Shown: piece after piece, positions 1 to 26,013 of the stretch | How positions within the stretch are numbered: position 1 is the stretch's first letter | Layout of the letters: the number at the start of each line of letters is the position of its first letter | IMG/VR virus record: IMGVR_UViG_2671180460_000013 | Length of the DNA stretch: 26,013 bases | Strand: one strand, 5' to 3' | From: a virus | Taxonomy: Duplodnaviria; Heunggongvirae; Uroviricota; Caudoviricetes | Made by a program: the position numbers and the translations under genes | The notes under the pieces: generated by a model | The model's database searches: none | What the model was told of the DNA's origin: nothing | What the model saw: the letters and a program-made list of their open reading frames with translations, nothing else

Positions 1-381
1 TTATGAGTTCTGGAATTCTTCTGCCCGTCTTTCCAGTTCAGCCATGAAAGAAGTTTTGGCTTTTTCGTGAGCATCTGGGGCCATGATGCTGATGATTTGT
101 ATATTGTCATAATCCATCCAGTGCCTTGTATAAACCAGATAGATATTTGAAGTTCTGTCTATTTGGGCTTTGCTTTTCTTCCATGGTGGTTCTGACGGTA
201 GTCTTATGTGTAATTTATATACAAACGAACCACATAATCTTGCGTTATCTTCCCACTGCCCTTCATTGCCGAATCTGTCAGGGAGAACACCGGTATTTAA
301 CCAGTTTTCCAGAGCCTTTCCGTAAACTTTTGCAATGTCCTGGTATTCAACATCTTTATGAATGCTTACTTTGCTTGCCAT
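1..381 (-). CDS. hypothetical protein (126 aa), distal gene of a two-gene cargo operon; faint RelE/ParE-like C-terminal pattern, function unassigned
   Basis: ORF track 1..381. ATG at 379-381 overlaps the TGA of the upstream gene (TGATG), stop TAA at 1-3. Sampled lines are AT-richer than the structural genes. Confidence 0.5.
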   Translation of the reverse strand: MASKVSIHKDVEYQDIAKVYGKALENWLNTGVLPDRFGNEGQWEDNARLCGSFVYKLHIRLPSEPPWKKSKAQIDRTSNIYLVYTRHWMDYDNIQIISIMAPDAHEKAKTSFMAELERRAEEFQNS

Positions 382-1007
382 CAGGAAAACTCCGGTGCCG
401 GGAGTCCCATGTTTTTATGCTCGGCAATAATCATTGCTTTCACATTTCCGTCAGACAGCGTATTGCCCAGGCTGGTTGTTTTGTCTGGTGCGGTGCTTCG
501 TTTGATGGTGTTGATGGCATCACGAGCGATAAACTCCCCCTGCGCAATTGCCCGACCAAAACGAACCAGTTTATTGCGATAGGCGATTCTTTGCTCCAGG
601 CTATCCGGATACATTTTTGCCAGGTTATCCGGATCCATTACAATTTTGACAGCCTCTTTAACACGGGTGTGCTGCTTAATTGACTCTTCGCATATTTTTA
701 TGATTTTTGCGGTTTTGTCAGTAAATAGTGCTCCCTTACCTCTGTTCTGTCGTTCTTCAATGACTGCATTGAGCGCGGCACGCATGTTGTCATTCAGCCC
801 GTTGATATATTCAATAGCTTCTTCGAGAGGCAGAAACACCTGACCATCATGATGCTCAAATGTAAGCATTGAAACCACTCTGGCGTGTGTCGCGGATTCA
901 ATAACTGTTGTTGGTAGTATCGTGCTTTTAGCTGGCACCGGAGCCAGTGATGCTGTCAGAGCTGTAGTAATAGCAGCAATGGCAGCAGACTTTGATTTTC
1001 GTTTCAT
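381..1007 (-). CDS. exported protein of unknown function (Sec-type signal peptide), about 208 aa
   Basis: ORF 381..1019. Internal ATG at 1005-1007 is preceded by GGAG. N-terminus MKRKSKS followed by hydrophobic AAIAAITTALTASLA and a VPA cleavage-like site. Confidence 0.55.
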   Translation of the reverse strand: MKRKSKSAAIAAITTALTASLAPVPAKSTILPTTVIESATHARVVSMLTFEHHDGQVFLPLEEAIEYINGLNDNMRAALNAVIEERQNRGKGALFTDKTAKIIKICEESIKQHTRVKEAVKIVMDPDNLAKMYPDSLEQRIAYRNKLVRFGRAIAQGEFIARDAINTIKRSTAPDKTTSLGNTLSDGNVKAMIIAEHKNMGLPAPEFS

Positions 1008-1544
1008 AATGCACTCCACAGGTTGATGTGTTCAGCATATCGCAAATAGCAGCTTGTATAAAGAAACGCCACATCAGCAGCGATCGTTTTACGCGCTTTT
1101 CTTCTTGTTGCGATCCTTTTTTCAGTTTTATTTTGGAGCTTAATTTTGTGCGGGCCGCGCCGTGTCTGCCTTCTTTGTTTGATGGTTGTTTGACGCGATC
1201 CTTTCGTGATCGTTTTTTTGTCTCGCGTAAAGTATGAAAACTCTTTTAATATCATGCGGTTTTATTGCTCCGGCCATTTGTGCGATCGTAAAAACCACTT
1301 TGAAAACTGCAAAAAATTTCAAAGCGTGAAATTTCAGATCTTCGCTTTTCCCTCAGTTGCTGCGCGGGCTGGCGGTCATTTTTGCACGGCAGAAAACTGA
1401 AAAAGTGTTTCGACACAAAACCCGCGGGTTGGAGGGGGTAGCGCGGTTTACGTTACCTCACGCTTTACGTCACGCCGTTTGCGCGGTGTGCGCATACAGC
1501 GCCAGAATGGCATGCAGAACGATTAATCAGGTGGCAGATATGAA

Positions 1545-1568
1545 AACGCACGGCCGGGACCGTGCGTT
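1545..1568 (-). terminator. candidate intrinsic terminator hairpin downstream of the tail operon
   Basis: 9-bp inverted repeat AACGCACGG / CCGTGCGTT with a 6-nt loop, followed on the minus-strand transcript by UUCAU. Lies about 40 nt after the stop of the 1607..3304 gene. Confidence 0.4.
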
Positions 1569-1606
1569 GCGTGATGGGGCGTTTATGTGGCTTTTATGTC
1601 TGGTGT

Positions 1607-3304
1607 TCAGGCGATAATGTCGCCGTATTTTTCGCGCAGGCTCGTCGCCTGCAGGGCATCTGCGGCAAGTTCGCTGCTGTTCATTGGTGTGCCAGTGTTG
1701 CTATGGGTGTGGTTTGCTGTATGTGTGGCCAGTAATTGAATCAGATCCAGAATATCGATCAGCAACGTCAGCAGGTTAAGCCCTGACTTTTCCCGCGAGC
1801 CGCCGCGACCAATAAATACTGTCGGAGCGGTAAACTCCAGACCGCCGTCCGCTCTGCATGTTCTGCGGCCTCCCACGTTTTCGGTGAGGTCATGCTCAAT
1901 GGTGGATATCGCCCCTTTGAGTTGAGTCAGCAAATCCTGCGCTACCATCTGGATATGCTCACCGGCTGCGATCGCATAATTGCCGGTAGTAAGGTGTTCT
2001 GTCTGGCCTGTCATCAGTTTGCTGGTACCAAGAACACTGGTTATGTCGTTTGCCTGGACTGTTGTTGTTCTGGTTGTTGTTGTGCGTTCTTCCTGATCGC
2101 TGTTAATGGTTCGCCTGGCTGAATGCTCCCTGATTTGCTGGTCGGTTTCTCTGTGCCAGCTTCCGTCAGTCGTGACGCGCTGAAACACTTCTGCGCGCTG
2201 TTGCTGCAGCTGTTCGCCGGGCTTTACATCAGGCAGGTTATGGCCTGCGGGTAAGATTTGCCTGATGACAGGTTTATCCGGTCGTCCTTCAATGTTGGAT
2301 ATTTCCACGATGGTGCCAGCCGGCGGGTAGGCAAAACATCCCGCCTCGCTACCAGCCATCGGGACGGGGAGTGGTACTGCCGGATAAACAGGCGTATCGC
2401 TTTTATCGTTGCCGTTCTCATCAAGCAGTTGCACATCGACGGCGTAGCGTGGGCGGAAACTGTCGGCAACATCGCCCAGGGTGACGGATTCCGTTGGGGC
2501 AATGACGCGCGCCAGCCTGGTATGTAGAGTACCGCTGGCCAGTTCCGGGAACTGTGTTTCCATCTGTCTGCGTAATGGTGATTTGGAAACAGGGCTACCC
2601 GTGGTGGTAAGGCGTTCCCATGTCAGGGTCATTTTCTCGTTGTTGAGGGCTACACGGGTAATGCGCCCGGCTGGAAGGTTCACGCCCGGTCGCACAGTTT
2701 CCATAAACATGATGTCGATGCTGTTTCCGCCGCTTTGCCCGAGTGTGTACTGTTGCGGAATATCCGGCATGGTAATACTGGCAAACCGTGAGTCCGATGC
2801 GCTTCCCACAAATACGGAACCGTCCGGCATTGGATGCCAGACGTAATCGCTGATACTGAATGCTCGCCCCAGCTGGCTAAGCAGTTGTGTTCCGCTGCCG
2901 CTGTGGGTGATGTAAGGTGTCGGAGTACCGACGTAATCCGCGTCTGGCGTGATGAAAACGATGCCGCTTTGTTTACCCAGACTATCGAGTACATCCCGTA
3001 ACGTTGGATGTTGCATGGAGCAGGGGAAATCAAAATCCAGCACGGCAGCTGCTTCACGGATAAAAAGGCGGCGTGAGCCATTTTCGGCGGGTTGATCGCG
3101 TTCAATGTAGCCGGAGAAATAGCGCCATGCCTCACCATTACGGCCGAGATCAATTTGTATCATTGCGCCGGCAAGACTTTTTTTGGGTGGCAGATTATTA
3201 ACAGAAATGAAGCCACGACCGGCAGCATTCAGGGTAAGAACAAGGCTGATATCGGCAATTTCCGCCAGCTCGCCATTAATCATACAGCGTTGGATTAATT
3301 TCAT
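1607..3304 (-). CDS. baseplate central spike protein (gpV / gp5-like OB-fold and His-rich tip) with a ~300-aa N-terminal extension, possibly a hub-spike fusion
   Basis: 565 aa. Motif AGTIVEISNIEGRPDKPVI resembles the OB-fold signature of P2 gpV / VgrG. C-terminal THTANHTHSNTG resembles the HxH metal-binding apex of spike proteins. ATGA overlap with the upstream gene; AGGAGG RBS. Confidence 0.5.
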   Translation of the reverse strand: MKLIQRCMINGELAEIADISLVLTLNAAGRGFISVNNLPPKKSLAGAMIQIDLGRNGEAWRYFSGYIERDQPAENGSRRLFIREAAAVLDFDFPCSMQHPTLRDVLDSLGKQSGIVFITPDADYVGTPTPYITHSGSGTQLLSQLGRAFSISDYVWHPMPDGSVFVGSASDSRFASITMPDIPQQYTLGQSGGNSIDIMFMETVRPGVNLPAGRITRVALNNEKMTLTWERLTTTGSPVSKSPLRRQMETQFPELASGTLHTRLARVIAPTESVTLGDVADSFRPRYAVDVQLLDENGNDKSDTPVYPAVPLPVPMAGSEAGCFAYPPAGTIVEISNIEGRPDKPVIRQILPAGHNLPDVKPGEQLQQQRAEVFQRVTTDGSWHRETDQQIREHSARRTINSDQEERTTTTRTTTVQANDITSVLGTSKLMTGQTEHLTTGNYAIAAGEHIQMVAQDLLTQLKGAISTIEHDLTENVGGRRTCRADGGLEFTAPTVFIGRGGSREKSGLNLLTLLIDILDLIQLLATHTANHTHSNTGTPMNSSELAADALQATSLREKYGDIIA

Positions 3305-3876
3305 GTTTTCCCTTCCTCCTTCACGCTCCCGATGCCAATCCAGTCCAGCCCGGAGCCAATACCATCATTGATATTTTTCCAGAAAGTCTCCTGGGTATTC
3401 ATTCCTTTATCTGGTGCCTGCTCACTGCCGTTCTGTGTCTGCTGCTTTGCGATTGTTTTCTGTGAGCCACTGCGTGCCGATGCTTTTTCCGGCACGCTTA
3501 ATTTTTCCCTGAGGGTAAAGGTGACCTGCCAGTGCATCTTGCCCTGTTGTTCCGTGGCATCGATGCCGCCCGAAAAAACACCCTGTCGCATATTAATCGC
3601 CTTAGCAGTAGCGTTGGCGATGCGGTATGTTTTTTTGGCTCCGTTACTTTCTGTTGCCTCCGCAAGCTGAAAAATACGGGTCAAAATAGCTTCATCGTTA
3701 AAATCAATAACCCCCGACACGCGCAGCTCTTTGGCCTTGTTTCCCTGCTGGGCGCTCGTGGTGCTGGTTGATTGTCCGGACATATCTTTGTCCGGTAGTT
3801 GCATGGTGGCGCTGACGGTGATGTTGCGCAGCAGAATGGCTTCCCCGTCAAGCGCAAGGACAATCATCTGGGTCAT
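3301..3876 (-). CDS. hypothetical tail/baseplate-associated protein (191 aa)
   Basis: ORF with ATG at 3874-3876; its stop overlaps the start of the spike gene (ATGA). Sits inside the tail operon; no recognisable motif. Confidence 0.4.
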   Translation of the reverse strand: MTQMIVLALDGEAILLRNITVSATMQLPDKDMSGQSTSTTSAQQGNKAKELRVSGVIDFNDEAILTRIFQLAEATESNGAKKTYRIANATAKAINMRQGVFSGGIDATEQQGKMHWQVTFTLREKLSVPEKASARSGSQKTIAKQQTQNGSEQAPDKGMNTQETFWKNINDGIGSGLDWIGIGSVKEEGKT

Positions 3877-4570
3877 GTAGTGCTTCCCTTAGTGATGAGA
3901 GATTATCGCCGACGAACAGCATCACAGCTGTAAAAACCCACTCGGGGTGTGGGATGTTTTTTTGTATCAGCACTGCGGCCTGGCTAAGGGCTCCCTTGTA
4001 GCAAAAGCGCCACACCGGGCAAAATTTTTGCCGGAGTGCTGCCTGCTGATCAGCGATTTCCTGTAGTGCTTTATCTCTCGCATTCATGAACTGACGCAAC
4101 GATGATGACAATGTTTCCGGTGATGTGACGGCAGGAGTGGCTGCCTGTGCAATGGTTGCTGCCAGTGACATGCTGCGAGTGGTCTGTGTCGATAGCATTA
4201 TCGGTTCCGGAAGTGATGTTAGCGGTCTGGCGGGGATTTGCATTCTGCTGATGGCCAGTGAAAGCTGGCTGGAGATCATGCGGGACATTCGTCCCACCTC
4301 TGGCAACGGAAATGCGCCTGAAAATTGCCTGGCGAGTGATAGAAACTCGTCGGCAGACGGGGCGCAAAATAACAGCGCCACAACGTCTTTTTCTGTGTTT
4401 TCTGTCAGATAAGGTAAAAGCGCGGATACAGCATTATCCGGGCTGAGGTAACGCCCTGATGGTGTAATGTTTCCCGTATTTTCTGACCATGGGTGGAGGC
4501 AAACCATTGAACAGGTAATAGCTATGGGGGCTGGTCGCAAAACAGAGCGTATCCATGTTGAATTGTTCAT
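3848..4570 (-). CDS. hypothetical protein (240 aa), Ser/Thr/Ala-rich with a Cys-containing C-terminus; possible accessory or chaperone of tail fiber 2
   Basis: ATG at 4568-4570 with AGGAAG RBS, 24 nt after the fiber-2 stop. Lacks the conserved C-terminal motif of classical tail fiber assembly proteins. Confidence 0.4.
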   Translation of the reverse strand: MNNSTWIRSVLRPAPIAITCSMVCLHPWSENTGNITPSGRYLSPDNAVSALLPYLTENTEKDVVALLFCAPSADEFLSLARQFSGAFPLPEVGRMSRMISSQLSLAISRMQIPARPLTSLPEPIMLSTQTTRSMSLAATIAQAATPAVTSPETLSSSLRQFMNARDKALQEIADQQAALRQKFCPVWRFCYKGALSQAAVLIQKNIPHPEWVFTAVMLFVGDNLSSLREALHDPDDCPCA

Positions 4571-4594
4571 TTGTTCTTCCTGTGTGTCCGGATA

Positions 4595-6151
4595 TTACCC
4601 CATTCCGTTCTGGCGTAATGTTGTTCCCGCAAATATTTTTGCCACCACAACACAGGGAAGGGGGCCATTTTCTGCGCTGGCTGTCTCCTCCAGTGTCGAT
4701 GTATCCAGTGCATAGTAAGGTGTGTCTGGCATCACCACCCGTATTCTTACTGTTATTGTGCTCGCGGTAGCCGAAACAGAACCGACAAAATACTGAGCAG
4801 GAATGTATTTCCGGTTCTGATTCATGTAGAGATAACGTGGTTCGAGCAGAGCAGAAACAACGATACCCACTCCCCCAACAGAGGATTTCCTGACAGGATT
4901 AGATACATCCAGTTCCATAGCATAAATACGTGAACCATCCGGTAGGCTTTTAAATGAATCCAGGTTGCTGTTCAGGGTACTTGCAGCCACCTTTGGAATG
5001 ACCGGATGAGTGCCATCAACAAATAAGTCTCCGGATTGTTGTCTGGACAGTAAATTGGTCGGCGCAGAAGAAATTGCGGGGTCCTCTGATGAATGGATGT
5101 CAAGAGATTCTATCTGTTTGCGAACAAAGGCCACACTGGCAATTTCATTATCTGCTGCATCATCCGGCGGTGTTGGTATAGTCGGCTTTCCTGTGAATTC
5201 CGGGCTTTCCAGAGGAGCCCTTGTTTCAATAAGTTCCCTGAGTGCAACCTCGTTTACTTTCAGGTTTTCCCAGCCAGTCAGCCAGCCATTACCAGTGGAC
5301 CAGTAACGGTTGTAATAAATATTGCCATTAATGCCGTAGAAAATAATGGCCTTTGCTGTATGTGACGGAAGTGGTGGGTTCTGGTTCGCCTCCAGCCAGC
5401 GGATACTTATCACCCCCCGAAAAACAATGCCGGGAAGTACACCGTTTGCCCCATCCACATAATATTCTCCTGGTTCCACATATCTTATCCATGCCAGAAA
5501 ATCAGCATCAGAGTTAAACCTGACGGCCTCTCCCGGAATAAAAATATGCCCAAAACCAAATGCGCCTGGTGTCGCCAGACGACCTTCAGAACGGTCACGG
5601 ATACCATTCTGAGGTTCCATTGTGGCCGCTTTTTTTAGCCCGAGATTATCGCGTGATTCCTGTTGTGCCTCTTCGCCCTCATCAGCAATTTCTGACAGGC
5701 GATTAGGTGCTTTCAGTGCTGTTTTCAGTTCCGGAGTGATATCCACCTGCCAGCTCTGCGGAGGGGCTGTGACTTGTGCAGACTGAGCAATGCCGCTGTA
5801 TATAATCGTGAAATTACGAATAAGTGATTCGCCTGTTACTTTTTGTCGAACAGGCGTTTTTATTACGCCGCACAATGTTCTGCTGGCCTGATGGATGAGG
5901 CAAATCCAGTCATAACTGAATGCGGAGTCATCGGGAACAACGGCACTACACACAATATTGTTCTGACTTAACTGCCCATAGGTCAGTTCATTAACAATAT
6001 ATGTGATTTTTTCTTCCGGGATGGCATCATCTTCGCGCGTCGGCTCCCGCTCCATCAGGGCAAAAATAATGGCATCAGGGCGTGCAGGTAAATTACTGGC
6101 TGTGCATTCAGCAACCCACTTTTCAAATGCTTTCGTTAACAGTGCGCTCAT
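4595..6151 (-). CDS. tail fiber protein 2 (518 aa)
   Basis: N-terminal ~150 aa alignable by eye to the N-terminus of fiber 1 (PARPD, YxW motifs). Contains the fiber motif SPEFTGKPTIPTPP...EIASVAFV. C-terminal half is unrelated to fiber 1. AT-richer than neighbours. Confidence 0.7.
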   Translation of the reverse strand: MSALLTKAFEKWVAECTASNLPARPDAIIFALMEREPTREDDAIPEEKITYIVNELTYGQLSQNNIVCSAVVPDDSAFSYDWICLIHQASRTLCGVIKTPVRQKVTGESLIRNFTIIYSGIAQSAQVTAPPQSWQVDITPELKTALKAPNRLSEIADEGEEAQQESRDNLGLKKAATMEPQNGIRDRSEGRLATPGAFGFGHIFIPGEAVRFNSDADFLAWIRYVEPGEYYVDGANGVLPGIVFRGVISIRWLEANQNPPLPSHTAKAIIFYGINGNIYYNRYWSTGNGWLTGWENLKVNEVALRELIETRAPLESPEFTGKPTIPTPPDDAADNEIASVAFVRKQIESLDIHSSEDPAISSAPTNLLSRQQSGDLFVDGTHPVIPKVAASTLNSNLDSFKSLPDGSRIYAMELDVSNPVRKSSVGGVGIVVSALLEPRYLYMNQNRKYIPAQYFVGSVSATASTITVRIRVVMPDTPYYALDTSTLEETASAENGPLPCVVVAKIFAGTTLRQNGMG

Positions 6152-6157
6152 TACTTC

Positions 6158-6694
6158 TTAATTCTCGCTAATATTCTGCGGTAATTCTGGCCATACAATT
6201 GCGGCATACGATGATTTATCTGTAACCTGACTGAATGTCATCTCTCGTAACGTTTTTGTATAAATACGCCAGACTTTCAGCTTTTCCTTGTCTTCATCGC
6301 TGATTAACCCCAGCAGCAAGTCTGTCTTTTTATCGGATATTTCCCGTTCAGCAATCTCTATAAAACGCGCACGCTCCGACTCCGCCCGCTGTCTGTAGTC
6401 AACAGGAACAGGAAGAACTGCGCCATCTTTATAATACCAACGTGCTTCAATACAAAAACCTTCGGGTAATTCATCCGCTTCCACAATGGTAAAACCTGCC
6501 GGATAAAGCCGGGATACGTCTTCCGCCATTGAATAAATAACGCCGGTTTCAGGATGCGTGCACAGCTTGTACTTCTTCGTGAATTTATCCAGTGATTCAT
6601 AAAAATCCTGCCCGTCTTCACTACGGAAATACTGAATGCCTTCACCATAAGGCATATCTTCAGGGTAGTAACGCGTAACATTTCTGAGCTCCAT
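6158..6694 (-). CDS. tail fiber assembly protein (P2 gpG / Tfa-like)
   Basis: Start moved to the internal ATG at 6692-6694, preceded by AAGGAG. KDGAV motif and C-terminal WPELPQ resemble P2 gpG as recalled. Immediately downstream of fiber 1. Confidence 0.8.
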   Translation of the reverse strand: MELRNVTRYYPEDMPYGEGIQYFRSEDGQDFYESLDKFTKKYKLCTHPETGVIYSMAEDVSRLYPAGFTIVEADELPEGFCIEARWYYKDGAVLPVPVDYRQRAESERARFIEIAEREISDKKTDLLLGLISDEDKEKLKVWRIYTKTLREMTFSQVTDKSSYAAIVWPELPQNISEN

Positions 6695-6708
6695 TGTTTT
6701 CTCCTTAA

Positions 6709-8406
6709 TTAACCTGACACAGAACGCCATGCGCCATTTATATAAATCTGAGCCTGTTTGTAATACACGCCACCGATATTATCCGCAGAGTTGCTCCCGG
6801 TATCCTGAACCAGAATACCGGACAGGGTGCAGCCAGACGGTGCGCGGAACGTCCAGCTGTGTTCGTTCCCTCCCGGGTTGTAAAACACCTCACTGGTGTA
6901 CTGAAAATTCTGCACGCCTCCTGTTCTGGTCTGGTAGCGTTCATCGAAATTGCCATAATCAGTTGGTGTTACCCGCCCTGAAACATTCACTTCCCGGTTA
7001 CTTTGTAACGCGCCATTCTGAAAACGGAATATGTGCTGACCATTGGCATAAACATCCAGCAGGCCGTCACCATTCTGTTTCAGGCCGGTATCGTTATCCC
7101 CGAAAGCAATTGAGTTACCGCCCAGCGCGTTCTGAACGCCGATACCAAGTGCACCATTGACCTGCGAACCACCGCCAACAGACACTTTATGCGACATGGA
7201 TATTTCACCCGTCCGCAGATTAATAGTGAACGGTCGAAGTGGACCAATATCGCCATTCTCGCCCTGACCTTCACTGGTAGGGATAAGGTGCAGGCACTCT
7301 TCCGAACGACGAAAAATCAGACCAAAGGCTTCGTCGAAAATTCGCAGCGCATTAATACCACGGATTTTCAGCTCCCCGGTCATGGTATCGCCGTCGCGCT
7401 CAACAGCGCCTTTTGCCTTATCCATTACGATTTTTACTGCCTTTGATGTGGCGGCACGGTCTTCTGCGTCACTGTCGGTGTCATTACTGTACTGCGCAAA
7501 ACCCTTTTCGTTCAGTGTGGCATCCGGATGTCTGCGGGATTTTTCGTGTTCTGCCAGCGCATTGCTTTGTTCCTCGTCGGGTGTTTCCGGGCGCAGATCC
7601 TGTGGGCCGTCTCCTGTCATTTTTGCAAGTGGCGCGACAAAGTGTCGGAAGCCGTTATCGTCTGTATAGGACGCATGTTCCTGGCGGGCGCAGAACGTAA
7701 AAACGGTATTCCATTCGCCGGTAACAAATCCCTGCCAGCTTGCATCAATCCAGAGGGTATCCCCGACCGCAGCCGGCAGGCTGTAAGGTTCGCGCAGACT
7801 GACGCGCAGACCTCCCACATAACCCACGCCGGCGGCAACAGTAGCGGTACCGTCCTGATAGCTGACCTGAAAACCATCCCCCAGAAAAGCGGCTTCACCG
7901 TAGTGATCAAACGCCAGCAGCCGGCGGGCCTCATCCATTCCTGCAAGGCGTGCAGTGAAATCAATCTGCCAGACATCAGCGCTGACATCGATATGCATTG
8001 CTGCGGCTGCGCCGTCAAACTCCATGGAAAATGTGCGGATCAGGTTGTTTCCCTGCACGCCGTTCGCTGTTTTAATTTTTTGCTGACGAGGTGTGTGTGC
8101 AATCATGCAGAGCACGCCGCTTTCTTCGTTCAGCAGACCGATCCAGTTGTATTCGAAGTCGCCGACTGTCGTGTCCAGAATGATGGAAAACGCGGTCGCG
8201 TTCGGCGACAGGAGGCCGTACTGGGTGACCGGCGCACGATACTGAATCATGGATTCATCAGGGAGTATCTCATCGCGGGGGATCTCTGCGGATTCATCCT
8301 GTCCCGGAATATATGCAAAAACAAATGTATCCGGTCGCGCAGGTTTTCCACTGATGATCTGATTTGCGCACCAGTGTTCGTATTGTTCAGTAATAATCGT
8401 GCTCAT
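6709..8406 (-). CDS. tail fiber protein 1 (P2 gpH-like)
   Basis: 565 aa. AEHEKSRRHPDATLNEKGF, GDNDTGLKQNGDGLLDVYANGQHIFRFQNG and C-terminal YINGAWRSV match recalled P2 gpH blocks. ATGA overlap with the upstream gpI-like gene. Confidence 0.85.
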   Translation of the reverse strand: MSTIITEQYEHWCANQIISGKPARPDTFVFAYIPGQDESAEIPRDEILPDESMIQYRAPVTQYGLLSPNATAFSIILDTTVGDFEYNWIGLLNEESGVLCMIAHTPRQQKIKTANGVQGNNLIRTFSMEFDGAAAAMHIDVSADVWQIDFTARLAGMDEARRLLAFDHYGEAAFLGDGFQVSYQDGTATVAAGVGYVGGLRVSLREPYSLPAAVGDTLWIDASWQGFVTGEWNTVFTFCARQEHASYTDDNGFRHFVAPLAKMTGDGPQDLRPETPDEEQSNALAEHEKSRRHPDATLNEKGFAQYSNDTDSDAEDRAATSKAVKIVMDKAKGAVERDGDTMTGELKIRGINALRIFDEAFGLIFRRSEECLHLIPTSEGQGENGDIGPLRPFTINLRTGEISMSHKVSVGGGSQVNGALGIGVQNALGGNSIAFGDNDTGLKQNGDGLLDVYANGQHIFRFQNGALQSNREVNVSGRVTPTDYGNFDERYQTRTGGVQNFQYTSEVFYNPGGNEHSWTFRAPSGCTLSGILVQDTGSNSADNIGGVYYKQAQIYINGAWRSVSG

Positions 8407-9038
8407 GCTTTGTCTGCCTGTAATGTGTAATGCTCCACGGACAGGCCGTAATGTCCTGCCTGTAGCGAAGCGGTTAACCAGATGGTGTCCTTTCTCACCG
8501 TTGCTTCTGCTGTGTGATACCTGTAATGACCATCGAATGTGCCGGCTGTCAGCCGGGCGGTGGTTGTATTGATTACCTGAAAGAAATAGCGCCTGCAGGT
8601 ACGGCCATACTGGCGCACGAGCTGCATCATCAGGGCATTGTTTTCGCTTAACTGGGTGTCATTGATACGCAGTAAAATAACGTCCCAGTCATGCTGCAGC
8701 TGTCGTTCCAGGGTTTTTACCTCTCCCACCCCAAGACGCTTAAAGATGCGTTCGAAGCCTGCGCGTTCGCCCGAGTCCTGAGCGTTGATAAACGCGTGTT
8801 TTACCCTTAAGCGAAATAATGAAACTGGCTCCCCACTGAAGCGGGTGATGTTGCGCTGATAGGCAAGCAGGTTAAGCAGAGGCTCTGCGCAGGTATCAAC
8901 ATCAATTTGCTGTAGTGGCCATGTCAGCCAGCTGTAGACCTTCTCCCAGTAACGACGTGAAGAATGTGCCAGTGTTAATGGCTCTCCCTTGTTCATCCAG
9001 GTTGGGAGAGGGAATTCGGGCATCTCCGGAATATTCAT
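8403..9038 (-). CDS. baseplate protein, P2 gpI-like (tail protein I family)
   Basis: Start moved to the internal ATG at 9036-9038 (GGAGG RBS, ATGA overlap with the J-like stop). Position between the J-like gene and the tail fiber matches the P2 J-I-H order. Sequence similarity is weak. Confidence 0.55.
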   Translation of the reverse strand: MNIPEMPEFPLPTWMNKGEPLTLAHSSRRYWEKVYSWLTWPLQQIDVDTCAEPLLNLLAYQRNITRFSGEPVSLFRLRVKHAFINAQDSGERAGFERIFKRLGVGEVKTLERQLQHDWDVILLRINDTQLSENNALMMQLVRQYGRTCRRYFFQVINTTTARLTAGTFDGHYRYHTAEATVRKDTIWLTASLQAGHYGLSVEHYTLQADKA

Positions 9039-10219
9039 GACCCCACCTCCACGATAAGGGATTCCAGGCGAGGCACAGCCAGGTCGCTGAGAATATCCGG
9101 AAGGGAAAACGTGACCGATTCCACCTGTGGAAATACCTGGTGGATCTCTTCGCCCAGTCGGGACATGCTGAAACGGCTGTACGGCCATGTTTTCTGAACG
9201 TCATAATCGCTGTTTTCGCGAAACGCACAGCGGACCAGATTCTCTACGTTGCGTAATAAAGCCTGTATCTCTTCAGCGTTGAGGTTCAGCGTTGCATACA
9301 GCCAGAGTGTCACGGTCAGGGCATGGCGCGTTTCAGGCATGGAAAAACAACGCAAATCATCGCCGTGTCCGTGATGACCTTCATCGTTAATAAATGCGTT
9401 TACTGCATCAACGAACGGTTCGGATGCGATGCCGGTATCCAGCAGAATGTAAGCATTTGCTGTGCCGGGGCCGCGTGGTGCGTCATGCAAAAAATAGATG
9501 CGGTCGGCACTGATACCTGCAACGCCGGCAATTAATCCCCGGTAAACAGCATCTGTGTGATAAGCGCCGGCAAGATTAAACTGATTGCGAACACGATCAC
9601 GCAGCTCGTCATCGCTTTCTTCGTTGGCACCCGGTGTGGTCAGCCAGTTTTCATCGTTCTCAACGCCGGCAATACCATCAATCGCCACCGGAAGGATGCG
9701 GTAATATCCCGGCGCAAGGTTAAAGCCGGCTCCGGCCTGTTCCGCAGAAACATCGATGTTCATGCTGAGTGTTCCTGCCGGAATAACGGTATCCCTGACA
9801 ACGGTCAGCGTATAAATCACGCCGTTAATGCGTTCTGTCTGAATCTGCGTACCGGCCGGCACGGTAACTGTGCGATCAATGTCGTTTTTGGTGAAACGAA
9901 TCACGCCGGCTGCGTGCGTGGCGGCCTTGCGTTGCAGGTTTACCGCCCAGGCAAAAACATCAACGAATACACCGCTGGCATCAGCCAGAAACAGGTTTTT
10001 CATCACCACATTAACCAGCGCATCTTTCAGCCACATCACGGGCTTTGTGGTGATGGCTGTAATCAGTCGCCAGAACGGCGACATGCGGGATGTGTTGGTA
10101 ATAAGCCCTTCGTCTTTGACAATGGCTTCAAATTCAGCGCGCGCCTGTTCTTCGGTTACCGGCATGCCATTATCAGCCAGAATGCGCTCGTAATCTGCGG
10201 TAGGTTTGCCGTTAATCAT
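9035..10219 (-). CDS. baseplate wedge protein, Baseplate_J family (P2 gpJ / T4 gp6-like)
   Basis: About 394 aa; ESDDELRDRV region resembles recalled P2 gpJ. ORF-track start at 10222 is TTG; the adjacent ATG at 10217-10219 is used. Confidence 0.65.
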   Translation of the reverse strand: MINGKPTADYERILADNGMPVTEEQARAEFEAIVKDEGLITNTSRMSPFWRLITAITTKPVMWLKDALVNVVMKNLFLADASGVFVDVFAWAVNLQRKAATHAAGVIRFTKNDIDRTVTVPAGTQIQTERINGVIYTLTVVRDTVIPAGTLSMNIDVSAEQAGAGFNLAPGYYRILPVAIDGIAGVENDENWLTTPGANEESDDELRDRVRNQFNLAGAYHTDAVYRGLIAGVAGISADRIYFLHDAPRGPGTANAYILLDTGIASEPFVDAVNAFINDEGHHGHGDDLRCFSMPETRHALTVTLWLYATLNLNAEEIQALLRNVENLVRCAFRENSDYDVQKTWPYSRFSMSRLGEEIHQVFPQVESVTFSLPDILSDLAVPRLESLIVEVGS

Positions 10220-10562
10220 CAAGAGATACCGTAAAAGTCAGGTGGTCAAAAAAATCTTCGGTGTGGGCGCTAATCAGCAGGCGACCAGAAAGCGGGGTTT
10301 CTTCTGTCACACTGACCGTGCCAGGTGTGATGCGCTCATCATCTTCAATCAGTAGTGTCATCTGCATTATGAGGTCGGCACGAAGCGTCGGGCTTTTTTC
10401 AGCCAGCAGGCGCGTTGCCAGTCCGCTCTCAATGATGGCGTGCTGGCAGTCCTGGGCAATACTTTCCCTGTTGTTGCATAACACCGGCTCACTGGCGCTG
10501 TTCAGCGTGAGATTGCGACCGGTGATAAGCAAATCAATGTAAAGCGGTTTATCAGTATGCAT
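10212..10562 (-). CDS. small baseplate protein, tentatively GPW / gp25-like
   Basis: Internal ATG at 10560-10562 with GGAG RBS gives 116 aa, overlapping the tape-measure stop. Size and position match P2 gpW; motif match is loose. Confidence 0.45.
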   Translation of the reverse strand: MHTDKPLYIDLLITGRNLTLNSASEPVLCNNRESIAQDCQHAIIESGLATRLLAEKSPTLRADLIMQMTLLIEDDERITPGTVSVTEETPLSGRLLISAHTEDFFDHLTFTVSLDD

Positions 10563-12648
10563 GTAGCTCCATCCACTCGTTGAGACGGGCAGGAGATGGA
10601 TCCTGCACGTTGACGTTGACCACACGACGGGAGTTATCGATTGTGGTCTGGTTTTCGTTGTTGTTCTGCATCTCTGCCGCAATGCCACCCGGCCCCGCGC
10701 TGATGGCTTTACCACCGGTTAATACGGAGCCTTCGCCACTTCCTGTGCTTTCTGATGTGCCGATGTTAACGCCGGGGATCATGTTGAGTTTGTCCACAAT
10801 CCAGCCCCATGAATCACTGAAGGACTGTTTCACCAGTTCCCAGAGGTTACTGAAAATGTTCAGGATGCCGCCGGCGATATCCTTCAGGGCGTCCAGAGGT
10901 GAATGCGTGGAAAAATAGTTAACCAGTGCATTCCAGCCGTCCTGGATTGTGTTCCATGCATTGCCGAACCATGCCCCCATACTGCCGACCATTTCAGCCA
11001 CCCACTGAAAGGCGGCGGTGTCCATCAGTGCGGCTTTGATTTCATCCCAACGGGTGATCAGGAAATAAATGCCCACACCCAGCGCAGCCAGTGCCAGGAT
11101 GATTAATGTGATGGGGCTGAAAAGTAACTGTGTTGCAATTGCAGCTCCGCTGGTGACTGCGGTGTAGATTTTCATTGCTATGCCGGCGGCACCCAGCGCA
11201 ACAGAATAAAGCCAGAGTCCGGCGCGCTGTAATTTCAGCAGCGCCAGCTGAATTTTTGCTTTGACGTTGTATGTTCCCATAGCAATGGACATGGCCAGAT
11301 ACAGCGCCCTGACCGTTCGGGCAACTACAGTGAATGCCCACATGGTAGCCGTCAGTGTGCGTTTCAGCAGAATGAGAATCTTCAGAGGTGTAACTGCTGC
11401 CAGCCAGACCAGCCGCAGTCCTGTCCAGACAAACTTCGCCACACCCACCATAATGTTGACAACGGCACCCACTGCGGCAATGCCCAGCAGGGCGGCAGAC
11501 AGTAAACCAATAGCCCGTGTGATATTGGGATACAGACGTAACCAGGCAACAAAGGATTTACCGCCTTCGTTGCTTTTCTGGATAAACGGGTACAGAACAG
11601 GCAGCAACTGCGTGCCGATTTCGATGCGAATGCCGTTAATAATTGCGGCGGCCTGTTCCCATGGATCAGCCATGGCCTGCGCCATTTCGACAGCCTTATC
11701 CATCCCTTTGATATTGCCCAGCGTGGCGATATTCTTTTCAAGTCCGCCAATGTCCGCATTGAGTAATTTAATCATGGCCACAGCTTCATCGGAGCCAAAG
11801 GCGCTTTTCAGCAAATCGGAATCAGCCACTTTTGACAGATCACCAAATTTGCCCCTGATAAGTTTCATGATCTCGACAACACTTTTCATCGTGCCGTTTT
11901 TATTCACGAAATTAAGCCCCAGCTTTTTCTGGGCGCTGCCTACTGCGGCAAGAAATGCCTTGTACTTTGTCCCGGCCTCGCTGCCACTCATGGTGGCCTG
12001 CAGTTGTCCCAGCACGGCGAACTGTTCAGCCGCATCAATACCGGCCGCTTTTGCACTGGCACCCAGCGTGGTGAACGCCGCTGACATGTTATCGCCGGTT
12101 GTTTTAAACATTTGCACGGCGGTGGCGGTTTGCCCGGCGACCTGCTCCACCCATTTGCTTTTTCCCATGGCATCAGCCTGGTCTTTAAAGATGCCGTACA
12201 TGGTGCCCATGTAGGCGGTAATGGTCTGGCTGCTGGATTTGGTTGCTGCTGCCACCGTTGCTGATGCGGTGGTGAAGCGGGACAGCTCATCGTCAGTTAA
12301 CCCGGCAATGGCTGACTGGATGTCGTAAGAAGCACGCACAAAATCCTGCGCAGCCCCGCCGTATTCCATAGTGAAATCAACGGCGGCGCGGCTGAGTTTA
12401 CGCAATCCGGACTCTGCGACGCCCAGTGATTTCACCTCACCGAGCGCCCTGTCCATTTCAATGGCTGGCATCAGTGCCCCCTGAATGGCTGCACCCACTC
12501 CCCAGAGCGCAGCGCCTCCGGTAGCAATGTCCCGAAAGGCTCCCCGACTTGTTGCAGCAAATCCCTGAACCTGTCGCCCGGCTGCACGCAACGGCCTTGT
12601 CAGGCGGTCTGTCAGTTCAAGAAGTAATTCAAGGCGCTGTTGTGACAT
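10552..12648 (-). CDS. tail tape measure protein
   Basis: 698 aa, Ala/Gly-rich with a long hydrophobic central segment. Directly follows the frameshifted tail chaperone pair; its ATG overlaps the stop of the frameshift product. Confidence 0.8.
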   Translation of the reverse strand: MSQQRLELLLELTDRLTRPLRAAGRQVQGFAATSRGAFRDIATGGAALWGVGAAIQGALMPAIEMDRALGEVKSLGVAESGLRKLSRAAVDFTMEYGGAAQDFVRASYDIQSAIAGLTDDELSRFTTASATVAAATKSSSQTITAYMGTMYGIFKDQADAMGKSKWVEQVAGQTATAVQMFKTTGDNMSAAFTTLGASAKAAGIDAAEQFAVLGQLQATMSGSEAGTKYKAFLAAVGSAQKKLGLNFVNKNGTMKSVVEIMKLIRGKFGDLSKVADSDLLKSAFGSDEAVAMIKLLNADIGGLEKNIATLGNIKGMDKAVEMAQAMADPWEQAAAIINGIRIEIGTQLLPVLYPFIQKSNEGGKSFVAWLRLYPNITRAIGLLSAALLGIAAVGAVVNIMVGVAKFVWTGLRLVWLAAVTPLKILILLKRTLTATMWAFTVVARTVRALYLAMSIAMGTYNVKAKIQLALLKLQRAGLWLYSVALGAAGIAMKIYTAVTSGAAIATQLLFSPITLIILALAALGVGIYFLITRWDEIKAALMDTAAFQWVAEMVGSMGAWFGNAWNTIQDGWNALVNYFSTHSPLDALKDIAGGILNIFSNLWELVKQSFSDSWGWIVDKLNMIPGVNIGTSESTGSGEGSVLTGGKAISAGPGGIAAEMQNNNENQTTIDNSRRVVNVNVQDPSPARLNEWMELHAY

Positions 12649-13129
12649 TACGATCCCTTAAAAGCACGGATAATGCCGTTATTGACGGCGATGCTCATAT
12701 TTTCCCAGTAGTGGTTATCCAGCCAGACGGCGGCAGCCAGTGACTGCGGCGAGTCATCCTCGCCGGGCAGCCAGTGGCGGCGCAGAATCAGCATCCGGGT
12801 AAGGTCATTGCGATCAATGGCCCCCAGATGGCTTTTTATTTTTTTACGGTGATTTCCACTTCCGGCACAAACTCGTTATTCACGGCTGTTGCCAGGCTGG
12901 CCGGCATTCCTGGTTTTTCCAGCAACTGGTTCAGCAGATCGCGGTGCTCTTTAATCACGATACGGCGCAGGTAGTTTTTCAGCGGCGCGATTTTGTTATC
13001 CGGCATGAAGTCGTTCTGCAGGTCGTTGTAGGCTTTTACGGTCGGGATAAACGTCAGTTCATGCTCGCCGACCTGTAAAGTGATGGTGTTCTCTGCGGTA
13101 GTCTGGGTGTTTTTATCGTTCATCATCAT
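12648..13129 (-). CDS. tail assembly chaperone frameshift fusion product (E+E' / G-T analogue) made by a programmed -1 frameshift
   Basis: The -1 frame entered at the slippery site stays open for 63 codons (hand-translated, no stops) and ends at a TAA overlapping the tape-measure ATG (TAATG at 12646-12650). Confidence 0.6.
12836..13129 (-). CDS. tail assembly chaperone (P2 gpE / lambda gpG analogue)
   Basis: 97-aa ORF directly upstream of the tape measure gene, ending ...VKK-TAA on an A-rich slippery run. Three consecutive ATGs at 13121-13129; the third has the best RBS spacing. Confidence 0.7.
   Translation of the reverse strand: MMMNDKNTQTTAENTITLQVGEHELTFIPTVKAYNDLQNDFMPDNKIAPLKNYLRRIVIKEHRDLLNQLLEKPGMPASLATAVNNEFVPEVEITVKK
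12839..12845 (-). other. slippery heptamer A AAA AAA for the -1 ribosomal frameshift
   Basis: Transcript reads ACC GTA AAA AAA TAA; the X XXY YYZ heptamer sits at the last sense codons of the chaperone gene. Confidence 0.6.
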
Positions 13130-13155
13130 TTCCTTTTAAAGTCAAGAATAAGAGG

Positions 13156-13187
13156 GCTTAATAAGCCTGCAGGAAGGCTTATTAAGC
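13156..13187 (-). terminator. stem-loop (12-bp perfect inverted repeat) between the endolysin and the tail chaperone; candidate attenuator or partial terminator
   Basis: GCTTAATAAGCC, 8-nt loop, GGCTTATTAAGC, 7 nt after the endolysin stop. Followed on the transcript by a moderately U-rich tract (CCUCUUAUUCUU). Confidence 0.4.
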
Positions 13188-13193
13188 GTAAAA

Positions 13194-13535
13194 TCAGCGC
13201 ACGCCGTCGTGCTCAAGGCTGAAATGATTGCCATCCGGGCGGTTTTTAAAACGACCGCCCCATGCGCCACCAAGGGATTCCCAGTACTCGCCCAGCTCGC
13301 GGTAGGCCTCTGTGCGGGTCTGATATTCACCGTTAATAAACAGATTAAAATCCACGGCCAGCCGCTGGCAGTGCAGGCTGTTGGCAATGCCGGATCCCTT
13401 TTGTGCGTTGAGTTTTGCCTGTTCTGGCGTGCGGTACGCCTCACCGAACGTCAGGCCATAACCGCGCTGATGGGCAAACTGGATGAGTTTTCCGATCATG
13501 ACGGTAAATTGTTGTTGCTTATCGGAGAGTTTCAT
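13194..13535 (-). CDS. endolysin, M15-family zinc peptidase (L-alanyl-D-glutamate peptidase type)
   Basis: 113 aa. HCQRLAVD (H-x6-D) and C-terminal GNHFSLEH fit the M15 zinc-binding arrangement. AAGGAG RBS. Adjacent to the holin. Confidence 0.75.
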   Translation of the reverse strand: MKLSDKQQQFTVMIGKLIQFAHQRGYGLTFGEAYRTPEQAKLNAQKGSGIANSLHCQRLAVDFNLFINGEYQTRTEAYRELGEYWESLGGAWGGRFKNRPDGNHFSLEHDGVR

Positions 13536-13639
13536 TTTTGCTCCTTATGAGGTTGCTGAGGTTTGCGCAGCCAGTACCACAGTGCCCGGATAATTTTCCA
13601 GGCAATGGCGGCAGCTTTTTGTTCCCTGCGGGACAGCAT
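13532..13639 (-). CDS. small cationic amphipathic ORF (35 aa, MLSRREQKAAAIAWKIIRALWYWLRKPQQPHKEQK) between holin and endolysin
   Basis: Hand-translated; below the ORF-track size cutoff. ATG at 13637-13639 with GAGGAG RBS inside the holin 3' end. Its TGA overlaps the endolysin ATG (ATGA). Confidence 0.4.
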   Translation of the reverse strand: MLSRREQKAAAIAWKIIRALWYWLRKPQQPHKEQK

Positions 13640-13644
13640 TGCTG

Positions 13645-13941
13645 TTACTCCTCTTTGTTCTCTTTCTCGCCCAGCTTCCGGCGCATATGACGCAGGAAGA
13701 TTTCAACAATCTGGTAACCGGCAACGCCCATTGCGGTGCCTGCGCCGGCAATGGCCAGTGGGTCAAGGTTCGGGTAGCGAACCAGCAGGGCAGCGGCAGA
13801 AACACCCAGCGCGCTCCCCAGCAGGGTTCGGCCCACAAACAACCGCAACGTAATCGGCTCTGCGCCAGCCAGCACCCGACTTGCGGCAGCGATTCCGCCC
13901 AGAATGCCCAGAGTGATAATGGTGCGCTCATGCTCCTGCAT
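13645..13941 (-). CDS. holin (three predicted transmembrane segments, charged C-terminal tail)
   Basis: 98 aa with three hydrophobic stretches and a C-terminal RHMRRKLGEKENKEE. Directly upstream of the endolysin. GGGGTG RBS. Confidence 0.65.
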   Translation of the reverse strand: MQEHERTIITLGILGGIAAASRVLAGAEPITLRLFVGRTLLGSALGVSAAALLVRYPNLDPLAIAGAGTAMGVAGYQIVEIFLRHMRRKLGEKENKEE

Positions 13942-13944
13942 GGT

Positions 13945-14400
13945 TCACCCCATCAGTCCGCGCACGTCGTTCTCTGAGAGAACGGGCACGCCGTTGATAC
14001 GCACAAAGTCAGGGCTTGCCACCACGTACTTGATTTTGTGCGTGGTCAGATCTGCGCTCTCGGTGTCAATGCTTAACAGGCCGGAAAGCATCAGCTCACA
14101 ACCGAAGGCTTCAACGCGGATTTCTTCGGTTCCCGTATTGGCGTAAAACACAAAATCCATTGGCGGCAGGTCACGCCACGATCCCGCCTGAGCAGCCACT
14201 TCCCCGAGCTGGTTAAAGCTGCGGGTACTCATTTCGATTTCACCTTCGGCACTGACAGGGCCGCGCAGTTTGCCGTCAGGGATGCCACGGGTTTTGGCAA
14301 CGGCGCTTTCATCGCTGATGTCCAGTGAGATGCTTTTCACATGGATATCCGTTCCACCGATAAAAGTGTCAAACGCCATGCCGTTAATGCGGGTCGTCAT
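13945..14400 (-). CDS. tail tube protein (putative)
   Basis: 151 aa, immediately downstream of the sheath gene with an ATGA overlap. Assignment is by position and size, not motif. Confidence 0.6.
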   Translation of the reverse strand: MTTRINGMAFDTFIGGTDIHVKSISLDISDESAVAKTRGIPDGKLRGPVSAEGEIEMSTRSFNQLGEVAAQAGSWRDLPPMDFVFYANTGTEEIRVEAFGCELMLSGLLSIDTESADLTTHKIKYVVASPDFVRINGVPVLSENDVRGLMG

Positions 14401-15545
14401 GCGTTTTCCTCCAGAGATTTATCCAGCTGAATGCCCACTTTGATGGTTTTAGGGCAGGCGTAAGGGCGGACAACAATGCTGATGCTGACCGTCTTTTCGT
14501 CCTGCCAGGTGATAACCACGTCGCCTTTCCGGGGCGATTTCACTTCGCCCGGAAACGTGATGCCGTTAATTTGCATGGATTTCGCCATGGCACGCAGTGG
14601 GCGGGCAAACAGCGTTTCATGTGCGGCAATGCTGCCCGGCGTGCTGTTCAGCGAGCGGTCGGCAATCTTGGGGATGGCCATCAGCCGCACGCGGCGCGCC
14701 ACCTTATCAGCAATGCGGACATGCTCAATGACGTTGTAGTCCCCGCCTTCCACCTCAAGTGTTACACCGTCAGCCCAGTAAAGGCCGTCATAGTCGGCAT
14801 ACCACATGGGCACGCTGTAGCGGGCGGTTGCCAGTGCCTGCAGAGTGTCGAGATCAATTGCCTGCCCAGTGCTGTCTTTCGGGCGTTCTGTGGTTTTCAG
14901 TGCGGACAGGGGCCCGGTTGCCACACGTGCCGGACTGTCAGCAATGGTGACGGCGCTGTTACACAGGCGACCGGCAAGAACGCCCGGTTCAAATCCAAAA
15001 ATCTCCGGAACCAGCATGACCTGCGGGGCTGCAATGCCTTTCTGTAGTGCGGTCAGTTCGGCAACGTATTCCGCCCAGGTTTTACTGTTGTCGTTGGCGG
15101 CGATGGTCAGGATGAACCAGATGCGGCGCTGATATTTATTGATGATGGTCTGACGTAACGCCTGTATGGCGTTGATGTCATCCTTCGTGCTGACCGGCTC
15201 GGTGATCACCACGCCTTCAACTGAAACAGTTTCCTGAGCCGCCAGTATGGCGTTCTGCCATACCTGGCAGGCTGGCGTTGCTTCTTTGCCTTTGCCGGCT
15301 TCCGGCAGAACGGCAACATAGAAAAAGGCATTCTGTCCGGCATTGGTCAGTGCAGACTGAAGGAAGTTCTTCAGCGGGCTGGCGTTCTTTCCCAGTAGCT
15401 CATCCAGATCGCTGTTGGCATTAACCGGCAGAACCTCACCTTTGTTGTTTTGTGCATTGCCCACAAACAGCAGCGTATTTTCCACGCCGTCCGGTGAACT
15501 GCTGAATGTGTTGTACTGTTCAATCGTGACAGATGGCCATGTCAT
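14397..15545 (-). CDS. tail sheath protein (putative)
   Basis: Internal ATG at 15543-15545 with AGGAGA RBS gives 382 aa (MTWPSVTIEQY...). Position between tail-completion genes and tube. Not P2 FI-like in sequence. Confidence 0.6.
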   Translation of the reverse strand: MTWPSVTIEQYNTFSSSPDGVENTLLFVGNAQNNKGEVLPVNANSDLDELLGKNASPLKNFLQSALTNAGQNAFFYVAVLPEAGKGKEATPACQVWQNAILAAQETVSVEGVVITEPVSTKDDINAIQALRQTIINKYQRRIWFILTIAANDNSKTWAEYVAELTALQKGIAAPQVMLVPEIFGFEPGVLAGRLCNSAVTIADSPARVATGPLSALKTTERPKDSTGQAIDLDTLQALATARYSVPMWYADYDGLYWADGVTLEVEGGDYNVIEHVRIADKVARRVRLMAIPKIADRSLNSTPGSIAAHETLFARPLRAMAKSMQINGITFPGEVKSPRKGDVVITWQDEKTVSISIVVRPYACPKTIKVGIQLDKSLEENA

Positions 15546-15564
15546 GGTTTGTCTCCTGATTTTG

Positions 15565-16278
15565 TTATCTCGTGCCGCCGTAATGCAGGCTGCGCAGCTG
15601 CGCTTCCAGAATGCGGGCAAATTCAGCATCGCTGGCTCCCAGAAATGCGCGGGAGGGGATTTTGATTTCCCATACACGTTTTTTCTGCTCGCCTTTCAGA
15701 ATGCTGATCACCAGTCCGGCCTGCGCCATACTCATGTTTTCCATAATCCATTTCAGAGAAGGCTTTCTGCGTCCCCTGCGTCCGGTTTTTTTGCTGACTG
15801 CGCCGACGGGGGCGCGAAAGCCCAGAGAAAGAAGGCGTTCTGCCTGCCGTCGTGTGGCGGGACGGGTGCGCATGGCTTCGCTGTCCCGGCGTTTTGTGGC
15901 GCGGCCTTTGATGGTTGCGCCGTGCTGTTGCACCCACGCGACCGCCCCACCATGAGAGCCGGTGTTGTAATCCCCTTTTTTGAAGAAAAGGCGGACACTT
16001 TTCCCGCTGCCGTCAACCCTGATGGCCAGCAGTTTCGGCAGTCCCAGCAGCATTTTGTTTTTATACCTGCCGCTGGCTTTATCCGGTCTTTTTCGTGGTG
16101 CCCAGGCTGCCCCCTCCGGTGTTCGCTGTGCTTTCACATTGCGTCGTGCAGCCGGTATCAGGCCGTATTTCGCAATGCGAACCAGCAGCTTTCTGGCCTT
16201 TGCCGGCGGAAGTTCTGCCTCTCTGATGGCGCGACGAACCAGCCGGAGTTGTGACTCGTTAATCACGGGGCGCGTCAT
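15565..16278 (-). CDS. virion morphogenesis / tail completion protein (P2 gpS / Mu G family) with a C-terminal extension
   Basis: 237 aa. Region RRNVKAQRTPEGAAWAPRKRP matches the recalled hallmark of this family. ATGA overlap with the upstream R-like gene. Confidence 0.65.
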   Translation of the reverse strand: MTRPVINESQLRLVRRAIREAELPPAKARKLLVRIAKYGLIPAARRNVKAQRTPEGAAWAPRKRPDKASGRYKNKMLLGLPKLLAIRVDGSGKSVRLFFKKGDYNTGSHGGAVAWVQQHGATIKGRATKRRDSEAMRTRPATRRQAERLLSLGFRAPVGAVSKKTGRRGRRKPSLKWIMENMSMAQAGLVISILKGEQKKRVWEIKIPSRAFLGASDAEFARILEAQLRSLHYGGTR

Positions 16279-16748
16279 GGCATCACCTGGCAGTGAAGCT
16301 GATGCGCCTGAGCCACCCAGATTTCAGGCTTTTCCAGCTGGTAACGTTTCCCGCCTCTGGGGATGGGGCCGTTTTCGTCCTCAACCAGGGTGATGGGATC
16401 AACCAGCGGCAGACTGATTTCCAGCCATGCCACTTCATTTTCATCATCCACTTCGACGTCAACGGCTGGCGCATCCGGTGCCAGGCGCTGGCGCAGGTCG
16501 CCGCCGTTGTCTGCCAGCCAGGCTTCAACCAGAGAAAACACCAAATCCGGATTGAGCTGACGATAGGGCCATGCGTCCCATCGCAGAAAAGCCGTATATT
16601 TTCGGACCTGCGTACATAACTGCCCGTGCCCCAGCGACTTCGTAAACGGAACGAGCGTGATGTCATCCATGTCACTGGTGAACGGAATGCGTGCGCGTGC
16701 CGGCAGATTGTTTTCAATGAATGCCGTCAGGCTGGCGAGTTGCGTCAT
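16275..16748 (-). CDS. tail completion protein, P2 gpR-like
   Basis: 157 aa. LVFSLVEAWLADNGGDL...LEISLPLV resembles recalled P2 gpR. AAGGAA RBS. Follows gene L by 9 nt. Confidence 0.6.
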   Translation of the reverse strand: MTQLASLTAFIENNLPARARIPFTSDMDDITLVPFTKSLGHGQLCTQVRKYTAFLRWDAWPYRQLNPDLVFSLVEAWLADNGGDLRQRLAPDAPAVDVEVDDENEVAWLEISLPLVDPITLVEDENGPIPRGGKRYQLEKPEIWVAQAHQLHCQVMP

Positions 16749-16757
16749 ACCATTTCC

Positions 16758-17252
16758 TTAATCAATCAGCGCGATGGATGCACGCGGTCGGCCCAGCAGC
16801 GCCCGCACCGCCATGGCCGCTTCAGCCAGCAACGTCCGGCGGCTTTCGCTGGCTTCTGATGATGGCTGCGCCTCGCGCCGCCCCACGCTGGCAGATTCCG
16901 GCAAAAGATCGGCCTTTGCGCGGGCATACACAGCCTTGGTGTACAGTGCTGTAATGTGGTTCTGCATCCGTTCAGGTTGTGCATCCGTATTGCGCGGCTC
17001 TGGTTGCAACACGGTGTAACCCGGAATATCAGCGGCCCGGATGTGGCCCTGTTCCTGCCAGTATTCACGGCGTGCAGCCAGTTCAGTGTTAATCTCTGTT
17101 ACCGCGCAAAGCAGCGCCGTCAGCACCGTTTCGTGTGACGTGACGGCGGGGATGCTGCGGCTCTTTTCAAAATCGCCGGCATCAATATCCGGCCAGAATC
17201 CATCGTTCTGAATAATGGCCTGCTGATAGTGAATGCTTTTCCCGTCAAACAT
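16758..17252 (-). CDS. L: head completion/stabilization protein, P2 gpL-like
   Basis: ORF-track start at 17447 is GTG. The internal ATG at 17250-17252 (GGAG RBS, MFDGKS...) gives 164 aa, matching P2 gpL size. FWPDID resembles FFPDID recalled from P2 L. Confidence 0.7.
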   Translation of the reverse strand: MFDGKSIHYQQAIIQNDGFWPDIDAGDFEKSRSIPAVTSHETVLTALLCAVTEINTELAARREYWQEQGHIRAADIPGYTVLQPEPRNTDAQPERMQNHITALYTKAVYARAKADLLPESASVGRREAQPSSEASESRRTLLAEAAMAVRALLGRPRASIALID

Positions 17253-17350
17253 GCTCACTCCGGGGAAAGGCGGGCTGACCGGTTTCCGCAGTGTGCTGAT
17301 GGCTTTTGCCGGCACACCTCCACCGCGCCCGCCCGGTTGTTGGGAGTCGT

Positions 17351-18061
17351 TTACGTGCCCTGCAACGCGCGCAGTCTTGCGGCAATGCGCTGGCGCAGGG
17401 TTTTCACCTGAATTTTTGGATGCAGCCAGGCAGCCTGTTCCAGACACTGGTCGGCCTGTTGCAGTCTCTCCGGATCGTTAATTGCACTGGCCAGCGGTTT
17501 ACCGTCATCGCCGCGCAGCAGCAGGACGCCTGCAAAGCGCCAGTAGCGGGCAGCAAGGCGTTCATTCACGCGCCATTTGTCACGGATTTTTTCAAACACC
17601 TGCTGAAAATATGGCGCGATACTGTTCCCACGTTCAGCTTCGGTTTCTGCCCATTCAAGAATGAAATGGGCCACAAACGTTGGCAGCTCGCTTTTGAAGT
17701 TCTCCGGCGTCTTTTGCCCCTGCTCAATGGCAATGTCAGCCCACCGCAGCGCCATCTCAAACTGCCCGGTATCGAACAGCCAGATGATGCAGTACACCAG
17801 AATGGGATTCTGATAGACGCGTTCCCCCTCCAGATAAGCCTGTGCGTGTGGCAGCCAGCGGGGCAGCAGCGTGTTCCGTTTGAATTCCAGCTTGTCAGAC
17901 AGCAGCTCCATGTTGTGCAGTTGTCTGATGTCGTTATCCAGTGCCAGCAGCTTAATGTGCTGACTCTCTGTGCTGATGGCGCTCCCGTCCGTTCTGGTCA
18001 TGAGCGCCGCACGGCGCTCATCCATCTGTCGGGCACGTTGTCGCTGCATTGGCGTTGGCAT
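17351..18061 (-). CDS. M: terminase small subunit, P2 gpM-like
   Basis: 236 aa; position between N and L as in P2; GGAG RBS. Confidence 0.8.
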   Translation of the reverse strand: MPTPMQRQRARQMDERRAALMTRTDGSAISTESQHIKLLALDNDIRQLHNMELLSDKLEFKRNTLLPRWLPHAQAYLEGERVYQNPILVYCIIWLFDTGQFEMALRWADIAIEQGQKTPENFKSELPTFVAHFILEWAETEAERGNSIAPYFQQVFEKIRDKWRVNERLAARYWRFAGVLLLRGDDGKPLASAINDPERLQQADQCLEQAAWLHPKIQVKTLRQRIAARLRALQGT

Positions 18062-18078
18062 ACCGTGCGCTCCGTTTA

Positions 18079-19092
18079 TCAGGCGATGGTGACCGCAGAC
18101 TCATCCACGGCAGCATATAAATCCGGATCGCCCAGGGCGTACCCCTCGTAACGCCAGTATGAGTTTTCGAACTGTTTGCGATCGCCCACATCTTCTGCCT
18201 TGCGGCGGCGGGAGCCTTTCAGCGTCAGGATCTGCAGGTTTGGCAGCATGGTCACCACCATACGTTTGCCCGGCATAAACGGCGGAATGATGGCCTTGCG
18301 GCCTGCAATGTTCTTTGTCAGCAACTGTGCGGCTACTTTTTCGGTAGGCTTATCCTCTTTGTTGTAGAGGCGTAGTTCTTCAGCAGCCACAAGGTCTGCG
18401 CCGACCAGTACGGTAAGTCGTGGGTCGTTGTGATACTGTGCCGGGATGTAAGTGCGGATCAGGTCTGAGGCCATGGCATCAAGACCGACATAATCGCCGC
18501 CTTCGCCCAGGGTAACGGCGTCTGTCAGAATACGGGAGGTATTGCCGGGCTGTTCTCCCCACTTTTTGGCGATTTCATGCCAGCCGATGTTGACGTCTTC
18601 GCCGTTCGGATGACTTTCCGGGTCAGAGTTTTCCGCTGCTGTTTTACCGTTAAAGCCAATGCGCAGCATATCCAGCGCAAAGTTGGTGACGGCGGCGGAG
18701 TTCATCAGGTTGAAAAATTCCTGCGGGCTGCCGGCATTCGCCCAGATGGCGAGTTGTTCCCAGGTGATCACGCAGCAGGAATCAGTTTCAACGAGTTTAA
18801 ATTCGTTGCCTTTGATGCCCGAACCTTTAGCGAAACGACCGCTTTTCACGCGACCGGTGCGCAGTGTGGATTCGCCCACGGTGACGACCTGCCCCTGCGG
18901 GTGCGGAACGTCCATGCAGGTGATGAAACTCAGAAACTCCGTGCTTTCCAGCAGGGCTTTACGCAGAGCAATACTGCGTGGCTCGGTCAGCGAAAAGAAA
19001 CGATCGCTTGATTTCCCGCAGTCACTGAATGTTTTTTGCAGTTCGCTGATGTACTGATTAACCAGCTTTTGTGCTTCTGGTGTCATGTTCAT
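18079..19092 (-). CDS. N: major capsid protein, P2 gpN family
   Basis: 337 aa. GEGGDYVGLDAMASDLI...YHNDPRLTVLVGADL matches the recalled P2 gpN block GKGGDYASLDALVMD...YQEDPDLVVIVGRQL. Confidence 0.9.
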   Translation of the reverse strand: MNMTPEAQKLVNQYISELQKTFSDCGKSSDRFFSLTEPRSIALRKALLESTEFLSFITCMDVPHPQGQVVTVGESTLRTGRVKSGRFAKGSGIKGNEFKLVETDSCCVITWEQLAIWANAGSPQEFFNLMNSAAVTNFALDMLRIGFNGKTAAENSDPESHPNGEDVNIGWHEIAKKWGEQPGNTSRILTDAVTLGEGGDYVGLDAMASDLIRTYIPAQYHNDPRLTVLVGADLVAAEELRLYNKEDKPTEKVAAQLLTKNIAGRKAIIPPFMPGKRMVVTMLPNLQILTLKGSRRRKAEDVGDRKQFENSYWRYEGYALGDPDLYAAVDESAVTIA

Positions 19093-19106
19093 TGCGTTCT
19101 CTCCGG

Positions 19107-20003
19107 TTACACCAGGTTAAAAGTTTCGCCACCGGCCGGATTGTTGCCCGGCAGCTTCGTGGCGTCCTTGCTGAGTTCAGCAAATGCGGTTTCCATACTG
19201 GTAACCTTCTCCGCGATGGCGTTCACTGTGGAGAACAGCTTTTCCCCCTGCTCAGTGGTCAGCGTGAAGGTTTTGTCGTCCTTGTTGTTCTGTTCTGCGT
19301 TGTTCTGCCCCTGATCGCCGGTGCTGCCTTCCGGCTTGTTATCACCGGTATCTTTCGGGGCATCCTTCGCGCTGAACTGCGCGACGTTTTCTTCCAGCTT
19401 GTCCAGGCGTTCGCTGGTTTTATTAATAGCGCCCATTAACTGGCTGAACTGTTCTTCGTTCATGGCTTGGTAGATTCCCTGTTGGTGGTTGTCAGATGAG
19501 AAGAAGCGGGAGAAGAAGTTGCGCTTGGCCAGCTCATCATCAGACTGCAGCGTAAAATTCAGCGCCTCTGCGTTGCCCATATGGATGGTTTCCCCCATGG
19601 AAAACTGCAGGCGTGTGGTGTTAACGCTGGCCGGGGTATCCGTCACGGCGATACCTGACACAAAGAATTTGCCCGTGCCCAGATAGTTTTCCCGCACCTC
19701 AATGGAGGTAAAAAGCTTCTGCCCGGCCTTATTGGCTTCAATCAGGAAGCGATTTGGGATCAGGCGTGCTTTAAGCTGCACCTTGTCACCAAATTTTTCG
19801 ACTTTCAGGGCATCAACAAGGCCGTAGTTATTGGTGAAGGCACGCCATCCGGAATCGGCGTGATATGGCCAGAGCATGGCGGCTCGCTCGTCCGGGTTGT
19901 AAACCTCGGCGGCATCTGTCAGCCACTTCGGATCAATTTCCCGACCGTCGATGGTGGGGCCTGATGTGGCAACCACAACCCAGTCTGTTTTCTGCTTCGT
20001 CAT
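19107..20003 (-). CDS. O: capsid scaffolding protein, P2 gpO-like
   Basis: 298 aa, first gene of the minus-strand head operon, divergent from P. Charged, low-complexity C-terminal half typical of scaffolds. Confidence 0.8.
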   Translation of the reverse strand: MTKQKTDWVVVATSGPTIDGREIDPKWLTDAAEVYNPDERAAMLWPYHADSGWRAFTNNYGLVDALKVEKFGDKVQLKARLIPNRFLIEANKAGQKLFTSIEVRENYLGTGKFFVSGIAVTDTPASVNTTRLQFSMGETIHMGNAEALNFTLQSDDELAKRNFFSRFFSSDNHQQGIYQAMNEEQFSQLMGAINKTSERLDKLEENVAQFSAKDAPKDTGDNKPEGSTGDQGQNNAEQNNKDDKTFTLTTEQGEKLFSTVNAIAEKVTSMETAFAELSKDATKLPGNNPAGGETFNLV

Positions 20004-20086
20004 CTGAATTAATCCGCTGATAAAAATTAAACTGGCGTTATTTAACGGAGAAATAAAAATGTCGTCATCTGATTAATTTCCGGTAC

Positions 20087-20112
20087 TTTCGGATATGCGT
20101 ATATATCCGAAA
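20087..20112. promoter_or_regulatory. 10-bp-arm dyad TTTCGGATAT-N6-ATATCCGAAA centred midway between the divergent O and P start codons; candidate shared late-promoter regulator site
   Basis: Perfect inverted repeat read directly from the sequence. Centre lies about 96-98 nt from each start codon. No P2-style TGT-N12-ACA site is present in this spacer. Confidence 0.4.
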
Positions 20113-20197
20113 AATACCGAAAAGCGATATTCGTTTTTAAAAAAGCCTTTGCTGAAAATGCATAAATTAAAATTGCATCAGCAGGTGAGGTTTATTT

Positions 20198-21985
20198 ATG
20201 GCGTATTCTGATGAGGTGATTGCTGCTGCAAAATCGCTCTATCTGAAAAGACACACACCAAAAGAAATACAAAAGAAGCTCGGACTGAACAGCCCGCGAA
20301 TTGTTTATTACTGGGCGACAAAGTTTGAGTGGTACACACAGCTTAATGCTGAAGGCGTGGAGGATGTTATCGCTCGTCGTCTCGCTGTACTGGCGGAGCG
20401 TGATCATAAAACGCCGGAAGAGCACGATGAACTTGATCGCCTGATTGGTCATCACGTCAAACTGATGTCGGTCAGGAACAAGCACACGGAACGCATGGCC
20501 GAGATTGAACGAATGGGAGCGGATATTCCCCAGTCTGGTCGTTATGGAAAAGAAGAACGCGGAGAAAAAGGTGCAGGTAAGAAAGAGCGCCCCCGCAAAG
20601 CTAATGACGTTTCCGGACTGACTGCTGAAAGTTTTGAGCCGTTTACGAAAAAGTTGTTTGCTTATCAGTTGCATCTGCGTGAAAACAAATTCCGCCGTGT
20701 ACGCAACCTGCTTAAATCCCGCCAGATTGGGGCGACGTATTACTTCGCGTTTGAGGCATTTGAAGATGCAGTATTAACCGGCGACACACAGATATTTTTA
20801 TCGGCATCAAAACGTCAGGCCGAAGTGTTCCGTACTTATATTGTAAAAATTGCACAAACAGAGTTTGGCATTCCCATTAAAGGCAATCCGGTTAAGTTAA
20901 GTAATCTGGCTGAACTGTATTTTCTGGCGACCAACAGTAACACAGCGCAGTCAAACAGCGGTCACCTGTATATTGATGAATACCTGTGGATCCCCGGTTT
21001 TCGCCGTCTCAATGAAGTGGCATCAGGGATGGCCACCCATAAACACTGGCGCATTACCTATTTCTCCACGCCGTCAGCCAAAACACATCAGGGCTACCCG
21101 TTCTGGTCTGGCGATGAATGGCGCAAAGGTGACCCGAAACGAAAAGGGATTGAGTTCCCGTCCTTTGATGAGCTGCGCGATGGCGGGCGCGAATGTCCGG
21201 ATGGTCAGTGGCGCTATGTGGTTACGCTGGAAGATGCTATTGCCGGCGGCTTTAACCTTGCTGACATCAACGAGTTGCGCGAGCGGTACAACGAAACAGC
21301 GTTCAATATGTTGTTTATGTGCGTGTTTGTGGATGACAAAGAGAGCGTCTTTAAATTCGATGACCTCGTGCGCTGTGGCGTTGATGTCAGTACGTGGGAG
21401 GATTTTCACCCGGAAGATGCCATGCCATTTGGAAACCGTGAAGTGTGGGGTGGCTTTGACCCTGCACGCTCCGGCGATAACGCCACGTTTGTGGTGCTGG
21501 CACCGCCGCTGGTTGCGGCAGAACGATTCCGCGTGCTGGAAAAACACCACTGGCGCAGCATGTCATTCCAGTTTATGGCAGAGCGTATCCGCAGCATTAA
21601 GGCGCGCTATAACATGACGTTTATCGGCATTGACGTCACCGGCCTTGGCTACGGTGTCTTTGAGCTGGTTCAGGGATTTGCCCGCCGTGAAACAGTGGCC
21701 ATTCATTACAGCGTTGAATCCAAAAACCGCCTGGTGATGAAGATGCTGGATCTGATTTACGCCAACCGTATTGAGTGGGATGAGGAGGCAACAGATATTC
21801 CGGCATCATTTTTGGCCATTCGTCAGGAATCCACCAATAGTGGCAATAAAGTTACTTTTACTGCTGAACGTAGCGAAGAAACCGGGCACGCTGACATCTT
21901 CTTTGCCATAGCTCATGCCGCAAGTAATGAACCCCTGAACTATAAGCACAAGCGCAAATCAACATGGATCCTGTCAGATGAGTAA
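20198..21985 (+). CDS. P: terminase large (ATPase) subunit, P2 gpP-like
   Basis: 595 aa. ATG with AGGTGAGG RBS. Walker-B-like LYIDEY. Divergent from O and upstream of Q, as in P2. Confidence 0.9.
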   Translation: MAYSDEVIAAAKSLYLKRHTPKEIQKKLGLNSPRIVYYWATKFEWYTQLNAEGVEDVIARRLAVLAERDHKTPEEHDELDRLIGHHVKLMSVRNKHTERMAEIERMGADIPQSGRYGKEERGEKGAGKKERPRKANDVSGLTAESFEPFTKKLFAYQLHLRENKFRRVRNLLKSRQIGATYYFAFEAFEDAVLTGDTQIFLSASKRQAEVFRTYIVKIAQTEFGIPIKGNPVKLSNLAELYFLATNSNTAQSNSGHLYIDEYLWIPGFRRLNEVASGMATHKHWRITYFSTPSAKTHQGYPFWSGDEWRKGDPKRKGIEFPSFDELRDGGRECPDGQWRYVVTLEDAIAGGFNLADINELRERYNETAFNMLFMCVFVDDKESVFKFDDLVRCGVDVSTWEDFHPEDAMPFGNREVWGGFDPARSGDNATFVVLAPPLVAAERFRVLEKHHWRSMSFQFMAERIRSIKARYNMTFIGIDVTGLGYGVFELVQGFARRETVAIHYSVESKNRLVMKMLDLIYANRIEWDEEATDIPASFLAIRQESTNSGNKVTFTAERSEETGHADIFFAIAHAASNEPLNYKHKRKSTWILSDE

Positions 21986-23012
21986 AAAGAAAAAATCCCC
22001 CGTGTTACACGATGGCGTGGCAAAAAAAACAGCCAGCAAAATGACTTTTATTGAATTTGGTGACCCGGAACCGGTCGCTGCATGGGGCTGTTATTACGGC
22101 TCGCTCTGGGATGGCTATAACGGCTGGTACACGCCGCCCATTGAGCGCATGGATCTCGCCATGTTGTCCAATATCGCACCGTATCACGGCGCGGTATTGC
22201 GTGCGCGCGTCAATATGATCATGCAGGGTTTTCGGGGTGGCGGTGGTATGACACACGCCGCCATGGCGGCAGCAGTAACCAATCTGCTGATATTCGGGGA
22301 TATGGGGTTGCTTAAAGTGCGCAATGGCTTCGGTCGAGTGGTGCGCCTGCATACGTTACCTTCTCTGTACCTGCGGCGTAACAACGAGGGTGGCACGGTG
22401 ATTGTGCAGGCGGCACTGGAAGATCTCGTTTACCCGCCAGGCGAAGTGGTGTTCGTGGCCGTTTATGACCCGCAACAGCAGGTTTACGGTGTCCCGGATT
22501 ATATTCACGGGATGGAATCCGCCATGCTGAATGTGGATGCCACCCGCTTTCGCCGCAAGTATTACAAGAACGGCGCACATCTTGGTTATATCCTGTATTC
22601 CAGTGACCCGGACATGGATCCCGAGCTCGAGGCGGAATTCCGTAAAAAGATAGAGGCGTCAAAAGGGGCGGGCAATTTTAAATCCATGTTTATCAATATA
22701 CCGGGCGGAGACAAAGAAGGCGTTAAGGTGATCCCTATCGGGGATTCAGGTACAAAAGATGAGTTCCTGAATATAAAAACCATCAGTGCCCAGGATCAGC
22801 TTGTTGCGCACCGTTTCCCACCCGGACTTGCCGGCATCATTCCCGCAAATACGGCCGGGCTTGGTGACCCACTGAAATCCCGCGAGGCATATTACAGGGA
22901 TGAGGTTATCCCGATGCGCCGCCTGATTATGGAGGGGATCAACAGCGACCCGGATATCAGACGACTGGGGGAGGTGAAATTTATTCTTGATTTTGATGAA
23001 CCCATGGAGTGA
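21978..23012 (+). CDS. Q: portal protein, P2 gpQ-like
   Basis: 344 aa, the same length as P2 gpQ as recalled. Its ATG overlaps the last codons of P (GATGAGTAA). Confidence 0.85.
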   Translation: MSKKKKSPVLHDGVAKKTASKMTFIEFGDPEPVAAWGCYYGSLWDGYNGWYTPPIERMDLAMLSNIAPYHGAVLRARVNMIMQGFRGGGGMTHAAMAAAVTNLLIFGDMGLLKVRNGFGRVVRLHTLPSLYLRRNNEGGTVIVQAALEDLVYPPGEVVFVAVYDPQQQVYGVPDYIHGMESAMLNVDATRFRRKYYKNGAHLGYILYSSDPDMDPELEAEFRKKIEASKGAGNFKSMFINIPGGDKEGVKVIPIGDSGTKDEFLNIKTISAQDQLVAHRFPPGLAGIIPANTAGLGDPLKSREAYYRDEVIPMRRLIMEGINSDPDIRRLGEVKFILDFDEPME

Positions 23013-23077
23013 TGTGCGGTATGGGGAAAGAGCGGGTAAAATCGGTGGCAGTAAAACGCTGTTCCGGGAGGTGGAAA

Positions 23078-23335
23078 ATGCGCAGACAGAAAGCGCGATG
23101 TCATTGCTGCGGTGCACATGCAGTGATTGAGAAAACAGCCTGGAAAACCGATCAGTTTGCTGATGTGTATTACCGTTGCACCCGTCTCGAGTGCGGACAT
23201 ACCTGGGTGATGAATCTGACCTACTCGCACACACTGGTGCCCAGCGGGCTGGAGAATGGTGTGTTAAAGCTGTTGATTGAGCGGATGCGTCCGGAAGAAA
23301 AACAAATGGCTCTGGAGTTGTTGCAGGCCGGATAG
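23078..23335 (+). CDS. ogr: Ogr/Delta-family zinc-finger late transcription activator (putative)
   Basis: Internal ATG at 23078 with GGGAGG RBS gives 85 aa. CHCC ... CTRLEC gives the CxxC ... Cx4C spacing of P2 Ogr. Followed by a strong terminator. Confidence 0.7.
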   Translation: MRRQKARCHCCGAHAVIEKTAWKTDQFADVYYRCTRLECGHTWVMNLTYSHTLVPSGLENGVLKLLIERMRPEEKQMALELLQAG

Positions 23336-23355
23336 CTGACGCGCTTCGCTTGTCC

Positions 23356-23406
23356 AACCCGGAACGGGCGCACAAAGAATTTGCGCACCCGTTCCGGGTT
23401 TTCTTA
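23356..23406 (+). terminator. intrinsic terminator between convergent ogr and the Rrf2/par operon (possibly bidirectional)
   Basis: 13-bp perfect stem AACCCGGAACGGG / CCCGTTCCGGGTT around a 19-nt partly self-complementary loop, followed by TTTTCTTATTC on the plus strand. Confidence 0.6.
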
Positions 23407-23763
23407 TTCAATGGCAGACAACTGATAATTTGTGTCTTCCTGCAGGCTGGTTAAAGAAATATTATCCAGTGCAGCCAGAATAACGTGCTGTGTATATAAT
23501 CCGGAACATTTCATTGCCCGGACAATATCACCAACACTGTAATTTTCTTTTGTCGGGATATATCCACCACCCGGGCCGCGTGTGGCTTTTACCAGGCTAC
23601 TTTCCCGTAAATATCTGAATATTTGCTCCAGATATGACAGTGAAACGGTTTCTTTGCTTAATTGCCGGAGCGAGATTGGCTTTCCGGTGTACTGTTTCAC
23701 AAATTTAATCATTACCATAACTGCAACTGATGCACGCTGGCTTCCGGAATTATCTTTCATCAT
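23404..23763 (-). CDS. Rrf2-family transcriptional regulator (short; lacks the three-Cys cluster ligand set)
   Basis: Start at the ATG doublet 23758-23763 with GGAAG RBS. ISLRQLSKETVSLSYLEQIFRYLRESSLVKATRGPGGGY matches the Rrf2 HTH / GGGY signature. Only one Cys in the C-terminal half. Confidence 0.7.
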   Translation of the reverse strand: MMKDNSGSQRASVAVMVMIKFVKQYTGKPISLRQLSKETVSLSYLEQIFRYLRESSLVKATRGPGGGYIPTKENYSVGDIVRAMKCSGLYTQHVILAALDNISLTSLQEDTNYQLSAIE

Positions 23764-23774
23764 GATTACTTCCA

Positions 23775-24062
23775 TTAATGGCATAAATTGATGGAGCGGG
23801 TCAGTGAATAAAGAGGCAATACATTCCATCCCTTAGAGCGCCAGCTGTCTGCAACATCTTTACTTCTTGTTATCGCCGGTATTCCAATAGGATTATTTGC
23901 GTGCATCCATGCCACTGGCTCTGCTTCCAGTGATGCAAGTGCGATTTCCAGTGCGATTAACATATTGTGATCGTCTTCATCAAGACCGAACGGGATGTCT
24001 TCGCGCCACGATTTAAACTCTGTGATTTTACGTTGTAACCATTCTTTGGTAATGGTGGACAT
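23775..24062 (-). CDS. hypothetical protein (95 aa) co-transcribed between parR and the Rrf2 gene
   Basis: ORF-track start at 24080 is GTG. The internal ATG at 24060-24062 has an AGGAG RBS 6 nt upstream. No recognisable motif. Confidence 0.5.
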   Translation of the reverse strand: MSTITKEWLQRKITEFKSWREDIPFGLDEDDHNMLIALEIALASLEAEPVAWMHANNPIGIPAITRSKDVADSWRSKGWNVLPLYSLTRSINLCH

Positions 24063-24076
24063 AGTTACTCCTGTTT

Positions 24077-24391
24077 TCACTTCGGGAAAAACGCCTGAAT
24101 ATTTTTTTTCACCTGCTGCATATGGGTGGCGCTGTCTGCTGCTGGTTGCGCCGGTTTTTCAGGCTGTACTGGTAGCGGTGGCATCCGTATTTCGTCTTCT
24201 GACCATTCTGCCAGCGAATACGCCAACGCGGGGTGGCGTTTTATAAGAGCCAGTCCGGCCAGAAAAGCCGCGCGTTGTGCGCGGCTGCGTTCGGAGGCTG
24301 GCAGGCTGTCGAGGTAACTGCACGCCTCCCGTTCGCTCTTGACGACGGCGGGCTTCAGATAGAAACTTATCCGTCTGGTTGGTGTCGTCAT
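24077..24391 (-). CDS. parR: ParR-like centromere-binding protein (ribbon-helix-helix type, type II partition)
   Basis: Internal ATG at 24389-24391 with an AAGGAG RBS inside the parM 3' end. RISFYLKP...LDSLPASERSRAQRAAFLAGLAL parallels recalled R1 ParR (IAFKLNPD...LDSIPQGERSRLNRAALTAGLAL). Confidence 0.75.
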   Translation of the reverse strand: MTTPTRRISFYLKPAVVKSEREACSYLDSLPASERSRAQRAAFLAGLALIKRHPALAYSLAEWSEDEIRMPPLPVQPEKPAQPAADSATHMQQVKKNIQAFFPK

Positions 24392-24395
24392 TGAT

Positions 24396-25355
24396 TTACT
24401 CCTTGTCCATTGCGTACAGCCCATTAACCAGAGCAAACTGTGGCACCCCGTCCGCGATGAAAGTCGCATTAACTCCGCAGGCTTCGCGGATAGCGGGTGC
24501 CACAATCTCCGCTCCTCCACCTACAACCATCACCCGCCCGTAACCCGAAAAACCCGCCAGCGCGCGGATCACGCGTTGTTTCAGTGTTTCTTCCTTTTCA
24601 CGAATAACAGCCATCAGGCTGGCGTAATGTGCGTTATTGTGGATGTGCTGGCGCAGCCAGGCTTCATCGTGGCGATGTTCGATAATGGTATTAGCGATGT
24701 GGTGACTGGTACGCATACCGTTGGTGGCCATCACCGACAGCACGGCATCGGCCATCAGGGAAACGCCTACGTGTGGATCGCAAAACACCTGGCTGATACC
24801 TGCCAGTTGCCCCTGAACCTTTGCCACATCCAGCGTGGTTCCGCCCAAATCCACAATCAGCAGGGATTCAAACGGACTCATGTCAGCCAGTGCTTTAAAG
24901 CCTGCCGGAATGGATTCAGGCATAACCCGCACGTTACGGATAGTGAATGCCTCACCGTTCTGGTACTCCACCGGGCGCATGACGTTCGCTTTTTTGCGGT
25001 TGATGTTGGCCATGTCCGGCTGTGCGTTTGTGTCGAAATACTCGCTCAGTGGCAGGGTGACAACCACATCCACCTCCTGTGGCGTGATGCCTGATTTGAC
25101 CAGCGCGTGATGAATGGCAATTACATTCACATCGCTGTACTGGTATTGCGTGTCGGTCGTCTGGACAAAGCGATCGCTGACCGGATCAAAACCATAGCGC
25201 ACGCCATCAAGCATGTAGTTCGCGGGCTGCGTGCCACCGAACGGCGCAGACCATTCCGACTTGAAGCTGTTCGGGCTGATGGCGTTGCGGCGTTCGCCGT
25301 TCTCAGTCCATGCCAGCTTGATGTTGGTGGAGCCGTCATCGATACAAATTTTCAT
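24396..25355 (-). CDS. parM: ParM / StbA-family actin-like segregation ATPase
   Basis: 319 aa. MKICIDDGSTNIKLAW, ISPNSFK, YSDVNV..HHAL, VMPESIPAG, DLGGTTLD and VVGGGAE blocks align by eye with recalled R1 ParM along most of the protein. Confidence 0.9.
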   Translation of the reverse strand: MKICIDDGSTNIKLAWTENGERRNAISPNSFKSEWSAPFGGTQPANYMLDGVRYGFDPVSDRFVQTTDTQYQYSDVNVIAIHHALVKSGITPQEVDVVVTLPLSEYFDTNAQPDMANINRKKANVMRPVEYQNGEAFTIRNVRVMPESIPAGFKALADMSPFESLLIVDLGGTTLDVAKVQGQLAGISQVFCDPHVGVSLMADAVLSVMATNGMRTSHHIANTIIEHRHDEAWLRQHIHNNAHYASLMAVIREKEETLKQRVIRALAGFSGYGRVMVVGGGAEIVAPAIREACGVNATFIADGVPQFALVNGLYAMDKE

Positions 25356-25386
25356 GTCGCTTTTCCTTATGTTGATTAATTAATCG

Positions 25387-25484
25387 TTTACGGGATTCTG
25401 AAATCCCGTTTTTGCCTGTTTTATGCGCGCTTCATATATCGCGGCGCGTTTTTTGCTCATTTACGGGATTCGTGAGTCCCGTTT
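25387..25484. repeat. two copies of a ~20-bp palindromic motif (TTTACGGGATTC...TCCCGTTT) 73 bp apart upstream of parM; candidate parC centromere / operator flanking the par promoter
   Basis: ACGGGATT-ctga-AATCCCGT at 25390-25409 and ACGGGA-ttcgtgag-TCCCGT at 25463-25482. The proximal copy sits 30-55 nt upstream of the parM ATG; the distal copy overlaps the 3' end of the upstream ORF. Confidence 0.45.
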
Positions 25485-26013
25485 CTGTCAGTTTTTTGTT
25501 TCCACTGGTCAGGCCACCCCGCAGCAGGTCTGCTTTGCGGCTGGCGCGTTCAGTGGTTTCACTGATTCTCTGTGCGTGCTCTGCGTCGCGGATGGTGCGC
25601 AGCATGTCAGAAAGCACGGTAACGGGTGTTTTCATGGTGTTCTGGTCCTGCTGAAGTGTGGATGCCAGGCGTGCGGCGGCTTCAGGGTCTGATGCTCCCA
25701 GCTGTGCCAGATAGCTGGCGACCGGGTTATGGCGGATCTCTGTGCTGCTTACGCCATGATTATGGCTCAGGCGCTGCCAGAGCTGCGTGATTCGGCTGTC
25801 CGGGCGGGTATCCGGTTTGCGTACAATTTCAAATCCCTGCGGTGCAATGATGCTGCCGTCAACGTACAGACTGCCGCCCCGTAACAGGTGCTGCATCTGT
25901 TGTTCACCGATATGCAGGCCGAGAGATTCAGCAGACTCCCGCCATTCTTTAGCGAGTAATTCGTGGTTATCAGGCAAAGGCCGCTGCTGTTTGCGGCTCT
26001 GTGTCCAGCTCTG
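25432..26013 (-). CDS. hypothetical protein, 5'-partial (reading frame open to the window edge)
   Basis: ORF-track start at 25977 is TTG. Hand translation of 25978-26013 in frame shows no stop, so the gene probably starts beyond the window. Stop at 25432-25434. Confidence 0.5.
   Translation of the reverse strand, partial: QSWTQSRKQQRPLPDNHELLAKEWRESAESLGLHIGEQQMQHLLRGGSLYVDGSIIAPQGFEIVRKPDTRPDSRITQLWQRLSHNHGVSSTEIRHNPVASYLAQLGASDPEAAARLASTLQQDQNTMKTPVTVLSDMLRTIRDAEHAQRISETTERASRKADLLRGGLTSGNKKLTETGLTNPVNEQKTRRDI

Follow-up and report, generated by a model that had tools for sequence, protein, structure and literature searches.

The two genes described here lie at one end of a 26,013-nucleotide stretch of DNA from a Caudoviricetes virus record (IMGVR_UViG_2671180460_000013), hereafter called the window, and both are encoded on the minus strand (Table 1). 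The upstream gene A encodes a protein of 208 aa (A208), for which the RefSeq product likewise has 208 aa, and the downstream gene B encodes a protein of 126 aa (T126). The two reading frames meet at CCTGATGGC, where one base is common to the TGA stop codon of gene A and the ATG start codon of gene B (TGATG), and this one-base overlap implies coupled translation. Position 1 of the window is the end of the gene B stop codon and the DNA downstream of the pair is therefore outside the view of this analysis. A Shine-Dalgarno-like GGAG precedes gene A, and GAGG or GGAG was found at a matching distance before the ATG of the partner gene in homologous loci. A GTG codon at position 1019 was rejected as the start of gene A because it falls within the ribosome-binding region, and an internal start yielding a leaderless A208 isoform was rejected because the sole nearby methionine (M48) is not conserved. 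The promoter-like element further upstream is regarded as a candidate only, since it matches the consensus at 8/12 positions, which is under the scan threshold. A corresponding block, TTCTTT(A/G)T...TAT(G/C/T)CT, recurs in the homologous loci L002-L007 and L015, the upstream DNA of which is dissimilar in other respects. The region from 1 to 1007 had a GC content of 0.441 compared with 0.533 for the virion genes (1607-20003), and among 501 sliding windows of equal length a single one, located at ~20 kb, showed a lower value.

Table 1. Positions of genes, signals and boundaries at the two-gene locus, as numbered in the window.
Feature	Position	Strand	Details
Gene B (T126)	1..381	minus	ATG 381-379, TAA 3-1; 126 aa; YafO-family toxin homologue
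Gene A (A208)	381..1007	minus	ATG 1007-1005, TGA 383-381; 208 aa; partner in antitoxin position
Conserved C-terminal helix and tail of A208, codons 186-208	384..452	minus	V-K-A-M-I-x-A-E-H-K-x-L-G-L-x-x-P-x-F
Sec-type signal-peptide-like N-terminus of A208, codons 1-26	930..1007	minus	MKRKSKS / AAIAAITTALTASL / APVPA|KS
Shine-Dalgarno-like GGAG	1014..1017	minus	6 nt 5' of the gene A ATG; GTGGAGTGCATTATG
Candidate promoter-like element	1034..1062	minus	TTTATA 1062-1057, 17 nt, TATGCT 1039-1034
Cargo junction (upstream cassette boundary)	1108..1111	.	Alignment break points
Conserved non-coding backbone spacer of the prophage type, outside the cassette	1112..1606	.	Genome comparison
Terminator-like hairpin	1545..1568	minus	RNAfold: 10-bp G+C-rich stem, -16.1 kcal/mol, then UUUCAUAUCU
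Last tail-region gene	1607..3304	minus	565 aa; PHROG 'baseplate protein'; weak VgrG/gp5 OB match

Upstream of gene A, a spacer of 599 bp (1008-1606) extends up to the stop codon of the last tail-region gene. The terminator-like hairpin starts 39 nt past this stop codon and was absent from a consensus terminator scan owing to its short U-tract. The overlapping genes, the spacer, the hairpin and the AT-richness had all been described in the first-pass annotation and were confirmed here by coordinates, RNAfold and GC content. Genome comparison divided the spacer into two parts. The match to a copy of the cassette in a P2-like prophage at serS stops at 1107, and the alignment to sister prophages carrying hok/gef instead of the cassette begins at 1112. 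The part from 1112 onwards was present in ~48 complete E. coli genomes independent of the cargo carried, and the alignment is near-identical over ~1290-1560 with 1-nt indels elsewhere. An Rfam search of the spacer gave no match, neither at the gathering threshold nor with E relaxed to 1. A third gene or RNA component of the cassette was considered and rejected, because the cassette similarity stops 100 bp upstream of gene A, only host DNA follows the serS copy and the Rfam search was empty. The host element is a Peduoviridae-type prophage with a P2-like head-gene layout, and Xuanwuvirus matches some of its DNA. The earlier assignment to the P2 family thus applies in a broad sense, but the order of the tail genes is unlike that of P2 and no close sequenced phage relative of the prophage was found.

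T126 is a homologue of YafO-family toxins and is already annotated as such in RefSeq. It scored 96.5 bits with the Pfam profile PF13957 (YafO_toxin; cutoff 25), with residues 26-125 covering profile positions 2-101 of 101, and its AlphaFold model, which is confident, adopts a RelE/HigB (BECR-type) fold. Compared to YafO of E. coli K-12 (132 aa), T126 showed 31% identity over 104 residues. Residues H58, R76 and H105 are all three invariant within the T126 clade, and K-12 YafO has the same residue at each of the aligned positions. With the NCBIfam equivalog NF007377, which describes YafO itself, T126 reached 42.7 bits, far under the cutoff of 153, and this places it in a clade apart from YafO proper. 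The homologue lists of the T126 clade and of the K-12-type YafO clade share no members. Judged by these sequence comparisons, T126 is a member of the YafO family but not a YafO orthologue. E. coli YafO is a ribosome-dependent mRNA interferase, and T126 might in the same way halt translation through mRNA cleavage. The first-pass annotation had described the 126-aa protein as the cytoplasmic partner of a secreted protein. This description overlooked that T126 is itself the recognisable toxin homologue of the pair, and the roles are therefore reversed compared to a secreted effector with a cytoplasmic helper: it is the signal-bearing A208 that stands in the antitoxin position.

The association between the two protein families was examined in 24 loci anchored on the partner gene. 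A YafO-family gene followed the partner directly in 23 of them, namely in 17/18 species loci from a genome scan and in 6/6 loci of distant homologues with 23-33% identity, so that the pairing is retained down to ~23% identity. A check anchored on the toxin found a partner of ~200 aa upstream in 2/2 toxin homologues, and the window-type cassette had both genes in 24/24 carrier complete E. coli genomes. Distances between partner and toxin genes ranged from -11 to +6 nt with a mode of -1. The identity matrices of partner and toxin were correlated with r = 0.86, a value reached in 0/2000 Mantel permutations, and the partner family shows the more rapid divergence, with a mean identity of 0.34 vs 0.59 for the toxin. 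The K-12-type YafO clade has a different partner, the Phd/YefM-type YafN of 95-97 aa. Among the loci examined no toxin without partner was seen, and a truncated partner-like gene without toxin exists as an orphan. An apparently disrupted partner beside an intact toxin on two Salmonella contigs proved to be a difference in gene calling, as the frame of 200 codons is intact. Within the loci compared, these results show that members of the A208 family occur only upstream of YafO genes of this clade, as their partners, and that the pair co-diverges. The earlier proposal of a toxin/immunity-like module was essentially right, with a YafO-family toxin and a co-diverging partner as its two components.

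For A208 itself no match was found in Pfam, NCBIfam or PHROG, the PADLOC match was non-significant, and Pfam gave no match across 23 members of the A208 family. Sequence searches of the PDB with A208 as a single sequence and then as a profile yielded no relative, and none among viral structures. The family is represented by 32 sequences among 1.84 billion proteins in an exhaustive profile search, which retrieved nothing outside the family, and by 39 clusters among 5.8 billion proteins. With YafN no BLASTP alignment was obtained at E up to 100, and PF02604 (YafN, Phd/YefM) matched none of the 23 family members. Beyond residue 26, A208 is basic with a pI of 8.7, whereas YafN is acidic (5.5). Most type II antitoxins contain a DNA-binding domain; none was recognisable in A208 by Pfam, in its family members or by PDB profile searches. 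The identity as a SufA/IscA Fe-S scaffold was rejected, because neither A208 nor 22 relatives gave such a Pfam or NCBIfam match. The label 'SufA', which is widespread among records of the family, therefore appears to be a propagated misannotation and is corrected here.

The N-terminus of A208 resembles a Sec-type signal peptide, with an n-region of charge +4, small residues at -3/-1 and a cleavage-site-like V-P-A|K. Its best 12-residue Kyte-Doolittle mean was 1.79 compared to 1.99-2.58 in six textbook E. coli signal peptides, of which MalE was lowest, in what is a heuristic comparison. The tripartite layout is found in nearly all full-length relatives down to 23% identity, and in the Salmonella form the signal-like region ends in a textbook VHA|DS. 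In Table S5B of Rousset et al. 2022 (PMC9122126), a Phobius signal-peptide call is also given for a distant relative of A208. The signal peptide claimed in the first-pass annotation is supported to the extent that the segment is signal-like and the Phobius call positive; export itself is a prediction. Close homologues all carry the APVPA-x-S motif of this segment without change, and its conservation stays at or above 90% in relatives with as little as 23% identity. Because synonymous codons are exchanged freely within the motif, selection acts on the peptide, and a constraint on the nucleic acid was rejected. In the distant member P0093 a glutamate is found in the hydrophobic region and the signal score is poor, and both the motif and the toxin partner are kept. 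In the AlphaFold model a strand of residues 21-25 is paired with a strand of residues 56-60, which would fit an uncleaved structural N-terminus, with both strands lying in blocks of pLDDT 62-66 and the underlying alignment comprising 21 sequences.

The antitoxin position and the signal peptide, which are the best-supported features of A208, are in tension, because efficient export would preclude the neutralisation of a cytoplasmic toxin. This conflict would disappear if A208 were an ordinary cytoplasmic antitoxin of novel fold in a conventional type II pair, with an N-terminus that forms a buried or oligomerising helix and a strand which are part of the fold or touch the toxin. Such an arrangement would agree with the packing of helix 3-18 (pLDDT ~85) and the pairing of 21-25 with the invariant 56-60 (VFLPL) in the AlphaFold model, with APVPA-x-S being among the most conserved parts, which is atypical of signal-peptide cleavage regions, with the selection on it as a peptide, and with P0093, whose hydrophobic region is poor although motif and toxin partner are retained. 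However, the positive n-region, the uncharged stretch rich in Ala/Ile/Val/Leu and the small -3/-1 residues are kept in nearly all full-length members, with the textbook VHA|DS in the Salmonella form, and Phobius predicted a signal peptide for the distant member. Moreover, the N-terminal helix is not amphipathic, and residues 28-53 are predicted to be disordered as would be the start of a mature exported protein. We regard a purely cytoplasmic A208 as possible but somewhat unlikely.

At the other end of the protein, codons 186-208 hold the most conserved motif of the A208 family. Among 23 sequences E196 and H197 never vary, and conservation is at least 90% for I193, L200, G201, L202 and P205. 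The AlphaFold model shows a helical-bundle core, a low-confidence linker (176-183) and then a helix (186-199). Conservation and model are together suggestive of a C-terminal element, EH..LGL..P.F, that might bind the toxin. It is in our view fairly likely that positions 1-1107 of the minus strand represent a self-contained, mobile two-gene cassette of toxin-antitoxin type that is carried as prophage cargo and in which A208 is the cognate neutraliser. A208 would neutralise T126 most likely through the conserved C-terminal element. The N-terminal signal could give A208 a non-standard fate, either Sec export or tethering to the inner membrane, which might act in place of, or in addition to, the proteolysis that makes ordinary antitoxins unstable. 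An overlapping bicistronic pair conserved as a pair, together with a patchy mobile distribution, corresponds to what is generally found for type II systems, and the cassette is probably a non-canonical type II toxin-antitoxin module serving phage defence or prophage addiction. Its benefit to the prophage could lie in abortive infection, i.e. the death or arrest of cells that other phages have infected, or in a penalty upon prophage loss. On the opposite side of the toxin-antitoxin interpretation stand the lack of a recognisable DNA-binding domain in A208 and its basic pI, the poor signal of P0093 and the lack of a significant PADLOC match.

A mechanism can be envisaged in which A208 is an antitoxin whose free pool is removed via Sec export instead of, or besides, proteolysis. 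The toxin-bound A208 precursor would be kept in the cytoplasm and the unbound precursor would be exported irreversibly. The switch would then depend on continued production of fresh partner and on the condition of the Sec translocon or the membrane potential, and a phage shutting off host expression or perturbing the inner membrane could bring about release of the RNase. APVPA-x-S would serve as cleavage region and at the same time as part of a toxin- or self-contact surface. We propose this mechanism tentatively and consider it, taken with all of its steps, unlikely.

The signal-like N-terminus could also mean that A208 acts as an effector in the periplasm or envelope, e.g. in superinfection exclusion by blocking incoming phage DNA, and does not neutralise T126, with T126 being otherwise restrained or regulatory. 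Exclusion genes, among them old and tin of P2, also lie at prophage cargo sites, and A208 has neither the acidic charge nor a recognisable DNA-binding domain as expected of typical antitoxins. Yet an intact partner was never found without a YafO gene, the two genes co-diverge and are translationally coupled, and the cassette also stands by itself at bare sites on the chromosome, as a selfish toxin-antitoxin pair would. The most conserved element of A208 is a C-terminal peptide beyond a flexible linker, which is the shape that toxin-binding tails usually take, and an unneutralised toxin of RelE fold would not be expected to be tolerated. For superinfection exclusion, which had been suggested from the sequence alone, no positive evidence was obtained: A208 showed no similarity to known exclusion proteins and no relative of known function, and PADLOC defence models gave no significant match for A208 or T126. 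An envelope effector independent of the toxin is thus improbable.

The cassette and its relatives were found in at least six kinds of genomic context, indicating a patchy and horizontally mobile distribution. They lie after the tail spike (the window, L001, L015, L016 and L031), after ogr (L002), in the gpA-gpQ hotspot (L013, L019, L020, L025 and L033), between antiterminator Q and holin in a prophage of lambdoid type (L040), adjoining HicAB (L032) or Phd-Fic (L037), and on the bare chromosome (L022 and L029). At the junction seen in the window, ~41 sister prophages carry a hok/gef toxin gene instead, which suggests a role as interchangeable small addiction or defence cargo. The swappable junction and the occurrence of relatives at other known cargo sites bear out the earlier view of an accessory rather than structural operon, and the homologues were found at cargo and not at structural positions. 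The window-type cassette was present in 24/5426 complete E. coli genomes and on one plasmid, and a phage genome collection contained no DNA or protein match to it. This rarity, without any sequenced phage isolate as carrier, and the existence of truncated orphan copies of the partner might be taken to indicate a decaying or neutral passenger, i.e. an inactive remnant. Such a passenger is very improbable in view of both frames being intact in every copy examined, the retention of the invariant residues of the T126 clade, and the conservation of length and motifs of the A208 family across Enterobacterales down to 23% identity along with synonymous turnover.

Among known systems, yafN-yafO of E. 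coli K-12 resembles the cassette in having a PF13957 toxin of similar size and a gene in antitoxin position that comes first and overlaps or abuts the toxin gene. It differs in that YafN is an acidic Phd/YefM-type protein of 97 aa, whereas A208 is basic, of 208 aa, signal-like and unalignable to YafN, and in that the T126 cassette is found on prophages and not in the dinB operon. Antitoxins of type II are regarded as proteins of the cytoplasm, and a literature search gave nothing relevant on a signal-peptide-bearing YafO partner or on a type II antitoxin that is secreted. The proteins of hok/sok (Hok/Gef) are unrelated to those of the cassette, and that system is of type I, with a membrane-depolarising peptide under antisense RNA control. 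Another counterpart is system 123 'YafO_toxin', listed with 24 occurrences in Table S5B of Rousset et al. 2022 (Cell Host Microbe, PMC9122126), which catalogues the gpA-gpQ hotspot of P2. It shares with the window cassette the two-gene architecture, both protein families and P2-like prophages as carriers. Its protein 1, which is flagged in the signal-peptide column of that table, is nearly identical to P0095, with one residue different in the part compared, and P0095 (197 aa) belongs to the A208 family as a distant member (profile E 3.5e-18, ~24% identity). System 123 thus belongs to a distant subfamily at the gpA-gpQ site, whereas the window copy lies after the tail spike. In the same study it is absent from the systems reported as protective, and its mechanism is not discussed (PMC9122126). 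[quoted passage not shown] In ToxM the membrane segment is on the toxin, whereas here T126 is a plain soluble domain and A208, in the antitoxin position, bears the signal or anchor.

The pair ties a whole YafO clade to a partner that is most conserved at an N-terminus resembling a secretion signal and at a C-terminal peptide. If A208 is both exported and the antidote, it would represent a new route to antitoxin instability that also couples toxin release to the envelope of the cell. Should the N-terminus not direct export, the cassette would still add a new family of antitoxins to those of a known toxin. With a size of 1.1 kb, clear boundaries and natural variants such as the distant member with a poor signal and the truncated orphan cores, the cassette is easily testable.

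The first-pass annotation had described two overlapping AT-rich genes behind a 599-bp spacer and a hairpin at this end of the window, and the predicted open reading frames, their junction, the base composition and the stem all agreed with it. Gene A and gene B meet at the sequence TGATG, in which one base is common to stop and start codon, and positions 1-1007 showed a GC content of 0.441 versus 0.533 for the structural genes, and just one of 501 sliding windows of that size had a lower value. The gene B stop codon forms the first bases of the window, so that the visible DNA ends there and the 3' side of the pair lies outside. A longer, GTG-initiated frame of gene A in a mechanical ORF list is unlikely to be used since its GTG sits within the ribosome-binding region; the RefSeq call likewise gave 208 aa. 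The hairpin was not among the matches of a consensus terminator scan.

Coordinates of the gene pair, its upstream elements and the predicted parts of the gene A protein
Feature	Position	Strand	Remarks
Gene A	1007 to 381	minus	ATG at 1007, stop TGA at 383-381, 208 aa
Gene B	381 to 1	minus	ATG at 381-379, stop TAA at 3-1, 126 aa
Ribosome-binding site of gene A (GGAG)	1017-1014	minus	precedes ATG at 1007
Promoter-like block (TTTATA-17-TATGCT)	1062-1034		conserved; weak, 8/12 consensus positions
Spacer, gene A to next gene			599 bp; next gene 1607..3304, minus
Hairpin	1545-1568		10-bp G+C-rich stem, -16.1 kcal/mol, 39 nt past stop of 1607..3304 gene, then short U-tract
Gene A model, N-terminal helix	residues 3-18
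Gene A model, short strand	residues 21-25		paired with strand 56-60
Gene A model, disordered stretch	residues 28-53
Gene A model, helical bundle	residues 61-171
Gene A model, low-confidence linker	residues 176-183
Gene A model, C-terminal helix	residues 186-199

Gene B belongs to a known and already annotated toxin family. Its product (T126) covered the whole profile of Pfam family PF13957 with 96.5 bits (cutoff 25), and identical copies in RefSeq are named 'type II toxin-antitoxin system YafO family toxin'. It was 31% identical to YafO of E. coli K-12, a ribosome-dependent mRNA interferase toxin (RefSeq description; review table in PMC11980606). Residues H58, R76 and H105 are invariant within the gene B clade and align to identical residues of K-12 YafO; judged by its sequence, the gene B product probably acts as an RNase. 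Gene B as an orthologue of YafO was rejected, with a score of 42.7 bits against the equivalog cutoff of 153 and no protein shared by the two clades' lists of homologues.

Gene A and gene B behave as an obligate pair. A scan with one genome per species placed a YafO-family gene directly after the gene A homologue in 17 of 18 loci, the exception being a truncated copy. Six distant homologues of gene A (23-33% identity), checked singly, all had a PF13957 gene next, once as an uncalled ORF, and when the check was anchored on the toxin in Salmonella and Xenorhabdus, a gene A family member of 200-202 aa was located upstream in both cases. The window-type cassette (gene A plus gene B, 1-1107) had both genes in each of the 24 complete E. 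coli genomes that carry it. The intergenic distance ranged from -11 to +6 nt and was mostly -1. Pairwise identities of partner and toxin were correlated (r = 0.86; 0 of 2000 Mantel permutations as high), and the partner diverges faster, with a mean identity of 0.34 versus 0.59 for the toxin. Whereas K-12-type YafO is preceded by Phd/YefM-type YafN genes of 95-97 aa, the gene B clade has the gene A family instead, and no similarity was found between gene A and YafN.

Truncated derivatives of the partner (141-150 aa; relatives P0035, P0036, P0038 and P0039) retained the core helices only and lacked both the signal-like N-terminus and the C-terminal motif. At the one locus examined (L035, a P2-like prophage of E. 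coli), an intact gene for the derivative P0036 (3001-3453) separates gpD from ogr; a hok/gef gene follows ogr, and the vicinity contains no YafO gene. A toxin gene without partner was not seen among the loci examined. An antidote function of gene A would predict this asymmetry of orphans as well as the gene order and the coupling, and the best-supported reading of the pair is a non-canonical type II toxin-antitoxin module.

The gene A protein (A208) had no match in Pfam, NCBIfam or PHROG and a non-significant one in PADLOC; searches of PDB sequences were negative with single sequence and profile alike, and none of 23 diverse family members gave a convincing Pfam family match. The family comprised 39 clusters among 5.8 billion proteins in a word-indexed search and 32 among 1.84 billion representatives in an exhaustive profile search; identifiable hosts were Enterobacterales, plus one cluster including Vibrio. 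Many NCBI and UniRef records name its members (relatives P0003-P0036) 'iron-sulfur cluster assembly scaffold protein SufA'. This looks like a propagated misannotation because an Fe-S scaffold domain was absent from every member tested against Pfam and NCBIfam. Besides this misleading name in the databases, the family lacks both a description and a domain model. An AlphaFold2 model was built from an alignment of 21 sequences (mean pLDDT 74), and the most conserved motif of the family, EH..LGL..P.F, lies C-terminally past the flexible linker of this model. No DNA-binding domain was recognisable in the profile and Pfam comparisons, and the pI was 8.7 after residue 26 versus 5.5 for YafN; both features, as far as sequence can tell, would point against a canonical antitoxin.

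The N-terminus of gene A (MKRKSKS, AAIAAITTALTASL, APVPA↓KS) is laid out like a Sec signal peptide, with a charged, a hydrophobic and a cleavage-site-like part in turn, and export of the protein may be expected on this basis. Six textbook signal peptides of E. coli served as controls; the hydropathy of the gene A N-terminus came slightly under theirs, closest to MalE, and most relatives scored above the window protein. This layout persists in almost every full-length member, even at 23% identity, and in Salmonella it ends in VHA↓DS. The segment A-P-V-P-A-x-S is among the best conserved of the protein, with no variation among close relatives and conservation of at least 90% across the family, and the constraint acts on the peptide because the codons there vary freely. 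AlphaFold paired APVPA with the other invariant segment, VFLPL (56-60), with moderate confidence only. Such pairing, if real, would not fit cleavage, and in combination with the strong conservation it is unusual for a signal peptide.

In the proposed toxin-antitoxin module, T126 would arrest translation via mRNA cleavage, as described for YafO, and A208 would neutralise it, most plausibly through its conserved C-terminal motif. The payoff for the prophage might be abortive-infection defence or addiction, which would fit the exchange with hok/gef and the occurrence in the P2 hotspot, a site that also houses defence genes such as old and tin (PMC9122126). An efficiently exported protein cannot neutralise a cytoplasmic toxin, however, and this is in tension with the signal-like N-terminus. 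Three resolutions can be considered: only unbound excess of A208 may be exported, export then being the antitoxin's instability; the complex may be anchored to the membrane by the N-terminus; or the N-terminus may have no export function. According to a 2025 survey of RelE-superfamily modules, a toxin with a transmembrane segment would be the first candidate for a type II complex associated with the membrane (PMC11980606), and no report of a signal-bearing antitoxin was found in the literature. The same pair as the cassette, in the form of a distant subfamily, is catalogued as system 123 of the P2 hotspot (a distant gene A member with a YafO partner) in a supplementary table of Rousset et al. 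2022, with protein 1 flagged in the Phobius-based signal-peptide column; it was not among the systems reported protective and its mechanism was not discussed there (PMC9122126).

The cassette behaves as mobile cargo, its relatives occurring at diverse sites. In Enterobacter and another genome they follow homologous tail-spike genes; P2-like prophages of Symbiopectobacterium, Erwinia, Serratia and others have them in the gpA-gpQ hotspot; and a lambdoid-type Xenorhabdus prophage has one between the genes for antiterminator Q and holin. Others adjoin HicAB or Phd-Fic modules or stand alone between housekeeping genes. One plasmid carried the cassette, and it was absent from 50,697 sequenced phage genomes. 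A copy 98.5% identical over 1-1107 was found after ogr in a true P2-like prophage at serS (L002), adjoining host DNA. Between this copy and ogr lies a 97-codon fragment (L002 7096-7386) that matches a stretch of the 565-aa spike protein of the window at 89% identity, which suggests that the cassette was acquired there by recombination with a window-type prophage.

The backbone spacer (1112-1606) was common to about 48 complete E. coli genomes, whatever their cargo, and in about 41 of these a Hok/Gef type I toxin gene replaced the cassette at a junction near 1108-1111. Variable small genes came next at three such hok/gef loci (L026, L027 and L028), with com and a DNA methyltransferase gene adjoining raiA in the latter two; in the cassette-bearing locus L001 an 'ATP-dependent nuclease' gene followed. 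Positions ~1290-1560 of the spacer were nearly identical among four loci and better conserved than the neighbouring spike gene. The spacer appears to be non-coding because one-base indels occur outside this part, and it gave no Rfam match.

The surrounding phage had been assigned to the P2 family. This holds in the broad sense of a P2-type head-gene layout, in which terminase and portal genes (20198-23012, plus) diverge from scaffold and major-capsid genes (20003-18079, minus), but the tail-gene order is unlike that of P2, and DNA comparison with sequenced phages revealed no close relative. Only short matches were obtained, for a tail-fibre segment to phage Rac-SA53 and for the parM region to P88-type phages including Xuanwuvirus (Peduoviridae). 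A second AT-rich stretch (20001-21000, GC 0.42-0.45) holds the lowest-GC 1007-bp segment (0.440). Its start coincides with the divergent junction (~20004-20197), an expected place for P2-type late promoters, and it runs into the terminase gene. Past the portal gene, 23404-25355 (minus) encodes an Rrf2-like regulator, Plasmid_stab_B and ParM/StbA, at a position corresponding to the gpQ flank of the canonical P2 hotspot between gpA and gpQ; the window showed no identifiable gpA gene. ParM-type partition modules are the commonest system in the hotspot catalogue of Rousset et al. and were suggested to allow maintenance as a plasmid (PMC9122126).

Following the head genes on the minus strand are sheath, tube, tape-measure, baseplate and two tail-fibre genes, the latter in succession at 4595-8406 and separated by a tail-fibre assembly gene. 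Three genes close the tail region (1607-4570, minus): one for a 240-aa protein of unknown function, one for an HP1_ORF34 baseplate-complex protein and one for the 565-aa 'baseplate protein', which had weak VgrG/gp5 OB-domain matches only. They sit after the tail-fibre genes, are conserved as a block and recur just upstream of the cassette in two Enterobacter prophages (L015 and L016; ~48% identity for the 565-aa protein). In the RefSeq annotations of L001 and L026, pieces of the fibre region are labelled as 'shikimate transporter' pseudogenes, apparently a further annotation artefact.

Follow-up and report, generated by a model that had tools for sequence, protein, structure and literature searches.

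A conserved noncoding spacer of an HP1/ESSI-2-like prophage as a probable cos DNA-packaging region beside an exchangeable toxin cassette

The cos site of phage P2 and satellite P4 is known from Ziermann and Calendar (1990; as cited in PMC9122126 and PMC5694545), and cos is all that P2 and P4 share, their sole homologous region (PMC9122126). Cargo hotspots adjacent to cos have been described for both (PMC9122126), and the replacement of genes beside cos has long been described for prophages of the 186 type (Dodd and Egan 1996, as cited in PMC5694545). In lambda, cos is made up of cosQ, cosN and cosB, as outlined in PMC4669245, with a nicking core flanked by repeated protein-binding sites within ~200 bp. 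In HP1 (Hpunavirus) the late operon closes with orf35 and a terminator, immediately after which comes cos, on the side of attP and int: the record (NC_001697) gives the end of orf35 at 32163 and the genome end at 32355, with cosL at 1-9, attP at 251-694 and int at 698-1711.

We analysed a stretch of 26,013 nucleotides (the window), which is a prophage of the P2 family whose late genes lie almost entirely on the minus strand. They include those for the P2-type scaffold, capsid and small terminase, and for the sheath, tape measure, baseplate and tail fibres. The plus strand carries, at 20198-23012, the large terminase and portal genes (portal 21978-23012) and then an ogr-like gene. This last one, for a zinc-finger activator of the Ogr/Delta type (23078-23335), begins right behind the portal gene, and a terminator (23340-23400) comes next. 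At 24077-25977 (minus strand), adjoining the head genes, there are ParA/ParB-like partition genes and a gene for a gpA-like origin-nicking protein; partition genes are unusual for an integrated P2-type prophage. We also noticed that, in two related prophages, RefSeq reports fragments of a 'shikimate transporter' pseudogene inside the tail-fibre region (L001 11596-12666, L002 10004-10525), which are probably annotation artefacts of a tail-fibre segment.

The spacer considered here is 599 bp long (1008-1606) and is bounded by the end (1607) of a minus-strand gene for a 565-aa protein and by the start (1007) of a 208-aa cargo ORF. The initial annotation had taken it for a gene-free, noncoding stretch, and this was confirmed: the ends of the flanking ORFs leave exactly 1008-1606, the five mechanical ORFs inside it (60-86 aa) matched no Pfam family above the cut-off, no Rfam family was found, and no RefSeq feature lies under 1112-1606 in any listed E. 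coli genome carrying most of that interval. Moreover, 1-nt indels separate close relatives at ~1213, 1521 and 1588, inside the small ORFs. At least 80% of the spacer is present in 45 E. coli genomes, among the matches listed. The neighbour previously labelled as a spike gene is a baseplate protein of the HP1 orf35 type, preceded in the late operon by a homologue of HP1 ORF34. We are highly confident that the spacer is composed of a cos packaging module, the terminator of the tail operon and the leader of a swapped-in toxin cassette (Table 1). The initial annotation, which had proposed a cargo promoter with operators, a small RNA or a recombination/replication-related site, was right in part; a cos DNA-packaging site, the best-supported reading, was absent from it.

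Table 1. Features of the spacer and of the genes that bear on its interpretation (window coordinates)
Feature	Coordinates	Strand	Basis
Leader of the cargo cassette (208-aa ORF and YafO toxin)	1008..1107	-	cassette-only matches
Mosaic breakpoint between cargo cassette and conserved cos module	1108..1112	.	match limits in relatives
Conserved noncoding module, probable cos	1112..1606	.	~45 E. coli genomes; homology to sequenced phages from ~1110 to 1484
12-mer AAAACTGAAAAA, inverted copy, left limit of the cos module; candidate terminase or host-factor site	1118..1129	-	exact copy and conservation
Left-arm block: 12-mer AAAACTGCAAAA (1303-1314), then AT-rich block with TGAAATTTCA palindrome (1327-1336)	1303..1336	+	conservation
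GC-rich block CCCTCAG...GCGCGGGCTGGCGG	1351..1376	+	conserved from E. coli prophages to ESSI-2, YenM324, SI7 and ev015
12-mer AAAACTGAAAAA nearest to the predicted cut site, ~24 bp left of the predicted cohesive end	1393..1404	+	nearly invariant in all aligned lineages
Predicted cos core (cosN-like), CCCGCGGGTTGGAGGGGGTAGCGCGG	1421..1446	+	ends of related phages
TTTACGTYAC repeat pair directly right of the core; candidate lineage-specific terminase recognition sites (cosB-like)	1447..1473	+	positional conservation
Intrinsic terminator of the tail operon: 9-bp stem, 6-nt loop, then UUUUCAUAU	1545..1568	-	inverted-repeat search; stem kept in relatives
HP1 orf35-type baseplate protein, 565 aa, last gene of the late operon, positional anchor of cos	1607..3304	-	phrog_2258, full-length, E 1.9e-232
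P2 gpM-type small terminase subunit, presumed trans-acting cos-recognition protein	17351..18061	-	PF05944, E 1.9e-36
Large terminase subunit, presumed trans-acting cos nuclease and packaging ATPase	20198..21985	+	PHROG large-terminase families, E down to 1.9e-99

Judged from sequence comparison, 1112-1606 is best explained as the cos region of an integrated temperate phage that belongs to the P2 family (Peduoviridae) and resembles HP1 and ESSI-2. Searches with tblastn found the orf35 homologue to be the last gene before the end of the linear record in HP1, HP2, K139, phiO18P, ESSI-2, SW5 and SW3, at 130-450 bp from that end, which places the cos of the lineage exactly where the spacer is. The window has the order of HP1, with the putative cos directly downstream of the orf35 homologue and at the prophage end nearest to att. 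The window stops short of the att site and of int, and in E. coli relatives there are only cargo genes between the conserved region and chromosomal raiA, copA and ytfP. A cognate P2-type terminase, with homologues of both gpM and gpP, is encoded by the same element. The layout of HP1, read from the orf35 side, is the same, with repeats of the TTT(A/C)CGTG type, a C-rich core (G-rich on the plus strand of the window) and TTTTTCAGTT ~30 nt further on; in HP1, AACTGAAAAAAC (ttttttcagtt in the record) stands ~30 nt from the cosL end. HP1 differs in that its DNA similarity to the window is marginal, its core is shorter, being annotated as the 9-nt cosL, and only 250 bp separate cos from attP, where the window has accessory genes inserted.

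Comparison of the spacer and its flanks with the phage collection by blastn, in both near and distant modes, gave no match. The link with sequenced phages was obtained by tblastn of the orf35-like protein, then by inspection of the end sequences and then by a profile search. For the latter we built a profile HMM solely from the end junctions of six sequenced ESSI-2-like phages and ran nhmmer with it on both strands of the whole window. There was one significant match, at 1110-1484 on the plus strand (85.5 bits, E 1.7e-26), the next best having an E value of 0.46. The junctions of the ESSI-2-like phages (Cronobacter ESSI-2; Escherichia ESSI2_ev015, ev129 and ev239; Yersinia vB_YenM_324; Salmonella SI7) are homologous to the window over ~375 bp and agree with it in block order and in having the 12-mer, a G-rich core and, to the right of this, a repeat pair; these phages too have a cargo region between core and int, holding for example a serine acetyltransferase in ev015. 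They differ from the window in nucleotide sequence (identity ~70%), in the core (GCGGGTGCGGTGTAG versus GTTGGAGGGGGTAG), in the sequence of the repeat pair and in the place of the terminator.

The ends of these records fall in the core. In ESSI-2 the same 15-mer, GCGGGTGCGGTGTAG, is found at both record ends and aligns to 1428-1441 of the window (GTTGGAG-GGGGTAG). In ev129, one of the ESSI2_ev phages isolated from viromes (PMC6969025), both contig ends abut Nextera adapter in the homologous segment, the limits lying between ...AACCGCAGGCG and CTGTCTCTTATACACATCT and between AGATGTGTATAAGAGACAG and GTAGCGCCGTTTTTGTC. Within the homologous segment, ev015 at its left end and ev239 at its right end likewise pass straight into Nextera adapters, and the right contig end of ev015 reads ...GGGTGC, 3 nt short of the start of its left end. 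By homology only, then, the spacer coincides with physical ends of virion DNA, as the ends of ESSI-2, ev015, ev129 and ev239 align to 1428-1441, and we predict the cohesive-end segment of the window at ~1428-1441, GTTGGAGGGGGTAG. We infer from these mapped ends, together with homology, position and conservation, that the phage of the window is cleaved here and where its nicks would lie.

Not all the ESSI2_ev records end at this site (ev040 does not), the left end of ev239 carries ~110 nt of unrelated sequence, and the 15 nt repeated at the two ends of ESSI-2 might conceivably come from an assembly overlap. In a MAFFT alignment the G-rich block also takes in the junction of the HP1 record and the 19-mer of P2; we did not count this as independent evidence, because the identity of the P2 19-mer (12/19) is at background and the similarity of the HP1 DNA is marginal (E 0.02). 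As a side observation, adapter and index sequences of Nextera are still present at the termini of the RefSeq/GenBank records of ESSI2_ev015, ev129 and ev239 (NC_049395, NC_049394 and NC_049392; positions 1-48 of L008, the ends of L019 and L020, and the end of L021), and in ev129 an automatic gene call overlaps the adapter-contaminated end.

The locus is like that of P2 and P4 in having a P2-type terminase, a G-rich core, a packaging signal common to helper and satellite, and a variable cargo locus directly beside the putative cos and reading away from it, as old/tin do in P2. However, it lies after the last tail gene, with the portal gene 21 kb away, whereas the cos of P2 lies between gene A (with old and tin) and the portal gene Q. 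Since the site follows the last tail gene and is also beside the attachment site, the cargo locus is both cos-adjacent and att-adjacent, unlike in P2. A cos between the portal gene and ogr (23012-23078) was ruled out, as the satellite described below shares no noncoding DNA there. The 19-mer of the P2 cohesive end had 0 matches with <=3 mismatches in the window, the 55-bp core and 19-nt cohesive end of the P2 family were not found in it, and the junction profile did not match the P2 junction; hence we assign the site to the HP1/ESSI-2 type and not to the P2/186/P4 sequence type. The best gapless likeness to the P2 19-mer is 12/19, at 1426; as other places in the window do as well or better, it was dropped as evidence. 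The conserved module, with its ~375-500 bp, is several times longer than the 55-bp core of the P2 family, and part of it could serve another function.

Conservation over 31 related sequences peaks on discrete blocks, including the 12-mers and the core. As 24 of the 31 sequences were fetched with the 28-mer at 1426-1453, the invariance of that segment is partly built in; the other blocks played no part in the choice, and one of these, 1303-1336, ranks with the stretches that vary least (55-65% of positions invariant in each 20-nt bin). The 12-mer AAAACTGMAAAA, missed by the initial annotation, occurs in three exact copies in the window, all of them in the spacer (1118-1129 on the minus strand, 1303-1314 and 1393-1404 on the plus strand), versus an expectation of 0.59 matches at <=1 mismatch in the whole 26 kb, and is a stronger repeat than the TTTACGTYAC pair. 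Its first copy belongs to the leftmost conserved block, TTTTTTCAGTTTT at 1117-1129; ESSI-2, YenM324 and the satellites all retain the TTTTTTCA block, just left of which homology stops in three independent comparisons. Conserved blocks follow at ~1226-1255 (CGTAAA and TTTAATATCA) and at 1303-1336, which reads AAAACTGCAAAAAATTTCA...TGAAATTTCA; the palindromes TTTGAAA, TTTCAAA and TGAAATTTCA, pointed out earlier, were indeed found at 1299-1336. The GC-rich block together with the 12-mer nearest to the core makes an imperfect inverted copy of 1117-1162, and an internal inverted nhmmer match (1405-1355 versus profile positions 11-62) is, with an E value of 0.46, suggestive only.

The TTTACGTYAC pair consists of TTTACGTTAC at 1447-1456 and TTTACGTCAC at 1464-1473. 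It had been reported with the correct distance, 17 bp from start to start, and with coordinates off by one. The number of copies alone is not above chance (3 matches at <=1 mismatch in the window versus 1.79 expected). The pair keeps its position in related phages and its sequence differs by lineage, being GTTTCCGTC and GCTTCCGTC in SI7, GTTTCCGTC and GTTTCTTTCGT in YenM324, GTTTTTGTC and GTTTTATTTTGT in ESSI-2, and TTTTCCGTG and TTTTTACGTG in HP1. A fixed position with a lineage-specific sequence is the pattern expected of a protein-binding site that determines specificity. The pair and the three AAAACTGMAAAA 12-mers are conserved flanking motifs that, by analogy with known cos sites, probably bind terminase.

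The hairpin right of the pair, with arms AACGCACGG and CCGTGCGTT, begins 39 nt and ends 62 nt after the stop codon of the orf35-like gene. Its terminator-like character, already recognised, is limited to the minus strand, as only there a short U run comes next, and on that strand it terminates the tail operon. Relatives retain the stem, which in one of them (L017) shows one compensatory change (CAC/GTG to CAT/ATG). The U tract is weak, and the hairpin failed the T-run criterion of the scan. ESSI-2-like phages have a canonical terminator after the same gene, in a slightly different place.

The spacer has two parts of different behaviour: 1008-1107 moves with the YafO cassette, and 1112-1606 moves with the tail module whatever the cargo. 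We sorted the spacer matches in 67 E. coli genomes into classes. In relatives with other cargo the matches start at query position 1112, and cassette-only matches stop at 1107, which points to cassette replacement with a breakpoint at 1108-1112. Among the matches listed, 1112-1606 is found with 88-98% identity in ~45 E. coli genomes, always after an orf35-type gene, while the genes on its left vary (for example hok with a serine acetyltransferase, hok with a Com/methyltransferase pair, or YafO with a nuclease). Such a constant region beside changing cargo matches the cos-adjacent hotspots of P2 and P4. As for 1008-1107, the listed E. coli genomes matching only query positions 1-100 (H67-H80) have 98-99% identity to it; the one such locus that we inspected (L003) is a classic P2-type prophage in which it lies upstream of the same 208-aa/YafO pair, near ogr and chromosomal serS. 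This part presumably holds the 5' UTR of the cassette and a weak promoter: a scan of 900-1750 for sigma-70 promoters gave none at threshold, and by eye there is only an 8/12 match in 1008-1107 (TTTATA, 17 nt, TATGCT). The proposal of a recombination/replication-related site is thus upheld in that the spacer marks a recombination junction, with conserved elements found across the related elements compared; replication or recombination as its main function was not supported. A 13-nt inverted repeat (1064-1076 and 1572-1584) that brackets the module was judged coincidental, because its left arm belongs to the cassette, which is also found in P2-type prophages without the right arm.

On the left of the spacer there are, both on the minus strand, the 208-aa ORF (1007..381) and a gene for a YafO-family toxin (381..1). 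The 208-aa protein (381-1007) matched no Pfam or PHROG family; its position suggests that it is the antitoxin partner of YafO, and it is far larger than YafN. Some RefSeq records call it 'iron-sulfur cluster assembly scaffold protein SufA', a name that seems to be a misannotation. In most of the 24 IMG/VR contigs with the 28-mer of the core, hok is found at a constant -780..-646 from the core; one of the 24 (L036) carries the YafO cassette of the window. In GTDB, with one genome per species, the same 28-mer was found only in Escherichia albertii. Most phages and satellites of the group (IMG/VR L023-L047; L002, L018, L004) have a Hok/Gef gene at a constant 646-780 bp to the left of the cos core, so that the hok locus looks like the ancestral neighbour of cos and the YafO cassette of the window like a later replacement. 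A function of the conserved region related to hok/sok was ruled out, as the window and L036 keep the region with no detectable hok, and ESSI-2 and YenM324 keep it with no hok annotated in their flanks.

Four satellite-like E. coli elements of ~12 kb (L005, L016, L027 and L042) share the region, and none of them matched the terminase or portal genes of the window. The first of these, 12.7 kb long, lies between hpt and gcd in E. coli 52F4 (~2900-15600 of locus L005; NZ_CM147848.1, ~2538900-2551600) and has genes for two integrases, a Cox-like regulator, a P2-type major capsid protein (~44% aa identity to the capsid protein of the window), an Icd-like protein, an 889-aa primase, an ogr-like protein and hok. 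Ten of its annotated proteins were scanned versus PHROGs with no terminase, portal or tail family found, and none is annotated either. In the full comparison with the window, which was done for this element, what is shared is only ogr (82.7%), 1303-1568 (82%) and a weak capsid match, the flanks of the spacer being alignable out to ~1117. This element, in which those ten proteins and the annotation showed no terminase, keeps the putative cos of the presumed helper as essentially the sole noncoding DNA in common with it. An element packaged by the terminase of another must keep the recognition site of that terminase, and by analogy with P2 and P4 the cos module of the satellite would be what packaging by this type of helper needs. 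The ogr gene, the only coding DNA strongly similar (82.7%) between the two, suggests that the satellite can switch on the late genes of the helper. P4-like satellites that bring a capsid gene with them and target helpers of the HP1/ESSI-2 kind may be a variant not described so far. At locus L004 (5724-5755) the satellite has, in the interval from hok to the cos module, an additional pair of TTTACGTC motifs (TTTACGTCGC, 12 nt, TTTACGTCAC) that lies beyond the homology to the window.

We weighed the cos reading against other functions of the spacer. That 1112-1606 could be mainly the promoter/operator region of the 208-aa ORF/YafO operon, like the old-tin promoter on the cos side in P2, agrees with the direction of the cargo, which is transcribed away from the spacer on the minus strand, and with the P2 old-tin transcript, which starts ~150 bp from cos. 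A promoter of the cassette within 1008-1107, the part that moves with it, is in fact plausible and compatible with the cos reading. However, 1112-1606 is unchanged beside YafO, hok, a methylase with Com, an acetyltransferase and a nuclease, it is also found in ESSI-2-like phages and satellites with unrelated neighbours, and no sigma-70-like promoter was returned for 900-1750. We therefore regard a main promoter role as very unlikely, and the cargo promoter and operators proposed initially are unsupported for the conserved part, which stays constant while the cargo varies. A small regulatory RNA or another structured RNA is less probable still, indeed hardly credible. Folding energy is ordinary versus shuffles on both strands (z -1.38 and +0.28), the covariance-model search gave no Rfam family at the gathering score in the window or at E<=1 in 900-1750, and the conservation resides in short A/T-rich repeats and a G-rich core, which suggests DNA bound by proteins. 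The points in favour of an RNA are that a long intergenic region with hairpins is conserved and that terminator-like hairpins are enriched (7 found versus 1.8 expected), yet the terminator is the sole hairpin with a compensatory change. The small RNA of the initial annotation hence found no support.

Equally slight is the probability that the spacer is another kind of DNA site, i.e. an arm of the attachment site bound by integrase, a parS for the ParAB-like genes (24-25 kb) or a replication origin. Such sites would fit the short motifs repeated in direct and inverted orientation, the closeness to the prophage end, the mere 250 bp between attP and cos in HP1 and the partition-like proteins encoded in the window. 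For the attachment site, however, there is DNA of the element on both sides (cargo on the left, orf35 or the 169-aa gene of the satellite on the right), so that the region is not a junction of prophage and chromosome. Against a parS, the satellites keep the motifs, yet no Par-like gene is annotated in them; against an origin, the P2-type origin lies inside gene A (PMC8537503).

Under the cos reading, events during lytic growth would be as follows, by analogy with described phages. The terminase, whose small subunit is gpM-like (17351-18061) and whose large subunit is gpP-like (20198-21985), would bind the region, probably at the three AAAACTGMAAAA 12-mers towards the cargo and at the TTTACGTYAC pair towards the tail genes. 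Staggered nicks made by terminase in the G-rich core at ~1428-1441 would then give the cohesive ends of the virion DNA. As in HP1, the orf35-like tail gene would stand at the opposite end of the linear virion genome from the cargo, attP and integrase, and the minus-strand hairpin at 1545-1568 would end the transcription of the tail operon just before cos. The logic would be the same as in lambda, where repeats of cosB and cosQ flank the nicked core: here, too, the flanking repeats may position terminase. The terminase and sequences of lambda are unrelated, and the assignment of sub-sites and the pairing of proteins with motifs in the window are by this analogy only. The YafO cassette, with its leader at 1008-1107, would have replaced the hok locus that most relatives have at this cos-adjacent, att-proximal cargo site.

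A more far-reaching proposal, which we put forward tentatively and consider unlikely on the whole, is that the module of ~375 bp is more than a minimal cos. Its inverted pair of units, each made of a 12-mer and a GC-rich block, around an AT-rich centre, followed by core and repeat pair, would mark out a packaging-specificity group of its own, to which both HP1/ESSI-2-like Escherichia prophages and undescribed 12-kb satellites with their own P2-type capsid gene belong, and the left edge of the module (1112-1118) would be a fixed recombination boundary for swaps of toxin and defence cargo.

No new mechanism is revealed here: the biology is ordinary, and the interest lies mainly in the link with satellites and in the unusually long, repeat-rich architecture. 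The location of cos would fix the genome ends of the virion for this group of prophages, and it would explain why a long conserved stretch without genes lies between the tail genes and the variable toxin/defence cargo, at a site left unannotated in the records of related E. coli genomes that we inspected. The 28-mer of the core offers a simple marker both for the helpers and for the small satellites that apparently depend on them. Finally, the cos-adjacent cargo hotspot known from P2 and P4 would be extended to the HP1/ESSI-2-like lineage.

Follow-up and report, generated by a model that had tools for sequence, protein, structure and literature searches.

Genomic setting and layout of the three genes

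The window (the whole 26,013-nucleotide stretch of DNA analyzed in this study) comes from an E. coli prophage of the HP1 subgroup of Peduoviridae and covers its late, structural module. Immediately downstream of its second tail fiber gene lie three genes, here called orf33, orf34 and orf35 after the families to which they belong (Table 1). The remaining genes of the window are HP1-type as well (DUF2586 sheath, HP1_Orf24, TMP, DUF2590, Baseplate_J, Tail_P2_I and P2-type head genes), and a true tail fiber assembly gene (Tfa) is located at positions 6158-6730, encoding 190 aa with a Caudo_TAP match in Pfam (E 1.2e-16). No Pfam match to gpV, gpU, gpX/LysM or gpD was found anywhere in the window, nor does the window hold a spare small open reading frame able to encode any of them. 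Megablast comparison of the region with the phage collection and PLSDB plasmids gave no match, a related-locus search of genome contigs (query P0265) returned nothing, and an Rfam scan of the window was likewise empty.

Table 1. Positions of the orf33-orf34-orf35 genes and their translational signals in the window
Feature	Position	Strand	Description
orf33-family gene	3848..4570	minus	240 aa, ATG start; HP1-subgroup tail-operon protein
orf34-family gene	3301..3876	minus	191 aa, ATG start; predicted tube-fold baseplate protein
orf35-family gene, third of module	1607..3304	minus	565 aa; hub and central spike fusion
Shine-Dalgarno AGGAAG of orf33	4576..4581	minus	5 nt upstream of ATG
Shine-Dalgarno-like AAGGGAAG of orf34	3883..3890	minus	inside orf33 3' end, 6 nt upstream of orf34 ATG
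Overlap of orf33 3' end and orf34 5' end	3848..3876	minus	29 nt
Overlap of orf34 stop and orf35 start (ATGA)	3301..3304	minus	stop and start codons overlap

The initial annotation had noted credible ribosome-binding sites and translational coupling into the tail operon, in keeping with the Shine-Dalgarno sequences, tight packing and gene overlaps listed in Table 1; 24 nt separate the fiber 2 stop codon from the orf33 ATG. The overlap between orf33 and orf34 is kept in HP1, K139, ESSI2_ev040 and vB_YenM_324, where it spans 13-35 nt. In comparison with an E. coli relative, dN/dS values were 0.21 for orf33, 0.03 for orf34 and 0.08 for orf35, indicating purifying selection. Because they are under such selection and have homologues in many phages (tblastn located orf33 in 26 phage records and orf34 in 75), orf33 and orf34 are real genes.

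The order Tfa-orf33-orf34-orf35 was found in HP1, HP2, K139, phi3, YenM_324, ESSI2_ev040, SW3, Pmp6 and two IMG/VR contigs, and is constant among the HP1-type phages checked, irrespective of fiber cassette; in ACA1, the module is preceded by a diversity-generating retroelement cassette rather than a Tfa gene. This pattern bears on the leading one of the three roles initially guessed for the two proteins, by which the 240-aa protein would be a chaperone of a new type serving only fiber 2, a fiber that lacks its own Tfa gene. The position of orf33 immediately downstream of fiber 2 resembles that of tail fiber assembly proteins (Caudo_TAP, lambda gpK / P2 gpG type), which are also encoded downstream of a fiber gene, and Pfam identified no Caudo_TAP gene adjoining fiber 2. 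However, orf33 directly follows Tfa in the single-fiber phages HP1, HP2, K139, ESSI2_ev040, YenM_324, SW3 and phi3, and the E. coli relative L014 has other genes in the second-fiber slot, with orf33-35 still 89-98% identical (protein, tblastn). In addition, orf33 overlaps orf34 and not the fiber gene, is kept independently of fiber type with no co-variation, and has a distant homologue in virions (PMC10612066, Table S2). The 240-aa protein was correctly described as lacking the tail fiber assembly motif, as it has no Caudo_TAP or other Pfam match, and a dedicated fiber 2 chaperone is very unlikely and is rejected on the gene order.

orf34 and orf35 encode baseplate proteins

The 191-aa orf34 protein matches Pfam PF25759 (HP1_ORF34, 'baseplate complex protein') with a score of 181.5 bits (cutoff 27; E 1.6e-53), and its residues 2-174 align almost end to end with positions 2-176 of the 180-position model. 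It is 37-50% identical to phage homologues in this family, to which HP1 orf34, K139 orf38 and ACA1 gp47 belong, and its gene occupies the same slot between orf33 and orf35 at the end of the HP1-type tail operon; it has a slightly longer C-terminal tail than other members and otherwise differs in nothing essential. The AF2 model contains a tail-tube fold domain at residues 1-125 (core pLDDT ~90), in which residues 28-46 form a hairpin that is highly conserved but unstructured, followed by a flexible C-terminal tail with one helix (158-179; pLDDT <50). With this clear profile hit and fold, the initial description of the 191-aa protein as unassignable no longer holds; a hit of this kind is what the initial annotation had itself named as refuting it.

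Judging from the model, orf34 is most likely a tube-fold baseplate protein of the centerpiece, or tube-initiator, class. Its equivalence to P2 gpU rests on fold, size and position, since no sequence similarity is detectable: hhalign probabilities were below 1% against P2 gpU (0.16%), Mu gp43 and the window's own tube protein, and Pfam gave neither a Phage_P2_GpU (PF06995) match at E<=1 nor a LysM match. An HHpred link between orf34 and gpU, at 15% identity, was called 'uncertain' by the authors of the ACA1 study (PMC10612066). Homologues of orf34 are labeled 'nucleoid DNA-binding protein' or 'adenine glycosylase' in the records of phi3, PV94, SMHB1 and YenM_324 and in a UniRef cluster. A function in DNA binding or repair is nevertheless extremely unlikely, as no match to glycosylase or HU/IHF families was obtained from Pfam or NCBIfam, the gene lies within a tail operon, and the tube fold contradicts both labels. 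The assignment made here therefore corrects the public annotation of a widespread prophage module.

The third gene, orf35, encodes a gpD-like baseplate hub fused to a gpV-like central spike, so that what was initially called the spike gene does contain a spike but is in fact a fusion with the hub. The protein matches PHROG 2258 'baseplate protein' (E 1.9e-232), its residues 310-445 give weak matches to Phage_base_V, Gp5_trimer_C, VgrG and Pvc8, and its C-terminus carries the apex motif HTANHTHS; BLASTP against P2 gpD returned nothing. For HP1, too, the orf35 protein is given as a fusion of gpD and gpV in footnote d to Table S1 of PMC10612066.

orf33 belongs to a narrow family with an orphan fold

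Sequence comparison places the 240-aa protein in one homologous family with HP1 orf33 and K139 orf37. It matches PHROGs 31292 (E 5.4e-73) and 1677 (E 4.9e-39), tblastn matches include HP1 orf33 (2e-10), HP2 orf33 and the ESSI-2 group, and alignment with K139 orf37 reached an hhalign probability of 99.3%. A YLSPxNA motif, a conserved N-terminal Trp and an alpha/beta core are shared with the HP1 orf33 family (UniProt P51737, K139 orf37, ACA1 gp46), whose members are also encoded directly upstream of orf34. The E. coli lineage of the 240-aa protein lacks the ~60-aa N-terminal extension of a 290-300-aa subfamily that includes K139 orf37 (297 aa). Overall, orf33 is the fastest-evolving core protein, with 23-35% identity compared to 34-63% for orf34, orf35, J, I and W.

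The family is narrow and has no Pfam model. Searches with orf33 alone against Pfam, NCBIfam and PDB sequences gave no match, with no Pfam family at E<=1, and a PDB sequence search with a 59-sequence orf33 profile was equally negative. A Pfam scan of 59 diverse members (E<=1) gave no recurring family and no LysM/Phage_tail_X match, and hhalign probabilities against P2 gpU, P2 gpX (0.25%) and Mu gp43 were all below 1%. The AF2 model (pLDDT 82.9, pTM 0.79) has an alpha/beta fold with a beta-alpha-alpha-beta segment at residues 60-127, for which Foldseek found no match in BFVD (best E 0.58) and no structural neighbor in the PDB. The initial view that the 240-aa protein is unassignable thus stands for its function, for which Pfam, NCBIfam, PDB and BFVD gave no match, but not for its family (HP1 orf33, PHROG 1677/31292). 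Public records list orf33 as 'hypothetical', it is wholly unannotated in phage phi3, and 'structural protein' is the label, of unstated basis, that its homologue carries in the vB_YenM_324 record. A search of the literature on vB_YenM_324, K139 orf37 and PV94 proteomics found nothing on orf33.

The composition of orf33 (A 11.7, L 11.2, S 10.8, P 8.3 and T 6.2%) makes its earlier characterization as Ser/Thr/Ala-rich only mildly true. The C-terminus does contain CPVWRFCY and DPDDCPCA as reported, though this Cys-rich region is the least conserved block in the family and is specific to the lineage of the 240-aa protein. A functional Cys motif was rejected, since the region is not conserved.

Virion evidence and the role of orf33

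The distant orf33 homologue of ACA1, gp46, was detected by mass spectrometry in purified virions with 2 spectra, and its SC/MW value of 0.09 compares with 0.08 for gpW, 0.05 for gpJ and 0.06 for gpV (PMC10612066, Table S2). The link between gp46 and the orf33 family is a partial profile match (hhalign 93% probability, 68 columns). The authors report no unexpected proteins in the preparation, in which the orf34 homologue (ACA1 gp47) was undetected (PMC10612066); this last result counts against the module proposed below. It is probable that orf33 is a low-copy virion protein of the baseplate, and of the three roles initially guessed for the two proteins, 'missing baseplate components' has the most support. 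Two observations count against this reading: the evidence from virions comes down to the two spectra of gp46, whose own link to the family is partial, and the fast evolution of orf33 would be compatible with an accessory protein or a chaperone as well.

There are two further potential explanations for orf33. The protein may be a non-structural assembly factor (a chaperone or scaffold for the hub, spike or centerpiece, or for baseplate closure) that is released by tail completion, with orf34 and orf35 unchanged. Its evolution is faster than that of the structural core, its dN/dS is higher (0.21), it has no likeness to known structural baseplate proteins, its overlap with orf34 would fit a co-translated partner, and the two ACA1 spectra could be carry-over. 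However, after normalization gp46 is as abundant as genuine baseplate proteins, no unexpected proteins were reported from that preparation, and the label of the vB_YenM_324 homologue, whose basis is not given, also points to a structural protein; we therefore regard an assembly factor as rather unlikely. Alternatively, orf33 may be an ejected or cargo protein, or an internal tail protein associated with the tape measure, that is delivered into the host; cargo was the remaining one of the initial guesses. This would be consistent with a low copy number in virions and a fold unlike those of known baseplate proteins, and the conserved N-terminal MxW motif together with residues H26, W28, Y41, S43 and N46, invariant in closer members, could mark a binding or active site. 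Yet no enzymatic or effector family was matched among the 59 diverse members, the sequence shows no obvious signal peptide or transmembrane segment, and the fixed slot between the fiber and centerpiece/hub genes, with the orf34 overlap, points to baseplate assembly, making delivery into the host quite improbable.

A proposed central-baseplate module

Building on the directly supported elements (both gene identities, the orf34 fold, the gene order, purifying selection and the distant orf33 homologue in virions), we consider it reasonably probable that orf33, orf34 and orf35 form one three-gene module that builds the center of the baseplate; placing orf34 as a ring and giving orf33 any structural role are our inferences. 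Packed closely together where the tail operon has its distal end, the three genes would be translated as a single unit. The orf35 protein would form a trimeric hub fused to a membrane-piercing spike, as the counterpart of P2 gpD and gpV, and orf34 would form a ring on this hub that templates the first tube layer, in the slot taken by P2 gpU, PA0626 and the N-terminal domain of Mu gp43. The hairpin at residues 28-46 of orf34 may line the lumen, while its C-terminal tail and helix may extend to the wedge ring (W-like, J and I proteins). Because HP1-type phages have no LysM protein (P2 gpX/T4 gp53/PA0627) and orf34 appears to have no helical glue domain, orf33, as a low-copy, lineage-specific alpha/beta protein, would probably act as an inner-baseplate linker in trans that connects the hub and centerpiece to the wedges.

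Both orf33 and orf34 are conserved genes of HP1-type tails, and little about them is unusual except that the fold of orf33 is an orphan. HP1-type phages have some of the smallest contractile tails; a search of PDB sequences turned up none of their baseplate proteins, so the structure of such a baseplate has apparently yet to be solved. With a hub and spike fusion, a minimal tube-fold centerpiece and no LysM protein, what is left as a target for cryo-EM is the conserved orf33 with its orphan fold, whose place in the particle would test the universality of the 'minimal baseplate' parts list.

Comparison with known contractile tails

The tail-tube N-terminal domain of orf34 is common to the centerpiece/ripcord class (P2 gpU, pyocin R2 PA0626, Pa193 gp38/gp39, the Mu gp43 N-domain, Pam3 gp17 and the phiCD508 LysM-tube protein), with which it has no sequence or profile similarity. 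Centerpiece architecture has been described in terms of a tube domain, a helical glue domain and LysM BW4 (PMC10811340). Unlike the longer proteins of this class, orf34 appears to have neither a helical-bundle 'glue' domain nor LysM, its model showing only one helix, in a low-confidence tail, and its module lies behind the fiber genes, not directly behind the tape-measure gene. In the HP1 subgroup, a gpX homologue is absent from the list in the ACA1 paper, and gpU was found by HHpred only (PMC10612066).

A more tentative proposal, which we hold to be possible but doubtful, is that the HP1-subgroup baseplate is a minimal one without the LysM 'wedge 4', in which orf33, with its unseen fold, ties the hub and centerpiece to the wedges instead. 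If true, orf33 would be a new class of core baseplate component, while the literature calls LysM wedge 4 universally conserved. At 240-300 aa, compared to ~67 aa for LysM wedge 4, orf33 would resemble it in position and logic only. Among the core P2 tail components, LysM wedge 4 (P2 gpX, T4 gp53, PA0627) alone lacks an HP1-type counterpart, and among the HP1-type core tail genes orf33 alone lacks one in P2, so the two may have been functionally swapped.

Identity and Genomic Setting of the orf33, orf34, and orf35 Genes

The 240-aa and 191-aa minus-strand genes, here called orf33 and orf34 after phage HP1, add new members to established families, within a phage type that is itself known. Both exist as the initial annotation describes (positions in Table). 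The start of orf33, with an AGGAAG Shine-Dalgarno 5 nt upstream of its ATG, lies 24 nt downstream of the second-fibre (518 aa) stop codon; its 3' end contains the orf34 ATG (29 nt overlap), which is preceded by AAGGGAAG, and the orf34 stop overlaps the start of the 565-aa gene (orf35) as ATGA. Compared with an E. coli prophage that is 89-95% identical, dN/dS was 0.21 for orf33, 0.03 for orf34, and 0.08 for orf35, indicating that all three are genuine and under selection. The 240-aa protein contains CPVWRFCY and DPDDCPCA as described, and its enrichment in Ala/Leu/Ser/Pro is only mild.

Table. Positions of the genes discussed in the text.
Feature	Coordinates	Strand	Remarks
YafO-family toxin gene	1-381	-	
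212-aa ORF	381-1019	-	upstream of YafO-family gene, overlapping
orf34, 191 aa	3301..3876	-	ORF
orf33, 240 aa	3848..4570	-	ORF
Second tail fibre, 518 aa	4595-6151	-	tail-collar N-terminal domain, PHROG 33169 C-terminus
167-aa ORF	10212-10715	-	mechanically listed; overlaps tape-measure gene
Ogr/Delta-type zinc-finger late-gene activator	23009-23335	+	Pfam E 1.4e-12
Rrf2-family regulator	23404-23829		
Plasmid_stab_B	24077-24520	-	plasmid-type partition pair
ParM/StbA	24396-25355	-	plasmid-type partition pair

Pfam and PHROG scans showed a complete HP1-type structural module in the rest of the window, with head and packaging genes (P2-type terminase, portal, scaffold, capsid, gpL, gpR, gpS), tail and lysis genes (DUF2586 sheath, HP1_Orf24 tube, M15 lysin, tail assembly chaperone, tape measure), and baseplate and fibre genes (DUF2590, Baseplate_J, Tail_P2_I, fibre 1, the Caudo_TAP tail fibre assembly gene Tfa, fibre 2), after which come orf33, orf34, and orf35. 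The match to DUF2590 (gpW-like sheath initiator) is limited to residues 60-155 of the 167-aa ORF; therefore, the true start is probably near 10562. Neither the sequenced phages nor the PLSDB plasmids contained a near match to the window DNA; among 5,426 complete E. coli genomes, 48 carried it at 92-98% identity, each time in the chromosome. The closest relative, at 98% identity, is what remains of a prophage in E. coli 33-6 (NZ_CP050031): fibre 2, orf33, orf34, and orf35 alone are kept, beside an IS1 element, and all are intact ORFs.

The Ogr/Delta-type gene lies directly downstream of the portal gene, and the partition pair and Rrf2-family regulator adjoin the portal/terminase genes. The pair could maintain the prophage as a plasmid; the tail end's relatives in E. 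coli are, however, exclusively chromosomal, and PLSDB gave no match. Downstream of the tail operon, the YafO-family gene and the 212-aa ORF, which matched no Pfam model, may be a toxin-antitoxin cargo pair; in E. coli 33-6 and E. coli 700481 a Hok/Gef gene occupies this position instead.

orf34 and orf35 Encode Recognizable Baseplate Proteins

The initial annotation regarded both small proteins as unassignable; this does not hold for orf34, which matched Pfam PF25759 ('Bacteriophage HP1 ORF34 baseplate complex protein') over its full length (E 1.6e-53). By tblastn, orf34 occurs in 75 HP1-subgroup phage records, whose hosts include Haemophilus, Pasteurella, Vibrio, Aeromonas, Pseudoalteromonas, Pseudomonas, Salmonella, Yersinia, and Cronobacter. 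AlphaFold2, given a 41-sequence alignment, modelled residues 1-125 as a confident core (pLDDT about 90); confidence is low in the hairpin at 28-46, and the C-terminal tail is flexible and carries one helix. Compared with known proteins, the model scored as follows: the phiCD508 LysM/tube protein (10.3), the diffocin tube (9.8), Pa193 ripcord-1 (9.5), the Pam3 tube initiator (8.9), Pa193 ripcord-2 and the HFTV1 baseplate-to-tube adapter (8.8 each), and Mu gp43 and the pyocin R2 ripcord PA0626 (8.6 each). At the sequence level, orf34 did not detectably resemble P2 gpU, Mu gp43, or the tube protein of the phage itself; in the HP1-subgroup phage ACA1, HHpred equated orf34 with gpU tentatively, flagged as uncertain (PMC10612066, Table S1). 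Segment 28-51, unstructured in the model, is rich in invariant residues (K30, D31, S33, G34, S38, T39, G45, K47, K49, E50, L51), and by analogy with tube proteins the hairpin may become ordered only within an assembled ring, lining its lumen. The tail-tube fold contradicts two database labels for orf34, 'adenine glycosylase' (PV94, SMHB1, and vB_YenM_324 records) and 'nucleoid DNA-binding protein' (Pseudomonas phage phi3, KT887559).

The 565-aa protein, initially annotated as the spike, is a spike to which a hub is fused. HP1 orf35 is described as fused gpD and gpV homologues, which are separate genes in ACA1 (PMC10612066). The 565-aa protein matches a PHROG 'baseplate protein' family across its entire length, with weak OB-fold, gp5-helix, VgrG, and Pvc8 matches at residues 310-445 and an HTANHTHS motif close to the C-terminus. 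In one 323-aa protein (P0357), the N-terminal third of an orf33 of the ESSI-2 type is fused directly to the C-terminal half of orf35, orf34 and the hub domain being absent; a deletion in a degenerating prophage is the likeliest cause.

orf33 Is a Conserved Orphan

The 240-aa protein is the homologue of HP1 orf33. It matched PHROG 31292 (E 5e-73) and PHROG 1677 (E 5e-39), both annotated 'unknown function'; neither Pfam (searched with orf33 and 59 diverse family members) nor NCBIfam yielded a model. Homologues were found by tblastn in 26 phage records, at 35% identity in the ESSI-2 group and 21-26% in HP1, HP2, F108, and Pmp6, and hhalign linked orf33 to K139 orf37 (99.3% probability). One homologue lies in phi3 at about 6318-7000, a stretch without GenBank annotation. 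The family is narrow, as HMMER, run exhaustively against 1.84 billion representative proteins, gave only 230 clusters (E<=1e-3), including a 290-300-aa subfamily extended by about 60 aa at the N-terminus. AlphaFold2 gave a confident model (pLDDT 82.9, pTM 0.79), in which a long helical hairpin (129-179) and a disordered loop (105-123) accompany an alpha/beta core; Foldseek against BFVD found nothing, and profile comparisons with P2 gpU, P2 gpX, and Mu gp43 were negative. Conservation centres on an N-terminal Trp, HPW...YLSPxNA (residues 21-50), and the final two strands, while the Cys-containing C-terminus is the least conserved block and occurs only in the close E. coli/Salmonella lineage.

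The order Tfa, orf33, orf34, orf35 is kept in HP1, HP2, K139, phi3, vB_YenM_324, ESSI2_ev040, SW3, Pmp6, and two IMG/VR contigs, most of which have one fibre plus its Tfa, and the orf33-orf34 overlap (13-35 nt) is conserved too. orf33 is the most divergent core protein (23-35% identity, versus 34-63% for orf34, orf35, J, I, and W-like proteins). The second fibre lacks a dedicated Tfa gene. Its slot holds a 285-aa tail-collar ORF and a 352-aa ORF in E. coli 700481, and is therefore a variable fibre cassette inserted between Tfa and orf33; yet orf33-35 remain 89-98% identical (protein, tblastn). The conserved order, mostly in single-fibre phages, and the swapped slot beside stable orf33-35 rule out a chaperone dedicated to fibre 2, one of the roles initially suggested. 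In ACA1, orf33-orf34 are preceded not by Tfa but by a diversity-generating retroelement cassette with an antireceptor, Avd, and a reverse transcriptase.

A Probable Central-Baseplate Module

The most economical reading, and a well supported one, is that orf33, orf34, and orf35 form a central-baseplate module in which orf34 would be the ring coupling hub to tube. The initial interpretation is partly right: of the roles it proposed, 'missing baseplate components' is retained over chaperone or cargo. In the Milano baseplate, the 'baseplate centrepiece', whose equivalents are Mu gp43 and the pyocin ripcord, combines a tube domain at the N-terminus with a helical domain gluing the wedges, and the LysM 'wedge 4' protein (T4 gp53, PA0627) is termed universally conserved (PMC10811340). 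Unlike the longer centrepiece proteins, orf34 has no helical glue domain. On this reading orf33 would be an inner-baseplate linker, standing in trans for the helical and/or LysM parts of other systems, although the chance of this is somewhat short of even. Mass spectrometry of purified ACA1 virions detected the orf33 homologue gp46 (2 spectra, 6% coverage, SC/MW 0.09, similar to the 0.08 for gpW, 0.05 for gpJ, and 0.06 for gpV) and did not detect the orf34 homologue (PMC10612066, Table S2); the tie of gp46 to the orf33 family is only partial (hhalign, 93% probability over 68 columns). The main rival, a non-structural assembly factor, is rather unlikely, and a role as cargo or as an ejected protein, although possible, has no support.

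Compared with P2, the HP1-type module shares the essential tail genes W, J, I, H, G, FI, FII, E/E', T, R, and S, while orf35 corresponds to a D+V fusion and orf34 to a gpU-like tube-fold protein. No gpX/LysM protein was found in the HP1-type module, nor a spare ORF able to encode one; orf33 is the single conserved gene that the module has in addition. The sole unusual element, and a specific, testable question of modest interest, is orf33, which is conserved and virion-associated, has no detectable structural relative, and occurs in a lineage apparently without a LysM baseplate protein.

Follow-up and report, generated by a model that had tools for sequence, protein, structure and literature searches.

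The DNA considered here (the window, 26,013 nucleotides in all) carries, between 1607 and 23335, what is very probably the complete late cassette, virion and lysis genes together, of a prophage in E. coli that belongs to the HP1 subgroup of the Peduoviridae, the family of P2. The pattern seen in it, a P2-type head joined to a tail that is not of the P2 type, is in all likelihood an ancient trait of that entire subgroup, and did not originate in this element.

P2-like heads combined with differently ordered, P2-unlike tails are, of course, a long-known hallmark of the HP1 subgroup; this is no new mosaic. Haemophilus phage HP1 was sequenced in 1996. The genus of HP1-like phages has been described as having capsid genes in P2 order and tail genes with "generally no similarity to P2" (PMC2771037). 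The Peduoviridae have been divided into HP1 and P2 subgroups, and an ancient replacement of the tail module has been proposed (PMC10612066).

What is new here is evidence from modelled folds that the DUF2586 protein is a sheath and that the last gene encodes a VgrG-like fused hub and spike, a conserved site for a predicted −1 frameshift in the tail chaperone gene, a recent mosaic joint near 24.2 kb, and a second, lineage-specific fibre gene.

Gene order and its relatives

A preliminary description of this DNA read the head genes as following P2 exactly, with a rearranged tail behind them. Pfam bears out the head order Q, P, O, N, M, L, in the layout of the HP1 subgroup, with Q and P on the opposite strand to O, N, M and L (PF04860; Terminase_6N, Terminase_6C and Terminase_5; PF05929; PF05125; PF05944; PF05926). 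Q and P (20198-23012, +) and O, N and M (17351-20003, −) fall outside the range 1607-17252 to which that description referred. The genes that it listed after M are all present inside the range, on the − strand and in the order given; they extend from the start of L at 17252 to the end of the last gene at 1607. Against the annotated order of P2, the lysis genes are indeed shifted, the baseplate and fibre block does follow the tape measure gene, and the spike is last.

This order is not, however, special to the window. The annotated orders of HP1, ESSI2_ev239, K139, phiO18P and SI7 agree with it, tblastn matches fall in monotonic order along each of these five genomes, and 80 of 80 related IMG/VR loci are collinear with the late region. 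The preliminary description had held that a well-characterised relative with the same order would count against it. HP1 and the others, which match gene for gene, are such relatives.

The order shared with HP1 and HP2 (Hpunavirus) runs Q and P, then O, N, M, L-like, R-like, S-like, sheath, tube, lysis, chaperone and tape measure, and onward through DUF2590, J, I, fibre, Tfa, orf33, orf34 and a fused hub-spike. By BLASTP, HP1 orf15-orf35 supply ordered counterparts for all late genes other than the lysis genes, Tfa and fibre 2; in ESSI2_ev239 the lysis genes find matches too, as does Tfa, weakly. HP1 differs in having another holin and endolysin, an Rz-like gene, a single fibre gene, another host and another early region.

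The closest sequenced phages are the ESSI-2-like phages of Cronobacter and Escherichia (Seongnamvirus, Evevirus) and Salmonella phage SI7 (Irrigatiovirus). Their order is alike throughout, and their identities to the window reach 55-56% for the sheath, 60-63% for J and 78-80% for the M15 endolysin. They differ in lacking any nucleotide-level similarity to the window, in carrying a single fibre gene along with an Rz-like spanin, and in early regions unrelated to the P88-like one found here. Because amino acid identity to HP1 is modest (23-57%), and identity to even these closest phages is only 26-80%, the element is a distant member of the HP1 group.

Membership in the HP1 subgroup has been defined by tail proteins that match HP1-group phages better than P2-group phages (PMC10612066, Table 2). 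Here, all tail proteins except Tfa match HP1-group phages by BLASTP. The HP1-type tail families are all present as well: the DUF2586 sheath, the HP1_Orf24 tube, TAC_10, DUF2590, HP1_ORF34 and the orf35-type hub-spike (profiles; BLASTP to HP1 orf21-orf35). HP1-like viruses also have a cos site that adjoins attP and does not lie beside the portal gene (PMC2771037); the window stops short of the attachment site.

P2 (Peduovirus) and P88 (Xuanwuvirus) share with the window the head block and its orientation, the families of L, R, S, J, I and the holin, and an Ogr/Delta activator. They differ in carrying FI/FII, W, U, D, V, X and E of other Pfam families, in having hub and spike as separate genes, and in an order (L-X-lysis-R-S / V-W-J-I-H-G / FI-FII-E-T-U-D) that the window does not follow. 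Pfam detected none of the FI/FII (PF04984, PF04985), gpW, gpU, gpD, gpV and gpX families in the window's proteins, although all of these match P2 proteins. Nor did the sheath, tube, chaperone, DUF2590, J, I or orf33-35 proteins find a match in P2, P88 or Mu (BLASTP, tblastn).

Head genes and late control

The head proteins are nearer to those of the HP1 group than to those of P2. The portal protein (P2 Q / HP1 orf15 type; 21978-23012, +; PF04860) shares by BLASTP 54% identity with HP1 orf15 and 37% with P2 Q. The large terminase (P2 P / HP1 orf16 type; 20198-21985, +) contains Terminase_6N, Terminase_6C and Terminase_5, and is 53% identical to that of HP1, 59% to that of ESSI2_ev239 and 44% to that of P2. 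The small terminase M (17351-18061, −; PF05944) shows 40-47% identity to the HP1 group versus 25% to P2. The major capsid protein N, of the P2 family (18079-19092, −; PF05125, E=5e-83), is 59% identical to its ESSI2_ev239 counterpart and 29% to that of P2. The block is completed by the capsid scaffold and protease O (19107-20003, −; PF05929) and by the head completion or adaptor protein L (HP1 orf20; 16758-17252, −; PF05926), which hhalign aligns to P2 L with 98.7% probability.

Adjoining the portal gene, as in HP1-group phages, is a gene for an Ogr/Delta-type zinc-finger late activator (23078-23335, +; PF04606), 45-51% identical to homologues at the same position in ESSI2_ev239 and SI7. The divergent intergenic region between O and P holds, as a single copy in the window, the dyad TTCGGATAT-N6-ATATCCGAA (20088-20111, unstranded), a candidate site for such an activator. 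The motif TTCGG-N14-CCGAA is found once, at the equivalent position, in 34 related loci, among them K139 and phiO18P. The activator would turn on late promoters pointing both ways out of the interval between P and O. The products of Q, P, O, N, M and L would build and fill a P2-type capsid, with the R-like and S-like proteins finishing tail and neck.

Tail and lysis genes

Most of the earlier tail assignments hold on profile and fold search. The tail terminator (R-like, HP1 orf21; 16275-16748, −) belongs to PF06891 and phrog_65, and the tail completion or Neck1 protein (S-like, HP1 orf22; 15565-16278, −) to PF05069 and phrog_26, with an hhalign probability of 97.6% to P2 S. The contractile sheath (DUF2586, HP1 orf23; 14397-15545, −) matches PF10758 (E=5e-127) and phrog_907, "tail sheath." When its AF2 model was compared with the PDB using Foldseek, the 49 best matches were all sheath proteins; like the hub-spike model, it is of moderate quality (the two pLDDT values are 66 and 75). 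The next gene (13945-14400, −) encodes a tail tube candidate, so named by family and position. It belongs to PF10772 (Phage_HP1_Orf24) and to phrog_1182, labelled only "tail protein," and is 51% identical to HP1 orf24. Its homologues are labelled tail tube in the ESSI2 and K139 records; no PDB relative was found for it. That the sheath and tube are unlike P2 FI and FII, as first described, is agreed by BLASTP (no match at E<0.01), by hhalign (probability <1%) and by their Pfam families, which are not PF04984 and PF04985.

The holin and endolysin genes are placed between those for tube and chaperone. The holin, of the P2 Y type (13645-13941, −; PF04550, phrog_175), is 39% identical to P2 Y, and the endolysin (13194-13535, −; PF13539) is an M15 peptidase like those of ESSI2_ev239 and SI7. 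A search for a spanin homologue recognised none.

The tail assembly chaperone (HP1 orf26; 12836-13129, −; PF10963, Phage_TAC_10) is the functional analogue of P2 E. Near its stop codon lies a slippery heptamer, A_AAA_AAA (12845-12839), from which the −1 frame is open as far as 12648, reaching the tape measure gene. This extension (12648-12845, −), which holds an ORF annotated "DUF6890," would give a predicted chaperone fusion of 160 amino acids. The heptamer (as A_AAA_AAC) and a conserved extension are found in HP1, ESSI2_ev239, K139, phiO18P and SI7, and the site is also conserved in an E. coli relative. The pair is predicted to be of the programmed −1 frameshift type known from lambda G/GT and P2 E/E'. 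Chaperone and fusion would together handle the tape measure protein (HP1 orf27; 10552-12648, −; PF10145, phrog_28).

The DUF2590 protein (HP1 orf28; 10212-10562, −; PF10761) is called W-like by family and from the literature, where HHpred makes it a gpW/gp25-like sheath initiator (PMC10612066 Table S1). Neither that likeness nor the one between orf34 and gpU was reproduced by hhalign with thin profiles. The J-like wedge protein (HP1 orf29; 9035-10219, −) belongs to PF04865 and phrog_6, and the I-like protein (HP1 orf30; 8403-9038, −) to phrog_1228, with a weak match to PF09684, Tail_P2_I (E=1e-4).

Fibre 1 (6709-8406, −; PF12571, PF03406) has a tail-collar N-domain and an exchangeable tip, 86-92% identical in nucleotides to the Rac-SA53 and phiP27 fibres, and is followed by Tfa, a tail fibre assembly protein (6158-6694, −; PF02413, phrog_136). 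The second tail-collar fibre gene (4595-6151, −; PF12571) has no chaperone of its own, and its N-domain shares 33% identity with the fibre 1 N-domain. A pair of such genes is confined to the 16 close relatives, and 48 more distant relatives have a single one; the second gene is specific to the lineage.

Of the two genes first described as unknowns, one can be assigned. It encodes the HP1 ORF34 baseplate complex protein (3301-3876, −; PF25759, E=2e-53), possibly gpU-like, an assignment graded "uncertain" in the literature (PMC10612066). The other (3848-4570, −) is like HP1 orf33, matches phrog_1677 and phrog_31292, and is 24-35% identical to its HP1 and ESSI2_ev239 counterparts; an orf33-like protein was detected by mass spectrometry as a minor virion protein of phage ACA1 (PMC10612066 supplement).

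The last gene (HP1 orf35; 1607-3304, −; phrog_2258, "baseplate protein") encodes 565 amino acids and corresponds to P2 gpD and gpV combined, a fusion already noted for HP1 (PMC10612066). Foldseek matches its AF2 model, the C-terminal half of which is poorly modelled, to PVC, AlgoCIS, AFP and T6SS VgrG spikes over about 490 columns (E 1e-15 to 1e-12), and also to Mu gp44, the pyocin hub and T4 gp27. The predicted fold is that of the fused hub-spikes VgrG, Pvc8 and Afp8 of the T6SS and of extracellular contractile injection systems, but the protein is only 11-14% identical to these and belongs to a phage baseplate, not a secretion system. The baseplate on which sheath and tube would polymerise probably comprises the DUF2590, J-like and I-like proteins, one or two fibres, the orf33- and orf34-like proteins and this hub-spike.

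Origin of the combination

The order had first been taken as a sign that the entire tail region was exchanged. For the HP1 subgroup, this is already the explanation in the literature (PMC10612066 sections 3.11, 4.2); it fails as a mosaic of the element itself.

It is possible, if rather unlikely, that no exchange ever occurred, and that the tails of HP1 type and of P2 are orthologous, the former having diverged past sequence recognition and been altered by a few block transpositions (the lysis block, the block from sheath to tape measure, and hub/spike). The gene content is almost one-to-one with P2 (R, S, FI, FII, E/E', T, W, J, I, H, G, perhaps U, and D+V), the sheath and hub-spike folds are the same, and published HHpred searches usually pair HP1 tail proteins with those of P2 before those of T4 or Mu (PMC10612066 section 4.2). 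Within the same genomes, however, the tails have diverged far more than the heads, and a published time-tree places the split among sheaths much deeper than that among portals (PMC10612066). The J-like protein is closer to Mu gp47 than to P2 J (hhalign, 95% versus 23%). The top 50 structural matches of the sheath model include no pyocin or P2-type sheath, which is weak evidence because TM scores are about 0.4.

A tail acquired from a Mu-like phage is very improbable. The succession of sheath, tube, chaperone, tape measure, baseplate and fibres resembles Mu, and the J-like protein has its gp47 match. But BLASTP and tblastn (E<0.01) match the window's proteins to Mu only through the fibre and Tfa, both exchangeable parts, which hit Mu S and U weakly; by hhalign, the profiles of sheath and tube do not resemble those of Mu L and M, and the region lacks homology to Mu L, M and gp41-gp48 apart from J-like/gp47. 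Mu, moreover, has its hub and spike ahead of the wedge genes, while the hub-spike of the window is last.

That a recent recombination event immediately behind L gave this element a foreign tail on a P2-type head is scarcely credible, for all that P2 matches Q to L well and most tail genes not at all (BLASTP): the junction and order are common to five phage genera and all 80 IMG/VR relatives and the head proteins too are HP1-group-like, so that there is no element-specific junction after L; the reference phages rank in a similar way whether compared by head or by tail identity, ESSI2 and SI7 coming nearest in either case; R and S, beyond the supposed joint, still match P2 families; and composition does not break between L and R, GC showing no step at 16.7-17.3 kb.

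A recent joint near 24.2 kb

The only recent module joint found lies at about 24.2 kb, outside the range first described, where the late cassette meets a P88-like early region. This early region (partition and replication; the window above about 24194, L004 37157-48076) is 94-97% identical in nucleotides to P88-like phages, which belong to the P2 subgroup. The 21 kb of late DNA have no nucleotide match to the P88-like phages. The ICTV places phages in one genus at about 70% nucleotide similarity over most of the genome. Membership in Xuanwuvirus is ruled out, as only the early region matches.

The balance tips slightly towards the view that the lineage is a recent hybrid of the two Peduoviridae subgroups, and a new genus. 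On this view, an early region almost the same as that of P88/Xuanwuvirus phages, which have P2-type tails, would have acquired the entire late cassette of an HP1-subgroup phage. The cassette would move as a unit complete in itself, bringing along an Ogr-type activator and, at the late promoters, a TTCGG-N14-CCGAA dyad of its own, and a second tail-collar fibre would have been added. If this is true, the hybrid lineage is an example of the swapping of whole virion modules between subgroups.

The late region and the P2 comparison

The virion and lysis genes of the window form a leftward run from 20003 to 1607, as an ORF listing and profile searches show. Opposite this block stands a divergent rightward pair, the large terminase (20198-21985) and the portal (21978-23012). 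The head genes match the P2-family Pfam models Phage_portal, Terminase_6N/6C/5, Phage_GPO, Phage_cap_P2, Phage_term_smal and Phage_GPL; the last of these is gene L, at 16758-17252 on the − strand.

After L, and still on the − strand, the profile searches identify an R-like tail terminator, an S-like Neck1 protein, a DUF2586 protein (PHROGs "tail sheath") and Phage_HP1_Orf24 (the tube). These are followed by a holin, an M15 endolysin, a Phage_TAC_10 chaperone, the tape measure, DUF2590, Baseplate_J and a weak match to Tail_P2_I. Then come a tail-collar fibre, a fibre assembly protein (Tfa) and another tail-collar fibre; the last three genes encode an unknown (phrog_1677), HP1_ORF34 and a 565-aa "baseplate protein." A preliminary description of this DNA had listed just this order, which both the ORF listing and the profile annotation of the tail genes uphold; 1607-17252 are the true bounds of the stretch from L to the last gene.

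That description also set the order against P2, whose annotated genes run L, X, Y, K, lysA/B/C, R, S, then V, W, J, I, H, G, then FI, FII, E/E', T, U, D and ogr. The differences were correctly read: the lysis block is relocated, the baseplate and fibre genes come after the tape measure, and the spike closes the order. In BLASTP, P2 matches were obtained for the six head genes (Q, P, O, N, M and L), for S, for the holin and part of T, and for the fibre and Tfa. At E<0.01 there were none for R, for the sheath and tube, for the chaperone and DUF2590, for J and I, or for any of the three final genes. The Pfam families of P2 FI, FII, W and U (PF04984, PF04985, PF04965, PF06995) and of D, V, X and E (PF05954, PF04717/PF18715, PF05489, PF10109) match no window protein. 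When six-sequence profiles of the window type were aligned by hhalign with two-sequence profiles of the P2 type, L with L gave 98.7%, S with S 97.6% and R with R 49%; sheath with FI and tube with FII stayed below 1%. By all three measures, the sheath and tube are as unlike FI and FII in sequence as had been proposed.

Published analysis relates HP1 orf28 to gpW, orf29 to gpJ and, with doubt, orf34 to gpU, and describes orf35 as gpD and gpV fused (PMC10612066, Table S1). When thin profiles of HP1-type families were aligned here by hhalign with those of P2/P88 and Mu, the pairings found were L, S, (R) and J. The sheath, tube, W, U and D/V were not recovered, and the comparison had too little power to confirm what HHpred had linked in the published work.

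A standard HP1 order

Several of the matching Pfam families are themselves named after Haemophilus phage HP1, and by sequence comparison the late-gene order in the window is the standard order of that phage. The annotated head genes of HP1 are orf15 (Q) and orf16 (P), then orf17 (O), orf18 (N), orf19 (M) and orf20. These are followed by orf21 (tail terminator), orf22, orf23 (sheath), orf24, hol, lys and orf25-orf30, and finally by orf31 (fibre), orf32 (Tfa), orf33, orf34 and orf35 (baseplate). Each window late gene pairs in BLASTP with the HP1 gene in the same position, with four exceptions. The holin, endolysin and Tfa have no HP1 match in BLASTP, and fibre 2 matches the single fibre gene of HP1, orf31.

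The same pairing by position is seen in ESSI2_ev239, K139, phiO18P and SI7, so that five genera are represented; tblastn positions are strictly monotonic in each of these phages and in HP1. A scan of IMG/VR with the sheath alignment delivered 80 loci, and the core genes found keep their order and orientation in every one (80/80). A P2-type capsid gene is present in 64 of the 68 loci having enough upstream DNA; the other four are three deletion remnants and one headless cluster.

A headless HP1-type tail cluster lies at 8530-21143 of IMGVR_UViG_3300048856_000141. It carries ogr-like, R-like, sheath, tube, chaperone, tape measure, DUF2590, J, I, fibre, Tfa and orf33-35 genes, and has no head genes, S-like gene or lysis genes. 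Immediately before it, a P2-type prophage ends with FI, FII, E, T, U, D and ogr. Two readings fit this cluster, a tailocin-like element and a deletion remnant; a close match was absent from the E. coli genomes searched.

This architecture is already known. "HP1-like viruses" were defined within the Peduovirinae by Lavigne et al. (2009; PMC2771037). A 2023 study of ACA1/ACA2 phages sorted all Peduoviridae genera by their tail proteins into an HP1 group and a P2 subgroup, with a tail split much deeper than the head split (PMC10612066). As both papers contain the HP1/P2 tail contrast, the observation and its interpretation were already published at subgroup level. For HP1-like phages the order has been established since 1996, and an account of how it evolved has been in print since 2023.

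Where the modules join

The preliminary description interpreted the order as a P2-type head module joined to a rearranged tail module by exchange of the whole tail region. The comparisons show that no junction specific to this element follows L. First, the head proteins, too, resemble the HP1 group more than P2: BLASTP identity is 54% to HP1 versus 37% to P2 for the portal, 53-59% in the HP1 group versus 44% for the large terminase, and 40-47% versus 25% for the small terminase. Second, head and tail identities order the reference phages broadly alike, with ESSI2 and SI7 nearest and K139 or HP1 farthest. Third, GC content is 0.52-0.59 across 7-20 kb with no step at 16.7-17.3 kb; it drops only at 4-7 kb, where the fibres lie, and between O and P. 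Last, R and S, which lie past the supposed joint, still belong to P2 families. The mosaic interpretation therefore survives only when restated as a known, ancient trait of the HP1 subgroup, and fails as a junction of the window's own; a well-characterised relative, HP1, has the identical order.

The real recent joint, judged from nucleotide identity, is between the ogr/Rrf2 genes and stbB, outside 1607-17252. Nucleotide identity to P88-like Xuanwuvirus phages is 94-97% from ~24194 to 26013 of the window (StbB, ParM, replication endonuclease). The prophage in the complete E. coli genome NZ_CP074819 (1366748-1404665) is 96% identical to the window over 96% of the window's length, and there the P88-like similarity covers the entire early operon (37157-48076 of that locus). 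The late region of P88 is P2-type (FI/FII, V-W-J-I-H-G, U, D). Thus, the lineage joins an early region of the P2 subgroup to a late cassette of the HP1 subgroup. Megablast of the whole window against phage records gave matches in the fibre tips, in a short part of the tape measure gene and in the ParM region, and nowhere else; for the late region it returned no similar record, and no close sequenced phage.

Smaller patches are also seen. Over 6261-7424, which takes in the C-terminal end of fibre 1 and the first part of Tfa, the DNA is 86-92% identical in nucleotides to tail fibre genes of Rac-SA53 and phiP27, lambdoid elements; on this likeness, it is the usual cross-family exchange of receptor-binding tips. 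Fibre 2 (4595-6151, − strand), the tail-collar gene after fibre 1 and Tfa, shares only 33% identity with fibre 1 in the N-domain and has no dedicated chaperone in the window. A second fibre gene is found only in 16 close relatives; 48 more distant relatives have a single one. The NZ_CP074819 relative has a longer fibre 2 and a DUF4376 gene. The holin resembles P2 Y and is unrelated to that of HP1, a small mosaic patch.

Sheath, tube and hub-spike

Modelled with AlphaFold2 from 29 aligned sequences (pLDDT 75), the DUF2586 protein shows the contractile tail sheath fold. In a Foldseek search of the PDB, its first 49 ranks are all contractile sheath proteins, the best being 3hxl (E=5.6e-10).

The last gene, predicted to be the spike, is indeed one; more precisely, its 565-aa product is modelled as hub and spike in a single chain (32 sequences, pLDDT 66, with residues 1-240 above 80). 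The model matches fused hub-spikes (Pvc8-type, AlgoCIS, Afp8 and T6SS VgrG) at E values of 1e-15 to 1e-12 over ~490 columns, and also the hubs of Mu gp44, pyocin R2 and T4 gp27. An invariant H-x-H (H532, H534) close to the C-terminus presumably recalls the metal-binding apex of gpV-type spikes.

PDB searches with single sequences of sheath, tube and hub-spike, and with six-sequence profiles of DUF2590, orf34 and tube, gave nothing significant. The putative tube is named only from family, position and database annotation.

Putative frameshift site and lysis genes

The chaperone ORF ends ...GTA AAA AAA TAA, and carries a slippery heptamer, A_AAA_AAA, at 12845-12839 (− strand). From the heptamer, the −1 frame is open to 12648, immediately before the start of the tape measure. 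A −1 shift would yield a 160-aa fusion that takes in the ORF annotated separately as "DUF6890," which looks like the frameshift extension itself (12648-12845, − strand, heptamer included). HP1, ESSI2_ev239, K139, phiO18P and SI7 all have A_AAA_AAC in the same place, together with a conserved extension.

The lysis cassette (12836-13941) consists of the holin and M15 endolysin only. Seven known spanin queries, including the Rz-like proteins of SI7, ESSI2_ev239, HP1, phiO18P, P88 and P2, found nothing in the window, nor was a small lipobox ORF seen there. The 64-bp gap from the endolysin stop to the chaperone start holds a perfect 13-bp inverted repeat, GCTTAATAAGCCT / AGGCTTATTAAGC, with a 6-nt loop (13156-13187). 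This may be a terminator, an attenuator or a processing site that splits the late transcript.

Proposed late activation and assembly

An Ogr/Delta protein (PF04606) is encoded at 23078-23335 on the + strand. Within the 194-bp divergent O/P spacer lies a perfect dyad, TTCGGATAT-N6-ATATCCGAA (20088-20111), with an extra CCGAA 5 nt downstream. Vibrio phage K139 has the identical dyad, and TTCGG-N14-CCGAA occurs exactly once, in the same place, in 34 related loci. The dyad is a candidate binding site for the Ogr-type late activator of HP1-group phages. A literature search on its sequence returned unrelated primers only. The P2 late-promoter motif TGT-N12-ACA was considered and set aside; it has 6 matches versus 6.6 expected, none of them in the O/P intergenic region. 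A generic sigma-70 scan found fewer promoter-like sites than in shuffles and was uninformative.

Gene identities, gene order and the two modelled folds are the results here; the assembly roles would be those known from contractile tails, P2-type tails among them. In this scheme, the Ogr/Delta protein would switch on divergent late promoters in the O/P spacer. The TAC_10 protein and its own frameshift fusion would chaperone the tape measure, while DUF2590, J-like and I-like wedges, with the fibres, would gather around the hub-spike to make the baseplate. Tube and sheath would then polymerise on the baseplate, R and S would cap them, and L would link tail with head. Holin and endolysin would lyse the cell.

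Distribution and significance

The late region is present at ≥80% coverage in 41 of 5,426 complete E. coli genomes, a lower bound for the number carrying the lineage. For most genes, no sequenced phage isolate exceeds ~60% protein identity. Two assemblies, GCA_001420065.1 (prophage in LIVI01000016) and GCA_016674655.1, encode a protein identical to the window's hub-spike, beside ytfP-tamB-tamA-msrA (12924-21698 of those two loci); the NZ_CP074819 relative adjoins raiA/bamD (1-11900 of its locus). These differing neighbours imply that the insertion site of this prophage type varies.

Cargo genes lie past the last tail gene on the − strand of the window. One (1-381) encodes a toxin of the YafO family; the 212-aa ORF before it (381-1019) is unassigned and a possible partner of the toxin. 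The same end in NZ_CP074819 has an ATP-dependent nuclease and a methyltransferase fragment, then host raiA.

Among the well-known HP1-type phages, the element is a new and uncharacterised member, distinct at about genus level, and for biology at large the finding matters little. Its practical use is in annotation. E. coli genomes still label such genes "DUF2586," "phage protein," "DUF6890" or "hypothetical," where the names sheath, tube (by family and position), chaperone frameshift extension and hub-spike can now be assigned. Because the HP1-type tail proteins tested have no sequence-detectable solved structure, the lineage would be a reasonable target for induction and cryo-EM.

Follow-up and report, generated by a model that had tools for sequence, protein, structure and literature searches.

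T-even phages possess long and short tail fibres, and in phages Mu and P1 alternative fibre ends lie beside a chaperone gene in invertible segments, G and C, that are acted on by Gin and Cin. In branched dual receptor-binding protein (RBP) systems of the KP32 and CBA120 type the second RBP docks on the first, which has a branching or adaptor domain, by no more than a short docking peptide. The Wifcevirus and Gordonclarkvirinae phages of the BASEL collection carry two co-expressed fibres per virion, and in one fibre or both the receptor-binding domains have been exchanged horizontally (PMC11990801); in these groups, as in the T-even phages, one fibre is conserved and is thought to be mechanical. 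P2, HP1 and the HP1-type relatives ESSI-2, SI7 and K139 have a single fibre, and the literature searched yielded no earlier account of an HP1-like or Peduoviridae phage with two. Phages with two fibres are well known in other groups, and the locus considered here extends a known theme rather than providing a surprise.

On balance, we favour the view that this locus encodes two complete receptor-binding tail fibres of a single HP1-type contractile-tail phage, a prophage of E. coli. Fibre 1 and its gpG-type chaperone would represent the ancestral fibre of every HP1-like phage, and fibre 2 would fill an extra, lineage-specific slot between the chaperone and orf33. Fibre 2 itself would be built from four parts: an old paralogous anchor of its own, a shaft/knob module common to lambdoid side-tail fibres, a collar whose motif may act as a recombination joint, and a freely exchangeable tip, in this copy a putative chaperone-independent, H-type-lectin-like beta-sandwich and probable binder of surface sugars. 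Both fibres would be mounted on the baseplate wedges by different anchors, giving two receptor specificities at once. The arrangement differs from those of the T-even, Wifcevirus and Gordonclarkvirinae phages in that the distal parts of both fibres vary and in that paralogous copies of one anchor domain are used on a minimal HP1-type baseplate.

Organization of the tail module

The window (the whole stretch of DNA analysed, 26,013 nucleotides of IMG/VR virus record IMGVR_UViG_2671180460_000013) carries the two fibre genes on the minus strand within a run of co-oriented tail genes. The run includes a gpJ/gp6-like baseplate wedge protein (9035..10222; PF04865 Baseplate_J, E 4e-32) at the position of HP1 orf29, followed by a gpI-like wedge protein of 211 aa (8403..9038; PF09684 Tail_P2_I; phrog_1228), for which the listed ORF extends up to 9188 and the ATG at 9038 is probably the real start, relatives being annotated at 211 aa as well. 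Fibre 1 (6709..8406, 565 aa) comes immediately after gpJ and gpI and precedes Tfa and orf33-35, as expected for an HP1-type fibre. The ORF separating the fibres is listed at 6158-6730 (190 aa), and its gene probably starts at the ATG at 6694 behind an AAGGAG ribosome-binding site, giving a gpG/Tfa-type assembly chaperone for fibre 1 of 178 aa (6158..6694; phrog_136, E 4e-51). Fibre 2 (4595..6151, 518 aa) comes next, and homologues of HP1 orf33, orf34 and orf35 follow it: a 240-aa protein (3848..4570; phrog_1677/31292) preceded by a GGAAG ribosome-binding site and syntenic with HP1, ESSI2 and SI7, a baseplate complex protein (3301..3876; PF25759, E 2e-53) and a baseplate protein (1607..3304; phrog_2258, E 2e-232) 38-47% identical to those of HP1 and ESSI2.

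This layout is that of the Peduoviridae with an HP1-type tail, including HP1, ESSI-2, SI7 and K139, with which it shares gene order, homologous tape measure, DUF2590, gpJ and gpI proteins, a PF12571-anchored fibre, Tfa, orf33, orf34 (PF25759) and orf35. These relatives have one fibre, whereas here a second fibre with a paralogous anchor stands between Tfa and orf33, usually followed in this lineage by a DUF4376 chaperone. Judged by gene content and order, the tail module is HP1-type overall and the phage HP1-like rather than P2-like.

The resemblance to P2 noted earlier is a partial one. Fibre 1 had been described as P2 gpH-like, which holds for its distal motifs and fails for its anchor and for the tail module as a whole. 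Like gpH, it has a PF03406 repeat region (E 2e-12) and a matching distal segment, together forming a P2 gpH/Mu S-like part at aa 284-565; the distal matches to gpH have E values of 3e-21, reached by fibre 1, and 5e-14, and two motifs of fibre 1 are 72% and 60% identical to gpH, each over 50 aa. Its N-terminal region has no significant similarity to that of gpH (E 0.29), the fibre 2 N-terminus has no match there, and similarity to gpH over the whole length, baseplate-binding N-terminus included, is found for neither fibre. The baseplate is likewise HP1-type and not the V-W-J-I type of P2. The description of the middle gene as a gpG-like assembly protein stands: it is a Caudo_TAP protein (PF02413, E 1e-16), 28% identical to P2 gpG (E 9e-21).

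Two paralogous anchors and a lineage-specific slot

The earlier note had proposed that the fibres share an N-terminal domain and have unrelated distal parts, and pairwise alignment bears this out. BLASTP returns a single significant segment, residues 1-173 of fibre 1 against 1-162 of fibre 2 (33% identity, E 1e-22), with no further alignment over the rest of the two proteins, so that only the first ~160-177 residues are shared. Each protein has a PF12571 match (Phage_tail_fib, N-terminal) above the 23-bit Pfam gathering cutoff, at 102.5 bits in fibre 1 (anchor at aa 1-160, 7927-8406, minus strand) and 39.7 bits in fibre 2 (aa 1-145, 5717..6151, minus strand). Neither single-sequence searches nor a 12-sequence profile found a solved structure for this anchor. 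The full PF12571 anchor on both fibres sets them apart from branched dual-RBP systems, and no adaptor domain was detected in either fibre with Pfam or PHROGs.

The two anchors have different histories. That of fibre 1 is the orthologue of the anchors of single-fibre relatives: other HP1-like fibres share 48-59% identity with it, and the anchor of the nearest one-fibre relative shares 70%. The fibre 2 anchor is 26-38% identical to canonical anchors, is equally distant from all of them and carries four signature deletions, and on these grounds it is not orthologous to the anchors of single-fibre relatives. An exhaustive HMMER search recovers it as a clade of 19 representatives at 58-100% identity, followed by a gap to 38% or less. 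Its dN/dS is 0.08-0.16; gpI and the fibre 1 anchor have values of 0.03-0.15, and orf33 has values of 0.16-0.19. Clade identity, distance from all other anchors, the four deletions and dN/dS together indicate that fibre 2 has not decayed to a remnant and did not arise by recent duplication; recent tandem duplication is also rejected by the 33% identity of the two anchors to each other. By these comparisons, the fibre 2 anchor is a distinct, old and conserved paralogue under purifying selection.

The suggested comparison of fibre loci, covering 160 of them, found one anchor-bearing ORF in 126 and 15 genuine two-fibre loci, all close relatives of the window. Two-fibre loci, 19 in number, come from Escherichia, Citrobacter, Yersinia and Plesiomonas and have an invariant gene order. 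The more distant members of the anchor clade (Yersinia kristensenii, Plesiomonas, Citrobacter and another E. coli) read gpJ, gpI, fibre 1, Tfa, fibre 2, DUF4376, orf33-35; in HP1, ESSI2_ev015, SI7 and L102 the order is gpI, single fibre, tfa, orf33, the position of fibre 2 being vacant. As far as synteny can tell, fibre 2 is an additional, lineage-specific gene between the chaperone and orf33, and fibre 1 is ancestral. Retention of the two-fibre layout in four genera suggests that the virus probably has two host-recognition devices.

Probable display of two fibre types on one virion

The fibre genes appear to belong to a single uninterrupted late operon and hence to be expressed together. The fibre 2 ATG lies 6 nt past the Tfa stop and the orf33 ATG 24 nt past the fibre 2 stop, sigma-70-like promoter sites are absent from 1000-10500, where 9.1 would be expected, and the locus shows neither a convincing intergenic terminator nor an internal promoter. 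Taken with the conservation of the layout, co-transcription makes it most likely that both fibres are mounted, with two specificities per virion as the earlier note had proposed; co-assembly on the virion would then involve separate docking sites.

The strongest competing explanation is that the fibres contend for the same six baseplate sites, yielding a random mix on each virion or a mixed burst, a form of host-range bet-hedging with no fixed six plus six. In its favour, the anchors share a Pfam family, a single fibre type is mounted by HP1-like relatives whose gpJ/gpI wedge is the same, and insertions confined to two-fibre loci were seen in none of the baseplate proteins. A shared site, however, predicts similar anchors, and that of fibre 2 is only 33-38% identical to canonical anchors and has its four deletions fixed, yet is conserved in four genera; divergence from other anchors combined with conservation of its own sequence suggests a different contact surface. 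A minimal wedge can, moreover, accommodate two trimers, since phage XM1 has 12 spikes on 6 wedges, or two receptor-binding trimers per simple wedge (PMC10457771). Competition for common sites is regarded as unlikely. A candidate for the second docking site, a C-terminal extension of gpI of about 25 aa, was found in 19/19 two-fibre loci and is missing from the nearest one-fibre relative; it is also present in some one-fibre relatives, is therefore no marker of such a site, and was rejected.

Separate mounting of the two fibres could, more tentatively, be extended to a virion with twelve fibres on a minimal HP1-type baseplate, six of them ancestral and six second fibres held at a separate site by their dedicated paralogous anchor. 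The second site might then serve as a plug-and-play socket for fibres that depend on a chaperone, lectin tips that need none, probable glycosidase (depolymerase) domains and two-piece fibres, with lambdoid siphoviruses as the source of modules; this pair of proposals, taken jointly, is possible and falls somewhat short of an even chance. Host range is determined by the fibres, both in temperate phages and in tailocins that have been engineered from P2/HP1-type tails. If the reading is correct, a conserved second anchor on a simple contractile tail would be a ready scaffold for extra specificities while existing ones are kept, and it would explain how the lineage samples receptor-binding modules from unrelated lambdoid phages.

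Modular exchange in the distal part of fibre 2

Beyond its anchor, fibre 2 is a mosaic. The middle region (aa 146-315, 5207..5716, minus strand; phrog_2636) is a module common to side-tail fibres of lambdoid and other E. coli phages, and at the DNA level it shares 86-92% identity with the tail-fibre genes of Rac-SA53 and phiP27. Homologues P0010 and P0023, which have a PF08400 N-terminus, match about 75% of fibre 2 at 70-80% identity. The likeness to the lambdoid Stf proteins (PF08400) of E. coli prophages includes both the middle module and the exact tip type, and the difference lies in the N-terminal anchor, PF08400 there and PF12571 in fibre 2, from which it follows that the same distal modules occur on siphovirus and myovirus scaffolds. 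A conserved collar motif, SPEFTGKPTIPTPPDDA..FVRK (aa 316-345, 5117..5206, minus strand), matches the same motif in P2 gpH (E 2e-7) and marks a recombination junction, homology with relatives breaking at about 5116/5196. From such alignments, the distal part of fibre 2 is seen to have been exchanged at domain boundaries, with lambdoid side-tail fibres among the partners.

The structure prediction that had been suggested was run for fibre 2; the AF2 model of the full-length protein is poor (pLDDT 51), and the tip alone was modelled well. The distal tip (aa 356-518, 4598..5086, minus strand) is predicted to be an H-type-lectin-like beta-sandwich, and probably a receptor-binding domain. In comparisons of the model with H-type lectins (Helix pomatia agglutinin, the Discoidin I C-domain and SLL-2) the scores were moderate, with no sequence-level match; on the favoured reading the tip would probably bind a surface sugar. 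As a query on its own in a word-indexed homologue search, the tip returned 2 proteins. In most relatives fibre 2 is paired with a DUF4376 chaperone, encoded after fibre 2 in 11 loci; in Alteromonas phages V22 and A5, proteins of the DUF4376 family serve as tail-fibre chaperones (PMC7289586, PMC10579305). The fibre 2 of the window is without a dedicated chaperone, no ORF lying between its stop at 4595 and the orf33 ATG at 4570.

Integrity of the second fibre gene

The AT-richness of fibre 2 and Tfa noted earlier is confirmed, at 47.7% GC (GC3 0.42) and 43.8% GC respectively against 51-56% (GC3 0.55-0.64) for other tail and head genes. The further suggestion of recent acquisition is wrong for the fibre 2 gene, since the order fibre 1, Tfa, fibre 2 is kept in four genera. 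Recent exchange is limited, in the comparisons made, to the fibre 2 distal tip and the Tfa N-terminal half, which is a recently exchanged module, and the slot itself is old.

The low GC content is also one of several features that would fit a second fibre that does not work, whether as a remnant in decay, as cargo, or as a silent cassette kept in reserve for recombination. Its ribosome-binding site is weak (GAAG, 2 nt ahead of the ATG), the window copy lacks a chaperone gene, and in close relatives PGAP divides this region between two partial pseudogenes. Against this, both fibre ORFs of the window are uninterrupted, and 19/19 fully covered loci have an open fibre 2 frame with the anchor at its start, including two loci that PGAP marks as pseudogenes; the anchor is under the purifying selection described above, and synteny is retained in four genera. 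Full-length proteins in the database number in the hundreds and fall into few discrete length classes, and the exact protein is found in a 43-member cluster. A disrupted remnant, one of the outcomes that would have overturned the earlier description, is rejected on the open frames and the dN/dS values, and a non-working fibre 2 in any of these forms is judged very unlikely. The PGAP pseudogene calls are artefacts of the mosaic protein, and they expose a systematic RefSeq error that breaks an intact fibre 2 gene into pseudogenes, with the name 'shikimate transporter' given to one.

A genetic switch between the fibres, of the kind that Mu, P1 and some P2-like phages operate by inversion or phase variation, is hardly credible: alternative host-range determinants beside tail-fibre assembly genes do recall the Mu G and P1 C segments, but those have one constant N-terminal exon, an invertase and inverted repeats, whereas here both genes are complete and co-oriented and have separate start codons and anchors, inverted repeats in 3000-10500 reach at most 25 nt (76% complementarity), which is chance level and leaves a distant invertase without a target, and no recombinase domain occurs among the window ORFs scanned against Pfam, the window being part of a prophage that extends past it. 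The earlier impression that the locus has no invertible segment is upheld.

Distribution of the lineage

No isolate in the phage collection matches this lineage beyond short fibre fragments. A phage-plasmid origin was considered and dropped, the lineage being chromosomal in E. coli; plasmid matches are confined to the ParM region. Of 5,426 complete E. coli genomes, 41 contain the lineage at near full length; it also occurs in Citrobacter, Yersinia and Plesiomonas.

Gene order and relatives of the two fibres

The tail genes of the window, all on the minus strand in its ORF listing, run from the tape measure protein (10552-12648) through a DUF2590 protein (ORF listed at 10212-10715), a gpJ-like Baseplate_J protein (9035-10222) and a gpI-like protein (about 8403-9038) to fibre 1, the canonical HP1-type fibre (6709-8406, 565 aa), its Caudo_TAP chaperone Tfa (6158-6694), fibre 2, the additional fibre (4595-6151, 518 aa), and homologues of HP1 orf33 (3848-4570), orf34 (3301-3876, PF25759) and orf35 (1607-3304). 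The coordinates that an earlier note had given for the two-fibre region are exact. For gpI (listed at 8403-9188), Tfa (6158-6730) and the DUF2590 protein the true starts likely lie further downstream than listed; annotated relatives measure 211, 178 and about 117 aa, respectively.

HP1, Escherichia phage ESSI2_ev015 and Salmonella phage SI7 each carry gpI, one fibre, tfa and orf33, with no second fibre. When every ORF of 160 related loci, gathered by orf34 alignment (80 species-representative genomes and 80 IMG/VR records), was scanned with an HMM of the N-terminal baseplate-anchor domain, one anchor-bearing ORF was found in 126 loci and two in 16. One of these 16 is a single fibre split by a frameshift; the remaining 15 are exactly those with an orf34 at least 94% identical to that of the window. 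The nearest one-fibre relative, L102 (orf34 65% identical), reads gpI, fibre, tfa, orf33. On these comparative grounds, fibre 2 is an extra gene within an HP1-type tail module. Of 5,426 complete E. coli genomes, 41 carry the lineage at nearly full length, and no isolated phage of it was found in the phage collection.

It had been proposed that the two fibres have a common N-terminal domain and unrelated distal ends, and this is borne out by BLASTP, in which the sole significant segment is the first 160-177 residues (33% identity, E 1e-22) and nothing aligns beyond it. Both proteins exceed the Pfam gathering score for PF12571. The gpG-like assembly protein expected after fibre 1 is likewise there, Tfa being 28% identical to P2 gpG (E 9e-21). 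The description of fibre 1 as P2 gpH-like holds for the repeat region and distal segment (60-72% over 50-aa stretches) and fails for the anchor, which does not resemble gpH.

An old and constrained second anchor

The fibre 1 anchor is 70% identical to that of L102 and 48-59% to those of other HP1-like fibres, and by sequence is the orthologue of the canonical HP1-like anchor. With every canonical anchor, that of fibre 1 included, the fibre 2 anchor shares only 26-36% identity. Searched exhaustively with HMMER against 1.84 billion representative proteins, it falls in a clade of 19 representatives at 58-100% identity, followed by a sharp fall to 38% or less, and four deletions are common to all fibre-2-type anchors in the alignment. 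More distant members come from Yersinia kristensenii, Y. enterocolitica, a Plesiomonas MAG, Citrobacter sp. TSA-1 and another E. coli; on their contigs the order is in every case gpJ, gpI, fibre 1, Caudo_TAP, fibre 2, DUF4376, orf33, orf34, orf35, with PF12571 and PF03406 in fibre 1 and PF12571 in fibre 2. All 19 two-fibre loci with full coverage have an open fibre 2 frame that starts with the anchor. The fibre 2 anchor has a dN/dS (Nei-Gojobori, restricted to unsaturated dS) of 0.08-0.16; gpI and the fibre 1 anchor give 0.03-0.15, and orf33 gives 0.16-0.19. The fibre 2 anchor is, as judged from these comparisons, an old, separate and constrained paralogue. The strength of the N-terminal similarity, PF12571 in both proteins, the open frames and dN/dS together exclude a non-significant resemblance and a disrupted remnant, the two outcomes that the earlier note had named as counting against its reading.

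RefSeq/PGAP splits fibre 2 into two pseudogene fragments and names one of them 'shikimate transporter'; with the frame open, this annotation is an artefact. The PGAP-split ORFs (L001 12523-13557 and L002 5484-6995, equivalent to window 4595-6151) are open at 518 and 679 aa.

Distal modules and chaperones

Database homologues of fibre 2 keep the anchor of about 150 aa at 87-89% identity and have unrelated ends, in length classes of 285, 350, 404-416, 518, 645-648, 679-690, 810 and 842 aa. DNA comparison with relatives placed breakpoints at about 5740 (anchor end), about 5116-5196 (the SPEFTGKPT...FVRK collar motif, also in P2 gpH), about 6323 (mid-tfa) and 6747-7433 (fibre 1 distal part). The middle module (aa 146-315) and the exact tip also occur in lambdoid side-tail fibres; the homologues P0010 and P0023 have a PF08400 N-terminus, and DNA identity to Rac-SA53 and phiP27 reaches 86-92%. 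The window-type tip is joined straight onto the anchor in the 350-aa variant, lies behind a large alpha-rich domain with a weak, sub-threshold glycoside-hydrolase match in the 842-aa variant, and also occurs as a 205-aa stand-alone protein.

The tip (residues 356-518) is modelled by AF2 as all-beta (mean pLDDT 79). Foldseek relates the model to HPA (probability 0.97) and, in a viral library, to an annotated H-type lectin domain and to a protein of Serratia phage BF (E 6e-11). With scores that are moderate overall, these matches support a putative lectin-like receptor-binding domain. In some fibre 2 variants (L094 6809-8668; protein P0038) the large alpha-rich domain after the anchor has a weak, sub-threshold match to an MGH1-like glycoside hydrolase (E 1e-3), because of which such variants may be depolymerase-type receptor-binding proteins in the same slot. 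In L006 (7307-9247, Escherichia albertii) fibre 2 is just 285 aa, anchor and collar, and a separate ORF of 352 aa that matches no family lies behind it. The pair can be read as a fibre in two pieces or as a shortened fibre with an unrelated gene next to it.

A DUF4376 gene follows fibre 2 in 11 loci, and in Alteromonas phages V22 and A5 the tail-fibre chaperones are DUF4376 proteins (PMC7289586, PMC10579305). Since this gene never accompanies the window's tip type (window, L001, L086, L087, L088), that tip probably folds without a dedicated chaperone.

The AT-richness noted earlier for the fibre 2 and Tfa region is confirmed, GC being 43.8% in Tfa and 47.7% in fibre 2 (GC3 0.42) against 51-56% (GC3 0.55-0.64) in other structural genes, and fits horizontal module exchange. 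The recent acquisition proposed for the region applies only to the tip and the N-terminal half of Tfa and not to the slot and anchor, because these are conserved across four genera.

Expression and virion architecture

In agreement with the earlier note, no invertible segment is present: inverted repeats in 3000-10500 reach at most 25 nt, with 76% complementarity, and no recombinase occurs among the window ORFs scanned against Pfam. Sigma-70-like promoter sites in 1000-10500 number 0 against 9.1 +/- 3.0 expected from shuffles, consistent with an activator-dependent late operon. Since there is also no convincing terminator between the genes and the intergenic gaps are 6 and 24 nt, the genes look like one late operon from which both fibres should be made together.

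The best-supported reading is that two fibre sets are displayed on one virion. Both fibres, co-made from the late operon, would be mounted as two sets, the fibre 2 anchor docking at a surface other than that used by fibre 1; such a distinct surface is suggested by anchor divergence that is fixed yet conserved. In phage XM1 the minimal (gp6-like)2-gp7-like wedge is able to hold two receptor-binding trimers (PMC10457771). The chief alternative is that the two fibres compete for the same six baseplate sites, and no baseplate feature unique to two-fibre phages was found. At its C-terminus gpI is extended by about 25 aa (window 8403-8480; ..TIWLTASLQAGHYGLSVEHYTLQA) in 19 of 19 two-fibre loci and not in L102 or HP1; the extension was rejected as a marker because the one-fibre loci L142 and L165 have a gpI tail of similar length. 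No solved structure of the anchor was found. Two-fibre phages are well known elsewhere (e.g. PMC11990801), and public databases already list the fibre proteins of this lineage under generic names. The literature searched yielded no account of HP1-like Peduoviridae with a second fibre slot that has a paralogous anchor.

Genome setting

Sheath, tube and baseplate are encoded by HP1-type genes, whereas the head genes (terminase, portal, gpO, gpN, gpM, gpL, gpR, gpS) are P2-type. Among the conserved proteins of the tail module, orf33 (3848-4570) evolves fastest: its identity between genera is 40-79%, versus 75-90% for gpI and gpJ. Its N-terminal 25 or so residues vary with the fibre 2 anchor subtype. 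A ParM and Plasmid_stab_B partition pair and an Rrf2-type regulator (24077-25355 and 23404-23829, both minus strand) adjoin the P2-type portal and terminase genes; plasmids of E. coli and Salmonella carry copies at 95-97% identity next to a replication endonuclease gene, and in E. coli the window's prophage lineage itself sits in the chromosome. The tail operon ends with a YafO-family toxin gene and a 212-aa partner (1-381 and 381-1019, both minus strand), and in this position relatives have Hok/Gef, Com-like zinc ribbon and N6/N4 methylase genes.

Follow-up and report, generated by a model that had tools for sequence, protein, structure and literature searches.

The window, by which we mean the whole 26,013-nt stretch of DNA that was analysed, is an HP1-like (Peduoviridae) prophage of E. 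coli. Its tail module can be traced by Pfam matches to sheath (DUF2586), tube (HP1 Orf24, 14400..13945), holin, M15 endolysin and tape measure proteins; all coordinates given here refer to features on the minus strand. The sheath and tube genes lie upstream, the holin/endolysin cassette sits between, and a chaperone ORF with its extension follows directly before the tail tape measure protein gene (12648..10552, 698 aa; PhageMin_Tail, E=2.4e-29; RefSeq 'phage tail tape measure protein'). Two overlapping ORFs therefore occupy the place immediately upstream of the tape measure gene, as is expected of a G/GT-type pair.

The first of these ORFs (13129..12836, stop included) encodes 97 aa (MMMNDKNT...EITVKK) and would specify the short, major product. 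It opens with three ATGs in a row, from the first of which the 97 residues are counted; RefSeq places the start at the third (13123), yielding 95 aa. Read directly on the minus strand, the 3' end is GTA AAA AAA TAA. The slippery heptamer A_AAA_AAA, in the 0 frame GT[A AAA AAA] TAA, spans 12845..12839 and is the proposed site of a -1 shift; the 0-frame stop TAA (12838..12836) abuts its 3' side, a possible 'shifty stop' context. Reading in the -1 frame from A12839 gives 63 sense codons (12839..12651) followed by TAA (12650..12648), with the translation IKSHLGAIDRNDLTRMLILRRHWLPGEDDSPQSLAAAVWLDNHYWENMSIAVNNGIIRAFKGS. The last A of this TAA is the first base of the tape measure ATG (12648..12646), forming TAATG. 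The initial annotation had described the slippery chaperone end, the 63 uninterrupted codons and the overlapping stop in just these terms, and retranslation turned up no misread stop. The predicted fusion CDS is complement(join(12839..13129, 12648..12839)) and encodes 160 aa, with the junction region …ITVKKIKSHLGAI…. RefSeq presents the distal part of the extension as a separate 'DUF6890 family protein' of 48 aa, which starts at an internal ATG (12794..12648).

Family membership and predicted fold both identify the N-terminal part as a tail assembly chaperone. It belongs to Pfam Phage_TAC_10, and its predicted fold is closest to those of chaperone-type proteins, among them the tail assembly chaperone of HK97; the structure prediction covers the chaperone part of the fusion. 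A search of solved structures by sequence returned nothing significant (best match 3fgx, E 0.71), and NCBIfam holds no model for either the chaperone or the extension part. The extension matches Pfam DUF6890 (PF21830) with an E-value of about 5e-23, scoring 81–84 bits against a cutoff of 23.6. The model spans extension residues 19–62 (fusion 116–159); the first 18 residues, which link the domain to the heptamer, lie outside it and are conserved. We detected no homology between the extension and domains of known function.

Could an A-rich gene end followed by an open frame arise by chance? The window contains 12 A7 runs, with 7.75 expected, and an open -1 stretch of at least 63 codons follows the gene end in 14 of the 40 long ORFs of this compact genome. 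Taken alone, an A7 run combined with an open -1 frame is not significant, that is, not beyond chance. The frameshift signal acquires its significance because the extension matches DUF6890 and is conserved, and we regard the comparative evidence, drawn from related sequences, as decisive for a frameshift. The same background frequencies could be taken to mean that there is no functional extension at all, and that the open frame is a by-product of composition or of overlapping the tape measure gene, or else the trace of a sequencing error or of a pseudogene derived from one longer gene. Damaged chaperone genes do exist among the relatives, on three contigs. These three loci had seemed to offer natural in-frame fusions, a 'Rosetta stone' for the pair, and were rejected as such, since each is a chaperone gene damaged by extra indels. 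Against a by-product or an error stand the match to a curated Pfam family, the conservation of the extension to about 37% identity in phages of Haemophilus, Vibrio, Aeromonas, Yersinia, Cronobacter and Salmonella, and an identical frame break both in the 79 distinct junctions and in complete E. coli genomes, 42 of them. When 1.84 billion representative proteins were searched exhaustively, no in-frame version of the fusion came up, which indicates that the frame break is maintained everywhere; the sole in-frame fusion met elsewhere (P0005) is a deletion variant. Conservation across such diverse hosts and identities appears effectively to refute the absence of a functional extension, to which we accord next to no probability.

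Is the extension, then, a gene in its own right? In such a two-gene arrangement, translation of a 48-aa DUF6890 protein would begin at ATG 12794, possibly through reinitiation by ribosomes that had terminated at the chaperone stop, and no recoding would be needed to make it alongside the chaperone. This ATG lies in frame 42 nt past the chaperone stop; PGAP and a number of phage records show a small ORF of its own here, and both Pfam DUF6890 and phrog_7050 were built on stand-alone ORFs. The 43 representative homologues of the extension found among the 1.84 billion proteins are all stand-alone ORFs of 28–67 aa. Their starts, as called by gene finders, however, scatter over query positions 6–24. 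Of 66 relatives, only 13 have the ATG at 12794, and in the window no SD-like sequence precedes it; in 39 of the 66 the column of this ATG holds a non-start codon (TAT, GCG, TAC, GTA, GCC, TTC or TTT), and in 51 of the 66 there is no ATG anywhere in the first 22 extension codons.

The region upstream of this ATG, moreover, behaves as coding sequence. The 15 codons between it and the heptamer are open in every relative, and the extension peptides align without gaps from the first codon past the heptamer. Residues I8, N11 and L13 are conserved, whereas Met16, which corresponds to the ATG at 12794, is not. Entropy by codon position over extension codons 2–15 is 0.72/0.87/1.45, a third-position periodicity. 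A downstream ORF in the -1 frame that lacks a conserved start or ribosome-binding site is what characterises a G/GT-type pair. Two independent genes are thus a very unlikely arrangement, and we interpret the RefSeq 48-aa ORF as the C-terminal two thirds of a frameshift extension, not as an independent gene.

We compared 79 distinct related junctions, taken from 115 loci and covering 30–100% protein identity. In every one of them the extension lies in the -1 frame relative to the C-terminal end of the chaperone, and a stop codon (TAA, TGA or TAG) directly follows the heptamer. The heptamer is A_AAA_AAA in 26 junctions and A_AAA_AAC in 53; its seventh position is never G. In all of 78 loci, the codon that supplies the first A has the form NTA, and GTA is the rarest Val codon (11% here, 18% in the family). 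Alignment columns T12, A13–A18 and T20 are invariant in 66 sequences, for which mean column identity is 75%. In some relatives the stretch open in both frames is as short as 13 nt (AGTAAAAAACTAA), and in some the heptamer is the sole place where both frames are open. The site is accordingly a canonical X_XXY_YYZ heptamer in the right register, conserved, and located inside the segment open in both frames. Searched by tblastn against 50,697 phage records, the fusion protein found matches in 76; among the matches listed, all are split into two pieces in different frames, including those in HP1, HP2, K139, Kappa, phiO18P, ESSI-2 and YenM_324. The programmed -1 frameshift put forward in the initial annotation is supported by this start-less and conserved extension, by the invariant presence of the slippery heptamer and by the uniform -1 relation of the 79 junctions.

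Does the ribosome slip, or does RNA polymerase? Were polymerase to add one A on the A7 run, the resulting A8 mRNA would encode the same 160-aa fusion (…VKKIKS…). The site in the window is homopolymeric, A runs are known to support programmed transcriptional realignment in bacteria (PMC3711429), and a -1 ribosomal shift would yield the very same protein, such that sequence alone cannot strictly separate the two. Yet in the literature cited, realignment is associated with runs of more than 7 A (PMC3711429), and 53 of the 79 distinct relatives have A_AAA_AAC, with six A only and the X_XXY_YYZ pattern kept. None of the 66 aligned sequences has a longer A run, although lengthened runs would be expected under selection for polymerase slippage. 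An invariant abutting stop and a fixed register are, furthermore, features of ribosomal sites. We favour the ribosome over polymerase because A_AAA_AAC occurs in two thirds of relatives, and consider transcriptional slippage improbable.

Elements that might stimulate a ribosomal shift were sought on both sides of the heptamer. An SD-like stimulator about 10 nt upstream is not conserved among the 66 aligned sequences; the only conserved upstream feature is a GGA triplet that HP1, K139 and others lack; it stems from a conserved Glu codon (…G GAA ATC…). Downstream, an irregular hairpin of -19.5 kcal/mol (12833..12790) starts 5 nt past the heptamer of the window, with a folding z-score of -2.1 for the 59-nt segment. 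Among 23 non-redundant relatives, the mean folding z-score just past the heptamer is -1.91, whereas nine control offsets give -0.1 to -0.8. From 66 codon-registered sequences, RNAalifold derived no in-register consensus structure. A recurrent ESSI-2-type hairpin (columns 28–35 with 51–58) shows no covariation, the 50.6% of paired cells being equal to that in shuffles, and substitutions in close relatives weaken the hairpin of the window without compensation. Of the downstream stem-loop that the initial annotation advised looking for, position-specific thermodynamic enrichment is what is left; a conserved stimulatory RNA structure found support in neither consensus nor covariation. The hairpin at 12833..12790 is an uncertain candidate for a stimulator. 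In lambda, downstream structure is reportedly dispensable for frameshifting.

We conclude that this locus of an HP1-like prophage very probably encodes its pair of tail assembly chaperones, made by -1 ribosomal frameshifting on A_AAA_AAA. Most ribosomes would translate the 95–97-codon chaperone and terminate at TAA 12838..12836, while a minority would slip back by one nucleotide on the heptamer (12845..12839), where a single tRNA-Lys finds perfect pairing again in the -1 frame. The slip could occur as a P/A-site pair, or with the peptidyl-tRNA alone and the adjacent stop in the A site. Slipped ribosomes would then add 63 residues before stopping at TAA 12650..12648, which overlaps the tape measure start. 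The predicted outcome is two proteins with a common N-terminal chaperone domain in a fixed ratio, the long form probably amounting to a few per cent; the fusion, made at this low and fixed ratio, is predicted to be needed for tail assembly. In E. coli, neither A_AAA_AAA nor A_AAA_AAC promotes shifting nearly as well as A_AAA_AAG (PMC5009743), which fits a low-level shift. When placed in E. coli cassettes, A_AAA_AAA supported approximately 10% frameshifting and tail-chaperone cassettes 6–7% (PMC3711429).

The arrangement has known counterparts. One is the lambda gpG/gpGT pair, made by a programmed -1 frameshift (Levin, Hendrix & Casjens 1993; Xu, Hendrix & Duda 2004, 2013, 2014, as cited in PMC5009743): G and GT are made at a ratio of 30:1, the major tail protein is bound by the T domain, and the efficiency of the P2 frameshift is 2–3 fold higher than that of lambda (PMC5009743). 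The HP1-like pair very probably works like lambda G/GT and P2 E/E+E'. By analogy with lambda, the shared chaperone domain would coat the tape measure protein, the DUF6890 domain would recruit the tail tube protein, and the tube would then polymerise around the tape measure; neither chaperone product would stay in the virion. A role for DUF6890 as the tube-recruiting 'T domain' is suggested by analogy only. The two systems differ in several respects. Lambda slips on G_GGA_AAG, unlike the heptamer A_AAA_AA(A/C) found here, and in the HP1-like group every relative has its 0-frame stop immediately after the heptamer. The phage described here is contractile-tailed, with a lysis cassette between the tube and chaperone genes, and its chaperone and extension, known from sequence, show no sequence similarity to gpG or gpT.

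P2 and the phage described here both belong to the Peduoviridae, and both place the pair before the tape measure gene T, shift by -1, and end the extension at or overlapping the T start; P2 E and E+E' measure 91 and 142 aa, compared to 97 and 160 aa here. P2, in contrast, slips on T_TTT_TTG, a site some 20 nt short of the E stop, not at the stop, and its proteins fall into Phage_TAC_7 and Phage_P2_GpE, whereas ours match Phage_TAC_10 and DUF6890 only. The P2 fusion (Christie et al. 2002) is annotated as joined (NC_001895) and has reportedly been verified experimentally; the HP1-like fusion is predicted and unannotated. The likeness to P2 E/E' and lambda G/GT drawn in the initial annotation thus holds for organisation, but does not extend to detectable homology with P2 E/E'. 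A short motif, HW(L/P)P.E, is all that the extension shares with P2 E' in sequence. We rejected DUF6890 as a homologue of the E' domain: hhalign with 14- and 41-sequence profiles returned probabilities of 0.2–0.5%, and none of the 41 DUF6890 members matched Phage_P2_GpE at E<=1. The IMG/VR relatives of P2 E+E' are 99–100% identical and were unusable for a profile on the P2 side.

With respect to the slippery site itself, the nearest parallels are other A-rich -1 sites, namely E. coli dnaX (A_AAA_AAG), IS1 insA-insB' (A_AAA_AAC) and the haloarchaeal virus HCTV-2, which uses A_AAA_AAC in g-t frameshifting (PMC5009743). All share with the present site the lysine-codon class of heptamer and the re-pairing of a single E. 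coli tRNA-Lys, and HCTV-2 shares the tail-chaperone (g-t) context of A_AAA_AAC as well. The dnaX site differs in that it combines a far more efficient AAG-ending heptamer with a defined upstream SD and a downstream hairpin; for the HP1-like junctions we could show neither a conserved SD-like element nor a covarying hairpin.

How might a low ratio be set at such a site? Tentatively, and with considerable doubt about the combination as a whole, we consider that ribosomes may shift here through an obligate 'shifty stop' event and that DUF6890 may be an independently evolved, 'T-like' tube-recruiting domain. Slippage would then occur mainly while the peptidyl-tRNA (Lys or Asn) sits on the heptamer with the stop in the A site; this mode may predominate given that all 79 junctions place the 0-frame stop right against the heptamer. 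If so, release factor and slippage would compete, and this competition, not downstream RNA structure, would set the chaperone ratio; the short-to-long ratio would be sensitive to the termination capacity of the host, and the strict avoidance of A_AAA_AAG would reflect selection for a low ratio. DUF6890 would, in addition, be unrelated to the T-like domains of lambda and P2.

The frameshift on A_AAA_AAA is an ordinary, well-supported further instance of a textbook mechanism, one that leaves concepts unchanged, and its value is practical and modest, for annotation. The literature searched mentions neither an HP1-like frameshift nor DUF6890; HP1 (orf26) or K139 (orf30) may already be listed by Christie et al. 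2002 and Xu et al. 2004. As the initial annotation had anticipated, gene callers miss the fusion: RefSeq/PGAP has the separate 48-aa ORF, a joined chaperone-extension CDS is absent from all 12 related records inspected, and the HP1-like phage records among those examined split the extension off or omit it. DUF6890 and phrog_7050 ('unknown function') appear to represent a frameshift-only C-terminal domain of the Phage_TAC_10 chaperone, not the product of a gene of its own. As a naturally replicated set, the 79 junctions, with their two heptamers and invariant adjacent stop, could serve to benchmark frameshift predictors and to probe what fixes a low ratio when no conserved RNA stimulator is obvious. 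The annotation gap touches hundreds of prophages and phages, with 448 IMG/VR contigs and the same frame break in 42 complete E. coli genomes.

The chaperone ORF (13129..12836, minus strand; 97 codons, with three consecutive ATGs at its start) ends …GAA ATC ACC GTA AAA AAA TAA when read on the minus strand. Its A7 run occupies 12845..12839 (-) and is directly followed by the 0-frame stop at 12838..12836 (-). From A12839 the -1 frame stays open for exactly 63 sense codons, encoding the peptide IKSHLGAIDRNDLTRMLILRRHWLPGEDDSPQSLAAAVWLDNHYWENMSIAVNNGIIRAFKGS, and terminates only at a TAA (12650..12648, -) whose final base, 12648, is the A of the next ATG (TAATG), that of the tape measure gene (12648..10552, -; 698 aa; Pfam PhageMin_Tail). 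Direct reading thus agrees with the initial annotation on the end of the chaperone gene, the 63 uninterrupted codons of the extension and the overlap of its stop with the tape-measure start. A conceptual fusion of chaperone and extension measures 160 aa. Is this pattern remarkable by itself? Taken alone, an A7 run followed by an open -1 frame is not statistically striking: the window contains 12 A7 runs versus 7.75 expected from shuffles, and at least 63 open -1 codons follow 14 of its 40 long ORFs, a consequence of gene overlap in so compact a genome. The case for frameshifting therefore needs other grounds. Two further runs, of eight A, lie at 22022..22029 (+) and 24102..24109 (-). The chaperone start is ambiguous (ATG ATG ATG; 13123..13129, -); RefSeq picks the third ATG, which is better spaced from an upstream AAGGA.

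Fusion residues 16-97 match the tail assembly chaperone family Phage_TAC_10 (Pfam, E=6e-26) and residues 116-159, wholly encoded in the -1 frame, match DUF6890 (Pfam, E=5e-23). In PHROGs the two parts are phrog_1214 and phrog_7050, both labelled 'unknown function'; neither is covered by an NCBIfam model. E. coli prophages share the region at 99.9% identity, and it occurs in 42 of 5,426 complete genomes, chromosomal every time; among phages, its relatives belong to the HP1-like Peduoviridae. In RefSeq/PGAP the locus carries a 95-aa 'putative phage tail assembly chaperone' and, as a separate entry, a 48-aa 'DUF6890 family protein' whose start is placed at an internal ATG (window 12794). We inspected eleven phage records (HP1, YenM_324, P05B, ESSI-2, phiO18P, L9-1, yong1, K139, PV94, SW3 and ESSI2_ev015): in all of them the extension is either left unannotated, as a gap of ~190 nt ahead of the tape measure gene, or called as a separate small ORF, and none of the eleven has a joined CDS at the locus. 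That gene callers overlook the fusion, as the initial annotation had anticipated, is borne out by these records. Likewise, in a 2024 paper on the related Aeromonas phage phiA051, ORF08 is a 'tail assembly chaperone' and ORF09 a 'hypothetical protein' (PMC11292799).

Is the junction between the two frames conserved? A tblastn search of 50,697 phage genomes with the 160-aa fusion gave 76 records with a match; every one among the matches listed falls into two pieces, in two reading frames. In IMG/VR, a scan detected relatives encoded on 448 contigs, and 80 of these contigs were kept for analysis. Annotated records and IMG/VR together provided 115 loci with 79 distinct junction regions, compared with no heptamer assumed beforehand. 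In 76 of the 79 the extension lies in -1, and the chaperone stop is immediately preceded by the seven bases AAAAAAC (50) or AAAAAAA (26). The remaining three have a chaperone body broken by extra indels, and locally read A_AAA_AAC plus stop with a -1 extension. These three contigs (L058, L088 and L089), in which heptamer, adjoining stop and extension are intact, represent either decaying prophages or assembly errors. The stretch open in both frames can be as short as 13 nt, e.g. AGTAAAAAACTAA in Yersinia phage YenM_324, and therefore leaves no alternative site for the change of frame.

A gapless nucleotide alignment of 66 distinct junction sequences (97 columns) has a mean column identity of 75%, yet no variation is seen at T12, at A13-A18 or at T20, with which the stop begins. 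The first A of the heptamer comes from a codon that is GTA in 74 cases, CTA in 3 and ATA in 1, so that the amino acid varies while the third-position A is fixed; GTA is the rarest valine codon, at 11% in the structural genes of this prophage and 18% in chaperone genes of the family. The nucleotide sequence itself is thus constrained, as one would expect of a recoding signal. At heptamer position 7 (window 12839; column 19 of the alignment), the base is A in 26 and C in 53 of the 79 distinct junctions; G and T do not occur. Replacing A by G there would leave the amino acid unchanged in the Lys-ending variants and yield A_AAA_AAG, a highly efficient site in E. coli. The absence of G, counted over related junctions and uncorrected for phylogeny, possibly reflects selection against excess frameshifting.

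Both A_AAA_AAA and A_AAA_AAC are canonical X_XXY_YYZ heptamers, and in E. coli both are far less shift-prone than A_AAA_AAG (PMC5009743). An A_AAA_AAA cassette gave ~10% frameshifting and tail-chaperone cassettes 6-7% (PMC3711429); lambda makes gpG and gpGT at 30:1, and in P2 the efficiency is 2-3 fold higher (PMC5009743). Modest efficiency agrees with the low ratio that tail chaperones require. The 0-frame stop adjoins the heptamer in all 79 junctions, which suggests that a 'shifty stop' (Weiss et al. 1987, as cited in PMC5009743) may contribute. An identical protein would arise if RNA polymerase inserted one A into the run, but two thirds of the relatives have six A followed by C and in none is the run lengthened; transcriptional slippage is disfavoured on these grounds, and is possible at the A7 variants. 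A programmed -1 ribosomal frameshift generating the 160-aa fusion is well supported by the comparison of sequences, and we regard it as very likely.

Could the extension instead be a gene in its own right? Extension peptides from 24 distinct loci align without gaps from the first codon after the heptamer, and the conserved I8, N11 and L13 all lie upstream of the window's internal Met16, itself not conserved. In the -1 frame, column entropy at the three codon positions is 0.72/0.87/1.45 for codons 2-15 and 0.77/0.53/1.41 for codons 16-26; from the third-position pattern in codons 2-15, the stretch between heptamer and annotated ATG is therefore also coding in the -1 frame. No ATG occurs within the first 22 extension codons in 51 of 66 sequences; the window's extension ATG is present in 13 of the 66, and no SD-like sequence was found upstream of it in the window. 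An exhaustive HMMER search of 1.84 billion representative proteins with the 63-aa extension returned 43 matches, all stand-alone ORFs of 28-67 aa whose called starts scatter across query positions 6-24, and none of the 43 is an in-frame fusion to the chaperone. The frame break is thus kept throughout, as would be expected if two products were needed at a set ratio. The sole in-frame 'fusion' seen is a 96-aa protein of Salmonella enterica serovar Montevideo (P0005) with both Pfam domains. Its chaperone part …KNYLRR is joined directly to HWLPGEDD… of the extension, and the equivalent of window ~12969..12780 is deleted, apparently by recombination between two LRR-coding repeats (CTGCGCCGC); it probably marks a defective prophage.

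The initial annotation had proposed a search for a downstream stem-loop. In the window, an irregular hairpin (12833..12790, -) begins 5 nt past the heptamer (-19.5 kcal/mol, z -2.1), and across 23 non-redundant relatives the 60 nt that follow the heptamer show more structure than expected (mean z -1.91, 48% below -2); at nine control offsets within these loci the mean z is -0.1 to -0.8. A position-specific folding enrichment was thus found, but neither a consensus structure (RNAalifold, 66 aligned sequences) nor covariation in the most recurrent local hairpin, where 50.6% of cells are paired, the same as in shuffles. The structures also vary from clade to clade, and base changes in close relatives weaken the hairpin of the window and are not compensated. 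A stimulatory structure is therefore rated only as possible. No conserved upstream SD-like element was seen among the 66 aligned junction sequences.

The locus has the arrangement of lambda G/GT and P2 E/E+E', as the initial annotation had stated. Position, frame relation, lack of an independent start, heptamer, conservation and chaperone fold place it among the frameshifted tail assembly chaperone pairs, as known here from sequence and predicted fold. The likeness does not extend to membership in the P2 E/E' protein family, which we rejected: P2 E+E' combines Phage_TAC_7 with Phage_P2_GpE, whereas the window fusion combines Phage_TAC_10 with DUF6890; profile comparison gives a probability of <1%, and none of 41 DUF6890 members matches Phage_P2_GpE. 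The only common motif, HW(L/P)P.E, is short and no evidence of homology. In P2 the slippery T_TTT_TTG lies ~20 nt before the E stop and the annotation of E+E' joins the CDS and marks its -1 site, whereas at the HP1-like locus the heptamer adjoins the stop and the inspected records have no joined CDS. In lambda it is the shared domain that binds the tape measure protein, while the tube protein is recruited by the domain made only on frameshifting (PMC5009743); by analogy, we infer that the chaperone domain in the window would bind the tape measure protein and the extension recruit the tube protein.

The conceptual interest is low and the annotation value modest but real. Frameshifted tail chaperones are a textbook phenomenon. 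Christie et al. (2002) reportedly stated that phages related to P2 conserve the E/E' arrangement, and a survey of many phages is attributed to Xu et al. (2004). In the searchable literature, a scope outside which these two papers fall, no description of the frameshift in HP1-like phages and no mention of DUF6890 was found. What databases list as DUF6890 and phrog_7050 should be understood as the C-terminal domain that the frameshift adds to the Phage_TAC_10 chaperone. In Pfam, the model PF21830 (DUF6890) begins at extension residue 19, presumably as a result of its construction from ORFs that gene callers had cut short at their chosen start codons. It leaves out conserved residues 1-18 (window 12839..12786; consensus [IL]-x-x-R-x-x-x-I-[ED]-x-N-x-L-[ET]-Q…), the link to the slip site.

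Upstream, Pfam identifies a sheath (DUF2586), a tube protein (Phage_HP1_Orf24), a holin and an M15 endolysin. The sheath start is ambiguous (14397..15677, -): the longest ORF, from a GTG, has 426 aa, 44 codons longer than the 382 aa of RefSeq. A lysis cassette (13130..13945, -) with holin (13941..13645) and M15 peptidase (13535..13194) separates the tube and chaperone genes. HP1, YenM_324, ESSI-2 and phiO18P have Rz-like genes at the equivalent position; in a near-identical RefSeq prophage no spanin gene is annotated in this region. In the 64-nt gap from the endolysin stop to the chaperone start, a perfect 13-bp inverted repeat (13156..13187, -; GCTTAATAAGCC…GGCTTATTAAGC) is followed by a weak T-rich tail. 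It is terminator-like in a consensus scan, and could be a partial terminator or a processing/stability element between lysis and tail genes.

Follow-up and report, generated by a model that had tools for sequence, protein, structure and literature searches.

The lysis genes of phage P2 lie after gene L and before genes R and S. In P2 and PSP3, the cassette is composed of Y (holin), K (endolysin), lysA, lysB and lysC, and that of P2 includes the spanin equivalents LysB and LysC. The order in HP1 (U24159) is orf23 (sheath), orf24 (tube), hol, lys, orf25, orf26 and orf27. From the 1996 annotation of HP1 onward, hol and lys have been placed between the tube gene and ORF25, and this position is also stated in the literature (PMC7312051). 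HP1 encodes a pinholin, a SAR muramidase and a LysB-like ORF25 (PMC7312051), and its hol and lys genes overlap, with no small ORF between them. In the ESSI-2 group (Cronobacter/Escherichia, Quadragintavirus), SI7 (Salmonella, Irrigatiovirus) and vB_YenM_324 (Yersinia), the holin gene overlaps that of a 113-aa M15 endolysin, again with no intervening ORF, and an overlapped pair encoding an Rz-like i-spanin and a lipoprotein o-spanin precedes the chaperone gene.

To our knowledge, gp28 of phage phiKT is the only alternative to spanins with a demonstrated function, and homologues that might guide annotation are lacking. This "disruptin" is an amphipathic peptide of 56 aa with a net charge of +7, encoded between the endolysin and holin genes of a spanin-less phage, and it complements lambda Rz/Rz1 mutants (10.1101/515445). 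Phages of Gram-negative hosts that lack a recognizable spanin are not rare, amounting to 91 of 677, or about one in seven (PMC6139136). Our literature search on "disruptin" found no paper describing another such family.

Here, we analyze a 26,013-nucleotide stretch of viral DNA (IMG/VR record IMGVR_UViG_2671180460_000013; hereafter, the window) containing the late-operon lysis cassette of a temperate myovirus of the HP1 type (Peduoviridae), present as a prophage in E. coli. The placement of the cassette is already known, being the textbook HP1 arrangement; its interest may lie in its content.

Results

On the minus strand of the window, the tail sheath gene (14397 to 15677; profile matches to DUF2586 and phrog_907) is followed by the tail tube gene (13945 to 14400), which belongs to the HP1 Orf24 family (PF10772 Phage_HP1_Orf24, E = 1.1e-50; phrog_1182) and encodes a protein 51% identical to HP1 orf24. 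The sheath stop codon overlaps the tube ATG (ATGA); in a near-identical prophage copy, RefSeq gives the sheath a shorter start. Three nucleotides separate the tube TGA (13947 to 13945) from the holin ATG (13941 to 13939), and the lysis genes are in turn followed, on the same strand, by the genes for the tail assembly chaperone (12836 to 13129; PF10963 Phage_TAC_10) and the tape measure protein (10552 to 12648; PF10145). The genes for holin and endolysin share a transcript with those for sheath and tube, to which they are tightly coupled. The heptamer A_AAA_AAA is positioned at 12839 to 12845, immediately ahead of the chaperone stop codon, and a minus-strand ORF matching the DUF6890 profile (12648 to 12794) is, by frame arithmetic, in the −1 frame relative to the chaperone; its product is probably the C-terminal extension of a chaperone frameshift product, analogous to E' of P2. 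Profile matches identified homologues of GpL (16758 to 17447), GpR (16275 to 16748) and GpS (15565 to 16278), which adjoin one another. The genes for the head (O, N, M and L) and for tail completion (R and S) belong to the P2 type.

A first-pass annotation of the window had reported that L is followed directly by R and S, that the holin and endolysin genes lie between the tube and chaperone genes, and that the holin gene starts 3 nucleotides after the tube stop codon, all of which agrees with the gene order given above. It had also regarded the placement as non-canonical, that is, as a cassette inserted at an unusual spot in a P2-type tail operon and thus a novel genome organization. The order is indeed unlike that of P2, in which the cassette lies between L and R. 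However, P2 is the only point of difference: the tail genes are of the HP1 type rather than the P2 type (HP1 Orf24 tube, DUF2586 sheath and HP1 ORF34 baseplate), and HP1 and all of the examined relatives carry the cassette at the identical site, which is standard in the HP1-type phages. The HP1 record and PMC7312051 refute the idea of a novel organization, and we consider it extremely improbable. Gene-order comparison placed the cassette between the tube and chaperone genes in ESSI-2 (ESSI2_ev015), SI7 and vB_YenM_324 as well, and indeed at this same site in every enterobacterial HP1-like phage or prophage with this M15 endolysin that was examined. The window shares with HP1 the succession of sheath, tube, lysis genes, chaperone and tape measure, together with homologous tube and chaperone (HP1 ORF26) proteins and the DUF6890 extension, and its lysis genes lie between tube and chaperone/tape measure, unlike those of P2 between L and R. 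Holin and endolysin are almost certainly encoded at the HP1-type position, and the gene-order comparison indicates that the tube-chaperone site is ancestral for the HP1-type lineage. The lysis proteins themselves are unlike those of HP1, in which a tblastn search detected no similarity to the holin or endolysin of the window, and the endolysin of P2 is also a different one.

The holin gene (13645 to 13941, minus strand) encodes a 98-aa protein that matches PF04550 (Phage_holin_3_2) with 97.7 bits (cut-off 25; E = 5.5e-28) over 85 of the 86 profile positions, and phrog_175 (holin) with E = 1.2e-32. A simple hydropathy profile, used in place of a dedicated topology tool, showed three hydrophobic segments at approximately residues 7–27, 32–55 and 60–84, followed by a charged C-terminal tail, RHMRRKLGEKENKEE; on this profile, the protein has the small size, several transmembrane segments and charged tail of a holin. 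It belongs to the same Pfam family as the P2 and PSP3 holins (42% identical to the latter) and is homologous to the phiKT holin gp29 (BLASTP, E = 1e-11).

The endolysin gene (13194 to 13535, minus strand) encodes a 113-aa protein of the M15 (LAS-type) metallopeptidases, which matches PF13539 (Peptidase_M15_4) with 44.1 bits (cut-off 25) and four endolysin PHROGs. The profile matches thus agree with the first-pass calls of a holin for the 98-aa product and, by sequence criteria, an M15 peptidoglycan hydrolase for the 113-aa product. In an alignment, residues H55, D62, D101, H104 and H109 are invariant among relatives, and the zinc-ligand pattern H55-x6-D62 plus D101-x2-H104, unchanged in 12 homologues, lies in a region that aligns with its counterpart in Ply500 and T5-type peptidases. 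A search of the PDB with the endolysin profile matched 2vo9, 8q2g and 2mxz, whereas a phmmer search of the PDB with the single sequence gave no match. The single-sequence structural model was of moderate quality (pLDDT 70.8), and its top Foldseek matches were all M15 enzymes (LysECD7 8q2g, RB49 peptidase, ChiX and VanY; E about 0.04, TM about 0.5). The protein is probably an L-alanyl-D-glutamate endopeptidase. Neither a signal nor a SAR sequence is present; the M15 endopeptidase is cytoplasmic and has no export signal. The gene has a strong Shine-Dalgarno sequence of its own (AAGGAG), 6 nucleotides upstream.

The 109-nucleotide gap between the holin and endolysin genes, which had been passed over in the first-pass annotation, is filled by an unannotated 35-codon ORF, MLSRREQKAAAIAWKIIRALWYWLRKPQQPHKEQK (13532 to 13639, minus strand), whose product is a candidate outer-membrane disruptor and which the RefSeq annotation also omits. 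A GAGGAG ribosome-binding site lies 8 nucleotides upstream of its ATG, and its TGA overlaps the endolysin ATG (ATGA). The peptide has a net charge of +7, three Trp residues and, judging from its sequence and its AlphaFold2 model, no transmembrane segment; the model shows one amphipathic helix at residues 4–25, with pLDDT values of 73–91 over residues 1–30. The ORF persists in four sub-lineages, the DNA of which is only about 72% identical or no longer recognizably related, with products of 35 aa in the window, 35 aa in L007, 29 aa in L033 and 41 aa in L034, the last of which has a GTG start overlapping the holin stop codon. All four peptides contain Trp, carry a net charge of +7 to +9 and are encoded by an ORF whose stop codon overlaps the endolysin ATG. 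Across lineages that cannot otherwise be aligned, the helix motif W-x3-[RQ]-A-L is retained together with Trp residues and a net charge of +6 to +9, and the hydrophobic moment of the best 18-mer ranges from 0.53 to 0.78 (0.62 for the window).

The pattern of substitutions was examined by comparing the window with locus L026. In the frame of the small ORF, 9 synonymous and 6 non-synonymous differences were counted; each of the other frames gave 2 and 13. Length variants of 32, 34 and 38 aa differ by whole codons. Shuffling the spacers yielded an ORF of 27 aa or more that also had a net charge of +6 or higher in only 0.2–4% of the trials per lineage. On the other hand, the peptide evolves faster than its neighbors, its variable sites are spread evenly over the codon positions (8, 9 and 10), both truncated (27 and 33 aa) and frameshifted versions occur among its alleles, and its last residues are partly set by the endolysin Shine-Dalgarno sequence. 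On this sequence evidence, the small ORF is likely a real translated gene. A tblastn search of 50,697 phage records with the peptide gave no match at E values up to 10, and a large protein search seeded with a 41-aa homologue returned only 17 clusters, none of them functionally named. The possibilities that the ORF is a remnant of the N terminus of an i-spanin or of the C terminus of the holin were rejected, since the peptide has an amphipathic and not a hydrophobic character and the holin is complete.

Scans for spanins were carried out on the window and on a complete 37-kb prophage copy, covering every ORF of 25 aa or more for a lipobox and ORFs of 70–220 aa for an N-terminal transmembrane domain. 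The only matches were antisense ORFs inside large genes. No spanin-like pair of the two-component (Rz/Rz1) type was found in the window or in the whole prophage copy, nor was there, on the late-gene strand of either, a credible lipobox ORF for a unimolecular spanin of the T1 gp11 type. No further lysis gene is annotated in the whole prophage copy, and there is no second lysis cassette, whose presence the first-pass annotation had named as contrary to its view. Its remark that no spanin pair is visible thus holds for the remainder of the prophage, but its description of the cassette as minimal is only half right: spanins are missing, unlike in close relatives, yet a third gene is present.

Two architectures were found among about 170 loci. 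The lineage of the window, defined by a tube protein at least 83% identical, was found in 42 of 5426 complete E. coli genomes; its holin-lysin gap is 85–140 nucleotides and its lysin-chaperone gap 34–100 nucleotides. A megablast search of the phage collection with the cassette gave no match, and this lineage has no cultured representative there. The spanin-bearing lineage (about 85 loci; tube 45–59% identical) has the order holin, endolysin, overlapped Rz/Rz1-type pair and chaperone. In these loci, the holin gene overlaps the lysin gene or lies within about 40 nucleotides of it, and the lysin-chaperone gap is approximately 470–530 nucleotides. A scan comparable to that of the window, applied directly to 31 of these loci, showed in 30 of them an ORF of 110–172 aa with an N-terminal transmembrane domain, overlapped by a lipobox ORF, in this gap. 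The relatives that carry the i-spanin/o-spanin pair between endolysin and chaperone have an endolysin 69–80% identical to that of the window (75–80% in the ESSI-2 group, SI7 and vB_YenM_324), whereas their holins are only 31–60% identical. The comparison shows that the window lineage has lost the spanin pair, at the site of which it has a conserved hairpin, and has gained a small coding ORF between holin and endolysin. A third lineage (L123, L125 and L127) has a tube protein 66–68% identical, a related holin and a different endolysin of 183 aa; neither spanins nor the small ORF were found at the cassette position. Spanin loss at this site is, therefore, possible without the peptide. Peptide gain and spanin loss are linked by what is essentially a single evolutionary event, confined to one monophyletic lineage.

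A terminator-like element follows the endolysin gene (13146 to 13187, minus strand). Its hairpin (13156 to 13187) had been described in the first-pass annotation as perfect, with 12 bp; it is perfect, but has 13 pairs, with the arms GCUUAAUAAGCCU and AGGCUUAUUAAGC, a 6-nucleotide loop (UCCUGC) and CCUCUUAUUC downstream. A 76-nucleotide stretch folds with about −21 kcal/mol (z = −3.5 versus shuffles). Among five variants, 93.8% of the cells are paired, two pairs are changed on both sides (UA/AU/GC and AU/UA), and the covariation score was reached by only 4 of 500 shuffles. The hairpin is thus conserved, through compensatory substitutions, within the lineage that lacks spanins, where it occupies the site of the relatives' spanin genes; no comparable hairpin was seen upstream of the chaperone gene in the spanin-bearing relatives, including the ESSI-2 group, SI7 and vB_YenM_324. 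Because the stem is A+U-rich and the U-tract is interrupted, the hairpin would be at best a weak terminator. It is probably a partial intrinsic terminator or a 3' stabilizer of the sheath-tube-lysis message, which would lessen read-through into the genes for the chaperone, tape measure and baseplate. No Rfam family was detected in the window at the gathering score, nor between 12700 and 14000 at E values up to 1. The idea that a hairpin arm is a dispersed repeat was rejected, as it occurs once in the window.

Discussion

One possible explanation of these observations is that an HP1-type cassette has dispensed with spanins and uses a cationic peptide for the outer-membrane step. According to this hypothesis, the holin would open large lesions in the inner membrane at a programmed time, through which the endolysin would reach the periplasm along with the cationic, amphipathic peptide of 35 aa. 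The endolysin would then cleave the L-Ala-D-Glu bond in the peptide stems, and the small peptide would enter and destabilize the outer membrane from its inner face in place of spanins, as does the phiKT disruptin gp28. We think that this explanation, taken as a whole, could equally well prove right or wrong; that the product of the small ORF performs the outer-membrane step is a more tentative proposal, made by analogy with gp28. The phiKT cassette (gp27 endolysin, gp28 disruptin, gp29 holin) resembles that of the window in having no spanins, a homologous holin and a gene for a cationic amphipathic peptide between holin and endolysin. It differs in that phiKT is a virulent podovirus with the reversed gene order and a T4-lysozyme-like endolysin, and gp28, with 56 rather than 35 aa, is not Trp-rich and has no sequence similarity to the window peptide (hhalign probability 0.2%); function has been demonstrated for gp28 only. 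Disruptins are a functionally defined class of which a single member has been tested; in line with their description in 10.1101/515445, the window peptide has fewer than 80 aa, is strongly cationic, is predicted to form an amphipathic helix with no transmembrane domain or signal, and is encoded in the lysis cassette of a spanin-less phage. Conceivably, then, the Trp-rich cationic peptides of 27–41 aa constitute a second disruptin family, unrelated in sequence to gp28, that replaces Rz/Rz1 in a temperate myovirus, although we would advance this only with reserve.

The alternative that deserves the most attention is that the cassette consists of holin and endolysin only, the small ORF being a translated leader that couples ribosomes to the endolysin start, or a spacer that is open by chance. 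The spanins would simply have been lost, and lysis would be less efficient and rely on shear or low divalent cations; lambda spanin mutants, for example, still lyse in shaken cultures when no Mg2+ is added. Several observations favor this alternative: the overlap of the stop codon of the ORF with the endolysin ATG in every lineage, the peptide being the fastest-evolving segment of the cassette, no third-position bias among the pooled variable sites, truncated and frameshifted alleles, and a sister lineage that has neither spanins nor the peptide. However, the endolysin gene has its own strong Shine-Dalgarno sequence, and relatives express their endolysin leaderless. Nor would a mere leader need the conserved charge, Trp and helix motif, and the synonymous excess in the small-ORF frame only, as well as the whole-codon indels, argue against it too. 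We consider this alternative unlikely.

One could also envision that the site of action of the peptide is the inner membrane, where it would regulate or assist the holin, such as by being an antiholin, a timing factor or an accessory for endolysin release, rather than at the outer membrane. Small accessory lysis proteins acting at the holin level are known, for example Lcc6 of LambdaSo (10.1101/2024.01.23.576932), and the ORF directly follows the holin gene, which it even overlaps in L034. The divergence of the holin from those of the spanin-bearing relatives, stronger than that of the endolysin, would also fit co-evolution with a new partner. Nevertheless, the peptide has no transmembrane segment, unlike Lcc6 and most antiholins, and a role of this kind leaves unexplained why spanins are absent in exactly this lineage; we regard it as quite unlikely. 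Less probable still, to the point of being remote, is that spanin function persists, supplied by unconventionally arranged membrane proteins from other parts of the prophage or by another resident prophage. Other topologies could in principle act as spanins (Kongari et al., PMC6139136), and the prophage has many hypothetical genes, but the lipobox and transmembrane-domain scans yielded only the antisense ORFs, and the spanins of the relatives are located within the cassette itself.

What distinguishes this locus is that a common E. coli prophage lineage has a conserved small peptide gene with the physical hallmarks of a disruptin in place of the spanins of its relatives. If the peptide does act on the outer membrane, disruptins would be shown to have evolved repeatedly and to occur in temperate myoviruses also. 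It would then represent a compact outer-membrane-active peptide of 35 residues from a gene absent from the RefSeq annotation, and the spanin-using close relatives that share the endolysin would amount to a natural swap experiment. Prophages of the window lineage occur in livestock and food isolates of STEC and ETEC; STEC711, for example, carries a prophage with a cassette 100% identical to that of the window. A search of genome contigs with the tube protein also located at least one locus in E. albertii.

Gene order and coordinates of the lysis region

The late genes of the window all lie on the minus strand. Read in that direction, the sheath gene (14397-15677 (-); DUF2586, phrog_907) and the tube gene (13945-14400 (-); PF10772 'Bacteriophage HP1 Orf24', E 1.1e-50) are followed by a 98-aa holin ORF (13645-13941 (-); PF04550 Phage_holin_3_2, 97.7 bits against a cut-off of 25; phrog_175 holin, E 1.2e-32), a small ORF (13532-13639 (-)) that fills the 109-nt holin-endolysin interval, and a 113-aa endolysin ORF (13194-13535 (-); PF13539 Peptidase_M15_4, 44.1 bits, cut-off 25; several endolysin PHROGs). 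A hairpin (13156-13187 (-)) separates the endolysin gene from that of the tail assembly chaperone (12836-13129 (-); PF10963), beyond which lie a DUF6890 ORF in the −1 frame (12648-12794 (-)) and the tape measure gene (10552-12648 (-)). As the first-pass annotation had stated, the gap between tube and holin is 3 nt (tube stop 13947-13945, holin ATG 13941), and the homologues of GpL, GpR and GpS are contiguous, upstream of the cassette. The chaperone ORF ends in ...GUA AAA AAA UAA, and a −1 slip on the heptamer A_AAA_AAA (12839-12845 (-)) would lead into the DUF6890 frame, giving a product like P2 E'. The free-standing 48-aa DUF6890 protein of the RefSeq annotation is probably a mis-annotated frameshift extension.

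The position of the lysis genes had been regarded as non-canonical, a view that the comparison of gene order with HP1, ESSI2_ev015, SI7 and vB_YenM_324 overturned, as the position is the same in all of them. The tube is a member of the HP1 Orf24 family, and a baseplate protein encoded at 3301-3876 corresponds to HP1 ORF34. The HP1 record (U24159) has the genes in the order orf23, orf24, hol, lys, orf25, orf26, orf27; of these, orf24 matches the window's tube, orf26 its chaperone, and the region upstream of orf27 its DUF6890. Work on the lytic cassette of HP1 published in 2020 likewise placed hol and lys between ORF24 (tail tube) and ORF25 (PMC7312051). Escherichia phage ESSI2_ev015 has tube, holin, endolysin, Rz-like spanin and chaperone genes in the same place, an order repeated in Salmonella phage SI7 and Yersinia phage vB_YenM_324, and the endolysins of these three phages (113 aa; 112 in SI7) are 75-80% identical to that of the window. 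The arrangement thus departs from P2, yet it is the rule for this Peduoviridae branch, and the placement was already known. Downstream of the tube at 3001-3453, two related IMG/VR loci, L049 and L051, lack an M15 endolysin ahead of the chaperone; L049 retains a holin-like match and L051 has neither gene, so their lysis genes must be elsewhere or missing.

In the holin, three hydrophobic segments are followed by the tail RHMRRKLGEKENKEE. The protein shares 42% identity with its counterpart in the P2-like phage PSP3 and is homologous to phiKT gp29 (L091, the phiKT record, 22283-22666; BLASTP E 1e-11, 28% over 86 aa); this homology apart, the two phages are unrelated. No hydrophobic segment was found at the N-terminus of the endolysin, and its export would therefore depend on the holin. 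H55-x6-D62 and D101-x2-H104 of the endolysin are invariant in 12 homologues, and a profile of the homologues matched L-alanyl-D-glutamate peptidases, namely those of Listeria phage A500 (2vo9, E 0.0037), LysECD7 (8q2g) and T5 (2mxz). The best Foldseek matches of a single-sequence model (pLDDT 70.8) were LysECD7, the RB49 peptidase, ChiX and VanY, all of them weak (E ~0.04, TM ~0.5).

A small cationic peptide is encoded between holin and endolysin

The small ORF, a third cassette gene overlooked in the first-pass annotation and absent from that of RefSeq, encodes MLSRREQKAAAIAWKIIRALWYWLRKPQQPHKEQK. It starts 5 nt past the holin stop, with a GAGGAG site 8 nt upstream of its ATG, and its end overlaps the endolysin start as ATGA. 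Searches of Pfam and PHROGs with the product gave no match. In every sub-lineage the interval is taken up by a comparable ORF, which encodes MNTTDRQWRVIATLWRYGQALWRLWKKLRNSNRRE in L007 (an E. coli genome, DNA ~72% identical), MNKHQLHRLLRLAYWLWQCISKNRKKGGF in locus L033 and MTGKKASPGILSGMRQFAVKVWQLLRSLQKLRNSMNGKTRP in locus L034, where a GTG start overlaps the holin stop as well; the 41-aa form of L034 is annotated as 'hypothetical protein' in one NCBI assembly.

The small ORF is evidently protein-coding, judging from its pattern of variation. Between the window and locus L026, its frame holds 9 synonymous and 6 non-synonymous differences, as against 2 and 13 in either other frame, and the variants of 32, 34 and 38 aa differ in length by whole codons. 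Shuffled spacers yielded an ORF of at least 27 aa with a net charge of at least +6 in only 0.8%, 1.4%, 0.16% and 3.8% of cases for the four lineages. The peptides of all sub-lineages have a net charge of +6 to +9, one to four Trp residues, the common motif W-x3-[RQ]-A-L and a best 18-residue hydrophobic moment of 0.53-0.78, with neither a transmembrane segment nor a signal sequence. The AlphaFold2 model (16 homologues) consists of a single helix (residues 4-25) and a basic tail that is disordered; its pLDDT is 73-91 over residues 1-30.

Spanin genes are missing from the window lineage

We fetched 80 IMG/VR loci by tube alignment, 80 more by holin alignment, 7 metagenome loci and several E. coli genome loci, and used tblastn to locate the tube, holin, endolysin and chaperone genes in each. 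The loci fall into two cleanly separate architectures. Where the tube is 45-59% identical to that of the window, the holin and endolysin genes overlap or almost touch, and the endolysin and chaperone lie ~470-530 nt apart. In 30 of the 31 such loci checked directly, a 110-172-aa ORF in this stretch has a transmembrane segment at its N-terminus and is overlapped by a second ORF, which carries a lipoprotein signal and a lipobox (…LSAC, …SGCS); the two together are an overlapped two-component spanin. The spanin-bearing phages of Kongari et al. include HP1/HP2, K139, phiO18P and ESSI-2 (PMC6139136). In the other group (the window, L001, L004, L007, L008, L011-L034 and L092-L122), whose tube identity is at least 83%, the endolysin-chaperone distance is only 34-100 nt and the holin-endolysin distance 85-140 nt.

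The window and the whole prophage copy were scanned for lipoboxes (all ORFs of at least 25 aa with a hydrophobic, positively charged N-terminus before the lipobox) and for i-spanin-like ORFs (70-220 aa, N-terminal transmembrane segment). Only antisense ORFs within large structural genes were found, none a credible spanin pair, in agreement with the earlier statement that no such pair is visible. The absence of spanins in the window lineage is a loss derived relative to its close relatives. Essentially a single event, in one lineage, accounts for both the acquisition of the peptide and the disappearance of the spanins. A third HP1-like lineage (IMG/VR loci L123, L125 and L127; tube 66-68% identical) has at ~2498-3390 in each a related holin, then a 183-aa endolysin of another type (MNIDAIFEQLLGKEGNYVDHPSDK...), then the chaperone directly. 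Neither a spanin pair nor a small cationic ORF between holin and endolysin was found at this cassette, which indicates that spanin loss without this peptide happens.

Possible role of the peptide

The lysis region is thus a three-gene cassette of holin, peptide and endolysin, in the HP1 position and without spanins. A precedent is phiKT, a spanin-less phage in which gp28, a peptide of 56 aa with a net charge of +7 and predicted to be amphipathic, is encoded between endolysin and holin; gp28 complements lambda Rz/Rz1 mutants, is active as a synthetic peptide, and led its authors to predict unrelated peptides of this kind in other spanin-less phages (10.1101/515445). The window peptide agrees with gp28 in class features and in cassette context, and the holins are homologous, but there is no sequence similarity between the two peptides; it is therefore disruptin-like on paper and not classifiable as a gp28 homologue. 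By this analogy, the small ORF is a good candidate for a second disruptin family. The holin would open the inner membrane, the peptide would enter the periplasm along with the cytoplasmic M15 peptidase, the latter would cut the peptide stems, and the cationic amphipathic helix would bind and disrupt the outer membrane in place of spanin-mediated fusion. That the peptide acts in the outer-membrane step is a plausible, if tentative, proposal. The arrangement itself is known; the window has a spanin-less variant of it with an unannotated, evidently coding cationic peptide gene, a candidate that is cheaply testable.

One could envision other scenarios. The small ORF might be mainly a coupling leader for the endolysin, which we think is unlikely. 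In all sub-lineages its stop overlaps the endolysin ATG (ATGA or TGATG), and the constraint on it is weaker than that on holin and endolysin: pooled variable sites on codon positions 1, 2 and 3 number 8, 9 and 10 in the small ORF, 7, 1 and 37 in the holin, and 8, 2 and 31 in the endolysin. Public assemblies contain alleles cut to 27 or 33 aa by a premature stop and two frameshifted alleles (clusters); among the variant alleles (protein clusters P0016 and P0017; loci L029 and L013/L018/L024) the helical core is kept except in the frameshifted ones. Action of the peptide on the holin, like that of small accessory proteins such as Lcc6, seems more doubtful still, and it is very improbable that unconventional spanins are hidden elsewhere in the prophage.

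A conserved hairpin follows the endolysin gene

The perfect stem described after the endolysin is present, with 13 pairs rather than 12, and this one pair is the only particular in which the original observation was not borne out. The hairpin (13156-13187) has a 6-nt loop and is followed by CCUCUUAUUC. The folded 76-nt stretch reaches ~-21 kcal/mol (z = -3.5 against dinucleotide shuffles) and is the best terminator-like site within 12500-16500. The window group, L007, L025, L032 and L034 have the hairpin, whereas L033 lacks it. Across five variants 93.8% of cells pair, and at two positions both partners of the pair have changed (U-A / A-U / G-C; A-U / U-A). The observed covariation score was reached by only 4 of 500 column shuffles, and slid registers fall to 15-54% paired; the pairing is therefore under selection. 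The sequence CC(C/A)UCUU(A/C)UUC(U/C)UGAC is conserved directly after it. No other occurrence of the hairpin arm was found in the window, no comparable hairpin before the chaperone in the spanin-bearing relatives, and no family in Rfam. We infer that it is a weak intrinsic terminator or a 3' stabiliser, which would set the sheath-tube-lysis message, needed in abundance, apart from the genes for chaperone, tape measure and baseplate.

Distribution and cargo of the prophage

The cassette occurs at 98% identity or more in a chromosomal prophage of 41 of 5426 complete E. coli genomes, and a 42nd carries a version ~72% identical. NZ_LR778147 has an annotated complete copy, flanked by flk and an integrase gene. 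Its head genes are of P2 type and its tail genes of HP1 type; it also encodes an Ogr/Delta-like regulator, a replication endonuclease, Cox, a repressor, a single holin and a single M15 peptidase, with no gene annotated as spanin. No DNA-level match to the cassette was found among the phage-collection records, where the best tube match is 56% identical; the collection contains no cultured phage of this lineage.

The window also encodes a ParM-type actin-like plasmid segregation ATPase (PF06406/PF21523, E 1e-82; regions 24396-25355 (-) and 23404-23829 (-)), which in the annotated copy is adjoined by a 'plasmid partitioning/stability' gene, with an Rrf2-family regulator beside it. For an integrated P2/HP1-like prophage such cargo is unusual, and it could point to an episomal phase. 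The genes carried at the tail-fibre end vary among copies: window 1-381 (-) is a YafO-type toxin ORF (E 1.1e-27), in place of which NZ_LR778147 (L001 5381-7141) has a Hok/Gef toxin and a DNA methyltransferase paired with a Com-family regulator, which recalls Mu com/mom. The window carries a tandem pair of tail-collar fibre genes (4595-6151 and 6709-8406 (-)), and a Caudo_TAP tail-fibre assembly gene (6158-6730) precedes the downstream one. This tail-fibre region is the least conserved between prophage copies, at 88-92% identity with rearrangements.

Follow-up and report, generated by a model that had tools for sequence, protein, structure and literature searches.

A small cationic peptide gene between holin and endolysin in spaninless P2/HP1-like prophages of Escherichia coli, a candidate disruptin-like lysis factor

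Introduction

How does a temperate coliphage rupture the outer membrane of its host when it carries no spanin, and might a peptide of 35 residues, encoded between holin and endolysin, take the spanin's place? The question is raised by a 26,013-nucleotide stretch of the viral genome IMGVR_UViG_2671180460_000013 (hereafter the window, meaning this stretch at its full length), in which a preliminary description had pointed to a small open reading frame (ORF) within the lysis cassette as a possible spanin substitute.

About 13 to 15% of phages of Gram-negative hosts are without a recognizable spanin (PMC6139136; PMC12819732). In the spaninless coliphage phiKT, the gene for gp28, a 56-residue protein of net charge +7 that associates with membranes and is predicted to be helical, lies between those of the endolysin gp27 and the holin gp29; gp28 complements a lambda Rz/Rz1 defect, and the synthetic peptide is bactericidal from outside (10.1101/515445). 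For finding further candidate disruptins, the same authors proposed a screen by a length below 80 residues and a net charge of at least +4 (10.1101/515445). As of 2026, gp28 was still the sole characterized disruptin and the archetype of its class, in a paper that cites Holt et al. 2022 for it and that treats the use of disruptins by spaninless phages in general as an open question (PMC12819732).

Results

The lysis cassette and its prophage

The window covers the late region of a prophage, approximately 37.8 kb in length, that joins P2-type head and early genes to an HP1-type tail module and that, in strain EC42405, is inserted beside pheA/pheL. Of 5,426 complete E. coli genomes, 41 contain the lysis region at an identity of at least 95%; no close isolated phage was found in the GenBank phage collection.

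The lysis genes lie between the tail tube and tail assembly chaperone (TAC) genes (Table 1). No signal or SAR segment was detected in the endolysin (maximum KD17 of 0.55), which is therefore holin dependent, and the position of the TAC gene leaves no space for a spanin pair after the endolysin gene. The 64-nt gap between these two genes is occupied by a hairpin, at a place where relatives have Rz/Rz1. The hairpin stem is retained through compensatory changes in two divergent relatives, L025 (about 3777-3808) and L115 (about 4455-4486), and the element may serve in the late operon as an intrinsic terminator, an attenuator or an mRNA-stabilizing element.

Table 1. Features of the lysis cassette and its boundaries, in window coordinates
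Feature	Position	Strand	Remarks
Tail tube protein, HP1 Orf24 family	13945..14400	minus	Upstream boundary of the lysis cassette
Holin, 98 aa, three hydrophobic segments	13645..13941	minus	HP1-type PF04550 (E 5.5e-28) / phrog_175
GAGGAG Shine-Dalgarno of small ORF	13648..13653	minus	8 nt 5' of the ATG at 13639
Small ORF, 35-aa cationic, predicted helical peptide; candidate disruptin-like lysis peptide	13532..13639	minus	Read from sequence
AAGGAG Shine-Dalgarno of endolysin	13541..13546	minus	Inside small-ORF codons 32-33 (K-E)
Endolysin, 113 aa, M15 (VanY-like) metallopeptidase	13194..13535	minus	Peptidase_M15_4, PF13539
Hairpin, 13-bp stem, T-rich tail	13156..13187	minus	dG -21 kcal/mol, z -3.5
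Tail assembly chaperone (TAC), PF10963	12836..13129	minus	Downstream boundary of the cassette

Two other regions of the prophage vary in content. The tail-fiber region differs between the window and EC42405 (window positions about 4100-6700 against L001 24306-25817), for in the latter the tail-fiber gene is truncated and part of a shikimate transporter gene has been inserted. This region is a host-range module that is variable and recombines. The right arm (window 1..1019; L001 30468-33386) carries a YafO-family toxin gene and an adjoining 212-aa ORF without a PHROG match, to which EC42405 adds an ATP-dependent nuclease; these genes are cargo or defense-like.

A small ORF is coupled to both lysis genes

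Holin and endolysin are separated by a 109-nt spacer that holds an ORF running from ATG to TGA, with the translation MLSRREQKAAAIAWKIIRALWYWLRKPQQPHKEQK. The ORF, a GAGGAG ribosome-binding site of its own and the overlap of its stop with the endolysin start had all been reported in the preliminary description and are present: the GAGGAG coincides with the final two codons of the holin, and the TGA (13534..13532) shares nucleotides with the endolysin ATG (13535..13533) in an ATGA. The distance from the holin stop to the small-ORF start, which had been given as 3 nt, is in fact 5 nt (CAGCA, between the holin TAA and the ATG). The endolysin's own AAGGAG is retained across all alleles of the small ORF, including those with premature stops, and Shine-Dalgarno-like sequences also precede the ORFs of the two divergent relatives (GGAGGA in L025 and GAAGGA in L115).

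Description of the ORF as unannotated holds for RefSeq and its PGAP pipeline, which calls holin and endolysin yet leaves the 109-nt spacer blank, but GenBank and UniProt already list it: the exact 35-aa sequence is deposited as EHO01281.1 and, in UniProt/UniRef, as A0A2X6GE95_ECOLX, both named "hypothetical protein." PGAP does annotate a 48-aa ORF of the DUF6890 / phrog_7050 family (12648..12794, minus strand), situated between the tail assembly chaperone and tape measure genes, presumably because a family model exists for that ORF. The spacer is open in one further frame, that of the holin itself, which runs on for 38 codons past its TAA through the entire spacer (13532..13647, minus strand); by substitutions, no constraint was found in this extended frame (rate ratio of 0.68 to 0.75).

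The reading frame is conserved and under selection

Shuffling the spacer produces a spanning ORF in 5% of cases, so the existence of the ORF is weak evidence by itself, and it is conservation that lifts it above chance. The small ORF is found in thousands of E. coli and Escherichia albertii assemblies, every time with a PF04550 holin on one side and an M15 endolysin on the other, and gene callers predict it in 2,434 blocks of the assembly collection, where the order is always tube, holin, ORF, M15 endolysin, TAC. We recovered approximately 80 protein variants (one of the family searches used an alignment headed by the 41-aa allele described below). Their reading frame is kept, and a core, AIAWKIIRALW-WLRKPQQP, is near-invariant, with WKI[IL]R.LW.WL as its conserved motif. 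All of the common indels are in-frame (loss of one codon from a run of Ala, and a QQP either duplicated or deleted); premature stops, after E33 (182 contigs) or after P27, remove the tail alone in some lineages, and the two frameshifted variants are rare.

Substitutions tell the same frame from the others. Among 26 variable sites in 11 DNA haplotypes, 12 are synonymous and 14 nonsynonymous in the ORF frame (rate ratio of 0.31, P = 0.0036), and the ratio is 0.45 to 0.85 in the other five frames. Selection is weaker than on the neighboring genes, with pairwise omega values of 0.12 to 0.39 for the small ORF against 0.02 to 0.19 for holin and endolysin in well-diverged comparisons. Loss of the frame in related phages had been named beforehand as grounds for abandoning the proposal; the frame is intact in the approximately 80 variants, and purifying selection is specific to it.

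More distant alleles occupy the same slot. The L115 allele encodes 39 residues (54% identical, net charge of about +8) between an endolysin that is 95% and a holin that is 80% identical to those of the window; the ORF overlaps the holin stop with its start and the endolysin gene with its last 14 nt. In L025, whose endolysin and holin are 86% and 72% identical to those of the window, the peptide has 41 residues, approximately 25% identity, a net charge of about +9 and a hydrophobic moment of 0.51, and its gene has a GTG start overlapping the holin stop and an ATGA at the endolysin; this lineage was not found in the set of complete E. coli genomes. Thus, the two alleles differ in the geometry of start and stop, and their cationic, predicted helical character is retained.

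From these sequence comparisons, we conclude that the spacer holds a selected and probably translated gene and that constraint acts on the helical core and on the physicochemical character of the product, not on its exact sequence. That the spacer is instead a noncoding regulatory RNA or a recombination scar, open by chance, is barely credible. As RNA, the region folds somewhat more stably than shuffles do (z of -2.2, a weak signal), PGAP makes no call and chance openness stands at approximately 5%, but neither the excess of synonymous changes specific to the ORF frame nor the in-frame nature of the common indels would be expected, and L025 and L115 both keep an ORF in the slot. Moreover, no Rfam match was found for the spacer region, and a predicted internal hairpin is not kept in L115 (read by eye from the sequence), whereas the peptide core is.

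We also consider it improbable that the ORF serves coupling only, such that ribosomes reinitiating after the holin are carried to the endolysin start and set the holin-to-endolysin ratio while the peptide itself is inactive. Tight coupling at both ends, the location of the endolysin Shine-Dalgarno sequence inside the ORF and the frequency of spanning ORFs in shuffled spacers agree with such a role, as does a C-terminal tail that tolerates truncation, a frameshifted ending and indels. This account leaves unexplained why constraint acts at the amino acid level in the ORF frame in particular, why the WKI[IL]R.LW.WL core is conserved and why cationic helical character survives the near-complete DNA divergence of the alleles; furthermore, relatives couple the two genes by direct overlap of holin and endolysin, with no spacer.

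The peptide family is otherwise isolated. A tblastn search with the peptide against 50,697 phage records gave no match, and no family for it was found in Pfam, PHROGs or NCBIfam. With phmmer, exhaustive searching of 1.84 billion representatives yielded its own family, one 39-aa relative and three long repeat proteins; matches to the last look compositional (P0035, for example, carries many WYWL repeats), and we do not count them as relatives.

The product resembles membrane-active peptides

The 35-residue peptide has nine Lys or Arg and two Asp or Glu residues, for a net charge of +7, and three Trp residues. An alignment-free AlphaFold2 prediction places a helix at residues 4 to 24 (mean pLDDT of 74), followed by a disordered tail, the latter (residues 25 to 35) being variable and rich in K, Q, E and P. 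All Lys and Arg residues of the helix fall inside an arc of approximately 100 degrees, and position 22, which is Y, H or R among the variants, sits on the polar face. The maximum hydrophobic moment, in an 18-residue window, is 0.54, a value attained by 8% of shuffles of the same composition. The earlier characterization of the peptide as strongly basic, Trp-rich and amphipathic is thus borne out for charge and for Trp content, but its amphipathicity is moderate.

No transmembrane domain (TMD) was detected in the peptide (maximum KD19 of 0.41), its hydrophobic stretch being broken by K15 and R18, and it has neither a signal peptide nor a lipobox, nor any Cys. Lacking both Cys and a hydrophobic segment, it is therefore not a spanin, which would have a lipobox or a TMD, and it falls outside the holins and pinholins, which have at least one TMD. 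A sequence search of the PDB with the peptide gave only a nonsignificant likeness to choline-binding repeats (E of 0.48). This profile (a charge of +7, a predicted helix and no TMD) is that of a putative membrane-active peptide.

In length, charge, helicity and hydrophobic moment, the peptide lies in a range similar to that of antimicrobial peptides such as LL-37, melittin and the Trp/Arg-rich peptides, from which it differs in being made in the target cell itself, with no signal for secretion; it shares no homology with them. Its Trp/Arg-rich-like composition, and the bactericidal action of synthetic gp28 from outside, are what would speak for a factor that is freed at lysis and strikes neighboring bacteria or superinfecting phages rather than the envelope of its own host. 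We hold such a role to be highly improbable: placement and coupling within the holin-endolysin unit point to lysis itself, no immunity gene is present, and the quantity released per lysed cell would be small.

Spanins are absent from this clade and present in its relatives

No Rz/Rz1 homologue was found across the 37.8-kb prophage, and a lipobox scan of the same sequence yielded no credible lipoprotein ORF, only alternative-frame ORFs that are not conserved. Two of these were considered as hidden spanins and rejected. The first, a 43-aa ORF at the 3' end of the endolysin gene (13142..13273, minus strand), has a signal peptide-like start and an STTAC lipobox, but the part after the Cys, corresponding to the mature protein, is not conserved in L025, and the ORF is probably no gene; it recurs in Escherichia phage ESSI2_ev239 because the endolysin C terminus (PDGNHFSLEH.GVR) is conserved, and is a by-product of that conservation. 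The second (14897..15034, minus strand), a 45-aa ORF within the sheath gene but in a different reading frame, bears a weak, Pro-rich likeness to Rz1 (E of 0.033), with CVTAPSPLL.VRH aligned against CTTTPSPVPNVRY of the ESSI2_ev239 Rz1 lipoprotein. Its signal peptide is poor, both L115 and L023 have stop codons that break the frame, and we regard the likeness as a chance match.

The endolysin was then used to scan one genome per bacterial species, giving 78 loci across which the holin, the endolysin, the TAC and the ESSI2_ev239 Rz/Rz1 pair were compared by script. The order tube-holin-endolysin-Rz/Rz1-TAC, without the small ORF and with a holin that abuts or overlaps the endolysin, occurs in 60 loci, from Enterobacter, Salmonella, Citrobacter, Yersinia, Serratia, Erwinia, Photorhabdus, Xenorhabdus, Providencia and others. 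In these loci, the Rz and Rz1 genes overlap each other and follow the endolysin, about 480 to 520 nt before TAC; in ESSI2_ev239, the products are 110 aa long with a TMD at the N terminus and 99 aa long with an LSAC lipobox. A spacer of at least 100 nt is present in 24 loci (the 35-aa type of E. coli and E. albertii, and L025), and all 24, plus L115, are without Rz/Rz1 and have an endolysin-TAC gap of 64 to 86 nt. Two apparent departures have other explanations: L078, which seemed to combine Rz/Rz1 with a spacer, has a frameshifted holin, and L081 is a prophage remnant.

One locus remains as an unexplained counterexample. L055, on a metagenome-assembled contig (JAVBKE010000038.1, 1040-1997), has a tube-holin-endolysin-TAC cassette with neither Rz/Rz1 nor the small ORF, a holin-endolysin overlap of 14 nt and an AT-rich gap of 60 nt ahead of TAC; at 2.8 kb, the contig is too short to show genes encoded elsewhere.

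The spaninless loci form a single clade, within which tube and TAC proteins are at least 83% identical, as against at most 50% (tube) and 44% (TAC) identity to all carriers of Rz/Rz1. Accordingly, the association of the small ORF with the absence of spanins amounts to approximately one evolutionary event and is not a statistical one. The clade is nonetheless diverse, with dS in the tube gene of up to 0.94 and peptide identity down to approximately 25%, and by these comparisons the diversified clade has remained spaninless and has retained a small cationic ORF in the slot throughout.

ESSI-2-type spanins of HP1-like Peduoviridae offer a close comparison, being encoded in the same tube-holin-endolysin-TAC cassette (e.g., gp12 of ESSI2_ev239 and its overlapped lipoprotein ORF), and the small ORF would serve, as they do, to remove the outer membrane during lysis. 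Rz and Rz1 are an inner-membrane-anchored protein and an outer-membrane lipoprotein that fuse the membranes, whereas the peptide has no TMD or lipobox, and their genes lie downstream of the endolysin, whereas the small ORF lies upstream.

Discussion

What step, then, does the peptide serve? Our preferred reading, to which we give a probability of roughly 0.45, is that it is a third lysis component that disrupts the outer membrane in place of Rz/Rz1, a functional analogue of gp28; on the same footing, the small ORF may represent a new, sequence-unrelated disruptin-like family and the second "disruptin" to be recognized. Every computational check able to refute the spanin-substitute idea favored it, as judged from sequence. 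The proposal made in the preliminary description is strengthened by a conserved frame, the absence of spanins, the presence of Rz/Rz1 in relatives without the ORF and passage of the phiKT screen, and is weakened by the lack of similarity to gp28, the restriction to approximately one lineage and a locus (L055) that has neither element, as well as by the moderate hydrophobic moment, the relaxed selection compared with the adjoining genes and the premature stops and rare frameshifts; it stands as the best-supported hypothesis.

The peptide passes that screen at 35 residues and +7, as do the 39- and 41-aa alleles at about +8 and +9, and the other hallmarks of a disruptin are found with it: a predicted amphipathic helix (of moderate moment) without export signals, a spaninless phage and a position in the lysis cassette. 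With gp28 it shares its charge of +7, a predicted helix, the absence of signal sequence, TMD and lipobox, and a similar hydrophobic moment (0.52 for gp28 against 0.54). Each gene lies between holin and endolysin in a spaninless phage with a PF04550 holin: phiKT gp29 (L106 17283-17666) belongs to this family (E of 2.4e-9) and shares 28% identity with the holin of the window (E of 1e-11).

The differences are also substantial. gp28 has 56 residues against 35, and the peptide is Trp-rich with a broader hydrophobic face; the order is endolysin-peptide-holin in phiKT and holin-peptide-endolysin here; and phiKT is a virulent T7-like podovirus with a T4-type lysozyme, whereas the window belongs to a temperate P2/HP1-like myovirus prophage with an M15 peptidase. 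There is no detectable sequence similarity, BLASTP of gp28 against the peptide giving no alignment at an E value of 100 or below. Because the disruptin class is defined by function, this excludes common descent but not a shared mode of action, and the link to gp28 is by analogy only.

On the spanin-substitute reading, lysis would proceed in four steps, as follows.

(i) The late lysis transcript would supply the peptide, whose translation is coupled to that of the holin through its own Shine-Dalgarno sequence and to that of the endolysin through the ATGA, an arrangement of three genes that is read directly from the sequence. Given coupling at both ends, holin, peptide and endolysin would accumulate together.

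(ii) Having no signal peptide, TMD or lipobox, the peptide would stay in the cytoplasm or at the inner face of the inner membrane.

(iii) Triggering of the three-TMD holin would let both the soluble M15 endolysin and the 4-kDa peptide into the periplasm through the holin lesions.

(iv) Once the murein is degraded, the narrow Lys/Arg face would bind the inner leaflet of the outer membrane, with its anionic phospholipids, the broad Trp/Ile/Leu face would insert, and the membrane would rupture, so that lysis is completed without a membrane-spanning fusion complex. This last step is modeled on gp28 and on cationic antimicrobial peptides, and a peptide this hydrophobic could act at the inner membrane instead.

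Action at the inner membrane leads to the principal alternative, which we consider unlikely but weightier than the three set out above (a coupling-only ORF, a released antimicrobial and a noncoding spacer are each less likely): the peptide may be an accessory factor at the level of the holin, binding either the inner membrane from its cytoplasmic side or the holin at its charged C-terminal tail and tuning or triggering hole formation as an antiholin or pro-holin, in which case its role would be like that of P2 LysA or LambdaSo Lcc6 and the loss of spanins would be unrelated. Lacking an export signal, the peptide first meets the inner leaflet of the inner membrane; its translation is coupled to the holin; and a single hypervariable block takes in the C-terminal tail of the holin together with the small ORF (comparing the window with L025, identity is 72% for the holin, approximately 25% for the peptide and 86% for the endolysin). 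Both this cassette and phiKT, moreover, join a small cationic peptide to a PF04550 holin.

Small factors that act at the holin step are known, such as the 65-aa Lcc6, an extra lysis factor of LambdaSo (10.1101/2024.01.23.576932), and "extra" lysis genes need not, therefore, target the outer membrane. Like the peptide, Lcc6 and LysA are small, are encoded among the lysis genes and are needed or modulatory beyond holin, endolysin and spanin, but they are transmembrane proteins that coexist with spanins, whereas the peptide lacks a TMD and is confined to phages without spanins. In addition, 60 related cassettes with PF04550 holins function without such an ORF, and a modulator of the holin would leave the breach of the outer membrane in a persisting spaninless clade unexplained.

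Returning to the peptide as a spanin substitute, a broader proposal, which we advance more tentatively, is that a second, sequence-unrelated disruptin family displaced Rz/Rz1 in a whole clade of temperate HP1/P2-like coliphages and that PF04550 holins are possibly permissive for, or cooperate with, peptide-mediated disruption of the outer membrane. The sister phages that retain spanins would make the replacement a natural swap experiment, and the small ORF is a concrete and easily tested second disruptin candidate in E. coli, the most tractable of hosts, in prophages of sequenced strains that look inducible. Confirmation would argue for the annotation of ORFs of fewer than 40 codons in lysis cassettes, such as the one that RefSeq skips here. 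It would also mean that disruptins arise independently and are able to displace spanins, and it would supply a minimal scaffold, of 27 to 35 residues, for breaching the outer membrane from inside.

Follow-up and report, generated by a model that had tools for sequence, protein, structure and literature searches.

The stretch of DNA analysed here, which we call the window, spans 26,013 nucleotides and is, by its Pfam domains and gene order, a prophage of the P2 family. Its morphogenesis cluster is of the P2 type (GPO scaffold, P2-type capsid, terminase, portal and Ogr_Delta), and both Pfam and RefSeq annotation place the terminase-portal unit and the scaffold-capsid unit in divergent orientation, with an inverted repeat, or dyad, between them. 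Gene O is the first of a leftward late cluster that continues with N, M, L and the tail and lysis genes, and gene P heads a rightward P-Q-ogr unit. The genes that frame the dyad and the remaining members of the rightward unit are:

19107-20003, minus strand: gene O, capsid scaffold (Pfam Phage_GPO, E=1.6e-36; RefSeq annotation of a near-identical prophage; gap analysis)
20198-21985, plus strand: gene P, terminase large subunit (Pfam Terminase_6N, Terminase_6C and Terminase_5; RefSeq annotation of the near-identical prophage)
21978-23012, plus strand: gene Q, portal (Pfam Phage_portal)
23078-23335, plus strand: Ogr/Delta-family zinc-finger gene (Pfam Ogr_Delta; PHROG 603, transcription regulation; position kept in relatives)

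A prophage 98% identical to this one adjoins pheA in E. coli MB06234, and prophages of the same type are present in 42 of 5426 complete E. coli genomes. No megablast match to the region was obtained among deposited phage genomes, and the best match for the terminase is that of Yersinia phage vB_YenM_324 (60%), followed by the ESSI-2 group. In E. coli ETEC1703 (NZ_CP122923.1), the terminase gene of the same prophage is broken by an IS1A element.

Genes O and P are separated by a spacer of 194 bp (20004-20197) with a GC content of 32%, as against 52% in the window. Within it lies the perfect dyad TTTCGGATAT-N6-ATATCCGAAA, whose centre (20099.5) is 96.5 nt away from the ATG of O (20003, minus strand) and 98.5 nt away from the ATG of P (20198). 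A preliminary description of this DNA had reported just such a repeat, nearly equidistant from both starts in an AT-rich spacer, and the sequence is as claimed. Its parts are:

20087-20096, unstranded: inner left arm TTTCGGATAT, invariant in 26 close relatives, with the core half-site TTCGGATA at 20088-20095
20097-20102, unstranded: central 6 bp, gcgtat, all 6 columns of which are variable among close relatives
20103-20112, unstranded: inner right arm ATATCCGAAA, with the core half-site TATCCGAA at 20104-20111

Only 1.3% of dinucleotide shuffles of the spacer contain a perfect inverted repeat of this kind (arms ≥10 bp, loop ≤12), and the full dyad pattern, with up to three mismatches allowed, occurs once in the window and in none of 100 shuffles. 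The region also folds as single-stranded DNA with an energy of -12.4 kcal/mol (z=-4.3), a value that none of 200 shuffles equalled. Another perfect inverted repeat with 10-bp arms, ATGAGCGCCG-tg-CGGCGCTCAT, with a loop of 2 nt, is found at window positions 18000-18021, in the 5′ part of gene M (terminase small subunit).

The closest relatives, a set of 26 from IMG/VR, RefSeq and E. albertii that comprises 18 distinct spacers, show how unevenly this region has changed. None of the 20 arm columns is variable among them, as compared with all 6 of the centre and 49 of the 94 other columns within 60 bp (Fisher p ~5e-6, with no correction for phylogeny). Seven variants of the central 6 bp were seen (GCGCAT, GCGTAT, ACGCAT, GTGCAT, GTGTAT, GCACAT and CGGGCA), and such a combination of invariant arms and a free centre is the usual mark of a site recognised by a symmetric protein. 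A chance origin of the dyad is excluded and the element is almost certainly functional. The suggestion that the O and P operons diverge from a regulatory dyad at the middle of their spacer is supported.

Beyond this set, O-P spacers were extracted from 75 viral-contig loci found with a terminase query. A dyad is kept at the same place in all lineages of 54-100% TerL identity, and its core, TTCGG-N14-CCGAA, is exact in most of them; one ESSI-2-like sub-lineage carries a degenerate copy with 2-3 mismatches, and L031 and L032 show a spacing of N24 instead of N14. The half-site consensus across dyad-bearing lineages is TTCGGNTA, and relatives with as little as ~43% TerL identity still have TTCGG-N14-CCGAA where their terminase and scaffold genes diverge. 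When 2.9 million viral contigs were scanned for TTCGGATA-N8-TATCCGAA, 81 loci were obtained, 24 of which were already-known relatives (23 from a scan with the exact dyad plus one earlier locus). Among the 57 new ones, 43 adjoin a P2-type terminase gene (43-84% identity), a scaffold gene or both, in most cases with the dyad directly between the two genes. The other 14, which have no P or O gene, are close to a rough chance estimate of ~16, and two of them (L101 and L108) were seen to lie in unrelated contexts; satellites or other elements sharing the site were for this reason discarded. In its exact form, the 20-base dyad is restricted to the lineage of this prophage, with 23 viral contigs carrying one copy each, and in the representative genomes of 185,579 species it was found only in the E. 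albertii copy of the same prophage and in one Firmicute MAG, in an unrelated context. One viral contig of 67.9 kb (IMGVR_UViG_2684623125_000003; L115 and L146) carries an O-P control region twice, both times with a TTCGGATA-N8-TATCCGAA dyad and with differing centres, and is probably a tandem of two related prophages.

One central palindrome per phage, of other sequence, is also seen among P2-like phages that are more distant. In GC-rich distant relatives it is GCAATCGTAGAGAC-g-GTCTCTACGATTGC, and relatives of 36-38% TerL identity, which may be K139-like, have other central dyads such as TTCTATAT-N5-ATATAGAA. No description of the late operators of these 36-38% relatives was found in the searchable literature.

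When the lineages were aligned without gaps and anchored at the dyad centre, conserved blocks became visible at fixed distances from it. Two of them flank the inner arms, and four more correspond to the hexamers of putative promoters on either side:

20077-20086, unstranded: outer left half-site TTTCCGGTAC, with its core TTCCG 18-22 bp left of the centre and 10 bp from the inner arm
20114-20123, unstranded: outer right half-site ATACCGAAAA, with its core CCGAA 18-22 bp right of the centre
20063-20068, minus strand: predicted pO -35-like hexamer ATGACG, 32-37 bp outward and 17 bp from the -10-like hexamer
20040-20045, minus strand: predicted pO -10-like hexamer TTAAAT, 55-60 bp outward
20131-20136, plus strand: predicted pP -35-position hexamer TCGTTT, a poor consensus match
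20154-20159, plus strand: predicted pP -10-like hexamer GAAAAT, 55-60 bp outward

On the left, TTcnG at -22 to -18 is kept across 26 non-redundant lineages, as is CCGAa at +18 to +22 across lineages on the right, and the two outer half-sites pair with each other in the single-strand DNA fold. With its N24 spacing, the perfect palindrome of L031 and L032 consists of the inner left half-site and the outer right position, a pairing which argues that the outer half-sites are functional. As far as can be judged from these patterns, the functional unit is larger than the dyad with 10-bp arms: a symmetric, putative array of four half-sites covering ~45 bp (~20078-20121), which may be read as TTCCG-N5-TTCGG-N14-CCGAA-N5-CCGAA.

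A simple promoter scan of the spacer found no consensus sigma-70 promoter, and by our own count the predicted pO and pP hexamers match the consensus at no more than 8 of 12 positions, which fits promoters that depend on an activator. On the O side, the plus-strand GTCAT at the -35 position of pO is invariant across lineages of 66-100% TerL identity, and the -10-like hexamers of the clean-dyad lineages, all at the same offset, are TTAAAT, TTTACT, TACACT and AATACT. On the P side, TCG at +33 to +35 is invariant in the seven lineages compared (66-100% TerL identity) and differs in more distant relatives; the -10-like hexamers are GAAAAT, AATAAT, GAGAAT, AAAAAT, CAAAAT, TACACT and CATAAT, and they begin at an offset of exactly 55 in 77% of the 26 non-redundant lineages, against a background of 2.7%. 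In this way, two weak sigma-70-type promoters would be mirrored about the array, pO as ATGACG-N17-TTAAAT and pP as TCGTTT-N17-GAAAAT, with predicted starts near 20033 (minus strand) and 20166 (plus strand). With the -10-like hexamers 55-60 bp out on both sides, as they are in every clean-dyad lineage, the dyad centre is predicted at about -66.5 for both promoters.

Relatives with spacers of 220 or 230 bp keep this hexamer offset and not the distance to the ATG, the extra DNA being located downstream of the hexamer, so that the meaningful symmetry is that of the promoters and not that of the start codons. Six of these relatives (L005, L007, L009 and L012, with 230-bp spacers, and L010 and L013, with 220-bp spacers) have a different and longer P leader (corresponding to ~20160-20197 of the window), which contains the 10-bp unit TTACGGAACG, single or as a tandem pair, ahead of AACCGGAAAA; these elements resemble operator half-sites and are found downstream of the predicted -10 hexamer of pP. 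At the other extreme, in Yersinia phage vB_YenM_324 (L102, 10209-10215) and in L033 and L037-L039, the -10-like CATAAT ends 6-7 nt before the ATG of the terminase gene, with no Shine-Dalgarno visible before that ATG, and either a leaderless P mRNA or a misannotated start may account for this. We also considered a mini-ORF of 5 codons at 20059-20076 (ATG TCG TCA TCT GAT TAA), which has GGAG 8 nt upstream and opens with 15 nt similar to the beginning of gene P. Close relatives have ACG or AAG in place of its ATG, an absence of conservation which suggests that it is probably untranslated, and its inner GTCAT fits the -35 position of pO instead.

The organization just described has a close precedent. 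In the P2 record (NC_001895), a single "activator binding site; pO, pP promoters" is annotated at 3057-3087, between the mapped starts of P (3016, minus strand) and O (3127, plus strand), and its core TGT-N12-CCA is centred at 3071.5, that is, at -55.5 from both mapped starts. The preliminary description had regarded a central dyad for both promoters as a different solution from the one adopted by P2, a view that has to be abandoned in light of this shared pO/pP site. For Stenotrophomonas phage Smp131, the promoters PP' and PO' have been given the same coordinates (4381-4398), meaning that one shared site was proposed there as well (PMC3931495), although the Smp131 site is a prediction and, unlike the site here, resembles TGT-N12-ACA and coexists with further late promoters. 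Because a single shared site is found in P2 and proposed in Smp131, the architecture in our prophage is canonical, and what differs is the sequence and probably the distance.

P2 and the phage studied here share a single dyad-symmetric site between divergent P-Q and O-N-M-L units, equidistant from starts that are mapped in P2 and predicted here, together with an activator of the Ogr/Delta family and promoters that are weak in P2 and predicted to be so here. The P2 core, however, is TGT-N12-(A/C)CA at -55.5, whereas the one found here is TTCGGATA-N8-TATCCGAA, flanked at a further 10 bp by outer half-sites, and its predicted centre at ~-66.5 would be one helical turn further upstream than the -55.5 of P2. 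P2 has, besides, two more late promoters (pV and pF), each with its own site, in contrast to the absence of a second site here, and its Ogr lacks the conserved C-terminal extension of the activator encoded in our window. Judging by sequence, then, the element is the presumptive counterpart of the shared pO/pP activator site of P2 in a divergent, unstudied branch of the family, and the apparent novelties with respect to P2 are the recognition sequence, the extra half-sites and, probably, a promoter distance longer by one turn.

The activators B of phage 186, Delta of P4, Pag of PSP3 and Delta of phiR73 belong to this same family, and an upstream dyad element is present at the late promoters on which they act. 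All of them share the TGT-N12-ACA specificity, which is also the late-promoter consensus quoted for P2 (PMC3931495). The preliminary description had noted that P2-type TGT-N12-ACA sites are absent from the spacer, and we confirmed that 20004-20197 contains neither an exact match nor one with a single mismatch, where ~1.2 one-mismatch matches would be expected by chance; elsewhere in the window there are six exact matches, which is about chance (an estimated ~6 per 26 kb).

The closest cultured phage, Yersinia phage vB_YenM_324 (Peduoviridae, Tresduoquattuorvirus; 60% TerL identity), agrees with our prophage in its P-Q-regulator and O-to-tail gene order. Its O-P spacer holds a perfect TTCGG-N14-CCGAA with flanking half-sites, and the -10-like CATAAT lies at an offset of 55-60, as here, but its inner bases differ and its P leader is much shorter. 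Our literature search found neither an annotation nor a study of the vB_YenM_324 site, and the searchable full-text literature yielded no description of the late promoters or operator of this phage group.

As for the protein that may bind the dyad, the product of 23078-23335 is 85 aa long and matches Pfam Ogr_Delta with E=9.4e-13 (48.3 bits, for a cut-off of 26.3). Wherever the locus of a dyad-bearing relative is long enough, an Ogr homolog (38-100% identity) comes directly after the portal gene, a co-occurrence of dyad and ogr that follows phylogeny and is no proof of interaction. These two observations, the Pfam match and the conserved place after the portal gene, make this Ogr-like protein the best candidate binder, as the preliminary description had guessed. 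An ogr homolog between the portal and replication genes has been described in Vibrio phage K139 and Salinivibrio phage Smhb1 (PMC8537503), a layout shared by the window, whereas ogr of P2 adjoins int. An alignment reveals a Cx2C...Cx4C motif common to P2 Ogr and the Ogr-like proteins of this group, which have in addition a conserved ECGHT(F/W)V...HTL(S/V)PS segment and a C-terminal helix, both lacking in P2 Ogr and making a divergent specificity plausible. P2 Ogr gave no tblastn match with the activator here at E<0.01, and a search by sequence of solved structures found no structure of the Ogr family and only a weak zinc-ribbon similarity to RPB9/TFIIS.

The explanation that we favour, and hold with good confidence, is that the dyad is the operator for the prophage's own Ogr/Delta late-gene activator (23078-23335), a putative site lying back-to-back between pO and pP and serving both. 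This explanation is based on sequence, conservation, geometry, ogr synteny and the precedent of P2, and from them we infer binding by the Ogr-like protein, the transcription starts and the activation mechanism. If the analogy with P2 Ogr holds, RNA polymerase would be recruited by the activator once it is bound. In P2, this recruitment by Ogr involves the alpha subunit of the polymerase. Among the points against the model, the predicted position of -66.5 differs from the established -55.5 of P2, and the hexamer at the -35 position of pP is a very poor match.

Inverted repeats are also what regulators of the Rrf2 type typically bind, and a gene of that winged-helix family (23404-23763) adjoins ogr. 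Since a near-identical prophage encodes several other small regulators as well, the dyad could be taken for the operator of some other phage protein (Rrf2, MarR-like, immunity repressor or Cox-like) that represses or times the late promoters. This we consider quite unlikely. Our tracking of regulators in relatives, which covered the fetched flanks, outside of which the repressor, Cox-like and MarR-like genes lie, detected the Rrf2 gene in only 12 close relatives, and both 10-bp arms are unchanged in many that lack it, including some that reach well past ogr (L010, L012, L013, L016, L019, L021, L029 and L030), for which reason Rrf2 was dropped as a candidate. Moreover, distant relatives such as vB_YenM_324 keep TTCGG-N14-CCGAA with a different early-region content, and the dyad is upstream of, not over, both predicted core promoters, a location that suits an activator better than a repressor.

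The size and symmetry of the site, typical of those bound by dimeric host factors, and its AT-rich surroundings would also be compatible with a host transcription factor or nucleoid protein coupling late expression to host physiology. We find this very unlikely, given that the dyad tracks the phage lineage, with an Ogr homolog retained in every lineage; that its exact 20 bases are virtually absent from the species' representative genomes other than in the E. albertii prophage copy; and that the 16-base core falls in O-P spacers at the 43 loci mentioned above, with the rest near chance. We know of no E. coli factor with this consensus. The strong single-stranded DNA fold, on the other hand, invites the thought that the palindrome acts through its structure and is no protein operator: it could extrude a cruciform in the DNA, form a hairpin or terminator in RNA, or serve as a signal for packaging or replication. 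Such a role seems to us extremely unlikely: no T-run follows the stem on either strand and the terminator scan was negative at the dyad, the best Rfam match (E=0.28) was irrelevant and no credible one was found, and the dyad would not be transcribed at all, because both predicted promoters fire away from it. Relatives, furthermore, keep the arm sequence itself with no compensatory changes, and the cos site of P2 is located beyond Q and not in the O-P spacer.

An operator for the Ogr-like activator raises the question of how the remaining late genes would be controlled. Within the window, no second copy of the dyad exists with up to three mismatches to the full pattern, and TTCGG-N14-CCGAA, with up to two mismatches, occurs in the window and in the whole prophage at chance frequency and in no intergenic gap. 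The motif does not recur at several operons as it does in the P2/186/P4 class: the window, the whole prophage and the related contigs have one site apiece, and with one site per genome the argument from a same motif at several co-regulated promoters is unavailable. In the preliminary description, uniqueness to this spacer had been named as part of what would count against a regulatory role; the dyad is indeed unique, but its function is not refuted thereby, since uniqueness more likely reflects two late operons instead of the four of P2 and is not evidence against function. A gap analysis of the late cluster, from O to the tail-fibre genes, found no AT-rich promoter-like gap, which means that one site can serve all the late genes; the late cluster of vB_YenM_324 is equally compact. 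A single site would probably switch on all head, lysis and tail genes.

Two hairpins in the window are of interest for the ends and the interior of these transcription units. At 13124-13193, on the coding (minus) strand, a perfect hairpin with 13-bp arms, CTTAATAAGCCT-tcctgc-AGGCTTATTAAG, followed by a T-rich stretch, lies in a gap of 70 bp that separates the M15 peptidase gene from the next one, which encodes the tail assembly chaperone. The long late operon may be attenuated internally at this hairpin; in P2, an attenuator is annotated downstream of the lysis genes. At 23356-23401, where the ogr and Rrf2 genes converge, there is a long GC-rich hairpin, with TTTCTTATTC after it, that probably terminates transcription in both directions. 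On the rightward side, ogr begins 65 bp after Q with no terminator between them, and in the absence of a terminator along P-Q-ogr, pP may also drive ogr, in a positive feedback.

No new regulatory principle is revealed by this analysis: the layout of P2, with a single shared site, is conserved across the family, and the recognition sequence is what changes from clade to clade. Its value resides in a precise and testable map of operator and promoters for a widespread and unstudied branch of P2-like prophages, the core motif being present in dozens of viral contigs. A bolder proposal, to which we give somewhat less than even credence, is that the present Ogr subfamily, whose protein has 85 aa and a conserved helix at the C-terminus, constitutes a second specificity class that reads TTCnG-N5-TTCGG-N14-CCGAA-N5-CCGAA, probably as a dimer of dimers and one helical turn further upstream than P2 Ogr, switching the entire late regulon as two divergent operons. 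If this were so, the lack of any likeness to TGT-N12-ACA would make the switch orthogonal to P2/186 prophages residing in the same host, and P4-type satellites, dependent as they are on TGT-N12-ACA, would be blind to it. A separate specificity would then bear on cross-activation between prophages and on their exploitation by such satellites, and could provide an orthogonal activator/promoter pair for engineering.

Other genes of note lie near the ends of the window. At 24077-25355 (minus strand), this integrated P2-like prophage carries genes for ParM and a plasmid-stability protein (Plasmid_stab_B) beside its replication endonuclease gene, a pair that hints at a plasmid-like maintenance option for the prophage. 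At the opposite end (1-1606), past a non-coding gap of 599 bp at the tail-fibre end, there are two genes that are probably cargo, one for a toxin of the YafO family and one with a SufA-like annotation.
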